This document shows, piece by piece, positions 1 to 64,000 of a DNA stretch of 64,000 bases. The stretch lies in the IMG/VR virus record IMGVR_UViG_3300030098_004828, positions 1 to 64,000 of that record. One strand, written 5' to 3'. The translations under genes were made by a program, and so were the position numbers. Under the pieces are notes generated by a model. The model ran no database searches, was not told the DNA's origin, and saw only the letters and a program-made list of their open reading frames with translations. Every line of letters starts with the position of its first letter. Positions within the stretch are counted from its first letter, which is position 1.

Positions 1-705
1 CTTTAAACACATTGCATCTTTCAAAGAAGAACATATAACAAGATAAGGTTGATTATACTCTAATTGATCTATACCTTGAAGATGAGGTTTAACTTTTATG
101 AATTTAAACTTCTTATTCTTTGGTTGATAAATCTTATAGATATTATCATCTTTATCAAAATAACCATATATATAACTTTGAGCTAATAATCCCCCTATTG
201 TTCTTACTTCTCTTTTTTCATTACCTTCTTTAACCATACGGTAAAAATTAAGAGGTTTAACATTATATTTATTAAGAATATCTTCACCAATATTAAAACT
301 TAACCAAAATTCTGCATCCCAATTAAACCATTTTCTTGAATTTACATGTTCTACTTTAAATTTTGCTTCTGGTTTTATAGTAGATTGCGTATATTCACCT
401 TTATCTGTAATAAATTTATTATAATCTTGACCTATTTTAAATACTGCTTTAGAGTAGTCTATATTAAATAGTTCTTTAACTAAATCAATTTTATTACCAC
501 CTTTACCTGTTGAAAAATCTTTAAACTTATATTGACCTTTATCCACAAATACCCACATGCTTGGAGTTCTTTCAGTAGGATGAAATACAGATTTAATCTG
601 CACATTCTGTCCATTCAGTCTTTCTGGTAAATCCAGATAGAACTCAAACACCCACGTACTTGGAACTTTAGATCCATCTAATATGAGATTCTTTGTACTT
701 ATCAT
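1..705 (-). CDS. DNA primase, crAss-like TOPRIM type (truncated at window edge)
   Basis: Not in ORF track (no stop in window). ATG at 705 gives MISTKNLILDG...SVFHPTERTPSM...FKDFSTGKGG (degenerate primase Zn-binding domain); last residues YLVICSSLKDAMCLK match the crAss-type TOPRIM motif. Confidence 0.8.
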   Translation of the reverse strand, partial: MISTKNLILDGSKVPSTWVFEFYLDLPERLNGQNVQIKSVFHPTERTPSMWVFVDKGQYKFKDFSTGKGGNKIDLVKELFNIDYSKAVFKIGQDYNKFITDKGEYTQSTIKPEAKFKVEHVNSRKWFNWDAEFWLSFNIGEDILNKYNVKPLNFYRMVKEGNEKREVRTIGGLLAQSYIYGYFDKDDNIYKIYQPKNKKFKFIKVKPHLQGIDQLEYNQPYLVICSSLKDAMCLK

Positions 706-716
706 GCTTTTAAAAT

Positions 717-746
717 AATATAGGGACAAGTAAGTGCCCCTATATT
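717..746 (-). terminator. Strong hairpin (terminator/attenuator-like) just upstream of primase ATG
   Basis: Minus strand AATATAGGGGCA-CTTACT-TGTCCCTATATT followed by ATTTT. Confidence 0.6.
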
Positions 747-757
747 GTTAACTTGAT

Positions 758-837
758 TGTATTGACTGTTATTATGCGGTATTCACTCCGTTGCAGGACA
801 GCCAATACACCTCTTACTAGGTAATATTATCCTGCAA
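758..837 (-). ncRNA. Putative pseudoknotted structured RNA element
   Basis: Two crossing helices (837-830 with 798-791; 809-799 with 768-758) plus two small hairpins. Confidence 0.5.
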
Positions 838-839
838 AA

Positions 840-1562
840 TTATAATTCAAAATCAGAACCTGACCCTGAATCTGCTTTAAATGGTAATTCATCAGCACCA
901 TTTGGATTAACATCTTTTTTAACTAAAGCTTTAACATGCACAGCACGATCAAACTTAAGAAGTCTAGAGTTTTCTTTATCCAATGCTTCCATTGCAATAC
1001 CATCTTTAGATATACGTGGTAAATAAAGATCATTATTTACATAACCTTCTTTATTTTCCCATTCACGTCCACCTATACACATATTTATAAATTTAGAACC
1101 TTTTTGATTTTCAGTAAATAGATTATTACATTCTTTCATAAAATCTTCTATATTTTCTGCTTCAATAGAATCTAATCCATCTCTCATTTCTAATGTTTCA
1201 CCTAAAGTAATCATATTTTTTAAGATTTCTTGATCTCTTTGGATTTCTCTACCACTAGGTAATGTAGTGTCTTTAAATGGAAAAGGACTAATTCTTACTC
1301 TTCCAACTTGACCTTCATATCTACCAAGTGATTGATTATTATAATCTCTAAAGAAACCTTCAAAATCACCACCAACTGGTTCAGTTTCTACATGTAAATG
1401 TATATTGTATGAATCAGCATCATACGGGGTTTGATCTAATGTAATAGAATTAATCTTTACTTTATGATTTCCTGGATCTAATACAGGCTTTGTACGTCCG
1501 CTTCCTGCAGACATGTCTTTAGTATTCAACATAACTTTCTTTTTTAAATTTGTTTCACTCAT
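840..1562 (-). CDS. Single-stranded DNA-binding protein-like
   Basis: Follows a Sak4-like ATPase; beta-rich; acidic tail containing DELPF (Bacteroidota SSB-type tail) and ending DFEL. Confidence 0.55.
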   Translation of the reverse strand: MSETNLKKKVMLNTKDMSAGSGRTKPVLDPGNHKVKINSITLDQTPYDADSYNIHLHVETEPVGGDFEGFFRDYNNQSLGRYEGQVGRVRISPFPFKDTTLPSGREIQRDQEILKNMITLGETLEMRDGLDSIEAENIEDFMKECNNLFTENQKGSKFINMCIGGREWENKEGYVNNDLYLPRISKDGIAMEALDKENSRLLKFDRAVHVKALVKKDVNPNGADELPFKADSGSGSDFEL

Positions 1563-1567
1563 ATTAA

Positions 1568-2251
1568 TTAATTTTCATATTCAATAATTGCATTCTTAAC
1601 ACGTTGTAATGAATTTTCTATACGTGCATCATCAAACATACCGTCTGGTGATTTACAAGTATTTTCTCCATTATTAACTGTTTCAAATACATAACTTAAC
1701 TTATCATCTTCTCCTTTGACAACTTTGCCAAATAGAACTATAGAGAATAGACCTTCTAAAGTTAAAGCATTATCTATCATTTTACCTACAGTTTTTGCTT
1801 TTACTTTTCTATGTCCATTCACATCTGTTGATTCTTCAGAGTGTGTAAGGAAGAATATATATAAGTCATCTCTCATATCTTTAGGCATCTTAGCAACTTG
1901 TGCAAGATTCTTTGCAATAGAGGTAAACTTATCATAACCTTTCTCATCAGCTCTATCAAAGTATTCAAAACTGGACATATATTGCCAGTCATCAATTACT
2001 AGATTTTTTATATGAGGCATTTTATCATTAACATGCATCATGGCTTTCATAATTCCTGCAGCTGTGGCTGTAGCAGCCATATTACCATTAGGATTATCTT
2101 TACCAATCATTGTATAATTCTTTTTCCATCCTTTAAATGGTAAAGGTTTATTTGCAATGTTAATAATAAATGTCTCTTCAGGACGTAAATTCCTTATAGA
2201 CGTTGATTTACCTGACCCGGAGTCAGCTATAACTAAAACAGAATGTGCCAT
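1568..2251 (-). CDS. AAA_24/Sak4-like ATPase (ssDNA annealing/recombination)
   Basis: Walker A ADSGSGKST, Walker B LVIDD, FLTHSE, terminal TCKSPDGMF typical of this family. Confidence 0.8.
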   Translation of the reverse strand: MAHSVLVIADSGSGKSTSIRNLRPEETFIINIANKPLPFKGWKKNYTMIGKDNPNGNMAATATAAGIMKAMMHVNDKMPHIKNLVIDDWQYMSSFEYFDRADEKGYDKFTSIAKNLAQVAKMPKDMRDDLYIFFLTHSEESTDVNGHRKVKAKTVGKMIDNALTLEGLFSIVLFGKVVKGEDDKLSYVFETVNNGENTCKSPDGMFDDARIENSLQRVKNAIIEYEN

Positions 2252-2748
2252 TATTTACTTAATTTTTGGTTTATACTTAATAATGCTCTTTCAATACCCA
2301 TAAGAACATCTACTATTTCTCTTTTTTCTGGATTTTTAATTAATTCTGGTTCTTTAATAGGTGATCTTCTACTAGTTACATCATTAATTACTTTTAATTC
2401 ACTTACAGGTACAATATGTCTTTCAAATCCTGAACTACTTGTTACTATTTCATATTCTTCAGCCCAATGAGCATTATGTTTTAATAAATATAATGTTCTT
2501 TTTGGATCTTCTGAATCATATTCTATACTAACAAATTCTGTGTAGATATCTCTACCTTTTTGTAGTTCACTAGGAAAGAAAGATACATGTAATTCATCTT
2601 TTCCTGATGGTCTATATGCCATCTTAGGTATATATAGAGCATTTATATTTGCGGAAGATTGGAAATAATCTTCATGCTCTTCTCTTAATTTTAATACTTT
2701 TGCTTTACGCTCTGCTGGAGTCATACTTTTATTTTTTGTTGTTACCAT
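2251..2748 (-). CDS. Hypothetical protein in replication operon
   Basis: 165-aa ORF abutting both neighbours. Confidence 0.7.
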   Translation of the reverse strand: MVTTKNKSMTPAERKAKVLKLREEHEDYFQSSANINALYIPKMAYRPSGKDELHVSFFPSELQKGRDIYTEFVSIEYDSEDPKRTLYLLKHNAHWAEEYEIVTSSSGFERHIVPVSELKVINDVTSRRSPIKEPELIKNPEKREIVDVLMGIERALLSINQKLSK

Positions 2749-2751
2749 ATA

Positions 2752-3705
2752 TTATCTTCTTTGTTCTTGAGGTGGCGTATCCATCTCTATTATTTGCATT
2801 CTTTCAAACTGAGCTTTAAAGAAACTCATACGTGTATCACCATTTCTTGCTTTAAGGAAATGTAATACTAATGTTTTGTCATCTTCTATTATATATCTAT
2901 CAGGTCCATAATATCTAATCTTTTGTTTAGCAGGCCGGTTAATACCTATTAAAGTATCAGCATGTTGTAACATTGCATCTGAACCAAATATATCTGATTC
3001 TAATACATAATTACCATACTTACCGTTCTGTGCTCTGTCTGGATTATCTATATTTCTATTTAATTGTGATAAACATATAAACATACAAGGATATTTACGT
3101 TTCATCTCTGTAAAGAACTCACCTAATTCAAATAACATATCTAATCTGTTATTTTGATAAGGTGCTCTTTTAACAAGAATACTATGATCCAATGTGATAA
3201 TAGTTTTCTTTTGATGAGTATTCATATAAATATCAACTTGATCTCTCATTTGATTTACAGTCATTGGTGTAGTTATTTGATCTACAGGACTTTTGATTCT
3301 ATCTTTAGCATACATATGACATTTTTCAAATGTTTCTTTAGTGAGTTTCATTCCTGCACTACACAACTCTTTATAAGTTTTACCAGTTACCGAAGAAAAC
3401 TCTCTTAATGCTGTAGTTCTACCTACCATTTCAAAACTAAATTCTAATACTCTATAATCTTCTTCAGGATTAAGAATAAAAGACTCTCTAATTATTTGAT
3501 CTTTAATCAATGTTTTACCAGAACCAGGTCTTCCCCCAATTACAGTAAGAGTATTCCACTCTAATCCATCAGTTACTGCATCATTAAATTTAGGCCATGG
3601 AGTTTGTATAGATTTCTCTTTACCACTCTGCCTAGCAAGCATATATTTTAATGCATCATTAAAAGCTTGATATTGTCCGTCCCATGCTGGTTTAACTTTA
3701 CTCAT
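2752..3705 (-). CDS. dnaB: DnaB-family replicative helicase (ATPase domain only)
   Basis: GGRPGSGKT, FSFEM, ITLDH, LSQLNR, LKARNG motifs. Confidence 0.9.
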   Translation of the reverse strand: MSKVKPAWDGQYQAFNDALKYMLARQSGKEKSIQTPWPKFNDAVTDGLEWNTLTVIGGRPGSGKTLIKDQIIRESFILNPEEDYRVLEFSFEMVGRTTALREFSSVTGKTYKELCSAGMKLTKETFEKCHMYAKDRIKSPVDQITTPMTVNQMRDQVDIYMNTHQKKTIITLDHSILVKRAPYQNNRLDMLFELGEFFTEMKRKYPCMFICLSQLNRNIDNPDRAQNGKYGNYVLESDIFGSDAMLQHADTLIGINRPAKQKIRYYGPDRYIIEDDKTLVLHFLKARNGDTRMSFFKAQFERMQIIEMDTPPQEQRR

Positions 3706-4298
3706 ACTACATTTTCTTTAAAATGATCTTTTTCTAATTCAGTTATACCATCACGAACCATGTCACAATAATCAGCTAATTCTGAATGTTTTACTTTATT
3801 TTTATCTGATTTACATATAAAGTATTGACTAGTTTTCATATACATATATTCTTTTTCTCTATATTCATTAACATACATAACAGTTGCATGCGCAACTTCA
3901 TCCCATGTATAATCATAAGTATCAAAGAACCATCTAAATGCATTTTCTAATGTCTTAACATTTTGTCTACCTGGTTTACCACTTGGTAATTTACCTGCAG
4001 GAAATGCTTCTCTATATATTTTAAGCATTTCTGGATAACCTTTGCCTAATAATTGAGTGCTAGTTCTTTTTTTTGCAATTCTAAATAAATTATCATATTT
4101 AGCACAAATTCTTTTACCTTTTGCACTTAATGTAAACTTTGGTTTTTTATATATCACCAACTCTAAATCAATTAGTTTTTGTGCCAATCCTTTCTTGTTA
4201 TCTAAAGGAAAAGAAATACTATTCTTTATCCCGTACAAGAGAAGTAATTGGTTCGGTGTAAGTTTGTCTTTTAATATCTTCTGGAACAGTTCTAACAT
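3702..4298 (-). CDS. Putative replication initiator/helicase loader-like protein
   Basis: Likely start MLELFQ at 4298; N-terminal wHTH-like part plus helical C-terminal domain; ATGA-coupled to dnaB. Function inferred from context. Confidence 0.45.
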   Translation of the reverse strand: MLELFQKILKDKLTPNQLLLLYGIKNSISFPLDNKKGLAQKLIDLELVIYKKPKFTLSAKGKRICAKYDNLFRIAKKRTSTQLLGKGYPEMLKIYREAFPAGKLPSGKPGRQNVKTLENAFRWFFDTYDYTWDEVAHATVMYVNEYREKEYMYMKTSQYFICKSDKNKVKHSELADYCDMVRDGITELEKDHFKENVV

Positions 4299-4770
4299 AA
4301 TTTTTAATATTTTTTTTAAGTTCATCATAAGCTTCACAAAACATAGGATCTCCAATATCTAATAAACCTTTTGCTTGTCTAATACCATGTAATACACTTG
4401 CATGATGTTTATTAATATGATCACCTGTATATTGTAACGTAAAACCTATTTTATTACACATATAACAAAAGAGTTGTTTGAATATTACAAATTCTCTTTT
4501 TCTACACTCTTTTCCAAGAGTTCTCCATCCTTTAAATTCCGGATATAATGTACGCATTGTACCTAATACTAATTTTTCAAGTATTTCTATAGTTTTTATC
4601 TGATGTGCTTCTTTCATTGCAATTATCTCATCTTCCCATTGTTTTATATTAACAACTACATCAGATTTATCACTTAATAGTATATTTAAATTTTTACCAT
4701 ATTTAGATTCAAAATTAGTTTTAAACTCTTGAATTTCATTGGTCATTTCTAAAATATCTTCTTTGAACAT
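4219..4770 (-). CDS. DnaA domain IV (C-terminal HTH)-like DNA-binding protein
   Basis: RKREFVIFKQLFCYMC...TLQYTGDHINKHHASVLHGIRQ parallels DnaA R.R.I..RQIAMYL...SL..IG..F.RDHTTVLHA; no AAA+ domain. Confidence 0.7.
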   Translation of the reverse strand: MFKEDILEMTNEIQEFKTNFESKYGKNLNILLSDKSDVVVNIKQWEDEIIAMKEAHQIKTIEILEKLVLGTMRTLYPEFKGWRTLGKECRKREFVIFKQLFCYMCNKIGFTLQYTGDHINKHHASVLHGIRQAKGLLDIGDPMFCEAYDELKKNIKNYVRTVPEDIKRQTYTEPITSLVRDKE

Positions 4771-4841
4771 TGTTTGTTTTTTAAGGGTTTGTAAAGATAC
4801 TAAATTTATTGTATCTTTAAGTATAATTTAATATTAATATA

Positions 4842-5360
4842 ATGGCAAAAACACAGAAAAATAAAGATTTAATTACTGAGCATTTAACTCCTGAGCAAAA
4901 TAAAGAAGCATTAGATAATTTAAAACAATTACAAGATGGACAAATTGCTAAAGTTCCTTTTGATGCAATAATAAATGTACCTATATCAGGTGCTTTTAAA
5001 GTATGTCTTGAAGAAACATTATTATATGTTTTAGCTGATTTTTCACCTGAAGGCATGCTTCAAACTTTACACAGAATAAAGACAAATTTTGAAGGTATGA
5101 AACCTGGAGATTTGACTTTACATGATAAAGCAGTTTGGACATTATTAACTTTAATTAATGAATGTAATTATAGAGCTGCTGATCAAAAAAAGACAGCTAT
5201 TTATGAAGATCCTGAAGCAAAAGAGCTTGTTGCAGATCTAATAAATGGTGCTCCTGGTAGTGTTTCTGAAATTTTAAAAGAAACAGATAAAATTAGAGAA
5301 GAAAAATTTAAAGAAAAAGAACCTAAAAAAGAAGAATCTAACGAAGATTCAAACCAGTAA
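4842..5360 (+). CDS. Hypothetical protein, lone plus-strand gene in the minus arm
   Basis: 172-aa ORF with phage-like codon usage, divergent from 4770 and overlapping the 3' end of 5338..5721. Confidence 0.75.
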   Translation: MAKTQKNKDLITEHLTPEQNKEALDNLKQLQDGQIAKVPFDAIINVPISGAFKVCLEETLLYVLADFSPEGMLQTLHRIKTNFEGMKPGDLTLHDKAVWTLLTLINECNYRAADQKKTAIYEDPEAKELVADLINGAPGSVSEILKETDKIREEKFKEKEPKKEESNEDSNQ

Positions 5361-5721
5361 AATCCCCCATTTCTATTAGGGACTGTATCACCAAGTTTAA
5401 TTCTTGTTTGCTACAGTCCTTAAATGATTTACAGTATTCTTGTTTATCTCTAACAAAACATAATCCTGTTTTTCTTTTAGCTTCAAGTTTAATTTCTTGA
5501 AATGTATGACCAATGTTATTTGCCAAATCTCTGATCATAGCATGAACTTTTGCAAGTTGTGCATTAGTTCCGTCTTCTCCAGATACACTTACAAATATTT
5601 CTACTTTAGTATCTTCAGGTAATTCTTTAATCCAATCTTTGTATAAAGTACCTTTAGCTTTTATAGTGTGAACAAGTTCACCATCTTTTTTCTTTAATAT
5701 TGAAAAGAAATTATTTTTCAT
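5338..5721 (-). CDS. NinB/Orf-like recombination mediator
   Basis: TNAQLAKVHAMIRDLA...KSFKDCSKQELNLVIQ resembles NinB motifs. Confidence 0.6.
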   Translation of the reverse strand: MKNNFFSILKKKDGELVHTIKAKGTLYKDWIKELPEDTKVEIFVSVSGEDGTNAQLAKVHAMIRDLANNIGHTFQEIKLEAKRKTGLCFVRDKQEYCKSFKDCSKQELNLVIQSLIEMGDFTGLNLR

Positions 5722-5819
5722 TTATTTTTTTTATCTATCCAATCACTTATTTGAGTGACAATATACATACCTATTGTAACTCCTAACATAAGAGACAATA
5801 CTATTGCTGTTTCTACCAT
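5718..5819 (-). CDS. Small membrane peptide (33 aa)
   Basis: MVETAIVLSLMLGVTIGMYIVTQISDWIDKKNK; overlaps both neighbours by 4 nt. Confidence 0.6.
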   Translation of the reverse strand: MVETAIVLSLMLGVTIGMYIVTQISDWIDKKNK

Positions 5820-5929
5820 GTTAATATTATTGTTATTATTATTACTATCATTAGAGGAAGAATCCATTTGATATCTTTTTCAACATCTTTACATTCTTCC
5901 TCCCATTCTTTTAATTCTTCATCAGTCAT
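5816..5929 (-). CDS. Small acidic peptide with C-terminal TM helix (37 aa)
   Basis: MTDEELKEWEEECKDVEKDIKWILPLMIVIITIILTW; ATGA overlap with upstream gene. Confidence 0.6.
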
Positions 5930-6123
5930 ATTATTTCTTTTTGACGTTCATCATTAAGTTCATTAACAGCATCTATTTTACCAGTTAATGTTAACCATCT
6001 ATTTAGTTCTTTTCTTTTTGTCCAAATAGTAACAGATGCTTTATCTTCTTGTATAGCTTGAATAGCCCTTTGTAACTGATCCCAATCATTTTGAGATAAG
6101 GAATACTCTTCAAGTATTTTCAT
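5926..6123 (-). CDS. Hypothetical protein
   Basis: 65-aa ORF in overlapping gene chain. Confidence 0.6.
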   Translation of the reverse strand: MKILEEYSLSQNDWDQLQRAIQAIQEDKASVTIWTKRKELNRWLTLTGKIDAVNELNDERQKEII

Positions 6124-6367
6124 GATCCTCTGTTATTTCTTTTTCTATTTCATACATAACATCAGGACATAATTCATAGAAGAAATCAGCCATATCAACT
6201 TGTTCATCAGTTGATGTATTTATTTCTTCATTCCATAAATAAACAGCTATTACTTCTACAGTTGATCCTGTACCAGGATAATCATGTGTAGCTGGTTCAG
6301 CTGGTATATAAGTATATTCTATATCTAGATCCCATTCATTTATTTTCTTTGAATATGTCTTTTGCAT
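6110..6367 (-). CDS. Acidic hypothetical protein
   Basis: 85 aa, very D/E-rich; YIPAEPATHDYPG motif seen in small phage proteins. Confidence 0.65.
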   Translation of the reverse strand: MQKTYSKKINEWDLDIEYTYIPAEPATHDYPGTGSTVEVIAVYLWNEEINTSTDEQVDMADFFYELCPDVMYEIEKEITEDHENT

Positions 6368-6485
6368 TTTTCTTTTTTTTATTATCTATATTATTTTCTT
6401 TAAACCATATTTTCATAAATTCTTGTGGTGTTCCTTTAAAATCTCTAGTTATCATTTCCAGATAAATTTCTTTCATTAATCCCAT
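6336..6485 (-). CDS. Small hypothetical protein (49 aa)
   Basis: MGLMKEIYLEMITRDFKGTPQEFMKIWF...; fills the gap between two listed ORFs. Confidence 0.5.
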   Translation of the reverse strand: MGLMKEIYLEMITRDFKGTPQEFMKIWFKENNIDNKKKKNAKDIFKENK

Positions 6486-6651
6486 CTCTTTTAAATTTTT
6501 TTAACATTAAACGTGCAGGAATTACTTTAGTCATATTACATGATGAGCAACACCTTCCTTCTTTATTATATAGGGGCAACGGATTGTGTCCGTGCCCCTC
6601 ATATTTACTGTCACATAAGCAACAAGTTTTTTCATTATAACCTACTTTCAT
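6445..6651 (-). CDS. Small zinc-finger protein
   Basis: CCLC...GHNPLP...RCCSSCN (two CxxC pairs). Confidence 0.65.
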   Translation of the reverse strand: MKVGYNEKTCCLCDSKYEGHGHNPLPLYNKEGRCCSSCNMTKVIPARLMLKKFKRDGINERNLSGNDN

Positions 6652-6889
6652 TTTGACTTTGTGGGATATATTCTTTTTCTACTTCATTTCCTTTATAGTC
6701 TAAATTCAAAGGTGTTAATATATTTACATATATATAATCAATATATTCTTCTTGATTATCATTTATTTCCTTTAAAGATTCAATTTCTGCTTGAAAATCT
6801 TTATTTTGACTTTTTAAATTATTATTAAGTATAAATTGGCCTATAATTAAAATACCTGCAATTACATACCAAATTTTTTTTCTATTCAT
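6635..6889 (-). CDS. Membrane-anchored coiled-coil protein
   Basis: N-terminal TM helix IWYVIAGILIIGQFIL then heptad-like segment. Confidence 0.6.
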   Translation of the reverse strand: MNRKKIWYVIAGILIIGQFILNNNLKSQNKDFQAEIESLKEINDNQEEYIDYIYVNILTPLNLDYKGNEVEKEYIPQSQNESRL

Positions 6890-7992
6890 TTATCTAATGG
6901 ATTAAAATATTTAACTTTATTACTATCAAAATTACTAAGTGCGGAGTTTACCCACTTTACATCTTGAGTATTCTTATAACATAATATATGACATACAGCT
7001 GTCTCACTAGGATTAAGTCTTAGTAGCCTACCAATCCTCTGTGCTGACTTACGTTCATTACCATATGCATGCATAATAATACCTTGACGTAAATTAGGTA
7101 TTGTAACTCCTTCACTCAGTTGTAATACACAAGATAGTTTATCAATTCTACCATCACTGAATAACTGTAAATTATCCTCCGATGCAGTGTTTTTAGAATG
7201 ATAACTATGTTTACACATTCTATCAGCTTGTGCTTGCGTATTTGCAAAAACAATACATTTTTGTCCTATATTATTCATTAAACCCTTGGCATACTCCTCT
7301 TTAGTAGTATAATCCATCATGGATTTCATTCTCATTATAGACAAATACTGTCTTTGCTTAGGTGTTTGGGCATCACCCAAAGCACCTGTAAAATAATCAT
7401 AATCTGATTGTTCACTTGTATACCAAGATCTACCATCCTTAGTAGACTTTTTAAGTCTTTTTAATTTAGATAGTTCTAGTTCATGAACAACAATTTTATA
7501 ATTATTAAGTATATCATTGTCAGCTGCATCATCTACACTAAATGTATATTTAACAGGACAATACTTATTAACCATCTTTAATTTCTCTCCTCTTTTAGGT
7601 GGTGTACCAGTTAAACCTAATATTCTACCTTTAAATTCAGAGAGAAATGTTTCATGTGTTTCTAATAAACTATGACATTCATCTAAATAAACTACATCAT
7701 AATCTCTTGGATTAAGTTTATTTAATGATAAATATGTTGTAAACTTTATATGACTTTCTACCCATTTTTTATCTAATAATTCTAATTCTTTGATCCAAGA
7801 GTCTTTTACAGACCACTTTGGAACAACAACTAAAACTCTTATAAATGCATCATATAGTTTTTCTAAATGGTTGATAGCAATTCTTGTCTTACCAACACCC
7901 ATAGATATACCGAGCGTTGCTCTTTTATTATTAATTGCTATATCTAAAGCATCTGATTGTACTTTATCTCTTGAGATTTCTTCCACAATCAT
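6886..7992 (-). CDS. Superfamily 2 DEXH helicase
   Basis: MGVGKT, LDECH, GLTGT, LSEGVTIP, QRIGRLLR motifs. Confidence 0.9.
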   Translation of the reverse strand: MIVEEISRDKVQSDALDIAINNKRATLGISMGVGKTRIAINHLEKLYDAFIRVLVVVPKWSVKDSWIKELELLDKKWVESHIKFTTYLSLNKLNPRDYDVVYLDECHSLLETHETFLSEFKGRILGLTGTPPKRGEKLKMVNKYCPVKYTFSVDDAADNDILNNYKIVVHELELSKLKRLKKSTKDGRSWYTSEQSDYDYFTGALGDAQTPKQRQYLSIMRMKSMMDYTTKEEYAKGLMNNIGQKCIVFANTQAQADRMCKHSYHSKNTASEDNLQLFSDGRIDKLSCVLQLSEGVTIPNLRQGIIMHAYGNERKSAQRIGRLLRLNPSETAVCHILCYKNTQDVKWVNSALSNFDSNKVKYFNPLDK

Positions 7993-8192
7993 TTCTTTTG
8001 CTTACTTGTTATAGCATATAGTACAAATATACCAAATGCCAATAATATTACAGATCCTATAAATGATACTATAGGCATTAATCCTAAAATTAATGCATAA
8101 GTCACACCATATAAACCTCCTATAATTGCTGCTGTCATTATGATTACAGTAGCAAAAAATTTTAACATACTAATTATTTTCTTTTTCATCAT
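7989..8192 (-). CDS. Small two-TM membrane protein
   Basis: Two hydrophobic segments flanked by Lys clusters. Confidence 0.65.
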   Translation of the reverse strand: MMKKKIISMLKFFATVIIMTAAIIGGLYGVTYALILGLMPIVSFIGSVILLAFGIFVLYAITSKQKK

Positions 8193-8433
8193 TATTTCTT
8201 TTTATATTATTTTTTTTTAATAGTCTATCAATCATATCATTGTGTTTTTCATTTAATTTTTCAGGCATGTCCTTTGTAAATGAATCCATTATTTTAAATT
8301 GATTTGTTTCATTTATTATATGCAATAATGTTTCTTGATCTATTATCTCAGGATTATCCGTGAGAAACATAGCAAGTTCATATAATTGCTCTTTTTTTAA
8401 GTTTTGTGCTAAATATCTTAATAATTCTATCAT
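8170..8433 (-). CDS. Hypothetical protein
   Basis: 87-aa ORF in overlapping chain. Confidence 0.6.
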   Translation of the reverse strand: MIELLRYLAQNLKKEQLYELAMFLTDNPEIIDQETLLHIINETNQFKIMDSFTKDMPEKLNEKHNDMIDRLLKKNNIKRNNDEKENN

Positions 8434-8543
8434 AATTCAGGTCCTACTAATATTAAATCTATTGATAATGCTGCAAAAACTAATATTGCAAATATTAATA
8501 ATATAACAACAAATAAAGCTGTTTCTTTTGTTCCTTTTTCCAT
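8430..8543 (-). CDS. Small membrane peptide (37 aa)
   Basis: MEKGTKETALFVVILLIFAILVFAALSIDLILVGPEL; ATGA overlap with downstream gene. Confidence 0.6.
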   Translation of the reverse strand: MEKGTKETALFVVILLIFAILVFAALSIDLILVGPEL

Positions 8544-8545
8544 TT

Positions 8546-8809
8546 TTATATTCTTTTAATTGAAAATCCTAATTCTTCTGCCTCTATTGGATTTAATTCT
8601 ATCCAAGTATGACAGCTTCTACATACTGATAACCAAGTAGTTACATCATTATGATATTTACCTCTACCTTTTTTGTGATGAACTTCAGTTGATTTATGAG
8701 AACATCTAGGAAGTGCAGCTTGACACATAGGATAGTCATTAAGAAATACCCCTCTTAATTTACTATACTTTGCATCAATCCGCTGCATCTTCTTAGATTT
8801 ATTCTTCAT
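8546..8809 (-). CDS. Small HNH endonuclease
   Basis: C..C...EVHHKKGR...WLSVCRSCHTWIE. Confidence 0.75.
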   Translation of the reverse strand: MKNKSKKMQRIDAKYSKLRGVFLNDYPMCQAALPRCSHKSTEVHHKKGRGKYHNDVTTWLSVCRSCHTWIELNPIEAEELGFSIKRI

Positions 8810-9324
8810 ATTGCTTTCTTTAAACTAAAATAGTTTTTAGGTAATAATCCTACACTTATAAACTTTATGATTACATCTTCATAGTTTATTCCTAATTCTT
8901 TTAAAGTCATTTTATTCTTATAATCAGGCAAATATTCAAATGGTGTTTCATGTATTGCTCTACCTAATTCTGATTTAGCAAATATACGAAAAATTGGCTG
9001 AATCTGTTTATAAGAAACAAACTGTTTTAGTTCATTGATAACATTTTGAGCACGTTTCCATACTTTAGTAATTCTTCTCTTTTTATCCCAATGCATTTTT
9101 TCTATTTCTTCTTTTTTATACATCTTTAATCCATGTAACACTCTTTTAAATAAAAAATGCTGATATGGATTTAACTTTGTATATACAATAGGTTGAGCTA
9201 AATCTTTACTAATTAATTGATATTCAGTTAATAATCCTAAATATTCATATCTTTTTTTTAATCTATCAGCCTCCAATGAAGCTAATTTAGGTTGTAATTT
9301 TTTGTACTGTTCCTGTGAGATCAT
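8806..9324 (-). CDS. Basic hypothetical protein
   Basis: Probable start MISQEQ at 9324, because the longer ORF start overlaps a terminator hairpin. Confidence 0.65.
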   Translation of the reverse strand: MISQEQYKKLQPKLASLEADRLKKRYEYLGLLTEYQLISKDLAQPIVYTKLNPYQHFLFKRVLHGLKMYKKEEIEKMHWDKKRRITKVWKRAQNVINELKQFVSYKQIQPIFRIFAKSELGRAIHETPFEYLPDYKNKMTLKELGINYEDVIIKFISVGLLPKNYFSLKKAI

Positions 9325-9354
9325 GATCTGGTTTTTTAAGTTGTTAATAAAATA

Positions 9355-9382
9355 GAAAAGGGCCCAATTAAGGACCCTCTTC
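9355..9382 (-). terminator. Intrinsic terminator
   Basis: GAAGAGGGTCC-TTAATT-GGGCCCTTTTC then TATTTT, downstream of 9435..10040. Confidence 0.65.
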
Positions 9383-9434
9383 AAAAAAAATTTAAACTAG
9401 TATTACTACTAGGATCAGTCAAAGTTGATCAATC

Positions 9435-10040
9435 TTATAATTCAAAAGTTTCTTCTTCCATTACTATTTCTTCTTGTGGAGCATTCTCCCCTTCTTCTTT
9501 ATCTTTCTTCTTACTTTTAGGCTTAGCTTTAGCTTCAGGATCTTCTGTAGTATTATCTATCATTTCTTGCATTTCTGCTTGAGTTAGATTTCCTTTCTTT
9601 TCAGTTTCCTCAGAAGCATTAGCTTCTCTAATAGCATCACCATTAGTATGAGCAATAAACTCATCTTCTAATGTACCTGATGCATCATAGAATGCCTTTC
9701 TATAAATAGGTTCTCCATGTCTACAACAAACTATTCCTGTTTCACCTGCTATTTTAAGATCTCTATCTGGATCATTAGCATCAAAAGCTTCTGTTTGTTC
9801 TTTTATAATGATATTACCTGGTAATGGTTGATCAGCAGTTAGACCTATCTCTTGTAAGTCTTCTACTAAACCATGGATTAATGTACTTAAGTTTGATCTT
9901 TTGACCCAACCTGTTGCACTGAATCCAACTCTTGTTTGTGTTAGTCTAACATGACCGTATTCTGGATTGTTTTTTGATACTCTAATTACATTTCCTTGTT
10001 CGTCAGGACTAATCCTAACATTGCTGTTTTTGTTTTCCAT
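9435..10040 (-). CDS. Possible second ssDNA-binding (OB-fold-like) protein
   Basis: Beta-rich N-terminal domain, long charged disordered tail ending EEETFEL. Confidence 0.4.
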   Translation of the reverse strand: MENKNSNVRISPDEQGNVIRVSKNNPEYGHVRLTQTRVGFSATGWVKRSNLSTLIHGLVEDLQEIGLTADQPLPGNIIIKEQTEAFDANDPDRDLKIAGETGIVCCRHGEPIYRKAFYDASGTLEDEFIAHTNGDAIREANASEETEKKGNLTQAEMQEMIDNTTEDPEAKAKPKSKKKDKEEGENAPQEEIVMEEETFEL

Positions 10041-10071
10041 TTTTAAAAAATTAATTGATTAATATTATTGA

Positions 10072-10344
10072 TTACACATCATCTCTATGGAAGTAATTAT
10101 CTTCCATTTTTTCTATATCCTTGATTTCATCAAGATTTGGTTCTCTTTCAGGAATATTCCATGTATCAGGATCTTCCTTCTGTTTTTTATTTGTATGAAC
10201 TACAGATTTATAAAAAGGATTGCTAATATCTGATGTAAATTCTTTACCAAGACCATTGAGCTCTCTAAAATCTTGATCATCTAATTCAAGATATTGTTCT
10301 AGAGACATCTCTATTATTCTGCCGTTTGGTAATTGATAAATCAT
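10072..10344 (-). CDS. Acidic hypothetical protein
   Basis: MIYQLPNGRIIEMSLEQYL; ATG lies 3 nt after a TACATTTG element (possibly leaderless). Confidence 0.65.
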   Translation of the reverse strand: MIYQLPNGRIIEMSLEQYLELDDQDFRELNGLGKEFTSDISNPFYKSVVHTNKKQKEDPDTWNIPEREPNLDEIKDIEKMEDNYFHRDDV

Positions 10345-10420
10345 ACGCAAATGTATACTATTTTATTTACTTTACATAGTCAAAAAACTTGACCACTTAA
10401 CAAATAAATGAGTAGTATAG

Positions 10421-10663
10421 CTATCTTGCAACAAATATTTTTCTTCCTTTTCTATCTATATGTCCTTTTTTCTTTAATTCTTCTAACTTTCTTTGAATTG
10501 TTCTTGGATGTACATCACAAACATCCGCTAACGTGCTAATTAAAGGATAACACCATCCATTTTTATCAGCATAAGTACATACTAAAGCGTATACACCTTT
10601 TGCTGTTAGTGATATTTCTGGATCTGTTAATACATCTTTGTTAACTATTCCAAACCTTTCCAT
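10421..10663 (-). CDS. Winged-helix DNA-binding protein (HTH_36-like)
   Basis: ISLTAKGVYALV...CYPLISTLADVCDVHPRTIQRKLEELKKKGHI. Confidence 0.8.
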   Translation of the reverse strand: MERFGIVNKDVLTDPEISLTAKGVYALVCTYADKNGWCYPLISTLADVCDVHPRTIQRKLEELKKKGHIDRKGRKIFVAR

Positions 10664-11076
10664 AATTTTATAATGTTAGATCTTTTTACTCTCAGTTCTT
10701 TAGATGGTTTTGTTTTACTATTTTCTACAGCATGAAAATCTACTGTTAATTTATATTCAGTTGAATAAGGACTACAACTATCTCTATAACTAGCATCATT
10801 TATAATAGTACCTTTAATATATCCTTCATCACACATTTTTAATGCATCTTTCATTAAATCATCTTCATACACATCAGTTAGATCATACTTATTATCTTTA
10901 GGATCAAACCATACTATATCTCCTTTCTTAAAGTATATGTGTTCTTTTTCATTTACTATTTCATCCATTATTGTACCTTTTTGTTCATCAGTGAGATATG
11001 ATATCATCATTGCTACTATGAACTCATCTGTTAGTGAATCTTTTATTACCTTTTGTGTTATTTTATTTATATTCAT
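10645..11076 (-). CDS. Hypothetical protein (SH3-like barrel possible)
   Basis: FKKGDIVWF...GTII pattern. Confidence 0.6.
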   Translation of the reverse strand: MNINKITQKVIKDSLTDEFIVAMMISYLTDEQKGTIMDEIVNEKEHIYFKKGDIVWFDPKDNKYDLTDVYEDDLMKDALKMCDEGYIKGTIINDASYRDSCSPYSTEYKLTVDFHAVENSKTKPSKELRVKRSNIIKLWKGLE

Positions 11077-11147
11077 TTTATTATTATTTTATTTATTATT
11101 AAATTCTGGTATTGTTATGTATGACATCTAAGTCACATTTGGACTAA

Positions 11148-11170
11148 AGGAGCAACCTAAGCTGCTCCTC
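11148..11170 (-). terminator. Intrinsic terminator
   Basis: AGGAGCAGC-TTAG-GTTGCTCCT-TT. Confidence 0.55.
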
Positions 11171-11218
11171 TAATCACTACTCACTTAAACAGAACAGGCA
11201 ATCACACCTATTCAAACG

Positions 11219-11845
11219 TTAGAATGAGAATTTTTTAACTATAAATACATCACGCATGTGATCATCATCACTTTCACGCGAAATATTTGTTAGAATATCT
11301 AAAAGATTTACATTTTTAAGATAAGATTTAAATCTAGACAATATATTATTCATCTCTTTTATCTCATTAATGTTTTCTTTATGATTTAACAAACCTAATC
11401 CTTTAACAGTACATTTATTTGACATATATATTCCATACTCATCAAAATCTATTTCATACTTATCAAACTTCCATTTGTAATAGCATCCTTTCTGATACTG
11501 ACAAATGTTATACATCTTTATTGTTTCATTAAGTAATAAATTATAGATTTTATTCATCCACTGAGTATTCCTACTAAAAGTAGAAAAACTTCTCTCAGTT
11601 AAATTATCCTGAGGATAATAACTCTGAGTTGTATTGGTATTAAAATATCTTTGATGTATTGTAACATCTACTCCTTTATGTATATCAGTATTTGATATAC
11701 ATACTGTAGCAGCATGTCCTTTAAAAGATTTACCAGGTTGTAATTCTAACAATCTTTTGTTAAAAATATCACCATTCTTTTCCCTATAATCTGCTTCAGT
11801 TTCTTTTTTATGTATCCATTTAAATATATTATATAATTCTTTCAT
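11219..11845 (-). CDS. Hypothetical protein
   Basis: 208-aa ORF with A-rich leader. Confidence 0.65.
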   Translation of the reverse strand: MKELYNIFKWIHKKETEADYREKNGDIFNKRLLELQPGKSFKGHAATVCISNTDIHKGVDVTIHQRYFNTNTTQSYYPQDNLTERSFSTFSRNTQWMNKIYNLLLNETIKMYNICQYQKGCYYKWKFDKYEIDFDEYGIYMSNKCTVKGLGLLNHKENINEIKEMNNILSRFKSYLKNVNLLDILTNISRESDDDHMRDVFIVKKFSF

Positions 11846-11915
11846 TGTTTTTGTTTTTAATTGTTGAAACTGTTTTTGTTGCGCTAGTTAAGGTCAGCGC
11901 ACAACCTGTTAAGAT

Positions 11916-12308
11916 TTAATTGATTCTTTTCCATGTATCACATTCAGATTCATCAACTACTTTGATTTCACTTGCAGGAATAATAAAAGAAAAATCTTTA
12001 TTCATCTCAACCAAATAATTATTAACTAAATCATTTATCATATCTTCAGACATACTAACAGGACCACCATCAGGTAAGATACCTTTATCAAAATCCCATA
12101 CTTCATATCCTAATGTTTCATACAAACCAGTCCAATCTCTTCCTCCCATTCTTTCTTTCATCTCTGCTTTCTTCTTATCAGTTGATCTAACAATTGATAA
12201 TGATAAACCATTTCTAAATGGTATTAATGTCTGTATTGTACCAACATAAGAGTCTTCAAATGTTTTAACGATGCCACAATCTATGGCTAAGTCTAAATAA
12301 AATTTCAT
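11916..12308 (-). CDS. Hypothetical protein
   Basis: 130-aa ORF; FRNGLSLSIVR...GLYE pattern seen in small phage proteins. Confidence 0.65.
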   Translation of the reverse strand: MKFYLDLAIDCGIVKTFEDSYVGTIQTLIPFRNGLSLSIVRSTDKKKAEMKERMGGRDWTGLYETLGYEVWDFDKGILPDGGPVSMSEDMINDLVNNYLVEMNKDFSFIIPASEIKVVDESECDTWKRIN

Positions 12309-12344
12309 AAGTTCTGTTTTAAGTGATTAATATTAATTGATTTG

Positions 12345-13112
12345 AACAGTTTACTCTGTTGTTTCTCTATGGCTGAGTGAGTGACCATTTCCGCTAACAT
12401 TATATGACATGTCTGTCATATTACACACACTATGTATTCCTACATAGTAGCAAGCATTACCGCATTTTATCCTGTGCTGGCAGTTGTTCATCCTACAGTC
12501 CATAGAATCAATGATTACATCACGAGTTGTAAACTCTTCAGAGAAGTACCTTCCCCTATCTAAGTACAATAGTAAACTATTATACCACGCCTTGTGCCCA
12601 AGGTAGATAACCATATCATCTCAACTATAGCCTTGCGAGCTATAACTGTTCCCATATTACAGGGAAATAAGGTAATTGTCCTTATAAGATGTCCAATGAC
12701 TTTTACTTTTCTATTAATAATTGATTATGTCACGTAAGTGTGACTAACTATATTAACTAACCTAGATCCAAGCAGTGCATCAGAAATGTAACCATCATCC
12801 CTTTCAGGACAACGCACTACAACTGCTCAGTGTAAATATGTCTATTTACGTTACTTCACGATGCTGTAACCACATCATTTGTAATGAATACAACAGTAAC
12901 TCTATACCTAGAGTGTCCATCATATTCTAATAGTTTACCTGTTGTGCTTTCACACTCAATACCAACGGCTATTGGTATCACAACTCATCCATAAGGACAT
13001 TGTTGTGGTTACTACCTTGCATACATGGATTGCTAATGCAACGCTACTAAGGTGCTAACCTGTTCACTTTATTCCTATTACTAGGCTTATCCTATTGACT
13101 ATATGCAGCCAA
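12345..13112 (-). ncRNA. Large structured noncoding RNA (GOLLD/ROOL size class; family unassigned)
   Basis: At least 15 hairpins in ~750 nt, many with GNNA tetraloops on the minus strand; G-U pairs work only on minus; long-range helices; higher GC than flanks. Confidence 0.7.
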
Positions 13113-13130
13113 AATACTACCGAAGTAGTA
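13111..13130 (-). terminator. cUUCGg hairpin plus U4 (weak terminator or processing signal)
   Basis: TACTAC-TTCG-GTAGTA-TTTT immediately 3' of the tRNA-like RNA. Confidence 0.6.
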
Positions 13131-13135
13131 CATAG

Positions 13136-13213
13136 TGGAGATGCTCAGAATTGAACTGAGATACTACATAGTACCACAAGTGGTCTTCTATGCAGGCAAA
13201 ACCTTTCATCCCC
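13136..13213 (-). ncRNA. tmRNA tRNA-like-domain-only RNA (alanine-acceptor mimic), 78 nt
   Basis: GGGGATG/CATCTCC-A acceptor with G3-U70 and A73; AAAGGTTTTGC D-loop; helix CTGCATAG/CTATGTAG capped by ACCAC-TT-GTGGT; T-arm CTCAG-TTCAATT-CTGAG; no anticodon loop or tag ORF. Confidence 0.8.
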
Positions 13214-13370
13214 ATTTTATTTGCCTCCGTTACTATAATTCTACTATAGAGAGAGAACAAACTAATTAACTCTAATCATTCCAACCATATGGATGTGTAT
13301 GTGTAACAATACTAATGATTATAGCTATATCTTATTTTAATGCTGTTGAGTTCAGCTGATTACTATTAAG

Positions 13371-13398
13371 GTGGTAAAAAGTGGTGTTTTGTGGTAAT
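13371..13398. repeat. Three GTGGT units at exact 10-bp spacing
   Basis: gtggtaaaaa gtggtgtttt gtggtaat at 13371, 13381, 13391. Confidence 0.7.
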
Positions 13399-13514
13399 CA
13401 TACACATTCACACGCACATAAGAAAAGAATTAAACACTAAACAAAGCATAATGTGCATATACAACTGATATCATCAGGATATGGAGTGATCATGCTCTAT
13501 TTAAGTGAGTATTG

Positions 13515-13560
13515 TAAGTCTATTAAGTCTATTCAGTCTACAGTAAGTCTATTCAGTCCT
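13515..13560. repeat. Tandem 9-bp repeats T(A/C)AGTCTA(T/C), about five copies
   Basis: taagtctat taagtctat tcagtctac ag taagtctat tcagtcct. Confidence 0.8.
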
Positions 13561-13567
13561 CTTTAAT

Positions 13568-13593
13568 GGAAGGAGAGGATTGCTCCTCTCTTC
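13568..13593 (-). terminator. GCAA-tetraloop hairpin after 13605..14009
   Basis: GGAAGAGAGGA-GCAA-TCCTCTCCTTCC. Confidence 0.6.
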
Positions 13594-13604
13594 CACCCCA
13601 AGAA

Positions 13605-14009
13605 TTACTTCTTGGCTGCAGCCTTAGGCTTGTCCTCAGGCTCAGATGCTGCATCAGTCTCTTGCGAAGCAAGATACTTATCAGCATAGCCAGGTATTGG
13701 TTCAACCCAATACATGCCAGACTCTACGTCTGTAGGATTACCATCTTCATCCAGTTCCATTATTGGTACTGATGAGAATCTCCACCCAGGCATTTCCTGG
13801 TCCTGTTCAAGACCCAGTTCGTGGATGTCAACTCCTGTTGGCAAATCAACTGCAGCTATAAGACCCCAAGTAGTATCTTTAGATGCTTCTTGGTTTCTTG
13901 CCTCTACCACTACACCATTTATAATGGCTTTAGTTGTAGACAGCTTCTTAGATTTGACAATAAGAGCATCGCTCTTGTCACTCTGTTCATGGAAAATTAC
14001 TTTTTTCAT
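13605..14009 (-). CDS. Acidic hypothetical protein, first gene of leftward arm
   Basis: 134 aa, A-rich leader, followed by its own hairpin; more GC-rich than neighbours. Confidence 0.75.
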   Translation of the reverse strand: MKKVIFHEQSDKSDALIVKSKKLSTTKAIINGVVVEARNQEASKDTTWGLIAAVDLPTGVDIHELGLEQDQEMPGWRFSSVPIMELDEDGNPTDVESGMYWVEPIPGYADKYLASQETDAASEPEDKPKAAAKK

Positions 14010-14138
14010 AATAATAAAATTTTAATTGTTAATAATTATTTTTATGGGGCTAGGCCCCGCCAAAAATAAATTGGGGAGTTAAAACGCTAGGGCCCCATCA
14101 GAACTTTAAACACACAAAATTTTTTTGGCAAATAAAAA

Positions 14139-14151
14139 TTTAGTATATTAT
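14139..14151 (+). promoter_or_regulatory. Putative phage promoter TT(T/A)GTA(T/A)ATTAT (first of a recurring set)
   Basis: Recurs upstream of plus-strand genes at 24395, 27441, 30293, 31750, 33616, 39235, 59559. Confidence 0.65.
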
Positions 14152-14303
14152 ACTATAAGGAATTCACTATTAGGGATGGCTTCTTTTACAAAAAGGCATG
14201 TGCAGTATGAGGGGGGGATCAAAATAATAACCATTAATAGGGGGGATATAATTCGTATAGTGATAACGTTAATTAATTCGTAAACATTTAAAATATAAAA
14301 AAG

Positions 14304-14678
14304 ATGAAATATTTATTTTTTGCAAGTGGTGTTACTCCTGATGGAACTGCAACTACTGAAGAAGTTGCTATGCTTAAGCTAAGCGATCTTTCATGCATTG
14401 TTAATGGAGGTGCTGATGAGATACATATGATATTTAAAGATACTGGTCCTACAGCTGGTGCTTCTGGTGCGGCTCAAATGGATGATGTATATTGTACTGT
14501 AGCATGTGCTAATGCATCTATAAGAGAAGCAATATTAGAGTTAGGTGAGGTATTATCTAGATTTGAAAAAGATCCAGCTGCTAATGTATTAAGAGTATAT
14601 GATGGTACAGCAACTCAAGTAACAAAATGTGTTAGCTCATTTTCAGGATGCGCTATTAATGCAGAAGAACCTGCATAA
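14304..14678 (+). CDS. Hypothetical protein (possible small virion protein)
   Basis: 124 aa; pattern similarity to 28601..28915. Confidence 0.7.
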   Translation: MKYLFFASGVTPDGTATTEEVAMLKLSDLSCIVNGGADEIHMIFKDTGPTAGASGAAQMDDVYCTVACANASIREAILELGEVLSRFEKDPAANVLRVYDGTATQVTKCVSSFSGCAINAEEPA

Positions 14679-14694
14679 TTTAAAATTTAAAACT

Positions 14695-15003
14695 ATGAAA
14701 GAAAACCCTGATGAGGATCATCTACCTGAACTAAGTGAGTCTGAAAGGATTCACTTAGAACAGATGATGGTTGAAAAAGCTTTTGATAACTCTTATTTAG
14801 TAATTACTAAGAAGGCAACCTTTGAAGAATTATTAGATAGACGTGATGAATTTAGTCATGTAGGTACAAAAGCAGTATTAATTTATGATCCGTCTGAAGG
14901 ATGGGGAACGGATGAGGTAGAAGATATGATAGACTACTATGAAGAGTTAGAGGAGTATGAGAAGTGCGCGGAACTAAAAAAAATATTAGATGTACAATTA
15001 TAA
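14695..15003 (+). CDS. UVR (UvrB/UvrC)-motif protein
   Basis: Likely start MKENPD at 14695; C-terminal YYEELEEYEKCAELKKIL. Confidence 0.6.
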   Translation: MKENPDEDHLPELSESERIHLEQMMVEKAFDNSYLVITKKATFEELLDRRDEFSHVGTKAVLIYDPSEGWGTDEVEDMIDYYEELEEYEKCAELKKILDVQL

Positions 15004-15361
15004 TGCAAAATGCATCAGAGTAGTAGATGGTGACACTATTGATGCGGAAATAGATCTTGGCTTTGATGTTAAGATTAAAAAAAGAATCAGACTAGCAGGA
15101 ATCAATGCTCCAGAATCTAGAACTAGAAATAAGGTTGAAAAGAAATTAGGGTTAGCTGCAAAAGAAAGATTAATTGAAATGTTAGACGGAGCTGCTAATT
15201 GTTTTGAATTAGAATCACAAGAACTTGGTAAATACGGTAGAGTACTTGGCAGATTGTTAATAGATAAAATTGCAGGAAAAGATGTAATAACTAAAGTTTG
15301 CGTAAATGATTGCCTCGTAAAAGAAGGTTATGCCGTAGAATATGACGGTGGCAAACGTTAA
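14990..15361 (+). CDS. Thermonuclease (SNase-like)
   Basis: RVVDGDTI, IRLAGINAPE, GKYGRVLG, LVKEGYAVEYDGG. Confidence 0.9.
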   Translation: MYNYNAKCIRVVDGDTIDAEIDLGFDVKIKKRIRLAGINAPESRTRNKVEKKLGLAAKERLIEMLDGAANCFELESQELGKYGRVLGRLLIDKIAGKDVITKVCVNDCLVKEGYAVEYDGGKR

Positions 15362-15372
15362 AAATATTTAAA

Positions 15373-15585
15373 ATGAAAATATTTAAAGATGACAATGATT
15401 GGAATGAAAAGTCTATAATTGGATTTGTAGCTTTTGTAATCATGTGTGTAATAATGATGGCAGATCTAGCAACCGGATGGTATGGTTATGATCTAGTTAT
15501 TAATGAATTTGTGTATGATTCATTTGTTTGGGTTGTACTTGGATGCTTTGGAATAAGCGGTATAGAAAAATTTGCAAAAAAATAA
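15373..15585 (+). CDS. Putative holin (2 TM)
   Basis: Two TM helices, basic C-terminus, upstream of an endolysin-like gene. Confidence 0.55.
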   Translation: MKIFKDDNDWNEKSIIGFVAFVIMCVIMMADLATGWYGYDLVINEFVYDSFVWVVLGCFGISGIEKFAKK

Positions 15586-15617
15586 TCCCTAAACTTTTTT
15601 TATTTAAACTTTTTATA

Positions 15618-15625
15618 TATATTTG
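15618..15625 (+). promoter_or_regulatory. Bacteroidota -7 promoter element TAnnTTTG
   Basis: TATATTTG 30 nt upstream of ATG 15656. Confidence 0.5.
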
Positions 15626-15655
15626 CCATAGTTATTAATTTAAAAATTTTATAAA

Positions 15656-16015
15656 ATGGCAAAGAAAACTAAAGTAGAAGATATTTCTACAGATTCTTCT
15701 GATCTTACAAAAGAAGAGTTAGAAGCAAAAAGAGCTGAAGTAACAGCTTATTATGAAGATCATATTCCTTCATTAAAGATTCAATTAGAATATGAAAATT
15801 TATTAAGAGATATTGAAAAAACTCGTGCTGAAAGACTTCAGGCGCAAATGTTTATAGCTAATACTATGGCAGGCCCTCCAGGAGAAAACGGCAAATCTAC
15901 TAATCAGATAAGTAAGGAGGCATCAGAAGCATTTAATAAAGCTCAAGAAGAAGCTAAAAAAATGAGAGACAATGCTCCTAGAACTTTAAAGCGTAAAGCA
16001 GATGCAACTAACTAG
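15656..16015 (+). CDS. Coiled-coil hypothetical protein
   Basis: 119 aa, helical and charged. Confidence 0.7.
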   Translation: MAKKTKVEDISTDSSDLTKEELEAKRAEVTAYYEDHIPSLKIQLEYENLLRDIEKTRAERLQAQMFIANTMAGPPGENGKSTNQISKEASEAFNKAQEEAKKMRDNAPRTLKRKADATN

Positions 16016-16622
16016 AGAGAAAATTCAAGAGACCATCAAGCAAAAAACAGATTATCTGTGGTTTGACAAAGGTAACTATAATCTTAATATTGTGGGTGTA
16101 AGAAACTCAGATACTAAGAATGAAGTTACAAACCGCTTTGATGACAAAATAACTCTTTCTTATAAAGTTGATGGTAAATGGCAATTCCATTGTTTTGATT
16201 GTACTACAGACCCAGGGACACATTGGGTTGAAAATATAATGAGAAAAGAAGGTGTTGCTATTTTAAAACCTGGGCAATATAGAGGAAGCCACATTATTAG
16301 AAAACATCAAGGTAGATATGAAGCTTTAGGACAAGATAGACCTGTACAAGTTTATAGAGATGATAATAGAGATCATATGTATAATCTTTATGAATCTTCA
16401 GTACAAGAAGGTAATTTTGGAATAAATATTCATAGGGCTACTAAATATGCTGGTAAAAAATCTACACAAGTAGATAAATGGTCAGCAGGTTGTCAAGTGA
16501 TTGCTGCTAATGATGATTGGAAGCTTTTTATGAAAATATGTAGAAAAGCAAGAGATACTTGGGGCAATAGGTTTACCTACACTTTATTAGAAAGTAAAGA
16601 TATATTACATTCATGGCTATAG
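16002..16622 (+). CDS. Putative endolysin, L,D-transpeptidase (YkuD)-like Cys peptidase
   Basis: FGINIHRA...WSAGCQV His/Cys motif; near a holin-like gene. Confidence 0.6.
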   Translation: MQLTREKIQETIKQKTDYLWFDKGNYNLNIVGVRNSDTKNEVTNRFDDKITLSYKVDGKWQFHCFDCTTDPGTHWVENIMRKEGVAILKPGQYRGSHIIRKHQGRYEALGQDRPVQVYRDDNRDHMYNLYESSVQEGNFGINIHRATKYAGKKSTQVDKWSAGCQVIAANDDWKLFMKICRKARDTWGNRFTYTLLESKDILHSWL

Positions 16623-16984
16623 TTAATAAAGTGAACAAAAAAGTAAAAACAAGTAAGGATCAGGTAGTAAAGTATCAGATCCTTACTTATTGCTTTTTTA
16701 ATAATATTCAAATTAGTAATTCTGATTTGGAATGTTTAGCAGTATTGGCTAAACAAGGAAATAATGAACTAACAAATTTTTGTGAAAAAATTTCTGAAAT
16801 GGGAATATTTAAAAGCTCTCAATCTTGCAGAAATGCTATTGCAAAAGCTGAAAAGAAAAATTTAATTATTAAAAAAGGATCTAATAAAAAATCAATATCA
16901 TTAAATGATGATATTAATATACAAACAGAAGGTATAATATTATTAGATTATAAAATTTTAGGAATTGAAACCAAAGAATCATAA
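16613..16984 (+). CDS. Putative winged-helix DNA-binding protein
   Basis: ISNSDLECLAVL...QSCRNAIAKAEKKNLI pattern. Confidence 0.5.
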   Translation: MAIVNKVNKKVKTSKDQVVKYQILTYCFFNNIQISNSDLECLAVLAKQGNNELTNFCEKISEMGIFKSSQSCRNAIAKAEKKNLIIKKGSNKKSISLNDDINIQTEGIILLDYKILGIETKES

Positions 16985-17324
16985 AGCTTTTTTTGAAGAA
17001 GTGGCAAAAGAAATAAATGTTCATAGAGATGTTGTAGAAGATATAGTAACTTTTTACTATGCAAAGGTTAGAAAAAATTTATCTGAATTATCAGATACAC
17101 ATATAAGCGTTTCAGGATTAGGAACATTTAGTATTAGAAAAAGAAAATTAGAACAATCAATTAAAAGAAATAAAGATATAATAGGTAATTTAAGAAAGAA
17201 TGAATATAAAGATTATGAAAAGTATTTACCTATACATGAAAAAGTTAAACAAATGGAAAAAGCTCTTAGTAAAGTAAATGAGAGAATAAATAAAAAACTA
17301 AAATTTAAAAATGAGAATAAATAA
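16965..17324 (+). CDS. HU/IHF-like protein
   Basis: FFEEVAKEINVHRDVVEDIV...ISVSGLGTFSIRKR. Confidence 0.7.
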   Translation: MKPKNHKAFFEEVAKEINVHRDVVEDIVTFYYAKVRKNLSELSDTHISVSGLGTFSIRKRKLEQSIKRNKDIIGNLRKNEYKDYEKYLPIHEKVKQMEKALSKVNERINKKLKFKNENK

Positions 17325-17646
17325 ACTTTTAGGTGCATTTACAAATATGGATAAAATTTTTGAGGGTCTCAAAAATAAAATATTCAAAAGAGAAGATATA
17401 GAAAAAATTGCAGCATTAAGATGGCAAGAATGTGCACGTTGTGAGTTTCTTGATAATTCAGGAAGTAAATGTGCTATGAGAGGCACGCAACCTTGTTGTG
17501 CAGATTGTGGTTGCAGTATAGCTTTAAAAATAAGATCATTATCTTCAGGTTGTCCAAAGGGTAAATGGAATGCTGTTATGAATAAAGAGACAGAGAAAAA
17601 AGTTAAAAAACAAATAAAAGACAAAGAAGATGCCAGTAATATTTAA
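17311..17646 (+). CDS. Cys-rich metal-binding protein
   Basis: CARC...C...CADCGC...CPKGKW. Confidence 0.65.
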   Translation: MRINKLLGAFTNMDKIFEGLKNKIFKREDIEKIAALRWQECARCEFLDNSGSKCAMRGTQPCCADCGCSIALKIRSLSSGCPKGKWNAVMNKETEKKVKKQIKDKEDASNI

Positions 17647-18463
17647 ATCAGATGGTCATATATATGAAACACTTGATGAAAATCTTGAAAAAGATCAAAT
17701 CAAATGGACAAGTGTTACATCATTTGTAGGTATGTTTAAACCTAAATTTGATGCAGAAGCACAATCTAAAAAATCATCTAAAAATAAAAGATCTAAATGG
17801 TATAAAATACCTCCAAAAAAAATATTAGAAATTTGGAATAATGAATCTAAAAGAGCTATTGAATTAGGTAATTGGTATCATGACGAAAGAGAAAAAAGAT
17901 TATGTGAATTTACCACAATAGAAAGAGATGGTGTAGAGGTTCCTATTGTAAAACCTATAACTGATAATAATGGTATAAAAATTGCACCAGAACAAAAGTT
18001 ATCTGAAGGTGTATACCCAGAGCATTTTGTTTATTTGAAGTCTGCTGGTTTATGCGGACAAGCTGATCTTGTAAGTATAGTTAATGGTAAGATTAATATA
18101 CTTGACTATAAAACAAATAAAGAAATAAAAGAAAAAGGATTTACTAATTGGGAAGGTATTACATCCAAGATGTATAATCCAGTTAGTAATTTAGATGATT
18201 GTAATCTTAAACATTATAATTTACAATTAAGTTTATATGTATATATTATAAAAAAACATAATCCTAAACTTAAAATTGGTGATTTAACAATTCAACATGT
18301 AATATTTGAAGAAGAAGGTAAAGATGAGCATGGTTATCCAATAACAAAATATAATGAACAAAAAGAACCAATTGTTAAAGAAGTAAAAATGTATAATTTA
18401 CCATATTTAAAACAAGAAGTACAAAGTTTAATAATGTGGTTAAAAGATAATCCGCTATGTTAA
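17630..18463 (+). CDS. PD-(D/E)XK (Cas4/RecB-like) exonuclease
   Basis: GNWYH, PE, GQADL, ILDYKT, YNLQLSLY motifs. Confidence 0.85.
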   Translation: MPVIFKSDGHIYETLDENLEKDQIKWTSVTSFVGMFKPKFDAEAQSKKSSKNKRSKWYKIPPKKILEIWNNESKRAIELGNWYHDEREKRLCEFTTIERDGVEVPIVKPITDNNGIKIAPEQKLSEGVYPEHFVYLKSAGLCGQADLVSIVNGKINILDYKTNKEIKEKGFTNWEGITSKMYNPVSNLDDCNLKHYNLQLSLYVYIIKKHNPKLKIGDLTIQHVIFEEEGKDEHGYPITKYNEQKEPIVKEVKMYNLPYLKQEVQSLIMWLKDNPLC

Positions 18464-18975
18464 TAAAATTATTTGATATTCAAAATGGTAAAGTTGTTCC
18501 TAGTGAACACTGTTATACTTTAAAGTCTTTAAAGACTGTTATGGAAAAATATCCAGATACTTATTTATCTGTATACCAATATGTATTTTATATGACATGT
18601 CCAGATCCAGATGTGAATCCTTTCTTTAATCTTCCTGAACATGAAAAAGAAGATTTAATTATTGAAGAAATTGAATTAGAAGAGTCAACAGAAGATGGTG
18701 CAATAAGACATGCAATAGATACATGTAAAGAATTATATGAAACTCCTACATATAGAGCATACAAAGGAATTAAAAGTATGTTAGATAGATTGGCAAGATA
18801 TATGGAAACAACGTCTATTGATCACGGTAGAGATGGTAATTTAACTGCATTGGTTAATACTGCTGCTAAGTTTGATCAAATTAGACAATCCTTTAAGGGA
18901 GCATATAATGATATGAAAGATGAACAACAAAGCTCTGTCCGTGGTGGTCAGGGTTTAGCTTATGATCAATTATAA
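18457..18975 (+). CDS. Conserved crAss-like protein, candidate terminase small subunit
   Basis: Helical, ends VRGG...AYDQL, two genes upstream of terL. Confidence 0.4.
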   Translation: MLIKLFDIQNGKVVPSEHCYTLKSLKTVMEKYPDTYLSVYQYVFYMTCPDPDVNPFFNLPEHEKEDLIIEEIELEESTEDGAIRHAIDTCKELYETPTYRAYKGIKSMLDRLARYMETTSIDHGRDGNLTALVNTAAKFDQIRQSFKGAYNDMKDEQQSSVRGGQGLAYDQL

Positions 18976-18992
18976 ATTTAAATTTTAAAACT

Positions 18993-19277
18993 ATGTCAAA
19001 ACAAAAAATTATACCACTTGGAAAGAGAGTTTTAGTAAAACCTCTTCCAATAGAAAAAGAAACGGATTCAGGAATATTACTTGCTCCATCTCAAATAGAA
19101 CTTATACCTAGAGGACACATTGTAGCTGTAGGTTCAGCAGTTGAAGAAGATATTAAAGTTGGAGATTTTGTTGAATTTGTAGGCCAACAAAAAGAACACA
19201 GAACTTATATACATGAAGGAGAGCCTTGTTTTATGATGCATGACCATTTAATTGCTTGTAAAATAGAAGATGTATAA
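18993..19277 (+). CDS. groES: Co-chaperonin GroES (Cpn10)
   Basis: IIPLGKRVLVK...ETDSGILL...GHIVAVG...IKVGDFV. Confidence 0.9.
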   Translation: MSKQKIIPLGKRVLVKPLPIEKETDSGILLAPSQIELIPRGHIVAVGSAVEEDIKVGDFVEFVGQQKEHRTYIHEGEPCFMMHDHLIACKIEDV

Positions 19278-21459
19278 AAAAGTTCCTACATATAAAGATG
19301 GAAAATGGGGTATACAAGAATTTGAAACCCATGAAGATTTTAAATCTTTTATTTTAAATCTTTTTAAAGAACCAGGGCAGTATCAATTTGATGATACTGC
19401 TTTGTTATTTAATGAACAAGCTAATAATTTTAACAATCAAGGATATTATTGTGATAAACCTTTTAGATCTAAAGATTATATACAATATTGGAATAATGAA
19501 AAAGATAAGTGTAGAGAAGGAGTTATATATTATGGTGAAAAAAATATATTTTATCTTACAAGAGATTATTATATGTGGTTAAATTTTCTACCAATCTTTG
19601 ATAAAGAAGAAAAAAAATATGGTTTTGCAAAAGTAAGAGATGCTCAATATCATATGGCATTGTATGAATTATTAGCAGAATTAAATTATAAGCATGTAGC
19701 TATTCTTAAGAAAAGGCAAATTGCTTCTTCTTATTTTCATATGGCTAAAATTATAAATCAATTTTGGTTTGAAGAAGGATCTATATGTAAGATAGGTGCA
19801 TCACTTAAAGATTATATTAATGATAAAGGTTCATGGAAGTTTTTAGAAGAATATAAGACATTTCTTAATGAACATACTGCTTGGTATAGACCTACTAATC
19901 CTGCTAAGGTTTTATTATGGGAACAGAAGATAGAAGTTAGAGTTAATAATAGAAAAACTCATAAAGGTTTAATGTCAAAAATTCAAGGTGGTTCTTTTGA
20001 AAAGAATCCGACAACTGGTGTTGGTGGACCTTGTACTTTCTTTTTTCATGAAGAAGCTGGTATTGCTCCAAAGATGGATCAAACGTATGAATATATTAGA
20101 CCTGCAATGACATCAGGTATGATGACTACAGGTATGTTTATTGGTGCTGGATCAGTGGGTGATCTTGATCAATGTGAACCATTAAAACAAATGATATTAT
20201 CACCACAAGCTAATGATATATATGCTGTAGAAACAAACTTAATGGATGCCAAAGGAACTACAGGTATAGCAGGTCTTTTTATTCCAGAACAATGGTCTAT
20301 GCCACCACATATAGATAAATATGGTAATTCACTTATACCTGAAGCATTAAATGCAATAAAAGAAGAAAGAGCTCAATGGCAGTCAGAATTAAATCCAGAA
20401 CAATATCAACTTAGGATTTCACAAAAACCAATTAATATTGCAGAAGCTTTTGCATATAGAAAAGAAGCAATATTTCCTCAAGCTATTCTCTCTAAACAAA
20501 TTCAAAAAATAGAAGATAAAGAATATGCTTATGAGTTTGTTAAATTAGAAAGAGATGAAAAAGGAATTGTTGCTTCTAGAACTGATAAACTTCCTATATC
20601 TGAATTTCCAGTTAATAAAAAACAAGAAGATAAAACAGGATCTATAGTTATTTGGGAAAGACCAGCAAAGAATCCTGGTTTTGGTATGTACTATGCTTCT
20701 ATTGACCCTGTATCAGAAGGTAAAACAACTACATCAGATTCTTTATGTAGTATATTTGTTTATAAAAATCCTGTAGAAATTACAAGAAAAACTTCAGAAG
20801 GATTAGAAACATTTGTAGAAAAAGATAAAATAGTAGCAGCATGGTGTGGTAGATTTGATGATATAAATAAAACACATGAAAGACTTGAACTTATAGTAGA
20901 ATGGTATAATGCTTGGACATTAGTTGAAAATAATATATCTCTTTTTATACAACATATGATTGCTAGAAAAAAACAAAAATATTTAGTCCCTAAACAACAG
21001 ATAGTATTTTTAAAAGATCTTGGATCTAACAACAATGTATTTCAAGAATATGGTTGGAAAAATACAGGAACATTATTTAAAAATCATCTTATATCTTATG
21101 CTATTGAATTCATTAGAGAAGAGATAGATCAAGAGACAGATGAGAACGGAGATGTGCTAAAAACACATTTAGGAGTAGAAAGAATTCCTGATAAAATGTT
21201 ATTAACTGAAATGATGCAATACTTCCCAGGATTGAATGTGGATAGGTTAGTTGCATTTTCTGCGTTAATAGCATTTGCAAAGCTTCAACAAGCTAATAGA
21301 GGATATTTAAGACGTAAAGAAGAAGATAAGTCTGATGATAACTTGGAAAAATCACAAAATTTGTATAAATTGAATATGAGACCCTTTAGGAATTTGGGAC
21401 GCAGCAAAAGAGTTTACAAAGGAAAAAACAAAAGGTCTCCGTTTAAAAATTTAAGATAA
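19270..21459 (+). CDS. terL: Terminase large subunit
   Basis: LKKRQIASSY (Walker A variant), FFHEEAG (Walker B), ASIDPV nuclease motif, NVDRLVA. Confidence 0.9.
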   Translation: MYKKVPTYKDGKWGIQEFETHEDFKSFILNLFKEPGQYQFDDTALLFNEQANNFNNQGYYCDKPFRSKDYIQYWNNEKDKCREGVIYYGEKNIFYLTRDYYMWLNFLPIFDKEEKKYGFAKVRDAQYHMALYELLAELNYKHVAILKKRQIASSYFHMAKIINQFWFEEGSICKIGASLKDYINDKGSWKFLEEYKTFLNEHTAWYRPTNPAKVLLWEQKIEVRVNNRKTHKGLMSKIQGGSFEKNPTTGVGGPCTFFFHEEAGIAPKMDQTYEYIRPAMTSGMMTTGMFIGAGSVGDLDQCEPLKQMILSPQANDIYAVETNLMDAKGTTGIAGLFIPEQWSMPPHIDKYGNSLIPEALNAIKEERAQWQSELNPEQYQLRISQKPINIAEAFAYRKEAIFPQAILSKQIQKIEDKEYAYEFVKLERDEKGIVASRTDKLPISEFPVNKKQEDKTGSIVIWERPAKNPGFGMYYASIDPVSEGKTTTSDSLCSIFVYKNPVEITRKTSEGLETFVEKDKIVAAWCGRFDDINKTHERLELIVEWYNAWTLVENNISLFIQHMIARKKQKYLVPKQQIVFLKDLGSNNNVFQEYGWKNTGTLFKNHLISYAIEFIREEIDQETDENGDVLKTHLGVERIPDKMLLTEMMQYFPGLNVDRLVAFSALIAFAKLQQANRGYLRRKEEDKSDDNLEKSQNLYKLNMRPFRNLGRSKRVYKGKNKRSPFKNLR

Positions 21460-21572
21460 TGGATAAATATTGGACATCATCAATAAGTTCAGGAGCTCCT
21501 ATTTGGAAAGCTAGCTCTACATATGAAAATGCTAAAATAGTCTATTCAATAAAGAAATCAAAAGTAAAATAA
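21459..21572 (+). CDS. Small protein (37 aa) between terminase and portal
   Basis: TAATG overlap with terL stop; MDKYWTSSISSGAPIWKASSTYENAKIVYSIKKSKVK; ends 1 nt before portal ATG. Confidence 0.5.
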   Translation: MDKYWTSSISSGAPIWKASSTYENAKIVYSIKKSKVK

Positions 21573-21573
21573 T

Positions 21574-24336
21574 ATGAGGGTACTTAATGCCTTACAAATA
21601 AAAAAGGGAGCGAAAGCTGATAATGATGGATATCCTGCTTCAGCAAGTTTAACTCAACCTGTACAATTTTTACCAGCTAAAAAGAAAACTGATGATTGGG
21701 CTGCATGGAATTTAGATTGGCTAGAATTGCAGGGAATGCAATATCTTAGAAATAATTCAAGAAAAATTTTAAAGAATTTTAAACTAGCTAAAGGTATTAT
21801 TGATAAAACGGATTATGTTGTAGAAGAAGATAATGACTATAAAGATTTAATGGACATCTTAACAAAAGAAGATGATTCTGCATTAGAATTAAAATTTTAT
21901 CCTATTATTCCTAATGTAATTAATGTTCTTTCAGGAGAATTTTCTAAGAGATTTAATAAAGTTCAATTTAGAGCAGTAGATGACTTGTCATATAATGAGA
22001 TGTTAGAAGAAAAAAGAAAGCTTGTAGAAGAAACATTATTACAAGAAGCTGAATCTAAAATGAAATTTAATCTAGCATCAATGGGTTTAGATATGAATAC
22101 TCCTGATGTACAACAGCAATTAGATCCTCAACAATTAAAAACACTTCCAGAAATAGAAGATTTCTTTTCTAAAGATTATAGAAGTTTAGTAGAAGAATGG
22201 GCATCTCATCAATTAAAAGTTGATGAAGAAAGATTTAAAATGCATGAACTTGAAGAAAGAGCTTTTAAAGATATGCTTGTTTGTGATAGAGAATTTTGGC
22301 ATTTTAAAATGATGGAAGATGATTACCATATAGAATTATGGAATCCAGTTTTAACATTCTATCAAAAATCTCCAGACACAAGATATATATCAGATTCTAA
22401 TTATGTAGGTAAATGTGATATGATGACGGTATCTGATGTAATAGATAACTTTGGTTATTTAATGACAGAAAAACAATTAAGATCTTTAGAAAATATACAT
22501 CCTATAAAATCTACTAAATATCAAATTAGAGGATATGATAATAGTACTGCATATGATCCAACAAAATCACATTCTTGGAATACTAATATGCCTTCATTAG
22601 GATATAGACAATTTGTAAGTAATTGGCAAGGTAGTCCTGAAGGAGGAGGAGATATTGTCCAATGGATTCTTAACGAAGGGGAAGATATATATAATTGGGG
22701 TGAAGCAGATATGTTAAGAGTTACAACTGTTTATTGGAAGACACAAAGAAAAGTTGGTCATTTAATACGTGTTGATGATGATGGTGAAATAACTCAAAAA
22801 ATTGTAGATGAAAGTTTTAAATTAACAGAAGAACCTGTTTATAATACAAATTTGTTTAAACAAAAAACAAAAGATAATCTTATTTTTGGTGAACATGTAG
22901 ATTGGATATGGATAAATGAAGTATGGGGCGGAGTTAAAGTAGGACCAAATTTACCTGCTACATGGAGACAAGGAAGTACAGAAATAAATCCTATTTATTT
23001 GGGTATTAATAAAGCTAAACCTGGAAGAATACAGTTTCAATTTAAAGGAGATAATAATCTTTATGGTTGTAAACTTCCAGTAGAAGGCAGGGTATTTTCA
23101 GATAGAAATACAAGATCTACTTCTTTAGTAGATTTAATGAAAGCATATCAGGTTGGTTATAATATGGTTAATAATCAAATAGCTGATATACTTGTAGATG
23201 AACTTGGTACTGTAATTATGTTTGATCAAAATGCATTACCACGTCATTCAATGGGAGAAGATTGGGGTAAGAATAATTATGCTAAAGCATATGTAGCAAT
23301 GAAAGACTTTGGTATGTTACCATTAGATACTTCTATTACTAATACTGAAAATGCTACAAACTTCAATCATTATCAAACATTAAATCTAGAACAAACAAAT
23401 AGATTAATGTCTAGAATACAATTAGCTAATCATTTTAAGCAACAAGCATTTGAAGCTATTGGAGTTAATCCGCAAAGATTAGGACAACCTATTGATCAAG
23501 AAACTGCAACAGGTGTAACTCAAGCAATGCAACAATCATATGCTCAAACTGAAATGTATTTTATACAACACTCAGATAATCTTATGCCTAGAGTACATCA
23601 AATGAGAACAGATCTTTCACAATATTATCATGCTAATAAACCTAGTTTAAGATTAAATTATATATCTAGTGAAGCTGAAAAAGTTAATTTTCAAATGAAT
23701 GGAACAGATTTATTAATGAGAGAATTTAATATTTTTTGTACTACAAGAACTAATCATAGAAATATATTAGATCAATTAAAACAATTAGCAATGACAAATA
23801 ATACATCAGGAGCTAGTATTTATGATCTTGGAAGTATTATTAAAGCTGATTCAATTGCTGAGGTTTCAGATATACTTAAAGATGCAGAAGCTAAAGCTGA
23901 TGCAGCTAGACAAGAGCAAATGCAATCACAACAGCAAATGCAAGAAAAACAACTTCAAGCACAAGCGCAAGAAAAAGAAATGGAGCGTCAATATCAAGCT
24001 CAAGAAAATGAAAAAGAAAGACAGAAAGATCTATTAGTTGCTGAAATAAGAGCAGCTAGTTATACAGGAGATCAAGATATTAATCAAAATCAGCAAAGTG
24101 ACTTCCGTGATGCAATGCAAGATATTACTCAAAGAGATCAATATAGAGAACAAATGGATTTTAAAAGAGAGGACTCTGTAAGGAAAGATGCTACTGCTCG
24201 TGAGAAAATGGATATTGAACGTGAAAAACTAAATACACAACGTCAAATTGCACAAACTAATTTAGATATTGCACGTGAAAATAAAAATAAATATGACTTC
24301 AAAAAAGAACCAACAAAGAAGAAAAAGAAAAGTTAG
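21574..24336 (+). CDS. Portal protein
   Basis: 920 aa after terL; FYPIIPNVINVLSGE, GVNPQRLG, ETATGVTQ motifs; Q-rich coiled-coil C-terminus as in crAss-like portals. Confidence 0.85.
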   Translation: MRVLNALQIKKGAKADNDGYPASASLTQPVQFLPAKKKTDDWAAWNLDWLELQGMQYLRNNSRKILKNFKLAKGIIDKTDYVVEEDNDYKDLMDILTKEDDSALELKFYPIIPNVINVLSGEFSKRFNKVQFRAVDDLSYNEMLEEKRKLVEETLLQEAESKMKFNLASMGLDMNTPDVQQQLDPQQLKTLPEIEDFFSKDYRSLVEEWASHQLKVDEERFKMHELEERAFKDMLVCDREFWHFKMMEDDYHIELWNPVLTFYQKSPDTRYISDSNYVGKCDMMTVSDVIDNFGYLMTEKQLRSLENIHPIKSTKYQIRGYDNSTAYDPTKSHSWNTNMPSLGYRQFVSNWQGSPEGGGDIVQWILNEGEDIYNWGEADMLRVTTVYWKTQRKVGHLIRVDDDGEITQKIVDESFKLTEEPVYNTNLFKQKTKDNLIFGEHVDWIWINEVWGGVKVGPNLPATWRQGSTEINPIYLGINKAKPGRIQFQFKGDNNLYGCKLPVEGRVFSDRNTRSTSLVDLMKAYQVGYNMVNNQIADILVDELGTVIMFDQNALPRHSMGEDWGKNNYAKAYVAMKDFGMLPLDTSITNTENATNFNHYQTLNLEQTNRLMSRIQLANHFKQQAFEAIGVNPQRLGQPIDQETATGVTQAMQQSYAQTEMYFIQHSDNLMPRVHQMRTDLSQYYHANKPSLRLNYISSEAEKVNFQMNGTDLLMREFNIFCTTRTNHRNILDQLKQLAMTNNTSGASIYDLGSIIKADSIAEVSDILKDAEAKADAARQEQMQSQQQMQEKQLQAQAQEKEMERQYQAQENEKERQKDLLVAEIRAASYTGDQDINQNQQSDFRDAMQDITQRDQYREQMDFKREDSVRKDATAREKMDIEREKLNTQRQIAQTNLDIARENKNKYDFKKEPTKKKKKS

Positions 24337-24435
24337 CTATATACTGCTTTAAATTTTTTATTTGGAAAAAATTTTTGAGGTTTATAAATAAATCTTTTGT
24401 ATATTATATATGTATAACCATTAAAACCTAAAACT

Positions 24436-25734
24436 ATGGCAAATGAAAATGAAACCAAAACAGTGGAAGAAACTAAAGTTGAAAAAGTAGATATTGATAT
24501 TGATGACATATTTAGTGCAGCACCTGGAGGAGATTCCATAACGCTACCTGAAGAAGAAAAATCAAACTTTTTTAGCAGAAAAAATACAGATACTAGTTTC
24601 ATAGATAAACCAGTTGAATCTAAAACAGAAGAAGCTGAAACAACTAAAGAAACTAAAACTGAAGAAGCAGTTGAAAAAGAAGAAGAAGAAGAAACTTCTA
24701 AAGAAACTATTACTCCTAAAGAGGATGTTAATGTAGATGAAGTATTAGGACTTACAGAAGAAAGTGAAGAACAAACAACTGTAAAAAGAGGTAGAAAGCC
24801 TATAGAAGGAATGGCTGATATGTTTAACAAACTTATCAAAAGTAATAAAATAGTTCCTTTTGATGATGAAAAAGCTCTTGAAGATTATAGTGCTAAGGAC
24901 TTTGAAGAGTTAATTCAGGCTAACTTAGATGAAAGAACAAGGGCGGTTAGAAGTGAAACACCTAAACAGTTCTTTCAAAGTCTACCACAAGAATTACAAA
25001 TAGCAGCAAGATATGTTGCTGATGGTGGTACAGACTTAAAAGGTTTATTTGGAACATTAGCTCAAGTAGAAGAAACTAGAGAAATAGATGCAAAAAGTGA
25101 GCAAGGGCAAGAAAGAATAATAACAGAGTATTTGAGTGCAACTGGTTATGGTAGTGCAGAAGAGATTGCAGAAGAAATAGAAATTTGGAAAGACTTAGGA
25201 AAGCTTGAAAAACAAGCAAAGAAGTTTAAGCCAAAATTAGATAAGATGCAAGAGAAGGTTGTTGCTAAGAAATTACAAGAGCAACAAATGAAGCAGAAGC
25301 AACAAGAACAAGCATCTCAAAACTATATGAAAAATGTGTATAACACATTAAGAGACGGGAGGATAAATAATATAAAGGTTGATAGAAAGACGCAATCATT
25401 ATTATATAACGGATTAGTAAATCCTAATTATCCTTCAATATCAGGAAAAAATACAAACTTGTTGGGACATCTTTTGGAAAAGTACCAGTTTGTTGAACCA
25501 AATTATCCGTTAATAACTGAAGCATTATGGTTATTAGCAGATCCAAAAGGATACAAAACAAGAATAATGCAGCAAGGTGAAACAAGAGCCGTTGAAAAGA
25601 CTGTAAGAAAATTAAAAACAGCACAGTCACAAAAATCATCTGGTTCAGCTGCTGCAGAAGGAAGTAAAAAAACAACAAGTAAAAGAAGAACTTTACCAAG
25701 AGGTGGTAATAATAACTTCTTTAAAAGATTTTAA
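24436..25734 (+). CDS. Putative scaffolding protein
   Basis: Acidic disordered N-terminus, helical; between portal and major capsid gene. Confidence 0.65.
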   Translation: MANENETKTVEETKVEKVDIDIDDIFSAAPGGDSITLPEEEKSNFFSRKNTDTSFIDKPVESKTEEAETTKETKTEEAVEKEEEEETSKETITPKEDVNVDEVLGLTEESEEQTTVKRGRKPIEGMADMFNKLIKSNKIVPFDDEKALEDYSAKDFEELIQANLDERTRAVRSETPKQFFQSLPQELQIAARYVADGGTDLKGLFGTLAQVEETREIDAKSEQGQERIITEYLSATGYGSAEEIAEEIEIWKDLGKLEKQAKKFKPKLDKMQEKVVAKKLQEQQMKQKQQEQASQNYMKNVYNTLRDGRINNIKVDRKTQSLLYNGLVNPNYPSISGKNTNLLGHLLEKYQFVEPNYPLITEALWLLADPKGYKTRIMQQGETRAVEKTVRKLKTAQSQKSSGSAAAEGSKKTTSKRRTLPRGGNNNFFKRF

Positions 25735-25776
25735 TATATGTTTAATTTAGTGTTTAATTTTTAATTTATAATCAAT

Positions 25777-27393
25777 ATGGCAACTCCAGTTTTAAATAAT
25801 GGGATTTTCCTACGTGATACTAACTACAAAGTGAGTTCACATGTTGATTCTTATCACTTAACTAATATCTTGGGTTCTGCGGAACCAATGGATATGGGGC
25901 CGGTTGATATATGGGCTATGGCTCAAAAGGTAGAAATGCCTTTATATCAATTAGCATCATTTGGTGGAAAGAATACAATCATGGTGGATAACGCTCGTGG
26001 TGAGTATAAGTGGCAAACTCCCGTTGCACAAGACCTCCCATATTCGCTAGGCACATCAGCTGATGCAGATAGAGGGAAAGATGGAACTACGTTTAAAATT
26101 CTTTTGAGTTCAAGAGAGTTTGGGCATGGTGACATTATTACTTATGATAAGTATAATGGTGCTGAATTATACGTTACTGCAGAGGAAATAATTCCTTTTG
26201 GTGATGGTTTTCAGTATACTTGTCAACTTGTTAATAATAGCAATACAGCTGTTTTAGCAGACAAATATTTAGCGCACGGAACTAAATTCTTTAGAAAAGG
26301 TTCTGCACGTGGTGAATATGGTGAAAGATATTCAGATGTTCAAACAGGAACAGGTTTCAGAGAATTCTACAATTTTGTAGGAGGAGCTGAAGCACACGTT
26401 CATTATTCTATTTCTTCAAGAGCAGACTTAATGCTTAAAGGAGGAATGAATGCTGATGGTACTATTCCTGTAACAGAGATTTGGAGAACTTTTGACCAAA
26501 ATCTTAATCCTTCTGTTTCTTCACTTGAAAGTATGGTGGAAATTATGGGTAAAGACTATGTAAAGAGAGCGTTTGATAATGGTGATCTTTCTAGAACTTT
26601 CCTAACTAATTTAGAAGCAGCTCATCTTTCTAAGGTAGCTACTGATATTGAAACTTACTTAATGTGGGGTAATGGTGGTAGAATTAAGCAAGACGGACCA
26701 GATGACATGCGTCTATCTGTTGGTCTATGGCGTCAGTTAGACAACTCATATAAACGTGTTTATAATAAAGGAACCTTTAATATGGATATGTTTAAAAATG
26801 AATTGTATAACTTCTATCAAGGAAAAGTTGAATTAGATGGACCAGATCCTAAACGTACTTTAGTAGTACAAACAGGGATAGGTGGTATGAAATTAATAAA
26901 TGCTGCAATTGCTGCTGAAGCAGGTGGAATGGGTAGTAACTATGTTATTAATGCTGATAGTAACGGTATTGTAACAGGTTCTGGAATGAATCTAGGATTT
27001 GGATATGCATATACATCATATGTAATTCCATTCTTAGCAAATGTTCAGTTTGTACTTAACCCAGCATTTGATAGTTTACATACTAATGATATTGAGAATC
27101 CTTTAGTTGATGGCCGACCATTAAGTTCTTACTCATTTATAATCTTTGATGTAACTGACAATGGAAATGACAATATTCACTTATTGAAACTTTCATGGGA
27201 TAATGCATTAAAATGGTTCTATCAAAATGGAACTATGGATTATATGGGAAGATCTCAAGGGTTTGCTTCTTCTGGTAACTTCAATGGATATAGAGTTTAT
27301 ATGACTCAAACCATGCCTGCAATATGGGTGAAAGACCCTACTAAGGTATTGAAGATTGTTATGAAGAATCCAACTACTGGTGGATCATTCTAA
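25777..27393 (+). CDS. Major capsid protein
   Basis: 538 aa, position after scaffold, high-expression codon usage, followed by a strong terminator; crAss-like size. Confidence 0.8.
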   Translation: MATPVLNNGIFLRDTNYKVSSHVDSYHLTNILGSAEPMDMGPVDIWAMAQKVEMPLYQLASFGGKNTIMVDNARGEYKWQTPVAQDLPYSLGTSADADRGKDGTTFKILLSSREFGHGDIITYDKYNGAELYVTAEEIIPFGDGFQYTCQLVNNSNTAVLADKYLAHGTKFFRKGSARGEYGERYSDVQTGTGFREFYNFVGGAEAHVHYSISSRADLMLKGGMNADGTIPVTEIWRTFDQNLNPSVSSLESMVEIMGKDYVKRAFDNGDLSRTFLTNLEAAHLSKVATDIETYLMWGNGGRIKQDGPDDMRLSVGLWRQLDNSYKRVYNKGTFNMDMFKNELYNFYQGKVELDGPDPKRTLVVQTGIGGMKLINAAIAAEAGGMGSNYVINADSNGIVTGSGMNLGFGYAYTSYVIPFLANVQFVLNPAFDSLHTNDIENPLVDGRPLSSYSFIIFDVTDNGNDNIHLLKLSWDNALKWFYQNGTMDYMGRSQGFASSGNFNGYRVYMTQTMPAIWVKDPTKVLKIVMKNPTTGGSF

Positions 27394-27409
27394 TCTATGT
27401 TAGTAATTT

Positions 27410-27437
27410 GAGGGAGGGATCTTAGGATCCCTCTTTT
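27410..27437 (+). terminator. Intrinsic terminator after major capsid gene
   Basis: GAGGGATC-TTAG-GATCCCTC-TTTT. Confidence 0.8.
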
Positions 27438-27482
27438 AAATTTTGTAAATTAAATATATATAAAAACTTAAAAAACTACATT

Positions 27483-28601
27483 ATGGCAAAGAAAACTAAA
27501 AACAAAAAAGAAACATCTGTAGCTACTGCTCCTACTCCAGTAGAAACAATTACAGAAGATATAAAGGTTCCAAATTTTGAAATGGAGCCGGAAGAGTATA
27601 CAATGATAGAAAAATGGCAAACTGTTAAATCTGGTGAAGTTGCAGTTCGTCCTTATTTTGATAGAGGAAATGAAAATCTAGGATTAGAAAATTATGGTAT
27701 GACTCTTTTTGATGGAGTTTATCATCAAGAACAATTATCTTGTCTTGAAATAAATGGAGTAAAAAGATACATTACAGGATTAAATGAATTTGCTCCAGAA
27801 GTAAAAGGATTACCTAAAGAAGAGAGAGAGGCTAAGATAAAAGAAATAAGACAAGCTGTTGCTCAATTAGAAGCAGAACTTGCACAAAATATAATAGATC
27901 CAGAGGATCCTAATTTTTGGAATGAAGTTAAATTGCTTAGACCTGATAATGATAAGCTTTGGAGTAAAATTACTATAAGATGTGGTAATGAACCTCTTTA
28001 TCTTGATCCAGCAAAGGATGCTTATGATCTTATAAAAATATTTGCAATAGAAGCAGGTGGATTTTCTATAGTTGCAAAAAACTTAGAAGATGCTCGTTCA
28101 AAAATAAGACCACCTAAGTTCTATTTAGACAAAATTGAAGATAGTGTTAATACTAGAACTCAAGATGCTAAAGTTAGAAATAGAGCTATTGCTGCTTTAA
28201 GTAATTTATTTGATTCTAATCAAACTAAATTATTTTATATTGCAAAGGTAGTTGATTCTAATAGTACACAATATATTAAATCAACACCTAATGATATTAT
28301 ATATGAAATGATGGATGGTTATATTCATGGTCAAGGAATTGAAAGAGATGTTAAAAGAGCAGCTTCAAATTTTTTAAAAGTCTCTAAGGAGAGTTTAGAA
28401 AATTTAAAGTTAAAAGCTATTATTAAAGATGCTACTCAATCTAAATATTTAGTTGATAGAAGCGGTTGGATTCATGACTCTGATTCAAATATGAAATTAG
28501 GTAAGACAACTTCTGAAGTACTTGCTTATTTAAAGAGTCCATTAAATGATGAGATATCAACTAATTTAGTTAGAAAAGTAGAAAAAATGTGGAATAGATA
28601 A
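27483..28601 (+). CDS. Conserved crAss-like protein downstream of major capsid gene
   Basis: 372-aa ORF with promoter motif at 27441; synteny. Confidence 0.65.
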   Translation: MAKKTKNKKETSVATAPTPVETITEDIKVPNFEMEPEEYTMIEKWQTVKSGEVAVRPYFDRGNENLGLENYGMTLFDGVYHQEQLSCLEINGVKRYITGLNEFAPEVKGLPKEEREAKIKEIRQAVAQLEAELAQNIIDPEDPNFWNEVKLLRPDNDKLWSKITIRCGNEPLYLDPAKDAYDLIKIFAIEAGGFSIVAKNLEDARSKIRPPKFYLDKIEDSVNTRTQDAKVRNRAIAALSNLFDSNQTKLFYIAKVVDSNSTQYIKSTPNDIIYEMMDGYIHGQGIERDVKRAASNFLKVSKESLENLKLKAIIKDATQSKYLVDRSGWIHDSDSNMKLGKTTSEVLAYLKSPLNDEISTNLVRKVEKMWNR

Positions 28602-28915
28602 TGTTTTGGATGTTTAAACTTTCTGCAACTGGTATATATTGTGTTAGCCTTAATAAGCTAACACAAATATACAGTACAGCTAGAGATAGTGTAGTTTTAG
28701 TTTTTAATGATGCGGCTGCAGACCGCTTTATTGCAAAAAGTATGATGGTTACATTAGCAGTTACATTAGATAGAAATGATGATGTTATAGAGTTTTTAAC
28801 TAAAAGAGCTGGGGAATTAGAATCAAGATCACCTGTACTTATTGCAGATGAAGAAAATAATACTTATATACACCCAGATATTACAAGAATTACAGCAATA
28901 GCAAATGGAAGCTAA
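28601..28915 (+). CDS. Small hypothetical (possible virion) protein
   Basis: TAATG-coupled 104-aa ORF. Confidence 0.65.
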   Translation: MFWMFKLSATGIYCVSLNKLTQIYSTARDSVVLVFNDAAADRFIAKSMMVTLAVTLDRNDDVIEFLTKRAGELESRSPVLIADEENNTYIHPDITRITAIANGS

Positions 28916-28917
28916 TT

Positions 28918-30270
28918 ATGGATAATAATACATTACAAATAAAGTTTAAACAAAGGCTTAACAAAATTGCCAGTAATGACTATGATAATATAGAGTGTTG
29001 GCAAATTGTTGAAGCTTTTAATAAAGCTCAAATTGAATGGTGTAGAAGACAATTACGTGGAACCAATATGTATAAAGATGGTGATGAAATGTCTAAAAGA
29101 AGAGTGGATGATTTAGAAATTTTATTAAAGGAAGTAGATTTAATAGGGGACGATGTAAATTATGATAGTACATTTGGTTATTTTCAATCAAGTAATTTTC
29201 AAAATATTTATACTGGTGATTATCTAGAGTATAAAAGAATTAAAGCATCTGCTATACAGTGTGATCCTGGGGCTCCTGGTATTCCTGCACAACCAGGAAC
29301 TCCTGATGGTCCACCTACAGAAATACCAATATTTGAAGAAGTAGAATCAACAATTAGTGTACATTGGCCTATAGTTAGAACTAAAAATGGAATAACTATT
29401 ATGACTGGTAATCCATGCAATTATGTAGAATTTTCTGCATATTACTCTTCTGGTCCAGGTGAATGGACATTTGACTTTCCTGAAGCTTTTGTAACTACGT
29501 CTGGTACTATTATTACAGATCCTGAAGTATTAGCCACTCTTCCTCCAGAAGGTGATTATATGCAAACTTCAAGTTGTCCTACTGATGGTGATCCTGCAAT
29601 GCCTTCATCAATTTGGCAAGAAGGAGGAGATTGTTGGCCAATAGATAATGGAGATGGTACTTTTACACAAAATTTTCCTGATTGTTTGGATGGGTATAAT
29701 ACAAATTTTTTAGAATGTGATGGACTATGTTTTATAGTACCTGACTTTGGATCTAACTATACTTCATTTCTAACAACAATTGATACTGGTGAAGTAGAAG
29801 TTATTCCTGGTGAACCTGGTACACCTGGTACACCTGCAGTGCCAGCTGTTCCTTGTACATGTGCTCCCAATGTAGAAAAAGAAAAAGGATGTCAAGATCC
29901 AAGATCTATGACAGTATATTTATCAGAAGTAGGTAATGTAGATGTTATATTAAGAGATCCATTAAAAAATCCTGATTTTGATTGGGGTGAAACATTTGTA
30001 ACGTTTAAAGAGAAAGAATTAAGAATTTGGAGAAGTGATTTTTGGATAAGAGGTCCTGAATTAATTTATTACAGAAAACCTGTAAACATTCAAATTATAG
30101 ATTGTGTAGATCCATATACAGGGAGTCAATCAACAGTTGATGTTCCTTGTGAGTTTAAAGATGATATAGTAGAATTGATTATTGATGAAGCTGTTAGTAT
30201 TATAGCAGGTGACATAGGAGATATAAATAACTTTTCAAGGGGTTCACAATCAGCAGAAAAAAATAACTAG
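28918..30270 (+). CDS. Head-tail adaptor/ring protein with ~200-aa insertion
   Basis: Helical N-terminus (EAFNKAQ) and LIYYRKP...ELIIDEAV C-terminus typical of crAss-like ring proteins; Pro-rich-flanked insert. Confidence 0.6.
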   Translation: MDNNTLQIKFKQRLNKIASNDYDNIECWQIVEAFNKAQIEWCRRQLRGTNMYKDGDEMSKRRVDDLEILLKEVDLIGDDVNYDSTFGYFQSSNFQNIYTGDYLEYKRIKASAIQCDPGAPGIPAQPGTPDGPPTEIPIFEEVESTISVHWPIVRTKNGITIMTGNPCNYVEFSAYYSSGPGEWTFDFPEAFVTTSGTIITDPEVLATLPPEGDYMQTSSCPTDGDPAMPSSIWQEGGDCWPIDNGDGTFTQNFPDCLDGYNTNFLECDGLCFIVPDFGSNYTSFLTTIDTGEVEVIPGEPGTPGTPAVPAVPCTCAPNVEKEKGCQDPRSMTVYLSEVGNVDVILRDPLKNPDFDWGETFVTFKEKELRIWRSDFWIRGPELIYYRKPVNIQIIDCVDPYTGSQSTVDVPCEFKDDIVELIIDEAVSIIAGDIGDINNFSRGSQSAEKNN

Positions 30271-30358
30271 TATTCAAAGAGTATCATTTATTTTTTGTAT
30301 ATTATATATGAAGACCAACGTATATTTTTATTTTTATTAATTTTTAAAAAGTTTAATT

Positions 30359-31675
30359 ATGGCTTATTTTAATCATGCATTTAAAAAATGTTTTGGTCCT
30401 GCTAAAGTTTTAAAAAACGCAGCTGGTGCTAAACCGTGGACATATGCTACTGGCGGTGACTTTGGAGCTTGTTTAGCTTCTGACTGGTCTGGCGTTACAT
30501 ATGCTACTGGAGCAACTGATATGGACTTGTTAAAACCTAATCAAGGGTTTTATCTTGTTGGTAAAGGATACAGAACATCTGATACAATTGGAAGCAACCC
30601 TGGGCATGGGGGTTACACTGAAACGTGGAAATCAAAAATGATTCTTCCAAAATATATTAATAAGATCTGGAAAACAAATGCTACTGAAGCTCAGGCTAAT
30701 AAAATTACTATTTCTACTTCCGCAGGTACAGCTAGTCAAAGTTGTTTTACTTGTGCTAGTGTAGGTGCAAATAATTTTCTTAGACTTGATGTTAAAGGTG
30801 CTGCAGCATTACGGTTTTTAAATCACAATGCTTATATGATTTTTGATACAGGTACTAGTTGTACTGCTTGTAATGGTGGTTATATGAATAATATATATGC
30901 TGTTAGAGAGTGGGCAATAGGAATTTGTGATGATCCAATTATTAATAAGTTTGTTAAAGTTAACAAAATGGTTTATAACTTAGCTGGTGGTGCCGGTGAT
31001 GTTACAGTTAATACATGTGCAACTATTAAAACAGATGCAGCTTTAAATACTGCAGCTACTGCTGGAACTTGGCTTGTTAACCAAACAGGTGAAATTGAAA
31101 TAGAAGCTGCTTATGTTGACACTGAGTGGGGATCTTGTTCATTTGAAACTACAGACTTTAGCCCATCTGCTGAAGATGATGGTAATGGTGTTGGAACAAC
31201 TGTTGCAAAAGGGGAACCTTTACAAATGCAAGTTTCATTCTTAGATGAATCAGGTACTGCTAATTCATGTGATTGTGCTGCTGCTCAAGGTACTAAAGCA
31301 ATTACTGTAAATACTACGGCTAAACAAGCAAATATTTCTGCTTATACAGTTATGAAAGATTTATTGTTAGATGAGAATTATGCTCAGATGCCGTATAATC
31401 AAGGTAATAGAGATAGTGCTAGATTTAGAAAGGCAGAAGGAAGTGACTTGTTATATGCTGAAGTTCATGCTGGTGGCTTGTATGAATCCTATGATGTATT
31501 ACATAGTGTACCTAGACGAAATAATCCTAGTGGGGTTATGGACAATGATCAGTATCATTATTCAGTCTATGTAAGAGCTGGTGCTAGTACTACGTTGTTA
31601 GATACAATGTGGGATGAGATGGCTGTTGCAGCGTTTGGATCAGGTTCAACTGCTGAAACTATTGATATACCTTAA
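30359..31675 (+). CDS. Structural protein (auxiliary capsid/decoration-like)
   Basis: Ala/Gly/Thr-rich 438 aa with own promoter motif and terminator. Confidence 0.55.
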   Translation: MAYFNHAFKKCFGPAKVLKNAAGAKPWTYATGGDFGACLASDWSGVTYATGATDMDLLKPNQGFYLVGKGYRTSDTIGSNPGHGGYTETWKSKMILPKYINKIWKTNATEAQANKITISTSAGTASQSCFTCASVGANNFLRLDVKGAAALRFLNHNAYMIFDTGTSCTACNGGYMNNIYAVREWAIGICDDPIINKFVKVNKMVYNLAGGAGDVTVNTCATIKTDAALNTAATAGTWLVNQTGEIEIEAAYVDTEWGSCSFETTDFSPSAEDDGNGVGTTVAKGEPLQMQVSFLDESGTANSCDCAAAQGTKAITVNTTAKQANISAYTVMKDLLLDENYAQMPYNQGNRDSARFRKAEGSDLLYAEVHAGGLYESYDVLHSVPRRNNPSGVMDNDQYHYSVYVRAGASTTLLDTMWDEMAVAAFGSGSTAETIDIP

Positions 31676-31696
31676 TTAAAGGTAATATCAGTTATT

Positions 31697-31730
31697 AAAG
31701 GAGGGGTAGAGTTAAATCTACCCCTTTTTT
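31697..31730 (+). terminator. Intrinsic terminator
   Basis: AGGGGTAGA-GTTAAA-TCTACCCCT-TTTTT. Confidence 0.8.
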
Positions 31731-31789
31731 ATTTCTATTATCTTTAATTTTTTGTATATTATTTATATAGTGCATTTAAAAGTTTATTT

Positions 31790-32341
31790 ATGGCAGCTAA
31801 ACATATACTAAGTCTAGAAATACCTGAAGTTGTAAATTGTGAAATATTTACAATAAAGGATACTAGTCAATACGCAGATAATCTAAATGTAGATTGTGGA
31901 AACTTACAAGTTTTATATCCAGGAGGTACAATCCCTGTTGTAATTAAATTAAATAAAGAATTCAATATGAACTTTAATACTTGTTCATTTGAATTAACAA
32001 CAACTGGTTGTGAAACATCAAGAGCATCATTTCCTGATGGAATTTATGTAATTAGATATAGTGTTGCACCACATGATAAATCATATGTAGAATATAATTA
32101 CTTAAGAGTAAGTAGTATAATGTCTACTTATTATGATAAACTTTGTGAGTTAGATGTTCAACCTTGTGAACCAAGTTCTGAAAAGCAACAATTATTAGCT
32201 GAAATGAGTTATATAAGAACTTTAATAGATGCTGCAAAAGCTAAAGTAGAATATTGTCATAGTCCTAGTGAAGGAATGGAACTTTATAATTTTGCAAAAA
32301 AGAAATTAAAGAAAATAACTTGTGACGTTTGTTGTAAATAA
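31790..32341 (+). CDS. Tail-associated structural protein (fibre hub-like)
   Basis: FPDGIYVIRYSV Ig-like strand, helical Cys-rich C-terminus. Confidence 0.5.
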   Translation: MAAKHILSLEIPEVVNCEIFTIKDTSQYADNLNVDCGNLQVLYPGGTIPVVIKLNKEFNMNFNTCSFELTTTGCETSRASFPDGIYVIRYSVAPHDKSYVEYNYLRVSSIMSTYYDKLCELDVQPCEPSSEKQQLLAEMSYIRTLIDAAKAKVEYCHSPSEGMELYNFAKKKLKKITCDVCCK

Positions 32342-32349
32342 TTTCAGAT

Positions 32350-33579
32350 ATGTCAGAACAATCATTACTTAAACAAATTAAAATAGAACAAACATTTGCA
32401 GATTATGTTTATAAAGATTATAGAGCAAAAAGATATGGAATGTCTCCATGTTGTTCTATAGATCAACTTCAAAAATATACAATCAAAAAAGAATTATGTC
32501 AATGGGAAAATAAAAAAGTTCCTATTTATTCAGGTACTTATGAAGATAGTACATCTACAGGTCATACTAATACTGATACAGAACCTTTTGTTTGGACTTT
32601 AAATGCAACTCCTGTTTATGAATGGGTGCAGATAATTTCAGAAACTGGTATATGTGCAGAAGGTATTGGTATAGGAGCTTGGCCTCCATTTTCTGATACA
32701 TTAGGAGGATGTGGTGGTTTTCTTGGAGATTTAAATGATAAAACAAAAATAGTTTGGTACATGCATCCTGATAGATTAGCAACACTTCCTAATACATCAG
32801 GAACTGCTAGATTAGTTGTATATATTGCTGATGCTGATGGTGATCAGGTTGGTATATGGGAAAAAGCACTTACAAATACTACAGCAATAACTCCAGTTAT
32901 GACAGACATTATAGTACCAAGTTCTACAGAGTGGTTACAAAATACTTCATATGATGCTTTAAAAATAGATGTACCTAGAACTTCTGTAGGTGGTACAGCA
33001 GTTCAATGTCCTTCTGCTGGATATACAGCGGGTAAAAATGGTGTTAATGCCAGTGAAGTAATGACTTTTTATATAGTAGATGGAACAGATGTACACACTT
33101 TAGTATGGGATGGTTGGGGTTCTTGGTTTGGAGGTGCTTCAGGTGCAGCATGGCCTTGTTGTCCTATTTCAAATGGAACTTCAAGAATACTTGATACAGG
33201 GACTTTAACAATTACAAAAATTTGTCCTGATACAACACCAAATTCAATTCATTTTTGTGGAATGACAGCTGCTTCAACAAATGGAGGTACATGCGTAAAT
33301 GATTCAGAATGTATATATATACAAGTGGTAGATCAAAATGGAAATCCAATGAAGGAATTTCCAATTATTATAGATGGTGAATTGTCAGGTTATACAAATG
33401 ATTTAGGAGTATATAAAACTACAATAATTAATGCCGGAACTGTAACAAAACATATATTAAATAATTGTCATTGTTTTACAACAAAAGGTGAATGCCGGCA
33501 ACAAAAAATATTATTAACTGTCAATGATAGTACATCAAAAGAAGCATGTGATACACCACCTGCGCCTTTGTGTACTTAA
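32350..33579 (+). CDS. Cys-rich structural protein
   Basis: Beta-rich; C-terminal IQVVDQNGNP...IDG...GYTNDLG prealbumin-like strand pattern. Confidence 0.55.
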   Translation: MSEQSLLKQIKIEQTFADYVYKDYRAKRYGMSPCCSIDQLQKYTIKKELCQWENKKVPIYSGTYEDSTSTGHTNTDTEPFVWTLNATPVYEWVQIISETGICAEGIGIGAWPPFSDTLGGCGGFLGDLNDKTKIVWYMHPDRLATLPNTSGTARLVVYIADADGDQVGIWEKALTNTTAITPVMTDIIVPSSTEWLQNTSYDALKIDVPRTSVGGTAVQCPSAGYTAGKNGVNASEVMTFYIVDGTDVHTLVWDGWGSWFGGASGAAWPCCPISNGTSRILDTGTLTITKICPDTTPNSIHFCGMTAASTNGGTCVNDSECIYIQVVDQNGNPMKEFPIIIDGELSGYTNDLGVYKTTIINAGTVTKHILNNCHCFTTKGECRQQKILLTVNDSTSKEACDTPPAPLCT

Positions 33580-33668
33580 ATTGAGTATTTAAACAACTTG
33601 GTTGTTAATTTAAAAAATTGTATATTATAGTATATAGTAAGTAAATTGCAGCTGTAAAAAATATATTT

Positions 33669-36600
33669 ATGATACCAAGTAATACAGGAGGTAAAACTAA
33701 CGGATGTGACCCAACATCATCAAATTGTGTAGTTTGGCAAGGACCAAACTTAGATTGCATTGGATTATGCACAGGAGATACTGTTAGTACAGTAATTGCA
33801 AAATTAGCTGAAAAGCTTTGTTCTGTAGTTGCTGACAGTTGTGGTGAGTGCACCATAGACTTAGGTACAGTTGATGAAAAATGTATTCAAGTAGATCCTA
33901 CCACTCAAAATCCTTTACCACCTGCTGCTAATATTCAAGAACTTTTAACAAGAATAATAAATTATGTTTGTTATGTAGAAGACATATTACAAGAATGTTG
34001 TCAAGATACAATTATTAGTGTTCCTACTGTTGCTGGTGAAATAAGAAGTCCTTATTCACCTGATAACCCTTTTATAAGAAAGATATCTAATAGCATGTAT
34101 CCTCATGACGCAGCTAAAGGTTTAGAAGCTGAAAAATGGATCATGGTAAGTTTAGCTGCATCTTATGATATTATAAAACAAATAAAATCTTTACAAAATG
34201 AAGAAAAAGGTTTAAATGATAGAGTAAAGAAATTAGAAAGACAATCTGCTAAAACACTTGTATTACCTAAAGTAATTTCTAAATGTGTATCAAGACCAGG
34301 AACAGCTGTAGAAATGAAAACTTTATTAACAGCTCTTGAGTCAGCGTTTTGTAGTTTAAGAACTGTTGTAGGTTCACCTAGTGATGTTTTAAGATCTATT
34401 AAGTTTCAACCTGCTACATTAGGTACAGATTCTAGATTAAATGGAAAAGGAAGTATGAGAGATATGGCTGGATGGATAGTTGGTGCTAATGATATAGCTG
34501 GTTCTTTAACTAATTCATGGTTAACTATTGCTGATCTAAGAAATGCTGTTTTAGATTTACAAAAAAATACAACACCGGCTGCTGTTACATGGATGGATGA
34601 TTTAAATGTAAAAGCAAGATTTAAAATGTCAGGACCATCTGTTTCTGGTATAGTTTTAGATTTTTCAGATAATGCAAATGTTATACCTTCTACATTTTAT
34701 GATACAGATAGAGGGCGTGGATCTAAAATAACAATTAAAGATTCTTCTTTAAATTCTGTATATAAATATGTTCAAATATCACAAAATAAAGCTAATACAG
34801 CTTATTCTATAGATGATTTAGGTAGTATTGACAAAACAAGTAATATGGAAATTACTATAGATATACAACTTACAGATGGTGATAATTTTGTTGGTAAATC
34901 TATAAATATTAGTTTAACAAATAAAAGTATAGTTCCAACTGTTTCAACTTCTGCTATAACTAAAAATTCTTTTCAATATACAGTAAGTGGTATAAATACT
35001 ACTGTTGGAAATACAATAAAAATTTCAACAGAAACACCTGGTGGTACACTTAAAGATGTTGCTGTTTATTCAGCTCCTAGTGCAATTATAACTGGTACAG
35101 TTACTGGTTTAGATGAAGGAACAAGCTATAAAGTTTTTGCAACAGTTATAACCAAAACAGGTGTAGAAACAGAAGGTGAAAAAATTCAAGTTACTACAAC
35201 TGCACCAACATGTACAGCAGTTCATGTTACTGCAAGTACATTTAAAACAGCATTAACAGATTTTAAAACAGGTGCAACTAAAACTGTTTTATCAGTTTAT
35301 AATGATACTGTAAATAATAATCAAGTTGTTTTTGGATTTGATAATGGTAATAACCCTATAGCATATAAAGGTACAGCAGATACCTATACAGCACCTTCTG
35401 GAACTTTTATAACATATGGCACACTTGTAAGTAAAAATCCAACTACATTTATTACTTGCAATAATGTAGTATATGCAAGCGGATTATCTGCAAGTAATAC
35501 AGGAAGTGGTTGGGAATATGTAACAGCCTCAACATCACCAAATGGAATAACTTATTATATATATGCATTAGTTAATAAAATGACTAAAACAATATTAGAA
35601 GTTGTTGCTTGTTGTGATTGCAAAGCTCTTTATTTAGTAGATACAGATGATGATGTTTATTTTGTACCAACCAATCAACATAGAACAATAAGTGTAAATG
35701 TTGCAGGAGCAACTGCAGGAGCAGTTGGAACTTGGACTATTGTTTCACAACCTACTAAGGGATCAGCATCACTTTCTACTACTGCTACTAGTACTGAAGG
35801 TATATTTAATTATACAGCTTCATCAACCGATCCTTGGGTATCAGATTCATTTTCTGTTAAATTAACAAATGATTGTGGAGTAAGTAATACAATTACAATT
35901 CCTATACAAAGAGCAACTGTATTACCATATAATGATACAGATATTGTTGTAATGGTAGATGCTAATTCAACTTCATATGCAGATGCTGATAAAATAAAAA
36001 CAACTTTTGAAAGTATAAAAACTCAAATTCAAACAATTTGTAATACATGGACAGGTACTATTTATTATGTACCAGTTGATAGAACAACTGGAGCAAATAC
36101 TAGTGCTGATTATTTAAATTATGGATTAGCAATGGTAGATAAAAAGGGTGGTACTTCAGGTTCTCTTACAGTTGCAACTGGTGCTACTACATGGGATCTA
36201 TTTAAATCAGAACCTCCTTATTGGGGAGCTGCATCTACAGGTCCTGTTCCAGCTTCTACATATATTTTTGCAATAACAAATCAAGGTAATACAAATGGTA
36301 GTTATGCTGATGCTTCTTTATCTACAGGATGGGGGTCACAACCATCAGCTCAATATGACACAGATTTTGATGGAGTTAATGATATGTTAACATTAGCAGG
36401 AGGTGGTACAGCTAAAAGTGCATGGGGTTCAGGTAAAACACATAAATACTTTAATGATGCAGCAGGTAATTTAAAATTTGCTCAAGTTAATATATGCCAA
36501 TTAACTGGATCATTAAATGAAAGTGCTGCAACTGCACTTCAAATGACTGGTTCAATTGTTGGAAGAAAATTAACTCTTTCTGAATTTAATGGTTTTAAAG

Positions 36601-37181
36601 TTGGAGGCATTCAGTATCCAATAGACTTAAGAAATTATATATTAGATGGAACAGCTCCAGTATCAGTGCCATATGGAACCGGTACTACAGCTGGTGGATA
36701 TTCTAGAGATGGTATACATAAATTAAATTATATACCAACTCTTTTTGTAGAAAGTGGGTATGATTGGTCAGCAATTGCATTTAATAAGCTTATATTAAGT
36801 ATAATGGGCTTAAGAAGTGGATCTACAGGTATAGGATGTGCTACTACTTCTCCAACTGCTCAAAATATGATAAGTGGTTCTCATAAAACATTTGGAACAC
36901 ATGCTACAGTTTGTGCAACTGCTTGTTCAAATGCAGCAAGTTCAACCGGTTTAGTTGAATTATTTAATTCTACAGGTACAGTATTTGATACTGCCGTTAG
37001 AGCCTATAGTACTTTAAACGGTGCTATATTAGGAGGAACAACTGGTGGATCAGATTATGATGAACTTACAGCTGGTCATTGGTATTGTCTTAGAGATGGT
37101 TCAGGTGCTGGAACTAGAAGAGTTGCAAGATATAATGCATCAGCTCCTTTTTGGACAGAAAAAACTTGTGCAACATGTTAA
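33669..37181 (+). CDS. Tail fibre/adhesin-like protein
   Basis: Cys-rich N-terminus, coiled coil, FN3-like (VTGLDEGTSYKV), cadherin/Ig-like (SQPTKGSA...DSFSVKL) and vWA-like (DIVVMVDANS) segments. Confidence 0.65.
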   Translation: MIPSNTGGKTNGCDPTSSNCVVWQGPNLDCIGLCTGDTVSTVIAKLAEKLCSVVADSCGECTIDLGTVDEKCIQVDPTTQNPLPPAANIQELLTRIINYVCYVEDILQECCQDTIISVPTVAGEIRSPYSPDNPFIRKISNSMYPHDAAKGLEAEKWIMVSLAASYDIIKQIKSLQNEEKGLNDRVKKLERQSAKTLVLPKVISKCVSRPGTAVEMKTLLTALESAFCSLRTVVGSPSDVLRSIKFQPATLGTDSRLNGKGSMRDMAGWIVGANDIAGSLTNSWLTIADLRNAVLDLQKNTTPAAVTWMDDLNVKARFKMSGPSVSGIVLDFSDNANVIPSTFYDTDRGRGSKITIKDSSLNSVYKYVQISQNKANTAYSIDDLGSIDKTSNMEITIDIQLTDGDNFVGKSINISLTNKSIVPTVSTSAITKNSFQYTVSGINTTVGNTIKISTETPGGTLKDVAVYSAPSAIITGTVTGLDEGTSYKVFATVITKTGVETEGEKIQVTTTAPTCTAVHVTASTFKTALTDFKTGATKTVLSVYNDTVNNNQVVFGFDNGNNPIAYKGTADTYTAPSGTFITYGTLVSKNPTTFITCNNVVYASGLSASNTGSGWEYVTASTSPNGITYYIYALVNKMTKTILEVVACCDCKALYLVDTDDDVYFVPTNQHRTISVNVAGATAGAVGTWTIVSQPTKGSASLSTTATSTEGIFNYTASSTDPWVSDSFSVKLTNDCGVSNTITIPIQRATVLPYNDTDIVVMVDANSTSYADADKIKTTFESIKTQIQTICNTWTGTIYYVPVDRTTGANTSADYLNYGLAMVDKKGGTSGSLTVATGATTWDLFKSEPPYWGAASTGPVPASTYIFAITNQGNTNGSYADASLSTGWGSQPSAQYDTDFDGVNDMLTLAGGGTAKSAWGSGKTHKYFNDAAGNLKFAQVNICQLTGSLNESAATALQMTGSIVGRKLTLSEFNGFKVGGIQYPIDLRNYILDGTAPVSVPYGTGTTAGGYSRDGIHKLNYIPTLFVESGYDWSAIAFNKLILSIMGLRSGSTGIGCATTSPTAQNMISGSHKTFGTHATVCATACSNAASSTGLVELFNSTGTVFDTAVRAYSTLNGAILGGTTGGSDYDELTAGHWYCLRDGSGAGTRRVARYNASAPFWTEKTCATC

Positions 37182-37199
37182 TAATTAAAATTTAAAAAA

Positions 37200-37862
37200 A
37201 TGGCTTGTAATACGTGCGGAAATACTACTTCAAATCCTTGTGCTTGTCAAGACACAAGTTTAACATTACCATCTAATTGTCAATATACAGATGAGTCATG
37301 TATAGGTAAAGAAACATGTGCTGATATTCAATGTGAAGAATGTGTAAGCTGGTGTAGATGTACACCATATGATAAAGATAATTATCCATATACAGATTTC
37401 TTTTATATGAAAAATGCAAATTCTGATACTATATGGGTAAAGTGTGGGGAAAGATTAGACATGACTTTACAAAAAATGACATTATTTATGACAAAACCTA
37501 CCACATGGAAACATCATATTCCATTATTTTATCATGGTAAAGTAACTACAGATTCTATTGAATTATTTTGGGATGGTGTTCCTACAGCTAATGATCCTGT
37601 TTCTGGAGCAGTTGATCTTACAGGTATACAAATATGGCAAAGAAATGTAACAGCAGCAGGACCTTGGGTTCAAGCTAATACACAATTATTAACAACTGCA
37701 CCATATTATGAAGCTGCCTTAGCAACAGGAACAACTAAGAATTTTGTAGCAGGAGGTTTAAATCCTAATTCAGTATGGGAGTTTCATTTAAAAAGTACCA
37801 TAGCTGGTCCAGTAACAGAACAAGCTAGTGTAACAATAAGAGCAAAAACACTAGCACCATAA
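37200..37862 (+). CDS. Cys-rich FN3-domain structural protein
   Basis: Cys-dense N-terminus; VTTDSIELFW...GLNPNSVWEFHL FN3 signature. Confidence 0.65.
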   Translation: MACNTCGNTTSNPCACQDTSLTLPSNCQYTDESCIGKETCADIQCEECVSWCRCTPYDKDNYPYTDFFYMKNANSDTIWVKCGERLDMTLQKMTLFMTKPTTWKHHIPLFYHGKVTTDSIELFWDGVPTANDPVSGAVDLTGIQIWQRNVTAAGPWVQANTQLLTTAPYYEAALATGTTKNFVAGGLNPNSVWEFHLKSTIAGPVTEQASVTIRAKTLAP

Positions 37863-37909
37863 AGCGATCCGTAGAGGTTTTTGTTGGTTTTAACTCTGCA
37901 AATTGCTCT

Positions 37910-37942
37910 GAACCCCGGATATTCATCTGGGGTTCTTTTTTT
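37910..37942 (+). terminator. Intrinsic terminator
   Basis: GAACCCCGGAT-ATTC-ATCTGGGGTTC-TTTTTTT. Confidence 0.85.
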
Positions 37943-37991
37943 TATTAACAATTTTTTATATATTAGCATCACTAATTAATATAGCTATCTT

Positions 37992-39200
37992 ATGAGTTTA
38001 AAAGAAAAAGTAAAAAATGCTTTAAAATGGAAAAAGAATTCAGAATATTGTGCAGAAAGATTAGGAATTACAGAAGAAGAATTTGATAAAATAAAAAAAG
38101 AAATATATGCAGAACAAAAAGAAAAGAGAAAAGAAGAAAGAGAAATGGGGTATGTCACAGATGATTGTACATCATCATATGACATGGAAAATGGTCAAGG
38201 AAAAATTACTGGAATATCAAATACAGAACCTAAATCTCCTGAAGAAATTATACAAATATTAAATATTGATACAACACAATGGAAGTTGTCACAATATTGG
38301 AATAAACAAATGTCAGATCATTGGCGTATATCAGCTTTAATTACAAAACTTAAAAATGATGATACAGCTCATATAGAGCAATTACTTGAAAATTGGAAAC
38401 CTAAAAAATTTTCTCCAGTTAAAAGAATTAAAAGTCAAAGTAAAAAAGATGTATGTGCTATATTATCATTACAAGACATTCATTTTGGTAAACAAGGTAA
38501 TGAAACTATAGATAAAGATTTTGAAGAAACTATTATGGATCTTGTAGAAAGAGCACATGCTGGTCATAATCTTAAAAAAATATTTTACGTAGTAGGAGGA
38601 GACTTAATGAATATGGATACATGGGCAGGTACTACTACTAGTGGTACACCATTAGATAATTGCTCTACTGCTACAGATGCATATATGCAAGCATTTGATG
38701 CAATATATTGGAGTATAAATTTTATAAAGCAGTATTGTGATGATCTTCAGGTTGTATATATTCCTGGTAATCATGATAGATTATCTTCATTTCATTTAAC
38801 TCATGCTTTATCTAGAGCTATAGATGATCCAAACATACTCTGGGATGTAACATATCTTGAAAGAAAAGTATATACATGGGGTGATAATTTTTTTGCTTTT
38901 GAACACGGTGATGTAAATACTAAAAACTCTCTTTTACTTTATGCTACAGAGTTTGCACAACAATGGGGTATAACTACAAATAGAACTTTATTTACAGGTC
39001 ATTTGCATCATAAAAAGAAAGTAGAATATATCACTACAAATGAGCGTACAGGTTTTATGTTAAAGATACTTCCAAGTCTTTCTAGAACAGATTATTGGCA
39101 TTATCATAATAAATTTGTAGGATCTAAAAGATCAGGTGTAATAGAATTACATGATTATAATAAAGGTAATATATGTGAACTAACTTATTCACCAGATTAA
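37992..39200 (+). CDS. Calcineurin-like metallophosphoesterase with N-terminal HTH-like segment
   Basis: DIHFG, GGDLMNMD, PGNHD, EHGD, GHLHH motifs. Confidence 0.85.
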   Translation: MSLKEKVKNALKWKKNSEYCAERLGITEEEFDKIKKEIYAEQKEKRKEEREMGYVTDDCTSSYDMENGQGKITGISNTEPKSPEEIIQILNIDTTQWKLSQYWNKQMSDHWRISALITKLKNDDTAHIEQLLENWKPKKFSPVKRIKSQSKKDVCAILSLQDIHFGKQGNETIDKDFEETIMDLVERAHAGHNLKKIFYVVGGDLMNMDTWAGTTTSGTPLDNCSTATDAYMQAFDAIYWSINFIKQYCDDLQVVYIPGNHDRLSSFHLTHALSRAIDDPNILWDVTYLERKVYTWGDNFFAFEHGDVNTKNSLLLYATEFAQQWGITTNRTLFTGHLHHKKKVEYITTNERTGFMLKILPSLSRTDYWHYHNKFVGSKRSGVIELHDYNKGNICELTYSPD

Positions 39201-39248
39201 TCTATTACGTTTAAACTTTCATTAGTCCTCTTTTTTTTGTAAATTATA

Positions 39249-39782
39249 ATGTATAGTAATATGATAAATAATTTTAAGGCTCCTAATTTAAAAGGTCCAA
39301 GGTATAGAGAAAAAGTATTAGGTTTACTAAATAGTGAATTTATTAAAGAGTTTAAAGATAAATATCCTATCTATAGTAATATAGATAATAGGAAACTTAA
39401 AAATATTATTATATCATACAATACAAAGTTATGGAATGAGGTAATAAACAGTAGAGAAGGTGTAGAGTTACCTGATTCCTTGGGTTATTTATTTATTGGT
39501 ACATGCCCAGCTGCTAAAAGTGTTAATACAAATTATGCACTTTCTAAAGAATATGGAAAGGTGCTACAAAATAAGAATTGGAATACAGATGGAAAAATAG
39601 CTAAAATATTTTATACTAACTATTCTACTAAGTATAGATTTAAGAATAGAGAGTTATGGCAATTTAAAGCTGTTAGACAATTTAAAAGAGGTGTGGCTAA
39701 AGCATATCCAGAACATTGGAATAGATACATTGTTATGGAAAGTAAAAAAAGAGTAGCTGATATGTATAAGAAAAAAGTTTAA
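39249..39782 (+). CDS. IHF-like protein (crAss tail-module type)
   Basis: GVELPDSLGYLFI HU/IHF-like strand; precedes tail ring genes as in crAss-like phages. Confidence 0.5.
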   Translation: MYSNMINNFKAPNLKGPRYREKVLGLLNSEFIKEFKDKYPIYSNIDNRKLKNIIISYNTKLWNEVINSREGVELPDSLGYLFIGTCPAAKSVNTNYALSKEYGKVLQNKNWNTDGKIAKIFYTNYSTKYRFKNRELWQFKAVRQFKRGVAKAYPEHWNRYIVMESKKRVADMYKKKV

Positions 39783-39784
39783 AT

Positions 39785-40456
39785 ATGACAACAATAGGTG
39801 ATGTAGTATCAAGAATCAGAAATCAAATGAAAGCTGAATCTCAAGATGCTTTTGTAACTGATAGATATTTATATAGTCTGGTTAGTAAGTTTGCACAACT
39901 TCTAATGAGAAGACAAGACTCTGCTAATAAACTTATGAAATTTAATAGTATATGGCAACCATTGCCGTTTGTTGAATTAATAGAAGTAGATAAAGTAGAA
40001 GCAGAATGTGCAGGAATTCAAAGCGGATGTACTATAAAAAGAACAAAGCATAAACTTCCAACATTTATGGAAGGTTATTGGGGACCTTTAATTAGAACAG
40101 TAAGTTCTATAGATGGATCTATAGAGTGTCAACCTACTATGCCAGGTACCTATACTTCAATGACAAAAACAACATCATTTAAATATAATAAGAATAAGTA
40201 TTTTTGGTGGTTAAATGGTTATATATATATGCCAAATGTAGAATGGGATGCTATAAAGTTAGAAGGTATATTTAATGGAGATATTTCAGAATGGAATTGT
40301 GATGAAAAAGATAATTGTAAACCTAGATATTTACAACAAATTTTTATTCCAGAATTTTTATTTGCAGAAATAGAAAAGATGGTAATAGCTGAAATGTTAA
40401 ATACTATGAAAATACCACAAGAAGATGCAGATAATAAAGTTAATATACAAAGATAA
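39785..40456 (+). CDS. Tail ring/tubular protein
   Basis: TIGDVVSRIRN...YFWWLNGYIY...IPQEDADN; synteny. Confidence 0.6.
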   Translation: MTTIGDVVSRIRNQMKAESQDAFVTDRYLYSLVSKFAQLLMRRQDSANKLMKFNSIWQPLPFVELIEVDKVEAECAGIQSGCTIKRTKHKLPTFMEGYWGPLIRTVSSIDGSIECQPTMPGTYTSMTKTTSFKYNKNKYFWWLNGYIYMPNVEWDAIKLEGIFNGDISEWNCDEKDNCKPRYLQQIFIPEFLFAEIEKMVIAEMLNTMKIPQEDADNKVNIQR

Positions 40457-41352
40457 TGGCAATATCACATAAATACAGAACATTTGATCAATTACTTGAA
40501 GATGTATCTATTGATTTTTCTAGTTATGCCTTAGAAGGTATGATTGAACCTCAACAGTTAATTAAAGTAGCTATTAGAGTTAATTATGATTTAGGTTTAA
40601 AAATAAATAGTACAAAAGAATTGCTTGTACATATAGAACATAGTAAAGGTAAATTACCTAAAGATTTTAAATACTTAAATTATGCATACGTATGTGGAGA
40701 ATATAAAAAAGTTTCTACACCTCCTTCTGGTACTCATGTTGATACAACAAATCCAAAATACGTACCATCTCCAGATGATCTTGGTCCTTGTACAGATCCT
40801 ACTTGTAGTAAAGTATGTGTTGTTCAAACAGGATGTGATAAACCTAATCAAGAAGAATATATGCTAATACAATATGTAGGTGCAGAACAATATAATACAT
40901 ATACTCAATTTTTTCCATTAAAAATAATAGATAAAGTAGGTGCAACTGTATGTGATTGTCCAAATATAAATCAGCAAGCTGTTGATAAAGCTGAAATTAA
41001 AGATGGATTTTTATTAACTAATTTTAAAACAGGTAATGTATATATAAATTATCAAGGTGCTATGGAAAATGAGGAAGGTGATTTATTAGTATTAGATCAT
41101 CCTTATTGTAATGAATATTATGAATATGCATTAAAACAAAGAATACTTGAAAATATGGCTATGAATGGAGAGCAAGGTGCTGCACAACAATTAAACTTAA
41201 TTGAACAAAGATTAAGAGCTGCAAGAAATAATGCGTTAGGATTTGTTAATACTCCTGATTTTGCAGAGTATAAAAAAATGTGGGAAGTTAATAGAAGAGC
41301 ACAATATCATAATTACTATAATATGTTTAAAAGTCATCCTACAGTAAGATAA
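40456..41352 (+). CDS. Tail tubular protein (P22 gp4-like class)
   Basis: KGKLPKDF, IKDGFLLTNFKTGNVYINY motifs; directly upstream of the muzzle gene. Confidence 0.65.
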   Translation: MAISHKYRTFDQLLEDVSIDFSSYALEGMIEPQQLIKVAIRVNYDLGLKINSTKELLVHIEHSKGKLPKDFKYLNYAYVCGEYKKVSTPPSGTHVDTTNPKYVPSPDDLGPCTDPTCSKVCVVQTGCDKPNQEEYMLIQYVGAEQYNTYTQFFPLKIIDKVGATVCDCPNINQQAVDKAEIKDGFLLTNFKTGNVYINYQGAMENEEGDLLVLDHPYCNEYYEYALKQRILENMAMNGEQGAAQQLNLIEQRLRAARNNALGFVNTPDFAEYKKMWEVNRRAQYHNYYNMFKSHPTVR

Positions 41353-41362
41353 ATGAATTATA

Positions 41363-44300
41363 ATGGCAAAGAAACAACAGCAACAAAATACACCTCTTCA
41401 AAATACCTCAAATGTAGATACAGATCTATTTAATAAAGGTATGCATAAAGATCCTAACCCTAGCTTTCAAGGGAGAGATGGGTTCTATTCACATGCTAGA
41501 AATGCTATTAATAATTCAAAAGAAGGTGATGTAAATGTTCTTGGTAATGAACCTGCTAATTATCTATGTGCAGAGATACCATATACTATAATAGGATTTA
41601 TTCATTTAACAGGAGATAATTGGATAGTTTTTTCAACAGACAATAGTAATAGTGTTATAGGTAGATTTGATGATAGCAAATGTCATTATGAACAAATAGT
41701 AAATGATCCGTGTTTAAGCTTTAATACATCACACTTAGTTACAGGGGCTTCTAAAGAGATGTTTGATTGTTCTTGGCAAGTATATTGGGATGATGGACTT
41801 AATCCCTCTAGAACACTTAATCTAGATGATATTCCATATGTACAAATACAAACAACAGGACCACTTATTGATGGTACTCCTTGTGTTACTTATATAGATG
41901 CACAACCTTTACAATTAGATTGTGAAAGATTGCGTCTACATCCTTTAATGCAAACACCTTGTGTTACATTAACTAAATCAGATACAGGAGGTTTATTAGG
42001 AAATGGTACTTATCAAGCTTTTGTTTGTTATACAATGAATGGAGAAAAAATTGGAGATTACTTAGGTGTTTCCAATGTTCAATCTTTATGGGATCATGCA
42101 GATACTACAGGAGCTTTAGATATTACCATTACAAATTTAGATACACAATTTGACTTTTTTAAATTAGTTATAATGTCTAATATAAAAGGTAATATAGTAG
42201 CTAAAGAAATAGGAGAATATAGTACACAACAATCATTTATTTCAATAAGTGTTATATCTCATGAATTAATATCAATTCCAACTTCTGATATAATAAGAAG
42301 AAGTATTACTTTTGAAAGATCTGATAATATGTATGTGGTTAATGATTATTTAATTAGATCAGGACCTACTACAAATTTTGATTTTAATTATCAACCATTA
42401 GCAAATCAAATTCAAACACATTGGGTATCTACAGCATATCCTGCAGACTATTATAATAATGGTGGTAATAAAACATCATTTATGAGAGATGAACAATATG
42501 CATTTTTTATAAGGTTTATTTATAATACAGGTGAAAAATCTCATTCATATCATATACCAGGTAGACCAAATGGAGGATATGCAATTAATCCAATTAATGA
42601 TAATACATTAACAGGTTTTGATGCTATTAATGATATTAATACTGATAACGTTGCTTGGAGAATTAGAAATACAGCTGTAGATGCAAGTGGTACATTAGGT
42701 GGTATTGGAGTAATACTTCCTGATGGAGGTAGAGTTATAGGTAAAGGTTATATGGGATATTGGGAATCTACAGAATTATATCCTTCTACAGATCCTGCAG
42801 GTAGATGGAATTCTAATACTGGTGATCCTAATTATAATTTATGTGGTACTCCAATTAGGCATCATAAAATGCCAGATGAACAAACAAGTGCTGTTTGTCA
42901 TCTTAATGGTCAATCAGGTACTAATTTAGAAATACATCTATTAGGAGTTGAATTTGTAAATATTCAAGCTCCTGTAGATAATGATGGAAATTTTATACAA
43001 AATATTGTAGGTTATGAAATTCTTGTAGGATCTAGACAAGGTAATAAATCTATTATTGCTAAAGGTCTTATGAGAAATATGAGAAGATATACACTTCCTC
43101 AAGCAGATGATTCAAGAAGTGCAGCAGGATCAGTTGTAACAGCGGGTAGTGCATTTGCTGAAGGAGCTCCAATTATACATAGTGGTGTAAATTCAGGTCT
43201 TATGCCAAATTATCCATTTAATGATTGTGATAGAAATGATCCTTTTTTAAGAGATACGCAAGGTAGTGGTAATTTATATCAAGGAGGATTAATGACCCCT
43301 AGTATTTTTAGTGCGGACTGGTCTGGTGGAGATACGTATCCTTTAGGTTTTACATTTCATTCTCCAGACACAATGTTTAAAAAGATTTATTTAAATCCTA
43401 GTGAGGTTTATAGTTATGGTATGCGTCAAGGACAATCAATAGGTAAATTTAAAAAATCTGAAAGACATCCAGGACATAAATTATTACGTGATATCTCTGC
43501 TTTTGTAGCAGCACTTATTGGTACAGGTTATGCCATAGAACAATCACGTGGTAAGAAAACTAAAAAAGTTACAGGAGCTAAAGCAATGTCTATAGGTAAA
43601 TCTGGGGGACCATGGTCAGATAATACTTCAGGAGGAACCTTTACTACAAATGCTTATACTATAACAGGAGGTGGATATACAATATCAGTTGCACCACCTG
43701 CACTTGTGCCAACTGGACCAATTACAGTGGGAGCTGGAGGTGGAGTAACTACAAATGATAATACAACAGATAGTGAAGTACCAACTGCTAATGTTAATCC
43801 AGTTACTGGACAACCTTATTCTACAGGAGATGCTCCATCTCAAGATGGTACTGTAGTTGGTAATGCATCTGCTGGACAAGGAATTGCAGAACAAAATTTA
43901 GTAGCTTATGAAAACAGCGCTGGAGTTCCACTTAACTCAGGAACTCCATGGGTTGCAGGATCTGATACAGGTACACCTCCAGCACCAACAGATCCACTAT
44001 TTGCAGATCTTGTTAGCACTACAATTCCAACAACTGGTCCAGGTATGCAGAATACTGTAGATAATTCTGAAAATTCATATGCTTTAAATCATGGATTACA
44101 ATCTATTAGTACTACTTCTATTAGTACTCCTAATCAACAAGAACTTAGATATTTTAGATCTGTAAGACAAATGCATGTTGATGCATTAAGAGATACATCA
44201 AGTTATATTGGTCCAGGAGAAGAAATAACACATGAAGGTAGTAGATATAAATCTTTACCAGGATTAGGTCAGATATTATTAAAAATGTATCAGACAATGA

Positions 44301-47300
44301 ATATGATAGCTCTGGGTGGACAAGAAATAATTGATCTTATTTACAATCTTGCTAGCTATCAAGATTATGCATGGAAATATAATGCTCATGGATTTTATAA
44401 TAACGTGCTTTCTCCATATAATAATAATAGTCAAGTTCATAGACAGAATGTACAAAAAGCTAGATACCTATCAAATACTATACAAAATATTACAAGTGGT
44501 ATAAGAGTTAATAATTTACACAGACCAAAGACTGTAGCAGTACTTACTAATCCTATAACACTTCCTGTAGAAGCAACTGTTTTTTCTATACCAACTTCTA
44601 ATCAAGATAATTCAAGAGTTAACTTAGGAGCATTAACTGGAAATCCAACAGCTTATTTTGTTAGAGATATATGTGCTCATTATGTAGGATTAAAAGTTGA
44701 TTTTAGAAATCAATATGGACAATTAGATGGTATAAAACAAATTCCAGCAGAAAATTGTACGCAATTATTTTTAGATAATAACCCTATGGGAACAACCCCT
44801 GATGTAAATAGTGTATTTACAAGTGATATTATTTTTGGTGGAGAAATGTATATAAACAGATATACAGAAAAAGTTATAATGCCTTTCTTCTATGATTACT
44901 TAGCAGAAGATCAACCAGATGGAACACCATTTGATTATAGACTTAGACAAAATATTCCTTCACCAGAATATTGGGCTTTCTTTGCAAATTATGATCTTTC
45001 TGGTTTGGTATCTCCTGTAACAGATCTTACATTTAACTGGACTGGAGTTGGTGGTACAGTTCCCGGTTTACCATCTCAATTTCATAATTTAGATTTTCCT
45101 GGTGATGATATGAGTACTTTTGGTGGTATTCTAAGTGCTCTTGTTGGAAATGGTAGAGGATTATTTGTTTTAAAAGAAGGTGCTGTATATTTACATAATA
45201 GTGGTATAAATGACTTTTTTGTTGAATCAGAAATAAATGTAGCACAAAGAGATTGGAAAGAAAATAGAGGGGAAAGACATTATGATTGGTTAGAATACAC
45301 TGATTTTGATGAGCTGTTTCATGTTGATTCAATTAAAGATGGAAACTTTTATATGTATGATGAGTCTTTAACAAAAGCTAAATTAAGCACACAATTAGTA
45401 TCATGGGGAACAATACAAGATTTAATTTATGATCCTCTTATTGCAGAAACATGTTATGACTATTATCCTAAAAGATTAATCTATTCTTTACAAGCACAAA
45501 AAGAAAGTAAAGAAGATTTTTGGAGAATATTTTTACCATTTAACTATAAGGATTTTAAAAATCCTGCAGTAGTTATGAAACCTATATCTAAAAATGGAGC
45601 AATGGTATTTTATCCAAATCTTTCTCCTACAGTATTTCAAGGTGTTGATCAGCTAACAACAGATATGGAAAGTAAAATAACTATAGGTGATGGTGGTTTA
45701 TTTAGTCAACCATTTCAAAATGTAGTTAATTCAGATTTACCACATGAATATGGATCATGTGAAAGTGCACGTAGTGTTATTAACACACCTAGTGGTTTAT
45801 TTTATATATCACAAGAACAGGGTAAAATATTTCATTATGCAGGTCAATTAATTAATATAGCTGATGCAGGTTTAAAACATTGGTTTAATGAATATCTACC
45901 TTCTAGATTACTTAATGCTTTTCCTGAAATAGAAAATTATCCAGAATTTTATGATAATCCAGTTACAGGTATAGGATGTCAATCAGTATATGATCCAAAA
46001 TATGATCTTGTATATTTCTGTAAAAAAGATTATGAACCTGTTCCTGATCCTGATTCATGTATTCAATTTGATACAGAATCTGGTGGTTTTATTATAAATG
46101 AAACAGAATGTTATGGTACAGATCAAGACATTCTTTGTCCTATTGGATATACACTTGAAGATGGTGTATGTGTTTTAACTACTGAGTGCGCTCCTGATAG
46201 TTGGGACAGAACAATGCCTGGAGAATTTATAGAAACAGTAACAAGATGGGTTCCTGCTGATAGATGTGAAATGGATGTAGTATTTGTTATAGATGCATCC
46301 TCTTCTGTAATAAATAATTGTAACACAGACAGAGCTAAACTAATGTTAGATTCTTTTTTAAATGGAATGCAAGCTGGAATGGATGCAGGAGATATTCAAG
46401 TTGGAATGATCACTTTTAATTTTGCAGCAAATACATTACCGCAAATAGGAAATATGGATACTACAAATTGTCCTGATTGTTTAAGTGATGTACTAAGTTG
46501 GAATTGGGCTACTGCTCCTGTTCAGCAACCTGATTGTTATGGTGCCGAAACTATGTCAGATTATGCAGATGCAAAAGTACAATGCTGTTTTACTTGGCCA
46601 CTGCAACAAACAACTTCAGTTGATAATGTTCAATCATTTATAGATAATTATTATTGCTCAATGGGTGAGGGTGATATATGGAATGATCCTGCACCATGTA
46701 ATATATGTGCTAATTTAAAATGTACAAATGTAATAGATGCAACATGGCATGGAATGGAAATGTTATATGATCCAAATTTTGCAAGACAAGGAGTTCCAAA
46801 AAAGTTAATTGTAATAAAGGATGGATTTCATAATATTAGTCCATTTTATCCTTTGAATACATTTATGACTGCTGAAGGTTGGCCAAATTCTGCATATGGT
46901 AATCTTTCAGGTGGCTATAATGAACCTTTATGGACTAATCATATAAACAATACAGGTAGTTCAGCTAGTCCTGCTACACCTGATTATACTTGGGATAATG
47001 GAACTGGAGGTAATGTCAATTATCCTGATTATTTAATTGAACCTGGTACATATGCAGTTAGTACAACTCCTTTTGCAGCGACAGACCAATGGACTGCTTG
47101 GTTGAATACAAACATAATACAAAATGCACAATATTTAGATCCTACCGTAGGTGTGCTAGAAATGATTAATCTCATGTTATATAATGGCGTTTATAATGCA
47201 ACGGCAGATCAGTATAATGCTAATACAAATACAAATCCAGGATTAGCATTGGGTAACTATTATTCTGATTTTACAAGTTCTACTGCAATAAATGACATGG

Positions 47301-49549
47301 TTGAGAATGTTCTACAAAATCTTTGTATGGAAGCTGTAACAGAAGACATATATGGTGATCCATATACTATAACTGAATATGCTTGTCCAGAAGGTTCAGT
47401 ACAAATAGGAGAAACTCAGGAAGGAATTCCTATTTGTGAATGTACACTTACAGCTGATCCTGAATATGTTGATATTATTACACCAATATCTTTAACAAAT
47501 GAAGAATACTTTACTGATATATCATGGACAGCAAGTTATGATCCAAAAGGTAAAGCATGGATATCATTCCACGATTGGCATCCAGAATTAACAGTATCTA
47601 GTTTAAATCATTTTTTAACAACTAAAACAGGAACAACTGAAGAAGTATTTTGTCCCCCTGGAACTGTACTTAATGAATATGGAGAGTGTGAATATTTAGC
47701 ATGTCCTACAGGATATATTAGTTTAGATGATAGTTCTTCTTTAACATGTTGTGCAGAATTTGTTGAACCTCCAGACGTAGAAACTATAGAAGGAAGTAGG
47801 GATGAAATTACCGCATTGGGTGTTATAAATCCCACCTTCTTAATGAGTATGGAAGATTGGAATAATATTGCCACTGATAATCCTTCGTATCCTGGAACGC
47901 CTAATTGTTATGGTTCAGGTGCCCAATTACAAGCTACTGGAAATCCTGGAATGCATATACATACTCCATTACCATGGACAAGATGTCCATTTGTTACTGA
48001 CCCTTCTGATATGAATGGTACAGGTCTTTCTATAGGGGATCTTACAGTTGATCCAACAACCAATCAGCCTGCTCTTTCACCTGATACACTTCCTACAAAC
48101 CTGTACAATTTTCCAGGGGTTCCTTGTAATCCATCAGACCCCTTTGGATTTGGGTGGATGAATGGTGTTACTTTTCCAGGTTCAAGTGGACCTACTATGA
48201 TGGGTTTTGTTCACGGTATTCAATCTGATATGAATTGGCAAGAAGGTATTTCACAACAAATGAGTGGATCTATGATGCCAAATATGCCTTATCAAGGAAC
48301 TATTGATCTTAGGAATGTTCCACCTGGTCAAGGTATGGATAGTACAGCTCGGTTATTAATTTTTGGTGGATTTAGTCAATGTTGTTATGATGAGTTATTA
48401 TGGGCATCTCCATTTATTAGTGATCAAAGTTGGACTACTTATACTATAAACTTTACTCCGCTTGCTGCATATGATCATATTCATTTTAAAGTAGAGAGTC
48501 AATATTTTAATGCACAAACTGGAGGAGTTAATTATTTACCATGGCAAGGTAATCCTAATTTTGAAATGGTTACAAGTAATCATATGAATGTTGGATTTGC
48601 CGATCCAGGGGATTTTATGAGCCAAGCTTATTTATTAGTAGATAATTTTACAGGAGTTGATCTAACTGTAGAAATCCCTGATGTAACAACATGTAATTGT
48701 CCAGATATAAATGGTATGCCATCTACAATGGTTTTAAATGATGGTTTATTTCAAACTCCTGCTGATCCTCAACAATGTATAGATGCTTGGGAAGAGGATG
48801 GAACTTACGCAGTAATGTGTGTAGTAACAGATTGTGTAGATCCAATTACAATTACTACAGAACCTTCTAATCAAGTAGGTGGAATATGGAGACATAATGA
48901 TCGTTGTGATTTATTTGCTAATTATTATGCAAAACAATATCCTTGGGAAGTTGAACTTGTAGAATCTGTAGGTCAAACAATTGATGTATTAAGAAGTGTT
49001 GAATATCAATTAGAATCCTATGTATATATACAAAATACAGATCTTGATACAGGAGAAATATTAAATCTTAGTTGTGAAGATAGATGGCATGATTTGGAAT
49101 ATAATTTTAATGAGGCTATTATTTATAATACAGAACAAATTTCAGGATTATTAAAAATGGAATTAACTCCAGCTGAAATGAATAATGTTCCATTAATTAC
49201 AGAATATCCAATAGTTAATGCTGCTGATATAGAAATATTATATAGTAAAGTAGAACAGAAATATAGATTTAATCAATTCTGGGATATAACTGCAGATAGA
49301 ACAGCTATAGTATCACAGTTTATTACACAATTAAATGGTTATATTAAAGAACTTAATGAAGATAATTTAAATTATAATAAACCACAATTACAACGTAAAA
49401 GGTTTAGACATTATTGGAATAGAGTTATATTAAGAAGACAACCTGTTGTTAGTTATTATGATGATGAAGGGGAACCAGTATATGTTCCAGAGGATAGAAA
49501 AATGTTACTTAAAATAGTTAATACTAAATTAAATCAATCAGTTAGATAA
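41363..49549 (+). CDS. Tail stabilisation/muzzle protein with vWA and jelly-roll insertions
   Basis: KGMHKD..P, FMRDEQYAF, PIRHHKMP, WISFHDWHP motifs typical of crAss-like tail stabilisation proteins; MIDAS DASSS at 46292. Confidence 0.75.
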   Translation: MAKKQQQQNTPLQNTSNVDTDLFNKGMHKDPNPSFQGRDGFYSHARNAINNSKEGDVNVLGNEPANYLCAEIPYTIIGFIHLTGDNWIVFSTDNSNSVIGRFDDSKCHYEQIVNDPCLSFNTSHLVTGASKEMFDCSWQVYWDDGLNPSRTLNLDDIPYVQIQTTGPLIDGTPCVTYIDAQPLQLDCERLRLHPLMQTPCVTLTKSDTGGLLGNGTYQAFVCYTMNGEKIGDYLGVSNVQSLWDHADTTGALDITITNLDTQFDFFKLVIMSNIKGNIVAKEIGEYSTQQSFISISVISHELISIPTSDIIRRSITFERSDNMYVVNDYLIRSGPTTNFDFNYQPLANQIQTHWVSTAYPADYYNNGGNKTSFMRDEQYAFFIRFIYNTGEKSHSYHIPGRPNGGYAINPINDNTLTGFDAINDINTDNVAWRIRNTAVDASGTLGGIGVILPDGGRVIGKGYMGYWESTELYPSTDPAGRWNSNTGDPNYNLCGTPIRHHKMPDEQTSAVCHLNGQSGTNLEIHLLGVEFVNIQAPVDNDGNFIQNIVGYEILVGSRQGNKSIIAKGLMRNMRRYTLPQADDSRSAAGSVVTAGSAFAEGAPIIHSGVNSGLMPNYPFNDCDRNDPFLRDTQGSGNLYQGGLMTPSIFSADWSGGDTYPLGFTFHSPDTMFKKIYLNPSEVYSYGMRQGQSIGKFKKSERHPGHKLLRDISAFVAALIGTGYAIEQSRGKKTKKVTGAKAMSIGKSGGPWSDNTSGGTFTTNAYTITGGGYTISVAPPALVPTGPITVGAGGGVTTNDNTTDSEVPTANVNPVTGQPYSTGDAPSQDGTVVGNASAGQGIAEQNLVAYENSAGVPLNSGTPWVAGSDTGTPPAPTDPLFADLVSTTIPTTGPGMQNTVDNSENSYALNHGLQSISTTSISTPNQQELRYFRSVRQMHVDALRDTSSYIGPGEEITHEGSRYKSLPGLGQILLKMYQTMNMIALGGQEIIDLIYNLASYQDYAWKYNAHGFYNNVLSPYNNNSQVHRQNVQKARYLSNTIQNITSGIRVNNLHRPKTVAVLTNPITLPVEATVFSIPTSNQDNSRVNLGALTGNPTAYFVRDICAHYVGLKVDFRNQYGQLDGIKQIPAENCTQLFLDNNPMGTTPDVNSVFTSDIIFGGEMYINRYTEKVIMPFFYDYLAEDQPDGTPFDYRLRQNIPSPEYWAFFANYDLSGLVSPVTDLTFNWTGVGGTVPGLPSQFHNLDFPGDDMSTFGGILSALVGNGRGLFVLKEGAVYLHNSGINDFFVESEINVAQRDWKENRGERHYDWLEYTDFDELFHVDSIKDGNFYMYDESLTKAKLSTQLVSWGTIQDLIYDPLIAETCYDYYPKRLIYSLQAQKESKEDFWRIFLPFNYKDFKNPAVVMKPISKNGAMVFYPNLSPTVFQGVDQLTTDMESKITIGDGGLFSQPFQNVVNSDLPHEYGSCESARSVINTPSGLFYISQEQGKIFHYAGQLINIADAGLKHWFNEYLPSRLLNAFPEIENYPEFYDNPVTGIGCQSVYDPKYDLVYFCKKDYEPVPDPDSCIQFDTESGGFIINETECYGTDQDILCPIGYTLEDGVCVLTTECAPDSWDRTMPGEFIETVTRWVPADRCEMDVVFVIDASSSVINNCNTDRAKLMLDSFLNGMQAGMDAGDIQVGMITFNFAANTLPQIGNMDTTNCPDCLSDVLSWNWATAPVQQPDCYGAETMSDYADAKVQCCFTWPLQQTTSVDNVQSFIDNYYCSMGEGDIWNDPAPCNICANLKCTNVIDATWHGMEMLYDPNFARQGVPKKLIVIKDGFHNISPFYPLNTFMTAEGWPNSAYGNLSGGYNEPLWTNHINNTGSSASPATPDYTWDNGTGGNVNYPDYLIEPGTYAVSTTPFAATDQWTAWLNTNIIQNAQYLDPTVGVLEMINLMLYNGVYNATADQYNANTNTNPGLALGNYYSDFTSSTAINDMVENVLQNLCMEAVTEDIYGDPYTITEYACPEGSVQIGETQEGIPICECTLTADPEYVDIITPISLTNEEYFTDISWTASYDPKGKAWISFHDWHPELTVSSLNHFLTTKTGTTEEVFCPPGTVLNEYGECEYLACPTGYISLDDSSSLTCCAEFVEPPDVETIEGSRDEITALGVINPTFLMSMEDWNNIATDNPSYPGTPNCYGSGAQLQATGNPGMHIHTPLPWTRCPFVTDPSDMNGTGLSIGDLTVDPTTNQPALSPDTLPTNLYNFPGVPCNPSDPFGFGWMNGVTFPGSSGPTMMGFVHGIQSDMNWQEGISQQMSGSMMPNMPYQGTIDLRNVPPGQGMDSTARLLIFGGFSQCCYDELLWASPFISDQSWTTYTINFTPLAAYDHIHFKVESQYFNAQTGGVNYLPWQGNPNFEMVTSNHMNVGFADPGDFMSQAYLLVDNFTGVDLTVEIPDVTTCNCPDINGMPSTMVLNDGLFQTPADPQQCIDAWEEDGTYAVMCVVTDCVDPITITTEPSNQVGGIWRHNDRCDLFANYYAKQYPWEVELVESVGQTIDVLRSVEYQLESYVYIQNTDLDTGEILNLSCEDRWHDLEYNFNEAIIYNTEQISGLLKMELTPAEMNNVPLITEYPIVNAADIEILYSKVEQKYRFNQFWDITADRTAIVSQFITQLNGYIKELNEDNLNYNKPQLQRKRFRHYWNRVILRRQPVVSYYDDEGEPVYVPEDRKMLLKIVNTKLNQSVR

Positions 49550-52500
49550 TGAAGTATAGTAAAGACGGATATAAAAGAAATAGTAAGGATAAAAATAATC
49601 CTTATAATATAATACCCTCTGGTAATATTACTATGGAGGGTGTTGACTTTCCTGTATATGGTGTTGATAATTTAGGTAATAGTCAAGTTATGATGCCAGG
49701 TGCTAACTATACATTTCCAGGCAATGAAGTATTTGAAGTCCCTTTAGTACAATTGCAAAAAGGTGGTGAACCCCCATATAAAACTACAGACAATGAAGGT
49801 AATGATTGGGTAATTATTGGAGATCATAAAATATCTGCTGATCATGTAGAGTTATTAGAGGATGGCACTTTGTCTTGGCATGATGTATCAGTATTAAATC
49901 AACTTATAAAAACAGATCCAAATTATAGTATAGATAATAATGGAAATTTTAAATATAAAGGTGAACAAGGAGAAATGTCATTTAAAACACATTTCAGTAG
50001 AAAGTCTAATCCTTTTGTACAATTTTGGGAAAGAAGAAATGTAGATCTTCCAAGAACTTTTATGGATGTAGAAGGTAAGACTATGGAAGAAAAATTTGAA
50101 AATATAGCTCAATTATATGTTGATATGTTTCATCAAATGAAAACAAAAGAATGGGAAGTAGGAGAAGAAGAAGGAGTAAATTGGGATCAAGGAACTGTAA
50201 GTAGTAAAAATGATTTATCTAACTTGACAGATCGTGGTTATCATTTTATGGATGATGAAATAGTAAGTACAGGAGTTGTAGGAAAATTTGATGATTTTTT
50301 TAGAGGTAATTTTAATATCTCAGTAACAGGAGGATTAAAACAAAATGATTTAAAAGAGGCAGTTAAAAAGTTTTTAAGAGATGAATATTTTAAACAAGAC
50401 AAAGAAGAAAGAACAAATTTAGAGTATGAAATACAATATCCATATATAAATGATTTAACAATTACTAAATTAACTGATGTAGAAAAAAGTGGAGAAGCTA
50501 TTAAAGAACATTTTGAAAATGTAAAAGGTAATAAATATCTTGAGCATGAATTAGAAGATTATATAGATGAAGTAAAAAGAACACAAGTTATAACAGGATT
50601 TAAAGCAGTTCATTGGGGACCTGGAAATTCAGAATTAAAATGGGATTCAGGATGGGTTGGTCCTATTGGTACAAATAATACAGATGAAGAAAGCAATAAA
50701 AAAGAAGTTCTTGAATGGTTTGATAATTTAGAACCTAATGAAAAAGAAAACATTGTTGGAGCAATGCCTAATATTAATTTTAATGAAGATTATGATAAAG
50801 ATGATTTCTATAGAGAACTGATATATACACTTCAATTTAATGATCCAGCTGTTTCATCTAGTAGGAATTCTTGGAGAGATAAATTTCCGGCACATCTTTT
50901 ACCACCAGGTTTATCAAATTTACATGATTGGAGTGAAGTAGTAAATGCCAATGAGAATATAGATTGGTTACCAGGTAGTGATATGAGTCATGGATCTAAA
51001 AATCCATATGATGTAAATAGAGGTTATTTGACTGATGATTTTAAACAGACTTTACGTACTGATGAAATGGCAGATACAATTTTTCCGGGACATGGAATTA
51101 GTAATCACTATATGGAGGATACTAGTACTCCAGGATTTGATAATACAATTAAAGGTCATACTATAAATTGGGGAGAAATTGAAAGAGGAAATACAGGTGG
51201 TTGGGGAAGTGTAAGATTAGGTACAAACATATGGCCAAAAAAAGAAGAAAATCCTGAAGTTTGGGGACAGACCCATGATTACTTTAAACAAAACTATCCT
51301 TTTAGATATACACAATTTAAACTTAAATACGGAGATCCTTTAAAAGGAGATAGTAGTGAATGGGAAAAAGCAGTTGAAGATTTTTTAATTGATAAAGAAG
51401 GAGGATATAATAGCCCATGGTTTAATAGAGTTGATGAAGTAACTACAGGAGGACACTATAGTCAAGAAGGGTCTAAAGGAGTTTGTGCAGAAGGATATAT
51501 ACAACAATGGGATGCTTACGGAAATAGATGGATTTGTGTTGAACAAAAAGTTTTTAAAAATGAATCATCTGGATTTGCACAAGATAAACCTATAACATTA
51601 GAAACTAAAAATATAGATTTACTACCTACTTTTATACCAGAATTACCAGCATTTACTAAACAAAATGTTAATGTTTCAGAAACAAATGAAGAAACTAATT
51701 ATCCTAAATATTTAAAATTTAATGATAATTGGGAAAAACAATTAAAACGGTTAGGTATTTGGGATGAAAGAATACAAAAGAAAGTTAATAGACTTAATAC
51801 ACATCCTAGTGCAAGATTTAAAAATGTAGATCATAGTGATTTAAAAACTGAATCAAGTAGTAATGTTTTTGGTATTAAAGATTGGAATACTGGACGTTTA
51901 TTACAAGATGGAGATATAAGTTCTGGTAGTCTTTATTGGACTGAAGGTTTAGGTGATAGATGGTATGAAAGATATTTAAGAAAATTAAATAAAGAAGAAA
52001 ATAGAAAAAATAAATGGAGAAGACAGTCTTCAGGTGTTACAACTTATAAAGATGATTTTAAAGGTTGGGATACATTCACTATGGATTTATATAATAAAGG
52101 AAATCAAACATTTTTTCATCCAGGAGAATTAACAGAAGAAGATTATATCAAATACCTTCAAAGTCATGGAGTAAATGATTTGATAATTAATAAAATATTA
52201 AATCATACAGAAACTTTTAGTGATTCTGAAATTCAAAAAATAATAGATCAAGATCCCGTTATTATGGAAAAATTAAATACATCTGGTGAGCCTGGAGATA
52301 GAGAGGTACCAAAAACTTTACAAGATTATAGAGATAGATTTGGAGTTGAAAATTATAAATATGGAGGCTTTTTACGTAAAGGACAAGATGGGACTAATAC
52401 TGATGATGATGTTGTATTAGATACTGTAGATTTAACTGGTGACAAGGTAGAACAAACATATTATCCTGATTATGACTTTTATGATATATCAGGAGAAAAA

Positions 52501-55500
52501 CAAAAGTTAATAGAAAAATTACAAACGGATGCTTTTAAAGATAGGTATTATAAACATTATGAAAATCTTACTGGCAAACAAATGACTGATGAAGAATACA
52601 ATCAAAGACTTGCAGATCAAATAGCTTTTATACAAGGAGGTTCAGATCAAGCAACACCTATAATGTATACTAGAAATGAAGAAGGTAATATAGATGTTTT
52701 TGAAGAAGGGAAAGGTGGAAAAACTATATATGGACATATGAGTCCTACTTTTTTAAAAGACTATTTTAATACAAGTAGAGGTCATGTACAATATTTATTT
52801 GAAAGAGATGAAAATAATAATATAATAGAAGATGAAAATGGTAATCCAATTATAACTGGTTGGGAAATGTCATTACCAGGAGCAAAAGAATATGAGGCTA
52901 TGGAATGGATGACTGGTCCAGATGGATATTCACAATTTTCTGGTCCTGATGGTGTACATCCTCTTGCTCATTCAACTATGCAACATGAAATTTCTCATTT
53001 ATATAATGCTCCAAATTCACCCTTATGGAGAGGAATAGATGAATATAATGATAGTAATCCTCTTACTGGTGAAATATTTGGTGATCATCAACCATGGTAT
53101 GCTGATGATCATACAAGAGCTATAGAAGAAATTGGTGCAGGTAGAACTATGTTTGAACAAGCTTTAAAAGATTATGGAATATGGGATTCTAATAAAGGAG
53201 AATTTAAAGATAGACATTTAAAAAAATTAGAAAGAGCTATAGCAAAAAATGATGACTTTATAAGAGATCCTCGTGTTGGTAATTATCTTTTTATAAATGC
53301 TAATACAGATCAAGGTATTACAACCCAAAGAACAGAAGTAAATGAATATTTAGAATCATTAGGTTTAGCAAATCCAACTGATTGGTATTTATCTGATTAT
53401 GGAACTGGAATTACTAATCAAATAAGTCCAAGACTAATGCAGTCTGATTTAACTAATAGTTTAAATATAATTAATAGATATGAATCAAAGTATCCTAGTA
53501 TACCTTCAAGAGAAGAAAAAAGAAAAAGGGATTATGATGGAAGTTGGTGGAGAAATGTAAAAAGAATGGAAAAAGAAGATCATAAAATGATGAAAAATTT
53601 TATGTCTGATAAGTTTGATATAACAGAAATACAAGATCCTAATTATGATATTATATATGATTTAAAAGGATCATTTATTGATGAGTATATGCAAAGGGGT
53701 AATATAGAAAAATTAGGAGTTTATGAAGGAAAAGTAGATGGATTAGCAGAATATTTTACAACTGGTGATACATTTGATTATAATCATCCAGGCTTTAAAG
53801 AAATGCCAGATGAGTTTAGAAAAAAATATGAAGTAAAATTTAATGAATTATTATCAGAAGATAATAGAAATAATTTAATTGATATACTTAATAGAACTTC
53901 AAAAGGGTGGAATTATCAACAAGGTAATTTATGGGATGACGAAAAAGAAGTAAGGATACCCTATACTGCACAACAACTTACAGACGAAGATATAATTTTT
54001 TATAAAGATTTTGAAAAGCAATATCAACAATTGTCTAATCAAATTCAACAAGAAATATATGAATATCATAAACATAAAATAGATCAAGGAGGTAAAAATG
54101 TTAAAAAGTATCTTAACGAATGGGCAATGGATAATGACGTTGATGAAACAGTTACAGCAAAAGATGGAAAAGAAATTAATAATTTAAGTCAAAGAATTGC
54201 TAATAATTTAAAATATAATGAACAAAATGATTTTGATTATTTTGGTATTATTAATACTGACAATAAATTAGCTAAAGCAGATGCTGGAAAAGAAATATCA
54301 AATATAATTACAGGTCTTGCAGAGTTTAAAAATGGAGGTGATATAGGAAAAAGTTTTTTAAATTTTGGTAATAAGTTTGGAGAAGAGAATGTACATATCT
54401 TAATGAATCATTTAAAACATAATAATAAAACTAAAAATTTAAAAAAATTACAAGATGGTGGTGATTATATGAAGTTTATTACAGATATGATGAACAACCC
54501 AAATGCTTTCAAAGAAAGATTAAAAAATATAACACCAATTGGATATGATGTTAAACACGCTTTTAATGAAGTAGTTGCCAACAAAAAACTTCCTACATAT
54601 TGGGATGGTAAGCCTCAAACTTGGGAAACATGGGGTGAAAATTTAACATTTATAAATGAGGATGGCGAAGAAGTTTCTGCATATACAAAAGAAAATTTAG
54701 AACTAATAAAGAATACTTCTACAGATGCTTGGCATCTTTATTTAGGATACAAACCAGAAAATAAAACAATGTCTAAATCAGTTTTTAAACCTACTGTAGA
54801 TGTTGATAATCCAAATGCAACATATTATTCTTTTAATAATCCTTTAGATATATGGGGTGACATCAAACATTCTGGTATATTAGACTATGGTGAAGAAGAT
54901 TTTAAAAATTTTTGGGAAGAATCTAATAAAAATAAAAGAGTACCTAAAGGTTATTATAATACTGCAAAATTTGAAAATAAAAGTAAAGGAGAAAAAGAAG
55001 AATTAAATCAGTATATTCAAGTATTAGATTCTTCTGCAGGAGGTTTTGCACTTAAAGATTATCAACTATCTAAAGGTTATGATGAAGAAATTGGATTACC
55101 TTATATAGCTTATTATGATATTTTTGATTTTGATATACCTTTAGCAGGAAGATCAATTAAAGGGAGCAAAGTAGCAGGCAATCCTTATGAAATTTATGGA
55201 AGATTATATTATGATGCAAACTATACTGATGAAGATGGAGATCCTTTTTTAATACCACAAGAATTTATAGGAAGCTATAATATAGACTTTAATGATTTTG
55301 AAAAAGGAATTAGATGGGCTGAAAGTAAAAACGGTATTCTTATGGAAAATCCAAATTCATCTGCAACAGGATTATATCAACAGTTATATGATCAAATTAA
55401 AGAAGAGTATGGAGGCACTAGAGAACAATTTAAAAATGATCTTGCAGCACAAGAGTTTTTCTTTAAGAGAAGGCAAGATGGTGACTTAAGAAAATGTTGT

Positions 55501-58500
55501 GGTGTTAATTCTGATATGAAAGATGGTATGGATTTGTGGCATGAGTTTTTTAATATCTTTCAAGAACATGGAAAAGGTATGCCACTAACTCCTATAGAGG
55601 TAGCATCTTTAGTTTATTTCCAAGGTAAAAGTGGTGCAAGACGTTATATTAAAGGTTCACTATTAGAAGAGTTACCTTTAAGTGATGTAATACCAGAAAA
55701 CATTTCTGCTATTAATAAAAATCCTACAGAATATTTAGAAGAAACTCAGTCAGGTATTAGAAAATATAAAACAGGAGGTGAAACTGGAAAAACAGAAAGA
55801 GAAAATATATATGAAGCTTTACAAAAATACGAATCTAATCAACAGGTTGATAAATCTATGTATGAAAAATTATTAAGATTAGGTCTTGTAGGTAAAACAA
55901 ATAAAGAAAAAGAAGAGGAAAAAATACAAAAACAAAAATTAAAACAAGATCAAAAAAAGAAAGAAGAAAAAGAAAAATTAAGTTTAACTAGTCTTTGGAA
56001 AGAATTTATACTTGGGGGTAAGGAAGATAAAAAGAATAAAAAAAAGAAAAGAGAAGATATAGGATATTCACCTATTAAGATAGAAATGGATGTAACAACA
56101 GATTTGGCTAATAAAATTCAAAATGAAGAATATTTAAAAGCTGCTAAAACATTTAATCAATCATTACAAGATAATAAAAGTCAAATAATGAAAGCCACTA
56201 ATATTGATGATGCAAATTATAATCATATAATAACATTAGCTCAAGATATGTTTGGTGAACAGCAAAATAATTCTGGTATGTATAATATTACATATGAAGG
56301 ATTATCTTCTGATGAAAAAGGAATATTAAAAAGTTTAGGTGTTATTTCAAATGAAGATTTTTCTAATCCATATAAAGCAGGTATAGCTTATGCAACAGTA
56401 CTGGCACTTAAATCTAAACTTAAACTTTCTATGGGAGGAAGCTTGCCTATGCCTTCTTCTTATTCTAAGCTATCAAAATTATATTCTGCAGATCTTGGAA
56501 CTGAAATAACTGATATAAATGATAAGATAAGACTTTATGATGAATATGTAAATGGTAAATTTGATGATCATACTAATAAAGATAGTATGGAAAAATTATA
56601 TGATAAATTTAATAGACAATATTATTATTCAGCAAAAGATTCTGATATGCCTATATATGATTTTATGAAGAAAACTTCTGATGAATTAGTTAAAGCACAG
56701 GATGGTAAAAATGATATAGATAAAGTAACAGGTAAAACTAAAAGAGAAATAAAAAGTCAATTGAAAGATGAAGGGTGGAATAGGAGGCAAAGGCGACAAA
56801 TAATAAATAATACAGATGCTGAGGATTTATATGAAAGAGATGTAGATGGTAATGTCAAATTAGTTGATTATTATAGTAGAGATTATAGAAATGCATATTA
56901 TGCAAGAAATGAGGATGGAGATCTTGGTTATAGTGGTGCTATAGCTACATGGGATGACACTCTGAAGGATGGAAAAGGTGATTGGATGCGTTGGTTACCA
57001 ACAGTTAATCTTTATGCAAATTCTCCGGAAACAGATTGGATAGAAAACAAAAAAAATAATCAAAGTTGGTTTGCTAAATTTATAGGTAGAGATCCAGGTA
57101 AAGATTGGATGGGTATAGAGTGGGAAAGATCTATGCAAAATCCTTATTATAATAAACGGATGTATGAGACCAATCCAGTTGCAAAAGCTGTGATGGATGC
57201 AACAGGTAATCAACCTGGAAGTGCTCCTTTTGGATATGATAGTTGGATGGGTCTTATGGGTGATACTCCATATACATTATTAGGAATACCAGCAGCTTCA
57301 ACAATAGGTGCATACGGACCAACAGTAGGTGCTCCTATACTTAATACTGCTGATGATTTTGCAATGTGGTTAAACAGAGGTCCTGTTGGACAAAATATTT
57401 CAAGATTGTGGAATTATAATCCTAGTAAAATTTCAGGAACTAGTGGGCTACTTGGAGGTCCACAATATAAAATTCCAGGATTAACTTTAGGAAATACTAT
57501 TAATTCAGGTTTTGCTGCTCACGGTGTTACTAATATAGGACCTAATATATATGATTTCTCACAAGATCCATCATGGGGTGGTGCAGGTAATGTTGGAATA
57601 AATCTTCTAGAAATGTCACCTTTATACGGACCTACATGGAATTATCTTAAATCAGGAACTAGTTATCTTGGCAGTAAAATGCCAAATTTTAGAGGAACAC
57701 CAGTTGGTGGTACAACTGCATCAAATAGACCTGCGCGAGTTGTAAGTCCTGAAGCAAATGTAGAATATCAAAAACATTTACAATATTTAAAAGATAATAA
57801 TGTTGTACAATCACCTTATTTACAAGATGCAATAGATGGATCTAGTTCAGTATTTTTAAAACAAGGGGATAGAGTTGGGTATTTAACTATTTCAAAATTA
57901 GATGATGGAACTTATGTTTATAAAAATCATGCTTCTGCTACTGCAGGTAAACCACAAATAGATCCTAAAATATTACAACAAGCTGAAGATATAGAACTTA
58001 AAATTAATGAATTAAGAAAAATTAGAGAAATTGTAAATAAAAATTATTTTGGAGTAGATGATGCTGTTTCAATGAAAGAAAAAGTAAACTTAAAAAATCA
58101 AGCTAGTAAACTTTCTTTTGAAACAACTGGATATAAAAGTGTTGATGAAGTTGATAATGCTATAAATAGTCTTATTAATGAACATAGAGCTCTTAATGTA
58201 AACTATACCGGATCTACCATAAAAGGAGCATCTGCAAACGAACCTTTGCATAGTATTCAATTAATAGATGATGTAGATTTAAATAAAATGAATGTAGAAT
58301 TAAATAGAGTTATTAATAGTATGAACTCAGAACATAACATTCAAAAAACAATGGTTAATACAGGCATGAATAGAGATCAAGTTATAAAGATGCATAATGA
58401 ATGGTTAGATGAACTAATAGGTTCTAAAACATATATAGGAGATTTTACGCATAGTAGTCCTTATTATAATTATTCTGCTATGTATTCTAGAAATATTGCT

Positions 58501-59538
58501 GGTCAACAAGGTCAATCTGCGCAAGACTTTATAAATTCACAAAAGCATGGGGGTGTTATGTTTCTTAATATTAAAGATTTTACAAGTAAAGGTCTAGATT
58601 GGAGTATGACTAAAGGTAATTTAGGTAGTATAAATCATGAATTAAGACATTTATTATCACCAGTTCAAACTCCACGTCAACTGGATCCATATCAAATTGG
58701 TAGGGTACATATAGAGGTGACAAATAAATTACGAGAATTATATACTAAAAAAGAAAATATACTAAAAGATTCAAATATTCCTGATTATATTAAAAGATCA
58801 AGAACAGGAGAGATTCAAAGACAAATAAATTATTGGTTTGGTGAAGCTGAGGCATATAAAACATTACATGGATTAGATCCTTTAGATATAAAAAGTCTTA
58901 ACGTACCTATAGATGCAAGTTTTGATGTATATAAAAATTACCCTATTTTAAGATCAAGTAAAAGGGGTATGGGTCAAGGTTCAGATCTACAATGGTACTA
59001 TAATAATCCACAGGAACAACAAGTTAGATATGGAAGATTTAGAGAAGTTCTTGAAGATTTTTATGGTTTGGGTAAAGAAAGTAAGCTAACAAAAAAACAA
59101 ATAAAAGCTGTTGGTAATGATTTGGATTATATAATGAATAATATAGATGACTATACTTCTATGAGATGGATAAAAAATATGGGATATACAGATGATGTTC
59201 TTGTAGATTATGCAAAGAGCCATCCACATCTACAATTAGATCCATCAAAAATGTCTGCAGATGATGTCTTAGAATTTATAAGAAAGAATGATGAAAAATT
59301 ATTAAAACTAGAAAACAATCCTATATTTAAGAAATGGGGAATAACAGCAGAAGAGACAGGGATGGGTGCGTATGATGATGTATTAGGATTAATTACGAAG
59401 ATTGAGAATTCAGCTGGTAAACCTTTAAGAACAGGAAGTAAAGCTTGGAGAAAAGAAGTTCTTGATTGGTTTAATAAAGCATGGGCTATAGGTCCTATTG
59501 GAATAGGTGTTGGTACAACTTTAGAACAACAAGAATAA
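49549..59538 (+). CDS. Giant multidomain internal virion/ejected cargo-type protein (2 zincin domains, lytic transglycosylase)
   Basis: HEISH 52984, HELRH 58636, AES...NPNSSATGLYQ 55318-55380, recurring GG/AQDG motifs. Confidence 0.7.
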   Translation: MKYSKDGYKRNSKDKNNPYNIIPSGNITMEGVDFPVYGVDNLGNSQVMMPGANYTFPGNEVFEVPLVQLQKGGEPPYKTTDNEGNDWVIIGDHKISADHVELLEDGTLSWHDVSVLNQLIKTDPNYSIDNNGNFKYKGEQGEMSFKTHFSRKSNPFVQFWERRNVDLPRTFMDVEGKTMEEKFENIAQLYVDMFHQMKTKEWEVGEEEGVNWDQGTVSSKNDLSNLTDRGYHFMDDEIVSTGVVGKFDDFFRGNFNISVTGGLKQNDLKEAVKKFLRDEYFKQDKEERTNLEYEIQYPYINDLTITKLTDVEKSGEAIKEHFENVKGNKYLEHELEDYIDEVKRTQVITGFKAVHWGPGNSELKWDSGWVGPIGTNNTDEESNKKEVLEWFDNLEPNEKENIVGAMPNINFNEDYDKDDFYRELIYTLQFNDPAVSSSRNSWRDKFPAHLLPPGLSNLHDWSEVVNANENIDWLPGSDMSHGSKNPYDVNRGYLTDDFKQTLRTDEMADTIFPGHGISNHYMEDTSTPGFDNTIKGHTINWGEIERGNTGGWGSVRLGTNIWPKKEENPEVWGQTHDYFKQNYPFRYTQFKLKYGDPLKGDSSEWEKAVEDFLIDKEGGYNSPWFNRVDEVTTGGHYSQEGSKGVCAEGYIQQWDAYGNRWICVEQKVFKNESSGFAQDKPITLETKNIDLLPTFIPELPAFTKQNVNVSETNEETNYPKYLKFNDNWEKQLKRLGIWDERIQKKVNRLNTHPSARFKNVDHSDLKTESSSNVFGIKDWNTGRLLQDGDISSGSLYWTEGLGDRWYERYLRKLNKEENRKNKWRRQSSGVTTYKDDFKGWDTFTMDLYNKGNQTFFHPGELTEEDYIKYLQSHGVNDLIINKILNHTETFSDSEIQKIIDQDPVIMEKLNTSGEPGDREVPKTLQDYRDRFGVENYKYGGFLRKGQDGTNTDDDVVLDTVDLTGDKVEQTYYPDYDFYDISGEKQKLIEKLQTDAFKDRYYKHYENLTGKQMTDEEYNQRLADQIAFIQGGSDQATPIMYTRNEEGNIDVFEEGKGGKTIYGHMSPTFLKDYFNTSRGHVQYLFERDENNNIIEDENGNPIITGWEMSLPGAKEYEAMEWMTGPDGYSQFSGPDGVHPLAHSTMQHEISHLYNAPNSPLWRGIDEYNDSNPLTGEIFGDHQPWYADDHTRAIEEIGAGRTMFEQALKDYGIWDSNKGEFKDRHLKKLERAIAKNDDFIRDPRVGNYLFINANTDQGITTQRTEVNEYLESLGLANPTDWYLSDYGTGITNQISPRLMQSDLTNSLNIINRYESKYPSIPSREEKRKRDYDGSWWRNVKRMEKEDHKMMKNFMSDKFDITEIQDPNYDIIYDLKGSFIDEYMQRGNIEKLGVYEGKVDGLAEYFTTGDTFDYNHPGFKEMPDEFRKKYEVKFNELLSEDNRNNLIDILNRTSKGWNYQQGNLWDDEKEVRIPYTAQQLTDEDIIFYKDFEKQYQQLSNQIQQEIYEYHKHKIDQGGKNVKKYLNEWAMDNDVDETVTAKDGKEINNLSQRIANNLKYNEQNDFDYFGIINTDNKLAKADAGKEISNIITGLAEFKNGGDIGKSFLNFGNKFGEENVHILMNHLKHNNKTKNLKKLQDGGDYMKFITDMMNNPNAFKERLKNITPIGYDVKHAFNEVVANKKLPTYWDGKPQTWETWGENLTFINEDGEEVSAYTKENLELIKNTSTDAWHLYLGYKPENKTMSKSVFKPTVDVDNPNATYYSFNNPLDIWGDIKHSGILDYGEEDFKNFWEESNKNKRVPKGYYNTAKFENKSKGEKEELNQYIQVLDSSAGGFALKDYQLSKGYDEEIGLPYIAYYDIFDFDIPLAGRSIKGSKVAGNPYEIYGRLYYDANYTDEDGDPFLIPQEFIGSYNIDFNDFEKGIRWAESKNGILMENPNSSATGLYQQLYDQIKEEYGGTREQFKNDLAAQEFFFKRRQDGDLRKCCGVNSDMKDGMDLWHEFFNIFQEHGKGMPLTPIEVASLVYFQGKSGARRYIKGSLLEELPLSDVIPENISAINKNPTEYLEETQSGIRKYKTGGETGKTERENIYEALQKYESNQQVDKSMYEKLLRLGLVGKTNKEKEEEKIQKQKLKQDQKKKEEKEKLSLTSLWKEFILGGKEDKKNKKKKREDIGYSPIKIEMDVTTDLANKIQNEEYLKAAKTFNQSLQDNKSQIMKATNIDDANYNHIITLAQDMFGEQQNNSGMYNITYEGLSSDEKGILKSLGVISNEDFSNPYKAGIAYATVLALKSKLKLSMGGSLPMPSSYSKLSKLYSADLGTEITDINDKIRLYDEYVNGKFDDHTNKDSMEKLYDKFNRQYYYSAKDSDMPIYDFMKKTSDELVKAQDGKNDIDKVTGKTKREIKSQLKDEGWNRRQRRQIINNTDAEDLYERDVDGNVKLVDYYSRDYRNAYYARNEDGDLGYSGAIATWDDTLKDGKGDWMRWLPTVNLYANSPETDWIENKKNNQSWFAKFIGRDPGKDWMGIEWERSMQNPYYNKRMYETNPVAKAVMDATGNQPGSAPFGYDSWMGLMGDTPYTLLGIPAASTIGAYGPTVGAPILNTADDFAMWLNRGPVGQNISRLWNYNPSKISGTSGLLGGPQYKIPGLTLGNTINSGFAAHGVTNIGPNIYDFSQDPSWGGAGNVGINLLEMSPLYGPTWNYLKSGTSYLGSKMPNFRGTPVGGTTASNRPARVVSPEANVEYQKHLQYLKDNNVVQSPYLQDAIDGSSSVFLKQGDRVGYLTISKLDDGTYVYKNHASATAGKPQIDPKILQQAEDIELKINELRKIREIVNKNYFGVDDAVSMKEKVNLKNQASKLSFETTGYKSVDEVDNAINSLINEHRALNVNYTGSTIKGASANEPLHSIQLIDDVDLNKMNVELNRVINSMNSEHNIQKTMVNTGMNRDQVIKMHNEWLDELIGSKTYIGDFTHSSPYYNYSAMYSRNIAGQQGQSAQDFINSQKHGGVMFLNIKDFTSKGLDWSMTKGNLGSINHELRHLLSPVQTPRQLDPYQIGRVHIEVTNKLRELYTKKENILKDSNIPDYIKRSRTGEIQRQINYWFGEAEAYKTLHGLDPLDIKSLNVPIDASFDVYKNYPILRSSKRGMGQGSDLQWYYNNPQEQQVRYGRFREVLEDFYGLGKESKLTKKQIKAVGNDLDYIMNNIDDYTSMRWIKNMGYTDDVLVDYAKSHPHLQLDPSKMSADDVLEFIRKNDEKLLKLENNPIFKKWGITAEETGMGAYDDVLGLITKIENSAGKPLRTGSKAWRKEVLDWFNKAWAIGPIGIGVGTTLEQQE

Positions 59539-59593
59539 TTTAGCTTATGTGCTTAGAATTTAGTATATTATAATATATAGTAGACTTTTTTAA

Positions 59594-62500
59594 ATGAATA
59601 AAAAATTAAGGAAATATCAAGAAGGTGGTACGGTATCAGAAAACTGTCCTGGACCAGTTCAAAATCCTGAATTGAATACTGCAAATAGAAATGAAGCAAT
59701 TTCTTCAACAAATTATAAAGTTGCAGAAGATTCTAGAAATTGTGCTGGATGCTTATTTTATGATATATCTCCAAGAATGAATTCATGTACAGGATCTAAA
59801 GGTGAAGTAGGATATTGCTGGAAAAATAAATTTGTTTGTCAAGCAGAAAATGTATGTGATATTCATAAATCAGGAGGGCCTATAGAAGAAACATCAGATT
59901 CAATTAAAGCTCAACAAGTAAGTGTTAATGAACTGGAAATGCAAAATTCTCCAGAAATGTTGCAAATGCCTGAAATGCAAATGAATCCAGACCAATATGT
60001 TAAACAATATAAAATGGGTGGTCAAATTCTTACAAAGGCACAAGATGGTTGGTCAGGTTTTCCAATACCAGAAGATACAGAGTCTACTATACAAAATCTT
60101 GGTACAGGAAATATTACTCAGAATCTTATTGAAATAATCAATGGAAATATAGAGAAAAATATATGGGATAAAAAAACATTTGATACAAATTATTGGAATA
60201 CGGATTTAGAAGGTAATCCTCGTCCCACAACTATGAGAAGTTTTAGTAGAAGGGAGCAATGGAATCAAGGAGATGATCCTCTTAATTTTAATAGAGAGTA
60301 TTTTGGATCTTTCACTCATCCTTCAGAAGGTAATCCATACGGAGATTTTTCATTTATGACACAAACAAGCTATCCTAAAGAAAGATCTAAATTAGGAAAA
60401 TTTTTTACAGGGCAAAAATATAATCCTAATAAACAAGAATTTAATCAAGAAATGATATTTGGAGCTGATGCAGCTGCAGCATATGCTGAATCATTTGAAC
60501 AAACTCATGTAACTCAAGATGCTCAAATAGATGAAGATTTATTAATTGCACAAAATTATGGATCTATGTCTCCTGAAATTACATTAACACCTAAAAAATA
60601 TGGTGGATCATTCAGAGCACAGAATGGAACTGAAACTAGTTTATTTGATTTAAATATGGATATAAAAGAAATTTATCCTGATTTAGATGAAATCATTGAA
60701 AATAAAAATTGGGATGATGAAGATATGGATTCTATATTTAGAAATTGGATTGAACAACAAAAAGAAAATATAAATTATAAAGAAAACAAAAGAGAAGGTG
60801 AATCAAGAAAAGATTTTAAAAATAGGTTAGATGATGAAGCTAGTAGATTTTATTATGCGTATCAAGGACTTGAACCACATAGAGAGAAATATTTTATAGA
60901 TAAAGGTAAAGAAAGATTAATAAATTATAGAGAAGGTGAACGAACAGAAAGAGGAGATGCTGCAAAAGAAAAAGCTATAAATTATTTTACTGAATATTTA
61001 GATTCTCCTTTATTAAAAACCAGACTTGAAAATCTTTATCCTGGAGATCCTGAAAAACAACAAGCAGTAATTGATGCTAAAAAAGAACAGCTTTCTGGTT
61101 TATTAATTGAAGAACAAGATCCTCAAGAGTGGCAAAATATGTTGGATGATCCTTTTAGTCTATTTACTACGGATTATTATGATACAGGAACTATATACAA
61201 ACCTAATAAAAATTGGGCTTCTTTTAATGATGCTCAAATGGATTATATCAAAGAAAAAGAGGGTTATGTTCATGATATATTACCGGGTAGTATTGTTAAT
61301 GAAATATCTCATGCTTTAAATGTAAACATTGGTAATGTTCCAAAGAAAGAAGTATATGATGATGAGGCTCTTTATTCACTAGGTTATCTTGGACATCATT
61401 CACCAAAAGAAGTGACTATAAATCCTAATATAGCAATGCATCCATATGAACTTGAATTAGCAGCAAATTTAAAAGAAGATGCTAATCCAAATGAACATGA
61501 TAGAGATGAACATAATGTTAAATCTGATATTGATACAATTAGATATGAGTTATATAATGCTGGTATGTATGATTTTAATGATCCTGATTTTAAATTTACA
61601 CAAGATCATATAGATCATTTACGTAACAATCCCGAGAAGTTTCATAAAAGTCAGTTAATGCTAGATATGTTTGAAGATGAAGATTTATTAAATAACTTAA
61701 ATATATTTACTGATACTTCATCAATGCCTGCTAATATATCTAAATATGGTTCAGAATTAACAAATGCGTTATATAACTATGGAGGTTCATTGCCAAAATT
61801 CCAAGGTAATAATAATAGTGAAACTGGTGATGCTAATCAAATTCCTGAAGGTTCTACTTCAGCGTTTCCACAATATCATACTCAAAGTTTATTGCCTGGT
61901 ATGTATGAGGATAATACTTATAATTTTTTAAGTCCTGAAATTAATGCAATGTTAGAAACAGATAATCAATCATCAGGAGATTTTGATGATAAATCTTTTT
62001 CTGAAGCTTTTGCAGAATATCATAAACTTCTAGGTCCTGGACAAGAATTTACTTGGCAAGGAAAAATATATAGCACAGATATGGCAGATGATGGTTCAGA
62101 ACCTTCAGAAAATAATAATGCTATTAATAATGCAGATTCTAATGCTAATGCTGATAATTCAAATATGAATGATAACAGCGACTCAGAAGAAATTCTTAAT
62201 AATGAAGAAGTAGATGAGTTTAATGAACAACCTCAATTTAAAAACAAAAAAATAAAAGATACTTTTAGAATGGATAATTCTTCTTCATTAGCATTTTTAG
62301 AAAGTAAATCATCTCCTCTTTTTTCTCTTATAGCTGCTATTGGAGATACTGTTGATTCATATAAATCAGAAAATTTTATAGATCCAGGATCTAAAGAAGA
62401 TTATGAAAAATGGTCAATAAAAAACACTACAGATAAAGCCGGTTATATAGATGAGGATGGTAATGTAATATCAGAAAAAGACTATGTAGAAGGAGAAGTT

Positions 62501-64000
62501 CTTAAAGGAATGCAAGAAAGAACTAATTTAGCTCCAGATGTATTTGGGCAAGCAGTGGGTTATGATGCTAATGCAAAAACAGTGGATTATAAAGGAGGTT
62601 CAAAACAAGGAAACTATTTAGAGTCAATGAATCCGGATGCAAATTATTTTGGATTTTCACAAGACACAGAAGGTAATTATATGTTTGAAAACAAATTAGT
62701 TACAGATAACCAAGAAGGTACAGTATATAGTCCTACAAGTCAAACAAGATATAGAAGTGATAAACTTATAACAGGATATGAAGGAGATTATTCAGATGAT
62801 TTTATTCAATATGATGCAGATGCACAAGAGTATATAGATTATTCTAATCCTGATCATGTAATTCCTGATCAAGCAGGATGGCTTACTCCTATAGCTAATC
62901 AACAGCAAAATACAAATAATCCTAATCAACCAACAGGTTCTGATGATATATTTGCTAGATATGGAGGAGGTTTACCTTTGTTTCAAGATAAAGGAGAATT
63001 TAGTATTAATGAACATGGTATAATAGATACATCTGAAATGGAAGGATATGATCCAGATGATCTATATGATTTCCTAGCAGAAAATTATGGTAAAGTAGAT
63101 ACATCTAAACAGCAACAAGCTCTTCTTACAAAATTACAATCTCCAACTTTTAGAGATAGATATGCCGCTAATATATATAATATTACAGGAGAACAATTAT
63201 CTGAAGATGAATTAACAGAAAGAATAAATGCTCAGTATGATTTTACTGCAGCAGGTGCACCATTTCATACTGTATATCCACCAGTTTCACATAGTCCAGG
63301 AGGATTTCCTTATTGGAGTACTACAAATATAAATCCATATCAGCCTAAAGATATTGCAACGATGGACTACTTCGGAACGGGTAATATGATGGATAGAATG
63401 AGGGGTAATAAGGGAATGTTTTTTACTAATAAAGAAGGATATGATATTTCTGAACTACCTATACCAGAACTTGCCCAGTATAGTTTTGTACCTGGTTTAA
63501 ATAAAACAAGACAGGTAGGATGGATGGGTGATAATCCTTGGACTTTTCGTGATGATGCTGATGATACAATTATACATGAGTATGCACATTCATATAATAC
63601 TGATGTATCTCCATTATTTGCACCTGCAGGTAAACAATATATTAATCCAGGAGTTTATTATAATGATAAAGCTGGTGAACGTTATCAAGAATGGTTAACT
63701 AATTTATTTGGTGAAGATTATTTTGATGAAACTAAAACAGATTTTATTTCACAGTGGTCTATGCAACCTCAAGAAATAAGTTCTATGAGATCAGAAAATG
63801 AAGCAGCATTATTATCCTCAGGAATTTGGGATCATAATAAAGAAAAATTTGGTGAGCAACATTTAAATGAATTGTTAGAATCAGATTTTTTATTTCCTAG
63901 AGGTCATTCAATGAAGCATTTACAAGCACTGGGATATGGTGAACTTCGTGGTATGAATAAAGATTTGAGTAAACAACAAAAAGAATATGATCTTCAATTA
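59594..64000 (+). CDS. Second giant multidomain cargo-type protein (truncated at window edge)
   Basis: Not in ORF track (no stop in window); ATG 59594 MNKKLRKYQEGG...; Cys module, NEISH 61298, HEYAH 63575, same GG motifs. Confidence 0.75.
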   Translation, partial: MNKKLRKYQEGGTVSENCPGPVQNPELNTANRNEAISSTNYKVAEDSRNCAGCLFYDISPRMNSCTGSKGEVGYCWKNKFVCQAENVCDIHKSGGPIEETSDSIKAQQVSVNELEMQNSPEMLQMPEMQMNPDQYVKQYKMGGQILTKAQDGWSGFPIPEDTESTIQNLGTGNITQNLIEIINGNIEKNIWDKKTFDTNYWNTDLEGNPRPTTMRSFSRREQWNQGDDPLNFNREYFGSFTHPSEGNPYGDFSFMTQTSYPKERSKLGKFFTGQKYNPNKQEFNQEMIFGADAAAAYAESFEQTHVTQDAQIDEDLLIAQNYGSMSPEITLTPKKYGGSFRAQNGTETSLFDLNMDIKEIYPDLDEIIENKNWDDEDMDSIFRNWIEQQKENINYKENKREGESRKDFKNRLDDEASRFYYAYQGLEPHREKYFIDKGKERLINYREGERTERGDAAKEKAINYFTEYLDSPLLKTRLENLYPGDPEKQQAVIDAKKEQLSGLLIEEQDPQEWQNMLDDPFSLFTTDYYDTGTIYKPNKNWASFNDAQMDYIKEKEGYVHDILPGSIVNEISHALNVNIGNVPKKEVYDDEALYSLGYLGHHSPKEVTINPNIAMHPYELELAANLKEDANPNEHDRDEHNVKSDIDTIRYELYNAGMYDFNDPDFKFTQDHIDHLRNNPEKFHKSQLMLDMFEDEDLLNNLNIFTDTSSMPANISKYGSELTNALYNYGGSLPKFQGNNNSETGDANQIPEGSTSAFPQYHTQSLLPGMYEDNTYNFLSPEINAMLETDNQSSGDFDDKSFSEAFAEYHKLLGPGQEFTWQGKIYSTDMADDGSEPSENNNAINNADSNANADNSNMNDNSDSEEILNNEEVDEFNEQPQFKNKKIKDTFRMDNSSSLAFLESKSSPLFSLIAAIGDTVDSYKSENFIDPGSKEDYEKWSIKNTTDKAGYIDEDGNVISEKDYVEGEVLKGMQERTNLAPDVFGQAVGYDANAKTVDYKGGSKQGNYLESMNPDANYFGFSQDTEGNYMFENKLVTDNQEGTVYSPTSQTRYRSDKLITGYEGDYSDDFIQYDADAQEYIDYSNPDHVIPDQAGWLTPIANQQQNTNNPNQPTGSDDIFARYGGGLPLFQDKGEFSINEHGIIDTSEMEGYDPDDLYDFLAENYGKVDTSKQQQALLTKLQSPTFRDRYAANIYNITGEQLSEDELTERINAQYDFTAAGAPFHTVYPPVSHSPGGFPYWSTTNINPYQPKDIATMDYFGTGNMMDRMRGNKGMFFTNKEGYDISELPIPELAQYSFVPGLNKTRQVGWMGDNPWTFRDDADDTIIHEYAHSYNTDVSPLFAPAGKQYINPGVYYNDKAGERYQEWLTNLFGEDYFDETKTDFISQWSMQPQEISSMRSENEAALLSSGIWDHNKEKFGEQHLNELLESDFLFPRGHSMKHLQALGYGELRGMNKDLSKQQKEYDLQL

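What the first reader, a model, noticed from the sequence alone, without database searches (positions are those of the whole stretch)
29260..29862. Stalk-and-knob insertion in a head-tail ring protein
Seen: a ~200-aa acidic Cys-rich domain is flanked by mirrored 3-residue-period Pro repeats, C-D-PGA-PGI-PAQ-PGT-PDG-P on entry and PGE-PGT-PGT-PAV-PAV-P-CTC on exit, each adjoining a short strand (TEIPIFEEV / TGEVEVI). Inference: an antiparallel polyproline stalk pinned by a disulfide displays a variable knob on the virion neck, a modular display device.
Basis: partly seen in the sequence, partly recalled or inferred. Interest (0 to 1): 0.6.

Follow-up and report, generated by a model that had tools for sequence, protein, structure and literature searches.

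The report
Variable knob on crass-phage tail ring
A marine crAss-like phage carries a ~210-residue "lollipop" in one surface loop of a tail-barrel ring protein: two matched proline-rich segments holding an acidic, cysteine-rich knob. Related phages have nothing, or quite different knobs, at exactly the same loop, which makes it a likely swappable surface-display site on the tail.

Summary
ORF 28918-30270 (450 aa) has two arrays of six prolines at period 3 (residues 117-132 and 297-312). They flank an acidic (pI 4.05) segment with 10 cysteines, closed by C115 on entry and C313/C315/C325 on exit.

- **Host protein.** It is a crassvirus tail-barrel ring protein of the R3/R4/R5 type. The best match is phicrAss001 Ring protein 3 (Z 17.8, 216 of 226 residues aligned). 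It is not the portal-proximal neck ring; R1 and R2 are separate genes at 39785-41352.
- **One variable site.** Among 82 complete homologues (247-657 aa), all length variation sits at this one loop. 28 have only a 5-37 aa loop. The rest carry 46-412 aa inserts, and the large ones (over 100 aa) fall into at least six mutually unrelated sequence classes.
- **This knob is an orphan.** Only weak cadherin/Ig-like similarity was found.
- **A direct comparison.** A second, syntenic genome in the same 245.6-kb record has TerL and MCP 82-84% identical, yet carries a different knob.
- **Still inferred.** The paired stalk and disulfide pin rest on indirect evidence only: equal array lengths, a Gly/Ala stripe, self-symmetric stalk motifs in two other classes, and Cys co-occurrence. 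AlphaFold could not model the knob.

The most likely role is an outward-displayed accessory adhesin. I rate it a new variant of a known kind.

The parts
28918..30270 (+). Tail-barrel ring protein gene of the R3/R4/R5 type, 450 aa (P0001), carrying the insertion
   Evidence: ORF. The AF2 core has pLDDT above 90. Foldseek gives 7qoj_D at E 5e-7, TM 0.81 by target. VIA-align gives Z 17.8, rmsd 2.8, 216 of 226 aligned. 7qoj_D is Ring protein 3 gp35.
28918..29259 (+). N-terminal core, residues 1-114: three helices and the first strands of the beta-sandwich
   Evidence: DSSP and pLDDT. It aligns to every homologue at HMM positions 2-107.
29260..29262 (+). Entry cysteine C115
   Evidence: A Cys at this position co-occurs with the exit CxC...C pattern in all 21 homologues that carry the entry Cys together with CxC. 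DSSP shows a bridge at 115-116.
29266..29319 (+). Entry proline array, residues 117-134: six Pro at period 3, with position 2 mostly Gly or Ala
29317..29346 (+). Entry strand-like segment, residues 134-143
   Evidence: Alternating pattern in the sequence. AF2 confidence is low here. The analogous long base strands are predicted in the E330-class insert.
29347..29784 (+). Knob, residues 144-289: acidic, with six Cys (167, 220, 239, 256, 267, 271); no close relatives
   Evidence: No Pfam hit. No word-search relative. The all-library HMMER search found only weak hits to cadherin-like and Big repeat proteins. hhalign against those repeats gives E 2.7e-4 over 51 columns for residues about 196-252. 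pLDDT is below 50.
29785..29805 (+). Exit strand-like segment, residues 290-296
29806..29859 (+). Exit proline array, residues 297-314: six Pro at period 3, a direct repeat of the entry array
   Evidence: DNA repeat D1, 36 nt at 75% identity. pLDDT is about 71.
29854..29862 (+). Exit C313-T314-C315 (CxC)
   Evidence: DSSP shows a bridge at 314-315.
29863..29892 (+). Conserved exit junction, residues 316-325, ending in C325. Nearly all large inserts share it; the short forms lack it.
   Evidence: hhalign against the B200 class gives E 1e-5 for this junction. pLDDT is 83-88.
29893..30267 (+). C-terminal core, residues 326-450: the rest of the beta-sandwich and two C-terminal helices
   Evidence: There is a weak phrog_29507 (virion structural protein) match at 344-426.
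39785..40456 (+). Context: Ring protein 2 gene
   Evidence: PF25702 CrAss_Ring_2, E 7e-18.
40456..41352 (+). Context: Ring protein 1 gene
   Evidence: PF24228 CrAss_Ring_1, E 1.5e-8.
25777..27393 (+). Context: crassvirus major capsid protein, three genes upstream
   Evidence: PF23898 Crass_capsid, E 3e-28.

Best explanation
**Shown**
- The gene encodes the R3/R4/R5-type ring protein of the tail barrel of an uncultured marine crAss-like phage.
- One loop of its beta-sandwich is a family-wide insertion hot-spot. In minimal homologues this loop is only a vicinal Cys-Cys turn.
- In this phage the loop holds about 210 residues, in this order: C115, six Pro-x-x triplets, a short strand, an acidic six-Cys globular part, a short strand, six Pro-x-x triplets, C313-x-C315, and a conserved ten-residue junction ending in C325.

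**Inferred: architecture**
- The two equal-length proline arrays form extended PPII segments of about 5 nm. They run antiparallel, side by side.
- The short strands continue them as a beta-ribbon.
- The four junction cysteines close the base, probably as C115 with C313 or C315, and the remaining one with C325.
- Each subunit therefore holds a disulfide-stabilised knob several nanometres off the outer wall of the barrel, giving twelve knobs per ring.

**Inferred: function**
- The knob is an accessory adhesion module for a host-surface or capsule component.
- It may be calcium-stabilised and Ig/cadherin-like.
- It can be exchanged between related phages while the ring scaffold and stalk junctions are kept.
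For: **Identity of the core**
- (Z 17.8 to Ring protein 3 gp35).
- Weak sequence links to gp34 and gp35 but not to gp40 or gp43.
- One family member hits PF25710 CrAss_Ring_3_4 and six hit PF24175 SU10_adaptor.
- Gene order matches phicrAss001.

**A single hot-spot**
- Every homologue splits at HMM position about 106-113.
- The large inserts fall into at least six unrelated sequence classes.

**Exposure**
- Inserts of up to 412 aa in 12 copies cannot fit a lumen with constrictions under 50 Å.
- In phicrAss001 the fibre hubs bind R1 and R2, not R3-R5 (PMC10172136).

**Stalk pairing**
- The arrays have identical length and Pro count; position 2 is G/G/A/G/D/P and G/G/G/A/A/C.
- In all five D260-class inserts one motif occurs exactly twice, 25-33 residues from the entry and 37-45 from the exit. 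The three closely related B200-class inserts carry another motif at 35 and 46. That is the pattern expected of a two-fold symmetric antiparallel pair.
- The AF2 model of the E330-class insert has long base strands at 8-20 and 309-321.

**Disulfide pin**
- An entry Cys goes with exit CxC...C in 21 homologues. No entry Cys goes with exit CC in 24.
- DSSP bridges sit at 115-116 and 314-315, and the base has pLDDT 83-88.
- Disulfides stabilise the phicrAss001 tail.

**Variable or host-facing role**
- The second genome in the record shares 82-84% TerL and MCP identity but has an unrelated insert. The next five genes downstream (30359-37859) are only 27-61% identical, four of them 27-33%, ahead of a 95% identical gene.
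- Within the cluster of variants at least 98% identical, 9 variable sites fall in the knob and 2 in the core (Fisher p = 0.009).
- There is weak cadherin-like similarity.
Against: - AlphaFold gives pLDDT below 50 for residues 135-295 and only 47-85 for the proline arrays, so the stalk geometry is not predicted with confidence.
- No coordinates were available, so no Cys-Cys distances could be measured.
- The Cys co-occurrence may reflect only two or three lineages rather than many independent events (tree).
- Insert class mostly follows the core phylogeny: 17 changes, where 11 is the minimum possible. Exchange is therefore occasional, not rampant.
- No knob class matches a known binding domain: Pfam found nothing and the E330 fold searches found nothing.
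- The cadherin-like similarity is below Pfam detection and partly compositional.
- Faster change in the knob could reflect relaxed constraint rather than selection by the host.
Confidence: 0.55

Rival explanations
1. Flexible tethers, not a stalk. The proline arrays are independent, extended, protease-resistant linkers, like the Pro/Thr or Ala/Pro linkers of multidomain enzymes. They do not pack against each other, and the flanking cysteines bond elsewhere: within the core, or between subunits as ring 'chainmail'. The knob would then be a loosely tethered decoration.
For: Confidence across the arrays is low to moderate. In relatives the entry and exit Pro-rich segments often differ in length, for example P0002 with 10 against 28 residues and P0049 with an interrupted exit array. 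In phicrAss001 the reported tail disulfides are between subunits.
Against: In this protein the arrays match exactly, at six Pro over 16 residues each. The position-2 Gly/Ala stripe is typical of close-packed PPII helices. Self-symmetric stalk motifs occur in two other classes. An entry Cys appears only together with extra exit Cys.
Confidence: 0.25
2. Structural role rather than adhesin. The twelve knobs would form a collar, a brace between rings, or a docking platform for the fibre or hub proteins encoded just downstream. The knob would then co-vary with its partner proteins, not with the host receptor.
For: The related podovirus adaptor fold (Z 9-11) uses its beta-sandwich as a fibre dock in T7 gp11 (my recollection, not checked here). 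The genes just downstream (30359-37859) diverge together with the knob between the two genomes of the record. phicrAss001 ring proteins are disulfide-linked to hub proteins.
Against: About a third of the family's complete homologues have no insert at all and still keep the same core, so the knob is dispensable for assembly. In phicrAss001 the hubs dock on R1 and R2, not R3-R5. A long stalk suits display better than a rigid dock.
Confidence: 0.2
3. Collagen-like triple helix. The Pro-Gly-x arrays of three neighbouring subunits would assemble into short parallel triple helices, as in the collagen-like segments of some phage fibres.
For: Period-3 Pro with frequent Gly. Collagen-like repeats do occur in prophage tail proteins (PMC3368898, seen only in the listing).
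Against: Gly is missing from 2 of 6 triplets on entry and 3 of 6 on exit. Relatives have Glu, Asp or Ile at that position. Six triplets is very short. One up-going and one down-going segment per subunit fits a hairpin, whereas a collagen helix is parallel.
Confidence: 0.03
4. Not a true domain of the protein: an intein, a mobile-element insertion, or an assembly or frame artefact.
For: The insert is bounded by cysteines and has no relatives.
Against: No Hint, intein or endonuclease match. There is no His-Asn before the exit Cys. The frame is continuous. The identical protein is on 22 contigs, and independent metagenome contigs span it. The insert's codon-level variants keep the frame.
Confidence: 0.01

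Closest known systems
phicrAss001 Ring protein 3 (gp35) and Ring protein 4/5 (gp34), PDB 7QOJ chains D-F; Pfam PF25710 CrAss_Ring_3_4
   Same: Same two-domain fold of three helices plus a beta-sandwich, over essentially the whole chain: Z 17.8, rmsd 2.8 Å, 216 of 226 aligned. Same position downstream of the capsid gene. R1 and R2 are encoded separately.
   Different: gp34 and gp35 are 230-238 aa with no inserted domain. Sequence similarity is marginal: hhalign E 8e-4 to 9e-3, and P0001 itself has no Pfam hit. Here one sandwich loop carries about 210 extra residues.
Podovirus adaptor / tail tubular protein A (T7 gp11-like; SU10, N4, Pa223, A4, KP32 gp31); Pfam PF24175
   Same: Related fold at Z 9-11 over 165-180 residues. 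Six family members hit PF24175 (not used). The sandwich domain is outward-facing and acts as a fibre dock in T7 (my recollection, not tested here).
   Different: Those proteins form the single ring under the portal. This one belongs to the crassvirus multi-ring barrel and matches R3 far better. None of the listed adaptors has a comparable stalk-and-knob insert.
phicrAss001 muzzle protein gp44 ('crass domain' built from insertions into Ig-domain loops)
   Same: The same evolutionary device in the same virus order: large insertions into beta-sandwich loops of a tail protein, with length variation between crassviruses that is proposed to alter surface properties (PMC10172136).
   Different: A different protein (hexameric tail tip) and a different insert, with no proline stalk. 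Insertions in ring proteins are not mentioned in that paper.
Streptococcal antigen I/II adhesins (hairpin stalk presenting a variable lectin-like head)
   Same: A design analogy only, from my recollection: a chain goes out and comes back, a PPII segment forms half of a long two-stranded stalk, and a globular variable domain sits at the tip.
   Different: In those adhesins the PPII strand pairs with an alpha-helix and the stalk is tens of nanometres long. There is no homology and no disulfide clamp, and the context is cell-wall anchoring rather than a virion.
Ig-like decoration domains of tailed phages (such as T4 Hoc and the lambda gpV C-terminal domain)
   Same: Dispensable, surface-exposed, fast-evolving accessory domains on structural proteins, thought to give weak binding to carbohydrates. 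The knob shows weak cadherin/Ig-like similarity.
   Different: Those domains are usually terminal additions recognisable by Pfam. Here the domain is inserted within a loop on a stalk and is not recognised by any profile.

Membership tests
Crassvirus tail-barrel ring protein R3/R4/R5 (PF25710; 7QOJ D-F) | Two-domain fold: three conserved alpha-helices plus a beta-sandwich | tested here: met
   The AF2 core has pLDDT above 90. Foldseek gives E 5e-7, TM 0.81 by target. VIA-align gives Z 17.8 with 216 of 226 aligned. The chain's identity was confirmed.
Crassvirus tail-barrel ring protein R3/R4/R5 (PF25710; 7QOJ D-F) | Sequence match to the family profile above threshold | tested here: inconclusive
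   P0001 has no Pfam hit at E up to 0.1. One homologue hits PF25710 at 4.5e-4. hhalign gives E 0.0086 over 180 columns to gp34 and 8e-4 to gp35, and nothing to R1 or R2.
Crassvirus tail-barrel ring protein R3/R4/R5 (PF25710; 7QOJ D-F) | Genomic context: downstream of the crassvirus MCP, with separate R1 and R2 genes in the same structural block | tested here: met
   MCP matches PF23898. R2 matches PF25702 and R1 matches PF24228. The order matches phicrAss001 gp32-gp43. There is one copy per genome.
Crassvirus tail-barrel ring protein R3/R4/R5 (PF25710; 7QOJ D-F) | Assembles as a dodecameric ring in the virion tail barrel | not testable with these tools
   This needs virions, or a 12-mer model with coordinates.
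Collagen-like triple helix | Gly at every third residue over a long uninterrupted run | tested here: not met
   Position 2 of the triplets is G,G,A,G,D,P on entry and G,G,G,A,A,C on exit, with only six triplets each.
Known phage Ig-like / cadherin-like decoration domains (Big_x, Cadherin_4/5, Fn3) | Significant match to a domain profile, or a confident Ig-like fold | tested here: inconclusive
   No Pfam hit even at E 10. The library-wide phmmer search finds a cadherin-like repeat protein at E 1.3e-8, summed over 5 repeats. Pairwise BLASTP gives 6e-7 and hhalign 2.7e-4 over 51 columns. The knob's fold is not predicted.
Intein | Hint-domain blocks, and a C-terminal His-Asn followed by Cys, Ser or Thr | tested here: not met
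   No Hint or endonuclease profile hit. The insert ends Val-Pro before the Cys.
   Only indirect support is available. No coordinates are returned by the tools, and there is no experiment.

The most novel reading that the evidence does not exclude
Marine crAss-like phages use one loop of their distal tail-barrel ring protein as a general display socket. The scaffold would be a disulfide-clamped, two-fold pseudo-symmetric PPII/beta hairpin. Unrelated receptor-binding knobs would be mounted on it and occasionally exchanged. The barrel itself would then carry a crown of 12 or more host-recognition modules, contributing to host range independently of the tail fibres and the muzzle.
Probability: 0.3. 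Interest if true: 0.75.

Novelty: new variant of a known kind. Interest (0 to 1): 0.6.

Why it matters
- **A gap in the reference picture.** The one solved crassvirus (phicrAss001) has bare ring proteins. Its tail barrel is read as a spacer and cargo store.
- **What this family adds.** In a large marine branch of crass-like phages the same ring protein carries 46-412 residue surface modules of many unrelated kinds at a single loop. The barrel wall would then be a site of host interaction, or at least of rapid surface evolution.
- **Practical consequences.** It would help predict hosts of uncultured marine crassviruses, and help interpret the highly variable block next to this gene.
- **A possible engineering use.** The matched proline arrays with a cysteine clamp could serve as a compact natural scaffold for displaying foreign domains from a loop of a 12-fold ring.

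Tried and rejected
**Looking for known relatives of the whole protein**
- Sequence search of P0001 against PDB chains gave nothing significant. The best hit was an Fn3 domain at E 0.26 covering the entry segment; I treat it as a lead only.
- tblastn against GenBank phages gave no match.
- TerL is only about 26% identical to gut crass-like phages, so there is no close cultured relative.

**Looking for relatives or a fold for the knob**
- The word search restricted to the knob found only the protein itself.
- The ESM Atlas search of the knob gave no usable feature hit, and structural neighbours had TM at or below 0.32.
- Pfam on knob pieces at E up to 10 gave only noise.
- hhalign of the knob against the D260 and B200 insert classes aligned only the exit junction.

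**A sibling insert class**
- I folded a sibling insert class (E330) to learn the fold of a knob. The model had mean pLDDT 65.
- Foldseek found no match at E up to 0.001, and VIA-align against 48,161 chains gave a best Z of 2.3. No functional clue came from it.

**Other checks**
- ORF 37200-37859 (220 aa) is not a fourth ring paralogue.
- Intein, collagen and artefact readings are rejected (see the rival explanations).
- The contigs laid cannot give allele frequencies. The 'skip' joints at 85% likeness most likely come from related phages, and I do not use them as evidence for insert-less alleles of this phage.
- Complex prediction was not used. I claim no new protein pair, and the tool returns no geometry.
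Full report
**1. What is in the sequence**

The finding lies inside one ORF, 28918-30270 on the + strand, of 450 aa (P0001). Its coordinates 29260-29862 run from C115 to C315.

The entry reads C115, D116, then six prolines exactly three residues apart (117 to 132), then a strand-like run at 134-143. The exit reads a strand-like run at 290-296, then six prolines three apart (297 to 312), then C313-T314-C315.

Between the conserved core blocks the inserted segment has pI 4.05, 32 acidic against 4 basic residues, 10 Cys and 29 Pro. Shuffling this already proline-rich segment yields one run of six period-3 prolines in 6.6e-4 of trials and two runs in none of 200,000. In the six-frame translation of the whole 64-kb window these are the only two arrays of six; the only other match to the four-repeat pattern is one 12-residue run.

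The arrays are direct repeats of one another: D/E, PG-x, PG-x, PA-x, P. At DNA level they form a 36-nt repeat at 75% identity. They are not mirror images.

**2. What the protein is**

The window belongs to a crAss-like phage:
- The capsid gene at 25777-27393 matches PF23898 Crass_capsid (E 3e-28).
- The portal gene is at 21574-24336 (phrog_6547).
- Ring protein 2 (PF25702) is at 39785-40456 and Ring protein 1 (PF24228) at 40456-41352.

P0001 itself matches no Pfam family. An AlphaFold model built on 78 homologues is very confident outside the insert, with pLDDT 83-98 over most of residues 1-120 and 311-430 (dipping to 78 at 51-60).

That core matches phicrAss001 chain 7qoj_D. Foldseek gives E 5e-7 with TM 0.81 by target. 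VIA-align gives Z 17.8, rmsd 2.8 Å, 216 of 226 residues aligned. Chain D is Ring protein 3 gp35, and chains E and F are Ring protein 4/5 gp34. The next best matches are single-ring podovirus adaptors at Z 9-11.

Profile comparison gives weak but collinear matches to gp34 and gp35, and none to R2 gp40 or R1 gp43. Within the family, one member reaches PF25710 CrAss_Ring_3_4 and six reach PF24175 SU10_adaptor. The gene order from the capsid gene to the ring genes matches phicrAss001 gp32-gp43.

The protein is therefore the single R3/R4/R5-type ring protein of this phage. It builds the distal part of the tail barrel, not the portal-proximal neck. In phicrAss001 the fibre hubs bind R1 and R2, not R3-R5 (PMC10172136).

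**3. It is an insertion at a family-wide hot-spot**

The word search returned 95 homologues of 247-657 aa, mostly from marine metagenomes. I aligned them all to an HMM built from the short forms. Every length difference falls at one place, HMM position about 106-113.

Among the 82 complete sequences:
- 28 have a loop of 5-37 residues that usually starts with Glu-Cys-Cys.
- Two have 46-residue loops.
- The rest carry 109-412 residues.

The large inserts fall into at least six sequence classes with no detectable similarity between their interiors. The knob of P0001 is a singleton among them.

Nearly all large inserts share a ten-residue exit junction that the short forms lack. On a core-only tree they form one group with 99% SH-aLRT support. 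This suggests one founding insertion whose interior was later replaced.

Insert class mostly follows the core tree, with 17 changes where 11 is the minimum. Replacement is therefore occasional. P0001 is itself mosaic: its core groups with the D260 class (SH-aLRT 90), while its exit stalk resembles the B200 class (41% identity over 58 residues; junction E 1e-5).

**4. A direct comparison inside the same record**

The window is the first 64 kb of a 245,646-bp IMG/VR record. That record holds two complete, collinear, related genomes in tandem, offset by about 121-130 kb. TerL is 84% identical between them and MCP 82%.

The second ring protein (379 aa) is 66-68% identical to P0001 in the core. Between residues 115 and 315 it carries a wholly different insert of the A139 class.

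The next five genes downstream (30359-37859) are only 27-61% identical, four of them 27-33%. They are followed by a 95% identical exonuclease-like gene. The knob therefore sits at the edge of the most divergent structural block.

**5. Population data**

The exact protein occurs on 22 contigs, and the gene turns up in marine runs from eight studies. Contigs from four independent studies cover the junctions or the whole insert with 0-8 differences.

In one run the conserved core blocks have hundreds of times the word depth of the insert. This fits many co-occurring relatives that share the core but not this knob (table 2).

Among six variants at least 98% identical, nine variable positions lie in the knob, one in an array, two in the C-terminal core and none in the N-terminal core. 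Fisher's test gives p = 0.009.

**6. The stalk and the pin: inferred, not shown**

In favour of a paired stalk:
- The two arrays have identical length and proline count.
- In a PPII helix with three residues per turn, the triplet positions form three stripes. These are Pro; mostly Gly or Ala (G,G,A,G,D,P and G,G,G,A,A,C); and a variable stripe. A small-residue stripe is what close-packed PPII helices show (established knowledge of collagen and PPII bundles).
- Two other insert classes have stalks built from a motif that occurs once near the entry and once near the exit, at matching distances. All five D260 members show this, as do three of the four B200 members. That is the signature of a two-fold symmetric antiparallel pair.
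- The AF2 model of the E330-class insert starts and ends with long strands (8-20 and 309-321). This points to a beta-ribbon stalk in that class.

In favour of a disulfide pin:
- A Cys right at the entry goes with the exit pattern CxC plus one further Cys in 21 sequences. Sequences without an entry Cys keep the vicinal CC at the exit in 24.
- The model places backbone bridges at 115-116 and 314-315, and the base is confident.
- The phicrAss001 tail is disulfide-stabilised.
- The insert has an even number of Cys: four at the junctions and six in the knob.

Against:
- pLDDT is 47-85 over the arrays and below 50 in the knob.
- No coordinates were available to measure anything.
- The Cys pattern may trace to few lineages.
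- Entry and exit arrays are unequal in some relatives.

Two arrays of 16-18 residues at about 3.1 Å per residue would give roughly 5 nm, plus the ribbon.

**7. What the knob may be**

No profile recognises it. After the word search and family scans left it open, I spent the one large HMMER search on the knob alone. It found four weak hits, all to repeat proteins made of cadherin-like or bacterial Ig-like domains.

Residues about 196-270 align with each repeat of one such protein (34-38% identity, E about 6e-7 pairwise). hhalign against the repeat profile gives E 2.7e-4 over 51 columns. The shared motifs are Asp/Gly-rich turns of the kind that bind calcium in those domains (my recollection).

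This is a lead, not a classification.

**8. Mechanism and rivals**

My preferred reading, at about 0.55, is an outward-facing, disulfide-closed hairpin stalk presenting an exchangeable accessory adhesin, with twelve per ring.

The outward orientation rests on two arguments. Inserts of up to 412 residues in 12 copies cannot sit in a channel with constrictions under 50 Å. The sandwich domain of the related adaptors faces outward (my recollection).

The rivals are:
- unpaired flexible tethers (0.25);
- a structural collar or fibre dock rather than an adhesin (0.2);
- a collagen-like trimer (0.03; the Gly periodicity is broken);
- an intein or an artefact (0.01).

**9. Novelty**

The fold and the protein family are known. 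A stalk-and-knob insertion in a crassvirus ring protein, and a family-wide insertion hot-spot there, are not described in the phicrAss001 structure paper. They are also absent from the other papers my two full-text searches returned. I rate it a new variant of a known kind, with interest 0.6.

Noticed in passing
whole record G000 (window = its bases 1-64000); second genome from about 124.8 kb to 245.6 kb: The 245,646-bp IMG/VR record, rated 100% complete, holds two full, collinear, related crass-like genomes in tandem. Replication and packaging genes are 80-99% identical between them, while tail genes are 27-51% identical. This is either a chimeric assembly of two co-occurring phages or an unusual dimeric record.
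   Followed up: partly
window 30359-37859: This block of five genes (438, 183, 409, 1170 and 220 aa) has no family matches, and four of the five are only 27-33% identical to their counterparts in the second genome (the 183-aa gene is 61%). One counterpart is 1138 aa against 409 aa here. The block lies between well conserved genes and is probably the host-range region.
   Followed up: partly
window 37992-39200: A 402-aa DNA-repair exonuclease-like gene (phrog_704, E 9.5e-47) sits in the middle of the tail-structure block. It is 95% identical between the two genomes, far more conserved than its structural neighbours.
   Followed up: no
window 41363-49549, 49549-59538, 59594-64000 (runs on to 67309 in the record): There are consecutive giant ORFs of 2728, 3329 and 2572 aa, and further ones of 5791 and 2593 aa beyond the window. 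They are only 29-51% identical between the two genomes. In phicrAss001 this position holds the muzzle, cargo and virion RNA polymerase genes.
   Followed up: no
window about 12300-14300: The strand and GC skew switch here, with locally raised G+C (0.367 against about 0.29). No ORF of 90 aa or more lies between 12308 and 13605. ARAGORN finds no tRNA in the window.
   Followed up: no
homologues P0002, P0004, P0005, P0014, P0020 (D260 class) and P0034, P0045, P0049 (B200 class): In these insert classes a short motif occurs exactly twice, once about 25-35 residues after the entry and once about 37-46 residues before the exit. The stalks therefore appear internally two-fold symmetric.
   Followed up: yes
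short homologues such as P0060, P0071 and P0083, at the loop equivalent to window 29257-29262: The minimal ring proteins keep a nearly invariant vicinal Cys-Cys at the hot-spot loop, plus other conserved core cysteines (residues 27, 42, 396 and 411 in P0001). This suggests a disulfide network in the ring even without the insert.
   Followed up: no

What the first reader, a model, noticed from the sequence alone, without database searches (positions are those of the whole stretch)
49549..64000. Recurring YGG / AQDG linker motif punctuates two giant proteins: candidate cargo polyprotein system
Seen: LQKGGE (~49753), YKYGG-FLRK-GQDG (52354-92), AKDGKE (54157), KADAGKE (54274), FKNGGD (54325), LQDGGD (54448), YKTGGE (55765), LSMGGS (56425), KAQDGK (56692); in the next ORF YQEGG (59615), YKMGG-QILTK-AQDG (60008-49), KKYGG-SFR-AQNG (60593-628), SKYGSE and YNYGG-SLPK-FQG (~61740-61808), ARYGG-GLPL-FQDKGE (62954). 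The motif is often bipartite and falls at borders of recognisable domains: it brackets zincin modules 1 and 3, closes the transglycosylase module and opens zincin 4. I did not notice it in capsid, portal or tail proteins. Inference: a protease cleavage site (diglycine-type) releasing separate effectors, or a repeated capsid-loading/ejection tag that lets domains be shuffled as cassettes. No canonical prohead protease was recognised in the head module, so an internal zincin is a candidate processing enzyme.
Basis: partly seen in the sequence, partly recalled or inferred. Interest (0 to 1): 0.8.

Follow-up and report, generated by a model that had tools for sequence, protein, structure and literature searches.

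The report
Junction motif in crAss-like cargo proteins
A short peptide (about KYGG-x-LPKAQ-x-G) really does recur at the joints between modules of the giant proteins that a marine crAss-like phage most likely carries in its virion, it is shared by dozens of related uncultured phages, and modules are gained and lost exactly at it, but whether it is cut by a protease is still untested.

Summary
All listed sites are at the stated coordinates. The bipartite form [YM]GG-x(1-5)-[AFG]Q occurs 8 times in ORFs A, B and C, against 0.14 in shuffles and 0 in the other 16.4 kaa.

The window is positions 1-64000 of a 245.6-kb marine crAss-like contig. A, B and C follow the ring and muzzle genes, where crAss001 encodes its cargo proteins.

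The DNA pattern for YGGxLPKAQxG hits 42 other viral contigs, always in frame in long ORFs. In 596 Gb of cellular genomes it hits only two misbinned phage contigs.

The motif lies in low-confidence coil flanking a folded module, and at the edge of a conserved N-terminal domain. Homology blocks stop at it.

Two 97%-identical relatives differ by a 716-aa, two-module indel. Its ends lie in 24 identical nucleotides that encode the motif.

So it is a module-junction signal of polyvalent cargo proteins, and cassette shuffling at it is shown. Cleavage is my preferred mechanism but is unproven. No protease family was found in the window. Motif and HExxH do not co-occur within proteins. The zincin and transglycosylase labels rest on motifs only.

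The parts
39785..41352 (+). CrAss_Ring_2 (39785-40456) and CrAss_Ring_1 (40456-41352) tail ring genes. They anchor the synteny.
   Evidence: Pfam PF25702 at 7e-18 and PF24228 at 1.5e-8
41363..49549 (+). ORF U, 2728 aa, muzzle-protein homologue. It carries no motif.
   Evidence: 46-47% identical to genes annotated PF25731 crAss_MUZ in L047 and L048. Weak match to crAss001 gp44. PHROG virion structural protein. No motif.
49549..59538 (+). ORF A, 3329 aa, A-type cargo or polyvalent protein
   Evidence: It is the gene directly after the muzzle gene, as in L047 and L048. It shares modules with more than 100 metagenomic proteins.
49549..49752 (+). Conserved N-terminal beta domain of A (aa 1-68)
   Evidence: Homology to more than 90 relatives ends at aa 68. 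In alignment A3, P65, A67, Q68 and G70 are nearly invariant and the sequences then diverge completely. AlphaFold places strands at 20-65 with pLDDT about 90.
49753..49770 (+). LQKGGE, a degenerate AQxG junction closing the N-terminal domain
   Evidence: Positional equivalent of P-x-AQ-x-G in relatives. pLDDT is below 50 at aa 70-72.
52354..52392 (+). Full bipartite motif YKYGGFLRKGQDG (A aa 936-948), which opens zincin-like module 1
   Evidence: BLAST blocks to B and to many relatives start at aa 936-939.
52393..54156 (+). Zincin-like module 1 of A, with HEISH at 52984-52998
   Evidence: 27% identical to B 1122-1427, E 9e-15. HExxH is invariant in alignment A2. No Pfam or PDB support.
54157..54174 (+). 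AKDGKE, a degenerate first half-motif at the end of module 1
   Evidence: A 875-1543 aligns at 53% identity to P0001 261-939. That alignment ends at P0001's MAKYGAELPKAQYG junction, which follows the conserved YLNE(W/I)AM helix.
54274..54465 (+). KADAGKE (54274-54294), FKNGGD (54325-54342) and LQDGGD (54448-54465), half-site-like elements in a stretch without homologues
   Evidence: Present. Only the post hoc pattern test supports them. No homologue covers aa 1543-1897.
55270..55764 (+).
   Evidence: Conserved block in more than 20 relatives (alignment A4). Pfam finds no SLT in any member. hhalign against the canonical SLT of relatives gives probability 0.1.
55765..55782 (+). YKTGGE, a first half-motif closing that module
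   Evidence: Several BLAST blocks end exactly at aa 2078. Relatives have K-x-GG-[ES] at the same place.
56425..56442 (+). LSMGGS, a GG-[ES] junction before the domain that forms the C-terminus of relatives
   Evidence: Relatives have KKGGE or KRGGE immediately before their last, about 70-aa, YDKLNR domain.
56692..56709 (+). KAQDGK, a second half-motif at a fusion point
   Evidence: A 2171-2373 aligns to the extreme C-terminus of more than 15 relatives. A continues for 945 aa after this half-motif.
58636..58650 (+). Second HExxH of A (HELRH)
   Evidence: Family not identified.
59594..64000 (+). ORF B, B-type cargo protein. It runs off the window. The full gene is contig 59594-67312, 2572 aa (L001:10001-17719).
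   Evidence: The C-terminal tail and synteny match the B-type genes of L047 and L048.
59603..59629 (+). KLRKYQEGG, an N-terminal leader resembling the second half-motif
   Evidence: B-type relatives and other proteins also begin with K-x-[AYQ]-Q-x-G-G within the first 25 aa.
60008..60049 (+). Bipartite motif YKMGGQILTKAQDG (B aa 139-152)
60593..60628 (+). Bipartite motif KKYGGSFRAQNG (B aa 334-345)
61739..61807 (+). Extended motif SKYGSELTNALYNYGGSLPKFQG (B aa 716-738). It is repeated at B aa 2309-2329, outside the window.
62954..62998 (+). Bipartite motif ARYGGGLPLFQDKGE (B aa 1121-1135), which opens the zincin-like cassette
   Evidence: BLAST block starts cluster at aa 1120-1135. It lies in the pLDDT<50 segment of the AlphaFold model.
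62999..64000 (+). Zincin-like cassette of B, with HEYAH at 63575-63589. It ends outside the window at AKYGGSLPKAQDG (contig 64403-64441).
   Evidence: Folded core at model residues 20-478, pTM 0.72. The family has only 38 representatives among 1.84 billion proteins. It is 41% identical to a cassette located in the A-type genes of L047 and L048.

Best explanation
The motif is a module-junction peptide. Its consensus is [KR]-[YF]-G-G-x-L-P-K-[AFY]-Q-x-G, often followed by E. It is built from two related half units, A-[QK]-x-G-G and P-x-A-Q-x-G.

It is specific to the giant 'polyvalent' proteins that a marine clade of crAss-like phages encodes after the tail ring and muzzle genes. Those proteins are presumably packed in the virion and ejected into the host.

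Shown:
- It sits in unstructured joints between independently folding modules.
- It is confined to these proteins and to these phages.
- It is kept at the protein level across diverged phages while the flanks diverge.
- Modules are inserted, deleted and moved between cargo genes exactly at it. In one pair of relatives this happened by recombination across the 24 or so identical nucleotides that encode it.

Inferred: a peptide conserved this strongly in a linker is a recognition site for a step that every module undergoes. I think the most likely step is proteolytic separation of the modules, in the capsid or after ejection. The zincin-like modules carried by the same set of cargo proteins, acting in trans, would be the enzyme. 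This is analogous to the short leader and cleavage sites of phage T4 internal proteins. The recombination at its coding DNA is a consequence that makes the cargo set evolvable.
For: - Enrichment and exclusivity within the contig.
- 42 other IMG/VR contigs carry the exact degenerate DNA pattern, in frame, in ORFs of 256 to about 2,700 aa, many cut by a contig end.
- 596 Gb of bacterial and archaeal genomes give only 2 hits, both A-type or C-type phage genes in misbinned MAG contigs.
- 200 sites in 148 relatives, with L 76%, P 84%, K 67% and A 85% before the Q and G 84% two residues after it.
- Synteny Ring2-Ring1-MUZ-A-B-C-D. At least 37 of 44 motif loci carry markers of the same phage clade.
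- Carriers include ART-PolyVal, SLT, LysM, YkuD and SET domains, that is, polyvalent proteins.
- Both motif copies flanking B 1135-1600 lie in pLDDT<50 coil around a folded core.
- The junction after A's N-terminal domain is a low-confidence loop.
- Internal BLAST block ends lie within 20 aa of a motif in 50 of 444 cases, against 19.2 +/- 4.3 for random placement. Block ends pile up on the motif in A and B.
- The N-terminal domain alignment stays conserved up to P-x-AQ-x-G and then diverges.
- L015 and L019 are 97% identical but differ by 716 aa bounded by motif copies that share 24 identical nucleotides.
- Synonymous codons differ among the 8 copies in this contig, so selection acts on the peptide.
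- The hypothesis that zincins process polyvalent proteins is already published (PMC5512222).
Against: - Cleavage is not demonstrated by anything here.
- No peptidase family is detected among the window's other 43 ORFs.
- The HExxH modules have no Pfam, PDB-sequence or Foldseek support as zincins.
- Motif and HExxH are not associated within proteins: 53 motif-bearing relatives have no HExxH.
- AlphaFold gave no confident docking of the flanking motifs on the module.
- The residue after Q is variable, which is unusual for a P1' position.
- crAss001 cargo proteins lack the motif, and no processing is reported for them.
- Part of the breakpoint statistic is trivial, because the motif itself extends alignments up to it.
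Confidence: 0.5

Rival explanations
1. An uncleaved docking or handling tag. Each junction peptide binds a virion component such as the capsid interior, a scaffold, the portal or the tail barrel rings. That would load the long multi-module chains into the procapsid and order them for N-to-C ejection. The chains stay intact.
For: - In crAss001, short segments of cargo protein gp45 are bound to the portal, the ring proteins and the muzzle, and no proteolysis is reported.
- No protease gene was found in the window.
- The motif is also present at the N-termini of separate proteins, for example B, the L011 660-aa ORF and L014, where a cleavage site is not needed to separate modules.
- It is confined to cargo proteins.
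Against: - One tag per chain would suffice for a covalently linked protein, yet B has about 8.
- AlphaFold sees only coil.
- crAss001 cargo lacks the motif.
- No partner has been identified.
Confidence: 0.25
2. A passive flexible joint that persists because cassettes are copied together with their linkers and because the repeat favours recombination. On this view nothing recognises the peptide.
For: - The zincin-like modules of A and B are paralogues whose alignment starts at the motif.
- The recombination event runs across identical motif DNA.
- A Sak4-like single-strand annealing protein is encoded in the window.
Against: - Specific residues (L, P, K, A, Q, G) are kept in linkers between unrelated modules and across phages whose flanks have diverged completely.
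- Synonymous sites vary, so the DNA is not what is conserved.
- Ordinary linkers do not keep an invariant Gln.
Confidence: 0.15
3. A chance or compositional artefact of Gly-, Lys- and Gln-rich giant proteins.
For: Some single half-sites (Y..GG) are no more frequent than in shuffles.
Against: 8 observed against 0.14 expected, 0 in 16.4 kaa of other proteins, and recurrence in 42 other contigs.
Confidence: 0.01

Closest known systems
Polyvalent proteins of phages and conjugative elements (Iyer, Burroughs, Anand, de Souza, Aravind 2017, PMC5512222)
   Same: Giant multi-module phage proteins. Relatives carry ART-PolyVal (PF18760), SLT, LysM, SET and HExxH modules interspersed between other domains. 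Release of modules by the zincin-like peptidases was proposed there.
   Different: A search of that paper's main text for 'linker', 'motif', 'cleavage' and 'processing' turned up no conserved junction motif. A and B themselves match none of the Pfam polyvalent-protein domains.
Cargo proteins of Bacteroides phage crAss001 (gp45, gp46, gp47, gp49, gp50; PMC10172136)
   Same: Same genomic position directly after the ring and muzzle genes. They are large proteins stored in capsid and tail and ejected before or with the DNA.
   Different: No detectable sequence similarity, and no motif in gp44-gp50. Neither 'proteoly' nor 'cleav' occurs in that paper's main text.
Capsid-targeting leader plus gp21 cleavage sites of phage T4 internal proteins, and the gp175 sites of phiKZ inner-body proteins (own knowledge, not checked here)
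   Same: A short consensus peptide recurring in proteins packed inside the head and absent from other proteins.
   Different: Those systems have an identified prohead protease and cut after Glu. Here no protease is identified, and the consensus is Gly-Gly ... Ala-Gln-x-Gly.
Pre-toxin demarcation motifs of bacterial polymorphic toxins, for example PT-VENN of contact-dependent inhibition toxins (PMC3482391)
   Same: A short conserved element at the border where variable cassettes are swapped by recombination. [quoted passage not shown]
   Different: Those are bacterial, with a single site before a C-terminal toxin. Here the element is in a phage, occurs many times per protein, and has an unrelated sequence.
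Gly-Gly-X and Gln-Gly cleavage sites of viral polyprotein proteases such as adenain, ASFV pS273R and 3C-like enzymes (own knowledge)
   Same: The sequence flavour of the two halves.
   Different: No homologue of such cysteine or serine proteases was detected in the window. The residue after Gln is variable rather than small.

Membership tests
Polyvalent proteins (sensu Iyer et al. 2017) | Several unrelated effector or enzymatic domains in one giant polypeptide of a phage or conjugative element | tested here: met
   A and B share the N-terminal domain and the zincin-like cassette with proteins carrying ART-PolyVal, SLT, LysM, YkuD and SET. A and B each have two HExxH modules. Pfam names nothing in A or B themselves.
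Polyvalent proteins (sensu Iyer et al. 2017) | Zincin-like metallopeptidase module: HExxH helix, a downstream Glu helix and a three-stranded sheet | tested here: inconclusive
   H-E-x-x-H and a downstream E-I-S-S Glu are invariant in 14 sequences. The AlphaFold topology fits: strands, then the HExxH helix, then a second helix. There is no Pfam, PHROG, PDB-sequence or Foldseek match. The Atlas gives only a weak lead to LPD23.
Polyvalent proteins (sensu Iyer et al. 2017) | Delivered into the host together with the DNA | not testable with these tools
   Only synteny with the crAss001 cargo genes supports it.
Crassvirales virion cargo proteins | Encoded immediately downstream of the ring and muzzle genes | tested here: met
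   CrAss_Ring_2, CrAss_Ring_1, the muzzle homologue U, then A, B, C and D. The order is the same in L047 and L048.
Crassvirales virion cargo proteins | Sequence homology to crAss001 gp45 or gp46 | tested here: not met
   BLASTP of A-D against gp44-gp50 gives only E values above 0.2 for A, C and D. U matches gp44 weakly.
Crassvirales virion cargo proteins | Detected in purified virions | not testable with these tools
   No cultured relative: tblastn of A, C, D and P0011 against 50,697 phage records finds nothing relevant.
Head-maturation cleavage-site motifs (T4 or phiKZ type) | Short consensus recurring in packaged proteins and absent from other proteins | tested here: met
Head-maturation cleavage-site motifs (T4 or phiKZ type) | A cognate prohead protease gene in the head module | tested here: not met
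   No peptidase family among 43 further ORFs of the window, including those between portal and capsid genes. The remaining 181 kb of the contig was not seen.
Head-maturation cleavage-site motifs (T4 or phiKZ type) | Experimentally observed cuts at the motif | not testable with these tools
   Needs proteomics.
Cassette demarcation motifs (polymorphic-toxin type) | Conserved short element exactly at the border between conserved and variable or exchangeable modules | tested here: met
Cassette demarcation motifs (polymorphic-toxin type) | Recombination between copies of the element changes the module content | tested here: met
   One natural case, L015 against L019: a 716-aa indel with its junction inside 24 identical nucleotides. 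No well-supported case was seen within this phage's own population.
SLT lytic transglycosylase (A aa about 1908-2072) | Match to the SLT family profile | tested here: not met
   No PF01464 hit in A or in 10 homologous segments even at E <= 1. hhalign against the canonical SLT segments of relatives gives probability 0.1. Only the E-S and GLYQQ motifs resemble SLT.

The most novel reading that the evidence does not exclude
Marine crAss-like phages use one universal junction peptide as a plug-and-play connector. The same dozen or so residues would be both the site where packed polyproteins are cut, or handed over, into individual effectors and the recombination joint through which effector cassettes are traded between cargo genes and between phages. 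That would be a virion-borne counterpart of bacterial polymorphic toxin systems.
Probability: 0.3. Interest if true: 0.8.

Novelty: new variant of a known kind. Interest (0 to 1): 0.6.

Why it matters
crAss-like phages carry several megadaltons of protein cargo. Nobody knows how it is chosen, loaded, ordered or released.

A conserved, cargo-specific junction peptide gives a concrete handle:
- It predicts where the giant proteins are cut or gripped.
- It delimits modules of unknown function for expression and structure work.
- It explains how the cargo repertoire diversifies so quickly.
- It gives a simple sequence tag for finding cargo proteins in uncultured marine phage genomes.

Tried and rejected
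- Pfam and PHROGs on A, B, C, D and on motif carriers. Nothing for A-D. Relatives gave ART-PolyVal, SLT, LysM, YkuD, SET and DUF5872.
- PDB sequence searches with U, A, B and the zincin profile. No hit.
- Foldseek of both AlphaFold models against the PDB. No match with E <= 0.001.
- ESM Atlas. Only a sub-threshold lead to LPD23.
- tblastn against cultured phages with A 1-1150, P0011, C and D. No usable relative, hence no experimental data to borrow.
- Literature search for the string LPKAQ. Nothing relevant.
- N- and C-terminal half-motif statistics. C-terminal KYGG-like ends occur in 12 of 88 ORFs against a 5.7% background; N-terminal ones are few. This is suggestive only.
- Within-protein association of the motif with HExxH. 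None.
- Reads and contigs from four marine metagenomes laid on B. The phage is present from 2014 to 2025. The joints seen have short sides and are unreliable. Some loose ends fall on motif DNA, which fits shared motif sequence in co-occurring phages and nothing more.
- An internal Shine-Dalgarno or internal-start reading of GGAGG in the Gly-Gly codons. Rejected, because the codons vary and no conserved start follows.
- A concatemer explanation for the 245-kb contig. Unlikely, because the pattern hit this contig at only one place.


Full report
**What the window is.** A protein-based scan of IMG/VR places the window at positions 1-64000 of contig IMGVR_UViG_3300030098_004828, which is 245,646 bp long. 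Locus L001 extends the sequence to position 74000. G+C is about 30%.

The terminase, portal and capsid genes match PHROG families. The portal is distantly related to those of Crassvirales, Cellulophaga and Flavobacterium phages. Window 39785-40456 is CrAss_Ring_2 and 40456-41352 is CrAss_Ring_1.

The next gene, U (41363-49549, 2728 aa), is 46-47% identical to genes annotated crAss_MUZ in two marine contigs. Four large genes follow:
- A, 49549-59538, 3329 aa.
- B, 59594 to contig 67312, 2572 aa. Only its first 1469 aa are in the window.
- C, 875 aa.
- D, 1216 aa.

The order Ring2-Ring1-MUZ-A-B-C-D is conserved in L047 and L048. It corresponds to the position of the cargo genes gp45 onward of crAss001. 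Those products were found in virions and are thought to be ejected (PMC10172136).

The phage is found in marine metagenomes from 2014 to 2025.

**The observation.** The main counts are:

| Pattern | A+B+C | Shuffle mean | Rest of proteome (16,411 aa) |
|---|---|---|---|
| [YM]GG-x(1-5)-[AFG]Q | 8 (A 1, B 6, C 1) | 0.14 | 0 |
| LP[KL][AF]Q | 6 | 0.01 | 0 |
| Y..GG | 5 | 2.2 | 3 |

For [LFYM][KQS].GG[EDS], A alone has 5 sites against a shuffle mean of 0.16, B has 1, and the rest of the proteome has 0.

Without any prior pattern, the only over-represented exact 4-mers in A+B+C are TTTT, PKAQ and LPKA. The half-site pattern [LFYM][KQS].GG[EDS] was written after seeing the sites, so its enrichment carries less weight. 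The bare Y..GG is not enriched.

The part of B outside the window adds AKYGGSLPKAQDG, GKYGKEIPLPKAQMW and GKYGTELTNALYGGLPKAQIG. C adds FMYGGDLPKAQNG.

**The motif is a family trait, not a local oddity.**
- The degenerate DNA pattern for Y-G-G-x-L-P-K-A-Q-x-G matches 43 stretches of IMG/VR. That is 42 besides this contig. Every match is in frame in a long ORF.
- The same pattern in 596 Gb of bacterial and archaeal genomes matches twice. Both hits are A-type or C-type phage genes on contigs binned into MAGs.
- At least 37 of the 44 motif loci carry markers of the same phage clade.
- An exhaustive profile search with the zincin-like module found only 38 representative proteins. A search with one of them, P0011, found 475 proteins. 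All are metagenomic, and they form mosaics with ART-PolyVal, SLT, LysM, YkuD, PG_binding_1 and SET.
- These are polyvalent proteins in the sense of Iyer et al. (PMC5512222).
- In 148 such proteins there are 200 motif sites, about one per 1000 aa. The consensus is K/F-K/G-Y/G-G-G-S-L-P-K-A-Q-x-G-x-E.
- crAss001 gp44-gp50 lack the motif.
- No cultured phage has homologues of A (residues 1-1150 tested), C or D.

**Anatomy of the motif.**
- The first half is often M-A-[KQR]-[YD]-G-G and the second is L-P-K-[AFY]-Q-x-G. Both are versions of A-Q-x-G.
- Either half can stand alone:
  - The universal N-terminal domain of A-type proteins ends in P-x-A-Q-x-G. In alignment A3, P65, A67, Q68 and G70 are nearly invariant, after which 60 sequences diverge completely.
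  - The last domain of A-type relatives is preceded by K-K-G-G-E.
- B-type proteins and several others begin with a K-x-[AYQ]-Q-x-G-G leader. The YQEGG at the start of B is of this kind.

**The motif is at module borders and outside folds.**
- AlphaFold2, run with a 14-sequence alignment on B 1115-1625, gives a folded core at model residues 20-478 (mean pLDDT 73.5, pTM 0.72). Both motif copies lie in the pLDDT<50 coil at either end.
- A 1-130, run with 60 sequences, gives a beta domain with strands 20-65. pLDDT falls below 50 at residues 70-72, inside LQKGGE.
- BLAST blocks of relatives on B start at 1120-1135 and end at 1607-1628, which is on the two motif copies.
- On A, blocks end at 68, start at 936-939, and several end at 2078.
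- Over 50 proteins, 50 of 444 clustered internal block ends lie within 20 aa of a motif. Random placement gives 19.2 +/- 4.3, with a maximum of 39 in 2000 trials. Part of this is trivial, since the motif itself aligns.

**Cassettes move at the motif.**
- The L015 protein (1972 aa) and the L019 protein (2688 aa) are 97% identical over 1455 aa. They differ by a 716-aa segment containing two modules. Its ends are motif copies.
- At the DNA level, the two flanking copies in L019 share 24 identical nucleotides, and the L015 junction lies within them.
- The zincin-like cassette that sits in B here (1128-1699) sits in the A-type gene in L047 and L048, at 41% identity.
- A 2171-2373 aligns to the very C-terminus of more than 15 relatives. 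A then continues, after VKAQDG, for 945 aa.
- B has about 215 aa inserted after LPKAQIG, where P0005 runs straight into the C-terminal tail.
- Synonymous codons differ among the eight copies in this contig. The peptide, not the DNA, is what is conserved.
- A Sak4-like annealing protein is encoded at 1568-2251 on the minus strand.

**Mechanism.** What is shown is a cargo-specific, protein-level conserved junction signal at which modules are exchanged. What recognises it is inferred. I rank the options as follows.
- Proteolytic separation comes first.
  - For it: many copies per chain, leader-like copies at N-termini, several HExxH modules in the same gene set, and the published zincin-processing hypothesis.
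  - Against it:
    - No peptidase family was found in the window.
    - The zincin assignment has no database support.
    - Motif and HExxH are not associated within proteins.
    - AlphaFold did not dock the motif on the module.
    - The residue after Gln is variable.
- An uncleaved docking tag is a serious rival, given the bound gp45 segments in crAss001.
- A purely passive linker is unlikely, given the residue-level conservation.

The four HExxH sites exist: A 1146 and 3030, B 1328 and 1860. The 'transglycosylase' of A is a conserved block with E-S and GLYQQ motifs, but it matches neither Pfam SLT nor the canonical SLT of relatives.

**Verdict.** I found no description of this motif in the searchable literature. 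I rate it as a new feature of a known kind of protein.

Noticed in passing
L001:17639-17716 (contig 67232-67309, just outside the window): B ends in a conserved tail, KEGGEMDLDEETINQLIAAGAEIEIL. Near-identical tails (GGE.E.D......LIAAGA[DE]IEI[LI], then stop) end B-type proteins in L012, L013, L014, L047, L048, P0005 and P0072. This looks like a C-terminal signal of its own.
   Followed up: partly
window 49549-49752: The first 68 aa of A form a beta-rich domain conserved at 40-87% identity in more than 90 metagenomic proteins that diverge completely afterwards. It has no PDB fold match. It is a candidate for the part that engages the tail or muzzle, or that leads ejection.
   Followed up: partly
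window 61739-61807 and contig 66518-66580: A longer repeat, KYG[ST]ELTNALY..GG.LPK[AF]Q.G, occurs twice in B. It also occurs, as KYGAEISNYL, before the C-terminal tail of P0005 and P0072.
   Followed up: no
window 1568-2251 (-): Sak4-like single-strand annealing protein (PHROG 2872, 6e-63), next to helicase, primase and exonuclease genes. It could support recombination across short repeats such as the motif-coding DNA.
   Followed up: no
whole contig (IMGVR_UViG_3300030098_004828): The contig is 245,646 bp, much longer than the roughly 100-kb crAss001 genome. The motif pattern hit it at one place only, so it does not look like a simple two-fold concatemer.
   Followed up: no
L045 (JBLHPD010000256.1) and L046 (CBDHFF010000001.1, 120,283 bp): Two contigs filed as bacterial MAGs ('Clostridium sp.' and 'Rickettsiales bacterium') encode A-type and C-type cargo proteins and other markers of this phage clade. 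They are probably misbinned phage contigs.
   Followed up: partly
L002, L006, L011, L017, L029, L037, L044: Relatives with terminase and portal 70-76% identical to the window's carry one or two extra motif-bearing genes. In L006 and L011 these are a 660-aa ORF starting MKKLRRAQKG and an ORF of 1141 aa. They lie upstream of the terminase module, where the window has none.
   Followed up: partly
L001:17722-20349 (gene C): C-type proteins keep the first 260-340 aa and the last 200-350 aa, but the middle differs by up to about 900 aa between phages. In C the motif comes straight after a Pro/Gln/Met-rich low-complexity stretch at the end of the conserved N-terminal part.
   Followed up: partly

Follow-up and report, generated by a model that had tools for sequence, protein, structure and literature searches.

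Zincin-like modules in giant cargo-position proteins of a marine crAss-like phage

Introduction

In the published account of polyvalent proteins, zincin-like MPTase domains occur in giant multidomain proteins of phages and plasmids, one to five per protein and interspersed with other domains. The domain combines an HExxH helix with a Glu from a helix further along the chain, it is linked to virion delivery, and the main proposal for its role there is autoproteolytic processing (Iyer et al. 2017, PMC5512222). A second point of reference is the crassvirus virion. In PhicrAss001, the genes for the rings R2 and R1 and for the muzzle are followed by those for the cargo proteins C1 and C2 (gp45, 91 kDa, and gp46, 60 kDa) and then by large RNA-polymerase-associated genes, and in the published model the cargo proteins are ejected (Bayfield et al. 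2023, PMC10172136). A third is Cellulophaga phage phi4:1 (Lightbulbvirus Cba41), which infects a marine bacterium of the family Flavobacteriaceae and whose gp040 and gp041 are annotated from virion MS/MS as “virion structural protein” and “tail protein,” respectively.

The window analyzed here, the first 64,000 nucleotides of a 245.6-kb record of marine DNA, contains two giant genes in the cargo position, in which four zincin-like modules had been picked out in a first-pass annotation of the sequence. We think it probable, at roughly 0.6, that their products are giant modular polyvalent cargo proteins bearing five gluzincin-signature modules, packed in the virion and injected into the host, with one module (module 3) non-catalytic.

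Results

Both giant genes belong to a marine crAss-like phage (Table 1). Within the window they are preceded, in order, by ring protein 2, ring protein 1, and a giant gene in the muzzle position, and two related contigs have the identical order of ring 2, ring 1, giant, and cargo-position genes. This placement, past the ring and muzzle genes and ahead of the large RNA-polymerase-associated genes, matches that of C1 and C2 in PhicrAss001, but the proteins are roughly 4 to 5 times the size of gp45 and gp46. The ORF of gene 2 (59594-67312) extends beyond the window and contains modules 3 and 4 together with an out-of-window module 5. The phage host is probably a member of the Flavobacteriia. The Flavobacterium host named in the first-pass annotation is roughly right only: the closest cultured relatives infect Cellulophaga, also of the Flavobacteriaceae, and the DNA is marine.

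Table 1. Features of the window and of the record just past it
Feature	Position (nt)	Strand	Protein	Remarks
Tail ring protein 2	39785-40456	+		Pfam CrAss_Ring_2, E 7e-18, above cut-off
Tail ring protein 1	40456-41352	+		Pfam CrAss_Ring_1, E 1.5e-8, above cut-off
Muzzle-position giant gene	41363-49549	+		PHROG virion structural protein
Giant gene 1 (P0001)	49549..59538	+	3,329 aa	ORF; cargo protein C1 position of crassviruses
Conserved N-terminal segment of gene 1	49549..49779	+	aa 1-77	Common to homologues and phi4:1 gp040
Linker KYGGFLRKGQDG	52357..52392	+		18 aa upstream of module 1
Module 1, family 1	52444..53316	+	P0001 aa 966-1256	HEISH 52984-52998; candidate third ligand E1194 (53128-53130); tail GIWD
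Module 2, family 2	58426..59148	+	P0001 aa about 2960-3200	HELRH 58636-58650; distal Glu E3156 (59014-59016)
Giant gene 2 (P0054)	59594..64000 in window	+	2,572 aa in total	Cargo protein C2 position; 3' end at record nt 67312
Linker KMGGQILTKAQDG	60011..60049	+		
Linker KYGGSFRAQNG	60596..60628	+		Upstream border of module 3 cassette
Module 3, diverged family 1 copy	60956..61663	+	Gene 2 aa about 455-690	NEISH 61298-61312; Asn in Glu column N641 (61514-61516); tail GMYD
Linker YGGSLPKFQG	61778..61807	+		Downstream border of module 3 cassette
Linker RYGGGLPLFQDKG	62957..62995	+		13 aa upstream of module 4
Module 4, family 1	63032..63928	+	Gene 2 aa 1147-1445	HEYAH 63575-63589; distal Glu E1394 (63773-63775); tail GIWD
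Module 5	record nt about 65171, just past window	+	Gene 2 aa 1860	HENQH

Family scans assigned no Pfam or PHROG family anywhere along gene 1, and in both giants of the window the zincin-like modules were the sole nameable domains; homologous giant proteins have ART-PolyVal, SET, LysM, and SLT domains. Homologues of gene 1 (1,895-2,368 aa) resemble it in the N-terminus, in module 1, and in a domain midway along the protein. The N-terminal segment, which is 62-82% identical to P0005-P0007, may serve as a virion-anchoring piece. In a tblastn search of 50,697 phage records, this N-terminus matched Cellulophaga phages only, with 38% identity (E 4e-4) to phi4:1 (gp040) and phi17:2, and no similarity to PhicrAss001 gp45 or gp46 surfaced. 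In the sister genome (same record), the syntenic proteins are 791 and 838 aa long and lack the modules.

Modules 1 and 4, which had been proposed to be paralogues in different genes, are 26% identical across 276 aa (BLASTP, E 6e-14) and are matched by a single family profile, which bears the proposal out. Their family, here family 1, is defined by HExxHxxN ... PxEISS ... GIWD. It has 47 representatives in 1.84 billion proteins, every one inside a large protein or a fragment, and as delimited by this profile it is rare, unannotated, and undescribed. Across 37 sequences R43, H182, E183, H186, and N189 are invariant, a group that includes all the fixed positions of HExxHxxN, and E248, I249, W266, and F273 are near-invariant; the distal PxE Glu (E248), the putative third zinc ligand, is conserved in at least 90%. 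A bare HExxH is weak evidence, because it occurs 11 times in the 60,379 aa of long ORFs; the extended E..H..N motif occurs there three times, in modules 1, 3, and 4 only. The first-pass annotation had located four motifs, and all lie where it placed them (52984, 58636, 61298, and 63575), with E1194, E3156, N641, and E1394 as their distal residues; the gluzincin-type signature that it recognized, HExxH with a distal Glu, is conserved throughout each family. That signature is complete in modules 1, 2, 4, and 5, and module 3 has NExxH. Modules 1 and 4 are predicted to be active peptidases.

The claim that all four modules are paralogous, however, is not borne out for module 2, which falls in another family. 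We rejected module 2 as a family 1 member, its profile match being confined to the HExxH helix: 14-17 columns around HExxH align between module 2 or its own family and family 1, and nothing beyond (P 0.018-0.044). Module 2 matches family 2 (A6 type, HEIEH ... PxEQQVR) with a HMMER E value of 1.4e-7 and an hhalign P of 3e-7, and an insertion of about 84 aa separates its HExxH helix from its Glu block. In 12 sequences of family 2, from many samples, H, E, H, and the distal E (E112) are invariant, and we class it from its profile as a second undescribed family. Module 5 aligns with family 1 at an hhalign probability of 80% (P 1.4e-5), collinearly through HExxH, PxE, and tail and with PTE at the aligned distal Glu column, and is by this alignment a distant family 1 relative. 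The family 2 and module 5 profiles are also collinear, with weak similarity (P 0.022).

In module 3, NEISH is encoded by AAT GAA ATA TCT CAT, and HEISH of module 1 by CAT GAA ATT TCT CAT. The first His of the helix has been replaced by Asn (N569); the Glu, the second His, and the Asn at +7 are retained. When module 3 is aligned to family 1 by hhalign, N569 falls on the first His and N641 on the Glu, and the tail is aligned as well, in agreement with the earlier reading that Asn stands for both ligands. The match has P values of 0.003 locally (in the tail) and 0.0035 globally, the global path being collinear and covering three conserved parts, namely SP..R near the N-terminus, the ExxHxxN helix, and the Glu helix with the tail. 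Module 3 is, moreover, the top non-family window among 328 scanned across the whole record with the family 1 profile. Individually these lines are weak, but together they make a convincing sequence-level case that module 3 belongs to family 1.

In the variant L017, module 3 has 81% amino acid identity (19% different); both Asn residues are retained, and the DEH beside the Glu column is changed to DPY. E639A is present in two other runs. Completion of the site by other residues, which would have contradicted the first-pass annotation, is thus disfavored, because L017 keeps both Asn residues and loses the adjacent Glu and His. Because two of the three ligands are Asn, and because this state is kept across diverged strains, module 3 is most likely without zinc and non-catalytic, and we predict that it is a conserved pseudo-peptidase; it may act as a binder. 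Between strains, its dN/dS of about 0.57 indicates weak overall constraint. Elsewhere, residues 730-740 of gene 1 may hold a further relic of the family 1 tail motif.

An AlphaFold model of the module 4 copy, taken for family 1 (pLDDT 81.2, pTM 0.84), has strands, then the HExxH helix (176-189), and then a Glu helix (246-262) opened by E248. Foldseek gave no match to this model at E 0.001 or better, and among 48,161 chains compared by VIA-align the best Z was 5.0, a weak score. About 40 of the 50 best VIA-align matches are nevertheless, judged by their titles, zincin-type peptidases or zincin-fold proteins, among them M13, M1, M9, M30, M34 (lethal factor and PPEP), Wss1, IrrE, the minigluzincins, and thermolysin. 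For family 1, the strong zincin enrichment of the best 50 matches supports a probable zincin-like fold, at low Z and with no Foldseek match at this threshold.

Short linkers of consensus KYGGSLPKAQDG, which are highly conserved, flank the modules, and the modules travel as cassettes among related phages. The module 3 cassette has a different context in L017, where the homology begins at its KYGGSFRAQNG linker. One reading of these linkers is that the zincins cleave the giant cargo proteins, whether in cis or in trans, within or close to KYGGSLPKAQDG, in the head or after ejection; individual modules would be freed in this way, and the main target would not be host proteins. Self-processing of this kind is the leading proposal for polyvalent zincins (Iyer et al. 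2017, PMC5512222). It would be in keeping with the conservation of the linker peptide despite differing codons, with its placement at module borders (within 60 aa upstream of 9 of 40 family 1 modules versus 1.4 expected, P 8e-6, and on the module 3 cassette in L017), with its recurrence beside HExxH modules of other viral contigs, and with the small size of the syntenic proteins in the sister genome, for which processing would be unnecessary. The enrichment, however, shows that the linker marks borders, not that zincins recognize it. Moreover, linkers are present in the sister genome proteins, from which family 1 and family 2 modules are absent, and phi4:1 gp041 has two modules with no linker nearby. 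A conserved site could equally serve a prohead protease, of the kind that reads short sites in T4 and phiKZ, or dock ring or portal subunits. We regard cleavage at the linkers as possible but tentative. It is unlikely, further, that the giant cargo proteins are mix-and-match polyproteins in which KYGGSLPKAQDG is the punctuation (cleavage sites for zincins or other proteases, or docking peptides) that delimits recombining cassettes; such polyproteins would be cut after ejection into strain-specific effectors, with module 3 as a substrate-holding or decoy subunit for the active paralogues.

Discussion

The virion probably carries the two giant proteins and delivers them into the host. By analogy, we favor injected cargo because the gene order is like that of PhicrAss001 and because a homologous module is present in an MS/MS-verified virion protein of phi4:1; the location accords with the first-pass suggestion of proteases injected with the DNA. 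The phi4:1 module lies in gp041 (HELNHAMN ... KPEE ... GIYD tail, hhalign P 3e-6), which contains a second HExxH module with a Glu block like that of family 2; among the structural matches in the viral structure library, gp041 ranks second, behind a structural protein of Cellulophaga phage phi14:2. The analogy to phi4:1 is not complete: its modules are in a separate 739-aa protein rather than a giant one, the linker motif is not near them, they carry no peptidase annotation, and a degenerate copy was not seen there. For PhicrAss001 gp45 and gp46, the text of Bayfield et al. mentions neither peptidase nor protease (PMC10172136), whereas the giants here have zincin-like modules.

Alternatively, the proteins could escape delivery altogether, being expressed late and acting in the infected cell or having a structural virion role only, with the HExxH modules as relics or scaffolds without catalysis. 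The weak fold matches (Z of 5.0 or less), the visible decay of module 3, and the possible tail relic in gene 1 would all fit. But all 37 family 1 sequences have HExxH, at least 90% of them have the distal Glu, and the 12 family 2 sequences have both without exception; relics are disfavored because such conservation would be unexpected in them. In addition, the genes lie in the virion module, between the muzzle-position and downstream giant genes, and the phi4:1 homologues are virion-borne by MS/MS. Non-delivery thus seems very unlikely.

On the favored reading of injected cargo, the giant proteins would be driven into the host before the DNA or together with it, like C1 and C2. Modules 1, 2, 4, and 5 keep the complete signature; on the grounds of conservation and fold, two His and one Glu would most likely be their zinc ligands, and they would hydrolyze peptide bonds, the motif Glu acting as general base. 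Module 3 would persist as a non-catalytic module whose zinc binding has most likely been lost. As to substrates, we lean slightly toward an attack on host proteins as infection begins, because the modules are dispensable, variable between sister genomes, and shuffled, a pattern seen in conflict genes; self-cutting is nearly as likely. The anti-defense role raised in the first-pass annotation is speculative, and self-processing and envelope targets are just as possible.

In the last case, the modules would act in the periplasm at penetration, where they would cleave peptidoglycan stem peptides, lipoproteins, or further proteins of the envelope and open the way for the ejection channel. Homologous giants have peptidoglycan-directed LysM and SLT domains; a widely shared domain in gene 1 (aa 1900-2130) contains an AES...GLYQ stretch that by eye resembles lytic transglycosylase motifs; and VgrG2b, a periplasmic T6SS zincin effector, is among the structural matches (Z 3.2). 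The SLT-like reading of the gene 1 domain, however, has no Pfam or PDB sequence support. Moreover, known phage peptidoglycan peptidases mostly have folds (M15, M23) other than that of HExxH zincins, and five modules from different families exceed the needs of penetration, so that an envelope-directed action is quite unlikely.

The first-pass annotation had pointed out that zincins are common in phage polyvalent proteins, and the modules described here fit that published theme (PMC5512222). Like the polyvalent MPTase proteins, the giants have an HExxH helix with a Glu on a later helix, in several copies per protein, and they combine a multi-module architecture with a location within the virion gene block. 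Within this known theme (Iyer et al. 2017), both families are new: no module has a Pfam, PHROG, or PDB sequence match, MPTase-PolyVal included. Pfam PF18818 (MPTase-PolyVal; gathering score 27.5 bits) is absent from the 245.6-kb record even at E 10 and from the per-module scans; a single family 2 relative matches it at E 0.067. A conserved pseudo-peptidase copy and a conserved linker, as found here, do not appear in the passages of Iyer et al. considered here (PMC5512222).

Among solved zincins, the M13 peptidases (neprilysin, PepO, and Zmp1) are the top matches to the module 4 model (Z 4.7-5.0 over 166-182 aligned residues), and the M34 proteins follow with lethal factor at Z 3.7 and PPEP-2 at Z 3.3. 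The spacing from His to Glu, 44-62 residues here, compares with 58 for neprilysin and 44 for lethal factor. With an rmsd of 5-7 Å and about 10% identity, these matches indicate no family-level relation, and no counterpart could be shown for the GIWD tail or for the N-terminal helical part of the model, where the invariant Arg lies. For module 3, the nearest parallel is the N-terminal domain of anthrax lethal factor (LF-N), an inactive zincin fold that has been retained for binding; LF-N chains are among the structural matches of the module 4 model (Z 3.0-3.2). Like LF-N, module 3 would be a duplicated peptidase domain that lacks metal ligands and lies beside an active copy in one protein, an analogy that is purely functional.

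Results

The modules lie in two giant genes, which are listed with the other features in the table. Both reading frames, translated with genetic code 11 only, are certainly coding because they are so long in DNA of ~30% G+C, and the start of gene 1 is backed by three homologues whose N-termini are 62-82% identical and begin at the same point.

Features of the cargo block and related sites (window positions unless marked as record or contig positions)
Feature	Protein or position in protein	Coordinates	Strand	Basis
Tail ring protein gene		39785-40456	+	Pfam CrAss_Ring_2, above cut-off
Tail ring protein gene		40456-41352	+	Pfam CrAss_Ring_1, above cut-off
Gene 1	P0001, 3,329 aa	49549-59538	+	ORF call
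Isolated tail-like segment	gene 1 aa 730-740	51736-51768		hhalign
Transglycosylase-like (by eye) domain	gene 1 aa 1900-2130	55246-55938		shared with related giants
Gly/Pro-rich stretch	gene 1 aa ~2577-2780	~57277-57900
Gene 2	P0054, 2,572 aa	59594 to record nt 67312, beyond window	+	ORF call
Module 5	gene 2 aa 1690-1990	record nt ~64661-65563	+	motif and profile comparison
Linker, five clear copies		52357-52392, 60011-60049, 60596-60628, 61778-61807, 62957-62995	+
Linker, downstream copies		record nt ~64406 and 66548
YHEAGH/YHEAFH site	5,791-aa giant (ORF 73674-91046), aa 2380	record nt ~80811
Junction of two genomes		near record nt 124,500-124,780
HEIGHNVGTLH site	sister-genome giant (ORF 170849-183526), aa 2123	record nt ~177215
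YHEAGH/YHEAFH site	5,461-aa giant (ORF 194560-210942), aa 2319	record nt ~201514
Module 3 cassette, variant contig		L017 (FUIF01013842.1) nt 1595-3870

The first-pass annotation had proposed four paralogous zincin modules, and all four motifs are present in the sequence where it placed them. The paralogy itself stands in part. Modules 1 and 4 align over 276 residues (BLASTP E 6e-14) and define what we call family 1, and module 3 is a diverged copy, but module 2 belongs to a second family. Word searches with module 1 found three homologues, 41-62% identical, in proteins of 1,895-2,368 aa that each carry additional HExxH sites, and an exhaustive search of 1.84 billion representatives with the family 1 profile returned only 47 proteins, all of them large proteins or fragments. 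In a 37-sequence alignment, R43, H182, E183, H186 and N189 are invariant, E248, I249, W266 and F273 are nearly so, and the signature reads HExxHxxN ... SPL ... PxEISSxKAE ... GIWD.

An AlphaFold model of module 4 built on this alignment has a pLDDT of 81 and a pTM of 0.84; an earlier model from five sequences (pLDDT 55) was too poor and was discarded. The model runs from N-terminal helices through a small sheet and the HExxH helix (176-189) to a helix (246-262) that begins at the conserved Glu. On a zincin fold for family 1, structure searches with this model were divided. Foldseek found no significant match to the model in the PDB, a shape search of the ESM Atlas gave no usable match, and the best Z in an exhaustive VIA-align search was only 5.0, but zincin peptidases or zincin-fold proteins, judged by their titles, make up ~40 of the 50 best VIA-align rows. 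They include peptidases of families M13, M1, M9, M30, M34, M36, M49, M2 and M4, as well as Wss1, SprT, IrrE, CapP, YbeY and minigluzincins. On the predicted model, family 1 reads as zincin-like, without a close solved relative. Pfam and PHROG scans of whole proteins, single modules and overlapping pieces gave nothing above threshold, no PDB sequence matched profiles A1, A3, A6 or A7 of this analysis, and neither blastn of 8 kb nor tblastn of module 4 matched any of 50,697 phage records.

Module 2 aligns with family 1 only over the HExxH helix, and we therefore treat it as a second family with a gluzincin signature, possibly a distant relative. Its HELRH and downstream YYNNPQEQQVR recur in a module of P0005, a homologue of gene 1, and a word search with that module found eleven more proteins (39-88% identity). 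The invariants of this family 2 are HEIEH and a Glu 37 residues past the second His, and module 2 matches it at E 1.4e-7 (HMMER) and P 3e-7 (hhalign). An hhalign path that set HEIEH on a non-motif stretch of module 2 ~56 aa downstream was rejected because HMMER aligns HELRH itself and, by eye, the flanks agree at 9 of 14 residues; the gap arises because module 2 has ~84 extra residues inserted behind its HExxH helix. A feature search of the ESM Atlas with module 2 returned only viral clusters without names, the nearest named entry being LPD23 (0.89).

A fifth module, which has HENQH at aa 1860 and then PTE and a tail with GIYD, lies in gene 2 just past the window. Its homologue, in an adjoining gene of a related 118.6-kb contig, is 28% identical (E 4e-34) and has HEIYH. 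A profile of these two sequences aligns collinearly with family 1 from HExxH through the tail (hhalign probability 80%, P 1.4e-5), and family 2 aligns with it weakly but collinearly (P 0.022). HMM searches within the genome linked none of modules 2, 3 and 5 to family 1; linking modules beyond 1 and 4 required profile-profile comparison.

Several tests of module 3, none of them strong alone, agree that it is a divergent member of family 1. Its tail matches the family 1 profile at P 0.003, and a global alignment gives three collinear blocks (P 0.0035), namely SP..K.R with the invariant Arg kept, NEISHALN opposite HExxHxxN, and the tail together with the Glu helix. When all long ORFs of the record were scanned by hhalign in 328 windows, no window outside the family scored better than module 3, and a search of 60,379 residues for E..H..N gave just three occurrences, one each in modules 1, 3 and 4. 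The profile alignment puts Asn 641 on the Glu column and bears out the earlier by-eye reading that module 3 has Asn at both the first His and the distal Glu; the catalytic Glu, the second His and the +7 Asn are retained. HExxH is kept in all 35 family 1 relatives that span the motif region, modules 1 and 4 aside, so module 3 is an exception within its family. Scans of viral contigs with the module 1/4 alignment, module 3 or module 2 found no relatives, and neither a word search among giant proteins nor an ESM Atlas feature search matched module 3.

The two-Asn state is stable across variants. The contig L017, 81% identical over 389 residues, again has NEISHALN and N-VKS. It had been considered that other residues might complete the zinc site of module 3, but the nearest candidates vary: the residues before Asn 641 are DEH in the window and DPY in L017, and in two other runs Glu 639 is replaced by Ala while the codon for Asn 641 is unchanged, which eliminates the most obvious substitute ligands. 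We infer that module 3 has lost zinc binding and catalysis. Between variants, the motif blocks are identical and the loop between them differs greatly; the overall dN/dS is ~0.57 at a dS of 0.18, suggesting constraint that is weak overall and concentrated on the motif blocks. In L017, the cassette is bounded by linkers and directly follows a short ORF with a gene 1-type N-terminus, in a region split into several shorter ORFs; either cassettes have truly been shuffled into genes of their own, or the low coverage of this contig has left frameshift errors.

Elsewhere in gene 1, an isolated LGIWDERIQKK at aa 730-740 matches the family 1 tail over 11 columns (hhalign P 0.003), with Lys in the Glu column and no HExxH upstream; it may be the last remnant of another decayed module or a chance match.

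Between the modules stands a short and strongly conserved linker of consensus KYGGSLPKAQDG, which also marks module borders in relatives of the cargo-block proteins from many samples. Its copies are encoded by different codons, which argues that the peptide itself is under selection. It lies just upstream of family 1 modules in 9 of 40 cases versus 1.4 expected (P 8e-6). Six other viral contigs (L008-L013) have the strict 11-residue form, against ~0.006 expected by a rough estimate, and each time it lies in a large ORF; most of these ORFs have several linkers or HExxH modules. A literature search for the string found no match. Possible roles of the linker are as a cleavage site, as a docking peptide or as a border at which recombination occurs.

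The phage is crAss-like in its terminase and gene order. Genes for the large terminase, portal and major head protein lie upstream of the two giants; among the matches listed, the terminase is 23-26% identical to those of crAss-like phages, and the remaining matches are from Bacteroides, Flavobacterium and Cellulophaga phages. After the ring genes come the gene for a 2,728-aa virion structural protein (PHROG) and then genes 1 and 2, an order also seen in two related metagenomic contigs. In PhicrAss001, ring proteins are followed by the muzzle gp44, the cargo proteins gp45 and gp46, and RNA-polymerase-associated giants (PMC10172136). By this synteny, genes 1 and 2 occupy the two cargo positions, and their products would be packaged and ejected. 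The source is marine: marine metagenome runs from nine studies (2014 to 2025) contain near-identical sequence, and contigs of 61-64 kb, including one from TARA, carry identical module 3 DNA.

The record, 245,646 bp long with the window as its first 64 kb, consists of two related, collinear but distinct genomes of ~121-125 kb joined head to tail, whose halves correspond ORF by ORF (25-99% amino acid identity; 70-90% nucleotide identity in conserved blocks). The contig begins mid-gene, and the full-length counterpart of that gene opens the second half. Its jumbo size and its CheckV rating of "100% complete" are therefore probably assembly artefacts. Related contigs measure 118.6 kb and 61-64 kb, which agrees with a genome of ~120 kb.

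Several further sites were noted in the giants. The domain at gene 1 aa 1900-2130 is common to at least 10 related giants (E 1e-14 to 1e-38) and carries AES.NG.LM.NP.SSA.GLYQ; a reading as a lytic transglycosylase (SLT) was made by eye and set aside, having no support from Pfam or PDB profiles. The long, mildly hydrophobic Gly/Pro-rich stretch of gene 1 (best 19-residue Kyte-Doolittle mean 1.04, at aa 2577) may act on membranes as part of an ejection protein. HEIGHNVGTLH, in the muzzle-position giant of the sister genome, is an extended motif of metzincin type (HExxHxxGxxH) that the counterpart in the window lacks. The YHEAGH/YHEAFH site common to two downstream giants, at the position of crassvirus RNA-polymerase-associated proteins, has no Pfam match and may be a further zincin-like module, as reported fused to N4-like virion RNA polymerases.

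Discussion

CrAss-like phages are among the most abundant in gut and sea. Two previously undescribed families of zincin-like modules can now be named in the cargo block, and ~6,000 "hypothetical" residues acquire an interpretable modular grammar, with the conserved, putatively dead copy and the conserved linker as additional pointers. Together they open a way to the substrates of the putative cargo proteases, through mutated motifs, peptides of the linker and mapping of N-termini in virions.

The intact modules would bind zinc and be catalytic, and their targets could be host proteins or the phage's own. The syntenic proteins of the sister genome, of 791 and 838 aa, lack these modules, and the module 3 cassette stands in a different context in L017; the pattern is thus one of dispensable, shuffled and diversified elements. 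Such a pattern is slightly more in keeping with conflict genes than with an enzyme essential for maturation, and we lean toward host targets, with self-processing a close second.

A cultured relative ties these modules to virions. The best matches in a viral structure library were "structural proteins" of the Cellulophaga phages phi14:2 (probability 0.98) and phi4:1 (0.85). The latter is gp041 (739 aa), whose annotation is based on virion MS/MS. It has HEFTH and HELNHAMN, and its C-terminal half matches family 1 (13.5 bits; hhalign P 3e-6) in HExxH, KPEE and a tail with GIYD. The next gene product, gp040, is also verified by MS/MS and has an N-terminal segment like that of gene 1 (38% identity, E 4e-4). 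A marine phage of Flavobacteriaceae thus has both family 1 and the N-terminal piece of gene 1 in actual virion proteins, and the modules are tied to the cultured pair of Cellulophaga baltica and phi4:1, whose gp041 is already known in virions.

The wider comparison is with polyvalent proteins. In the survey by Iyer et al. (PMC5512222), no domain is commoner in the polyvalent proteins of phages and plasmids than the zincin-like peptidase, present in one to five copies per polypeptide, with polyprotein processing or attack on host proteins as proposed roles. PF18818, the model for polyvalent-protein peptidases, matches nothing anywhere in the record, and we therefore file the modules outside it. 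The setting is the same, because relatives of the gene 1 and gene 2 proteins carry ART-PolyVal, SET, LysM and SLT domains; the modules appear to be new zincin-like members of this known polyvalent theme.
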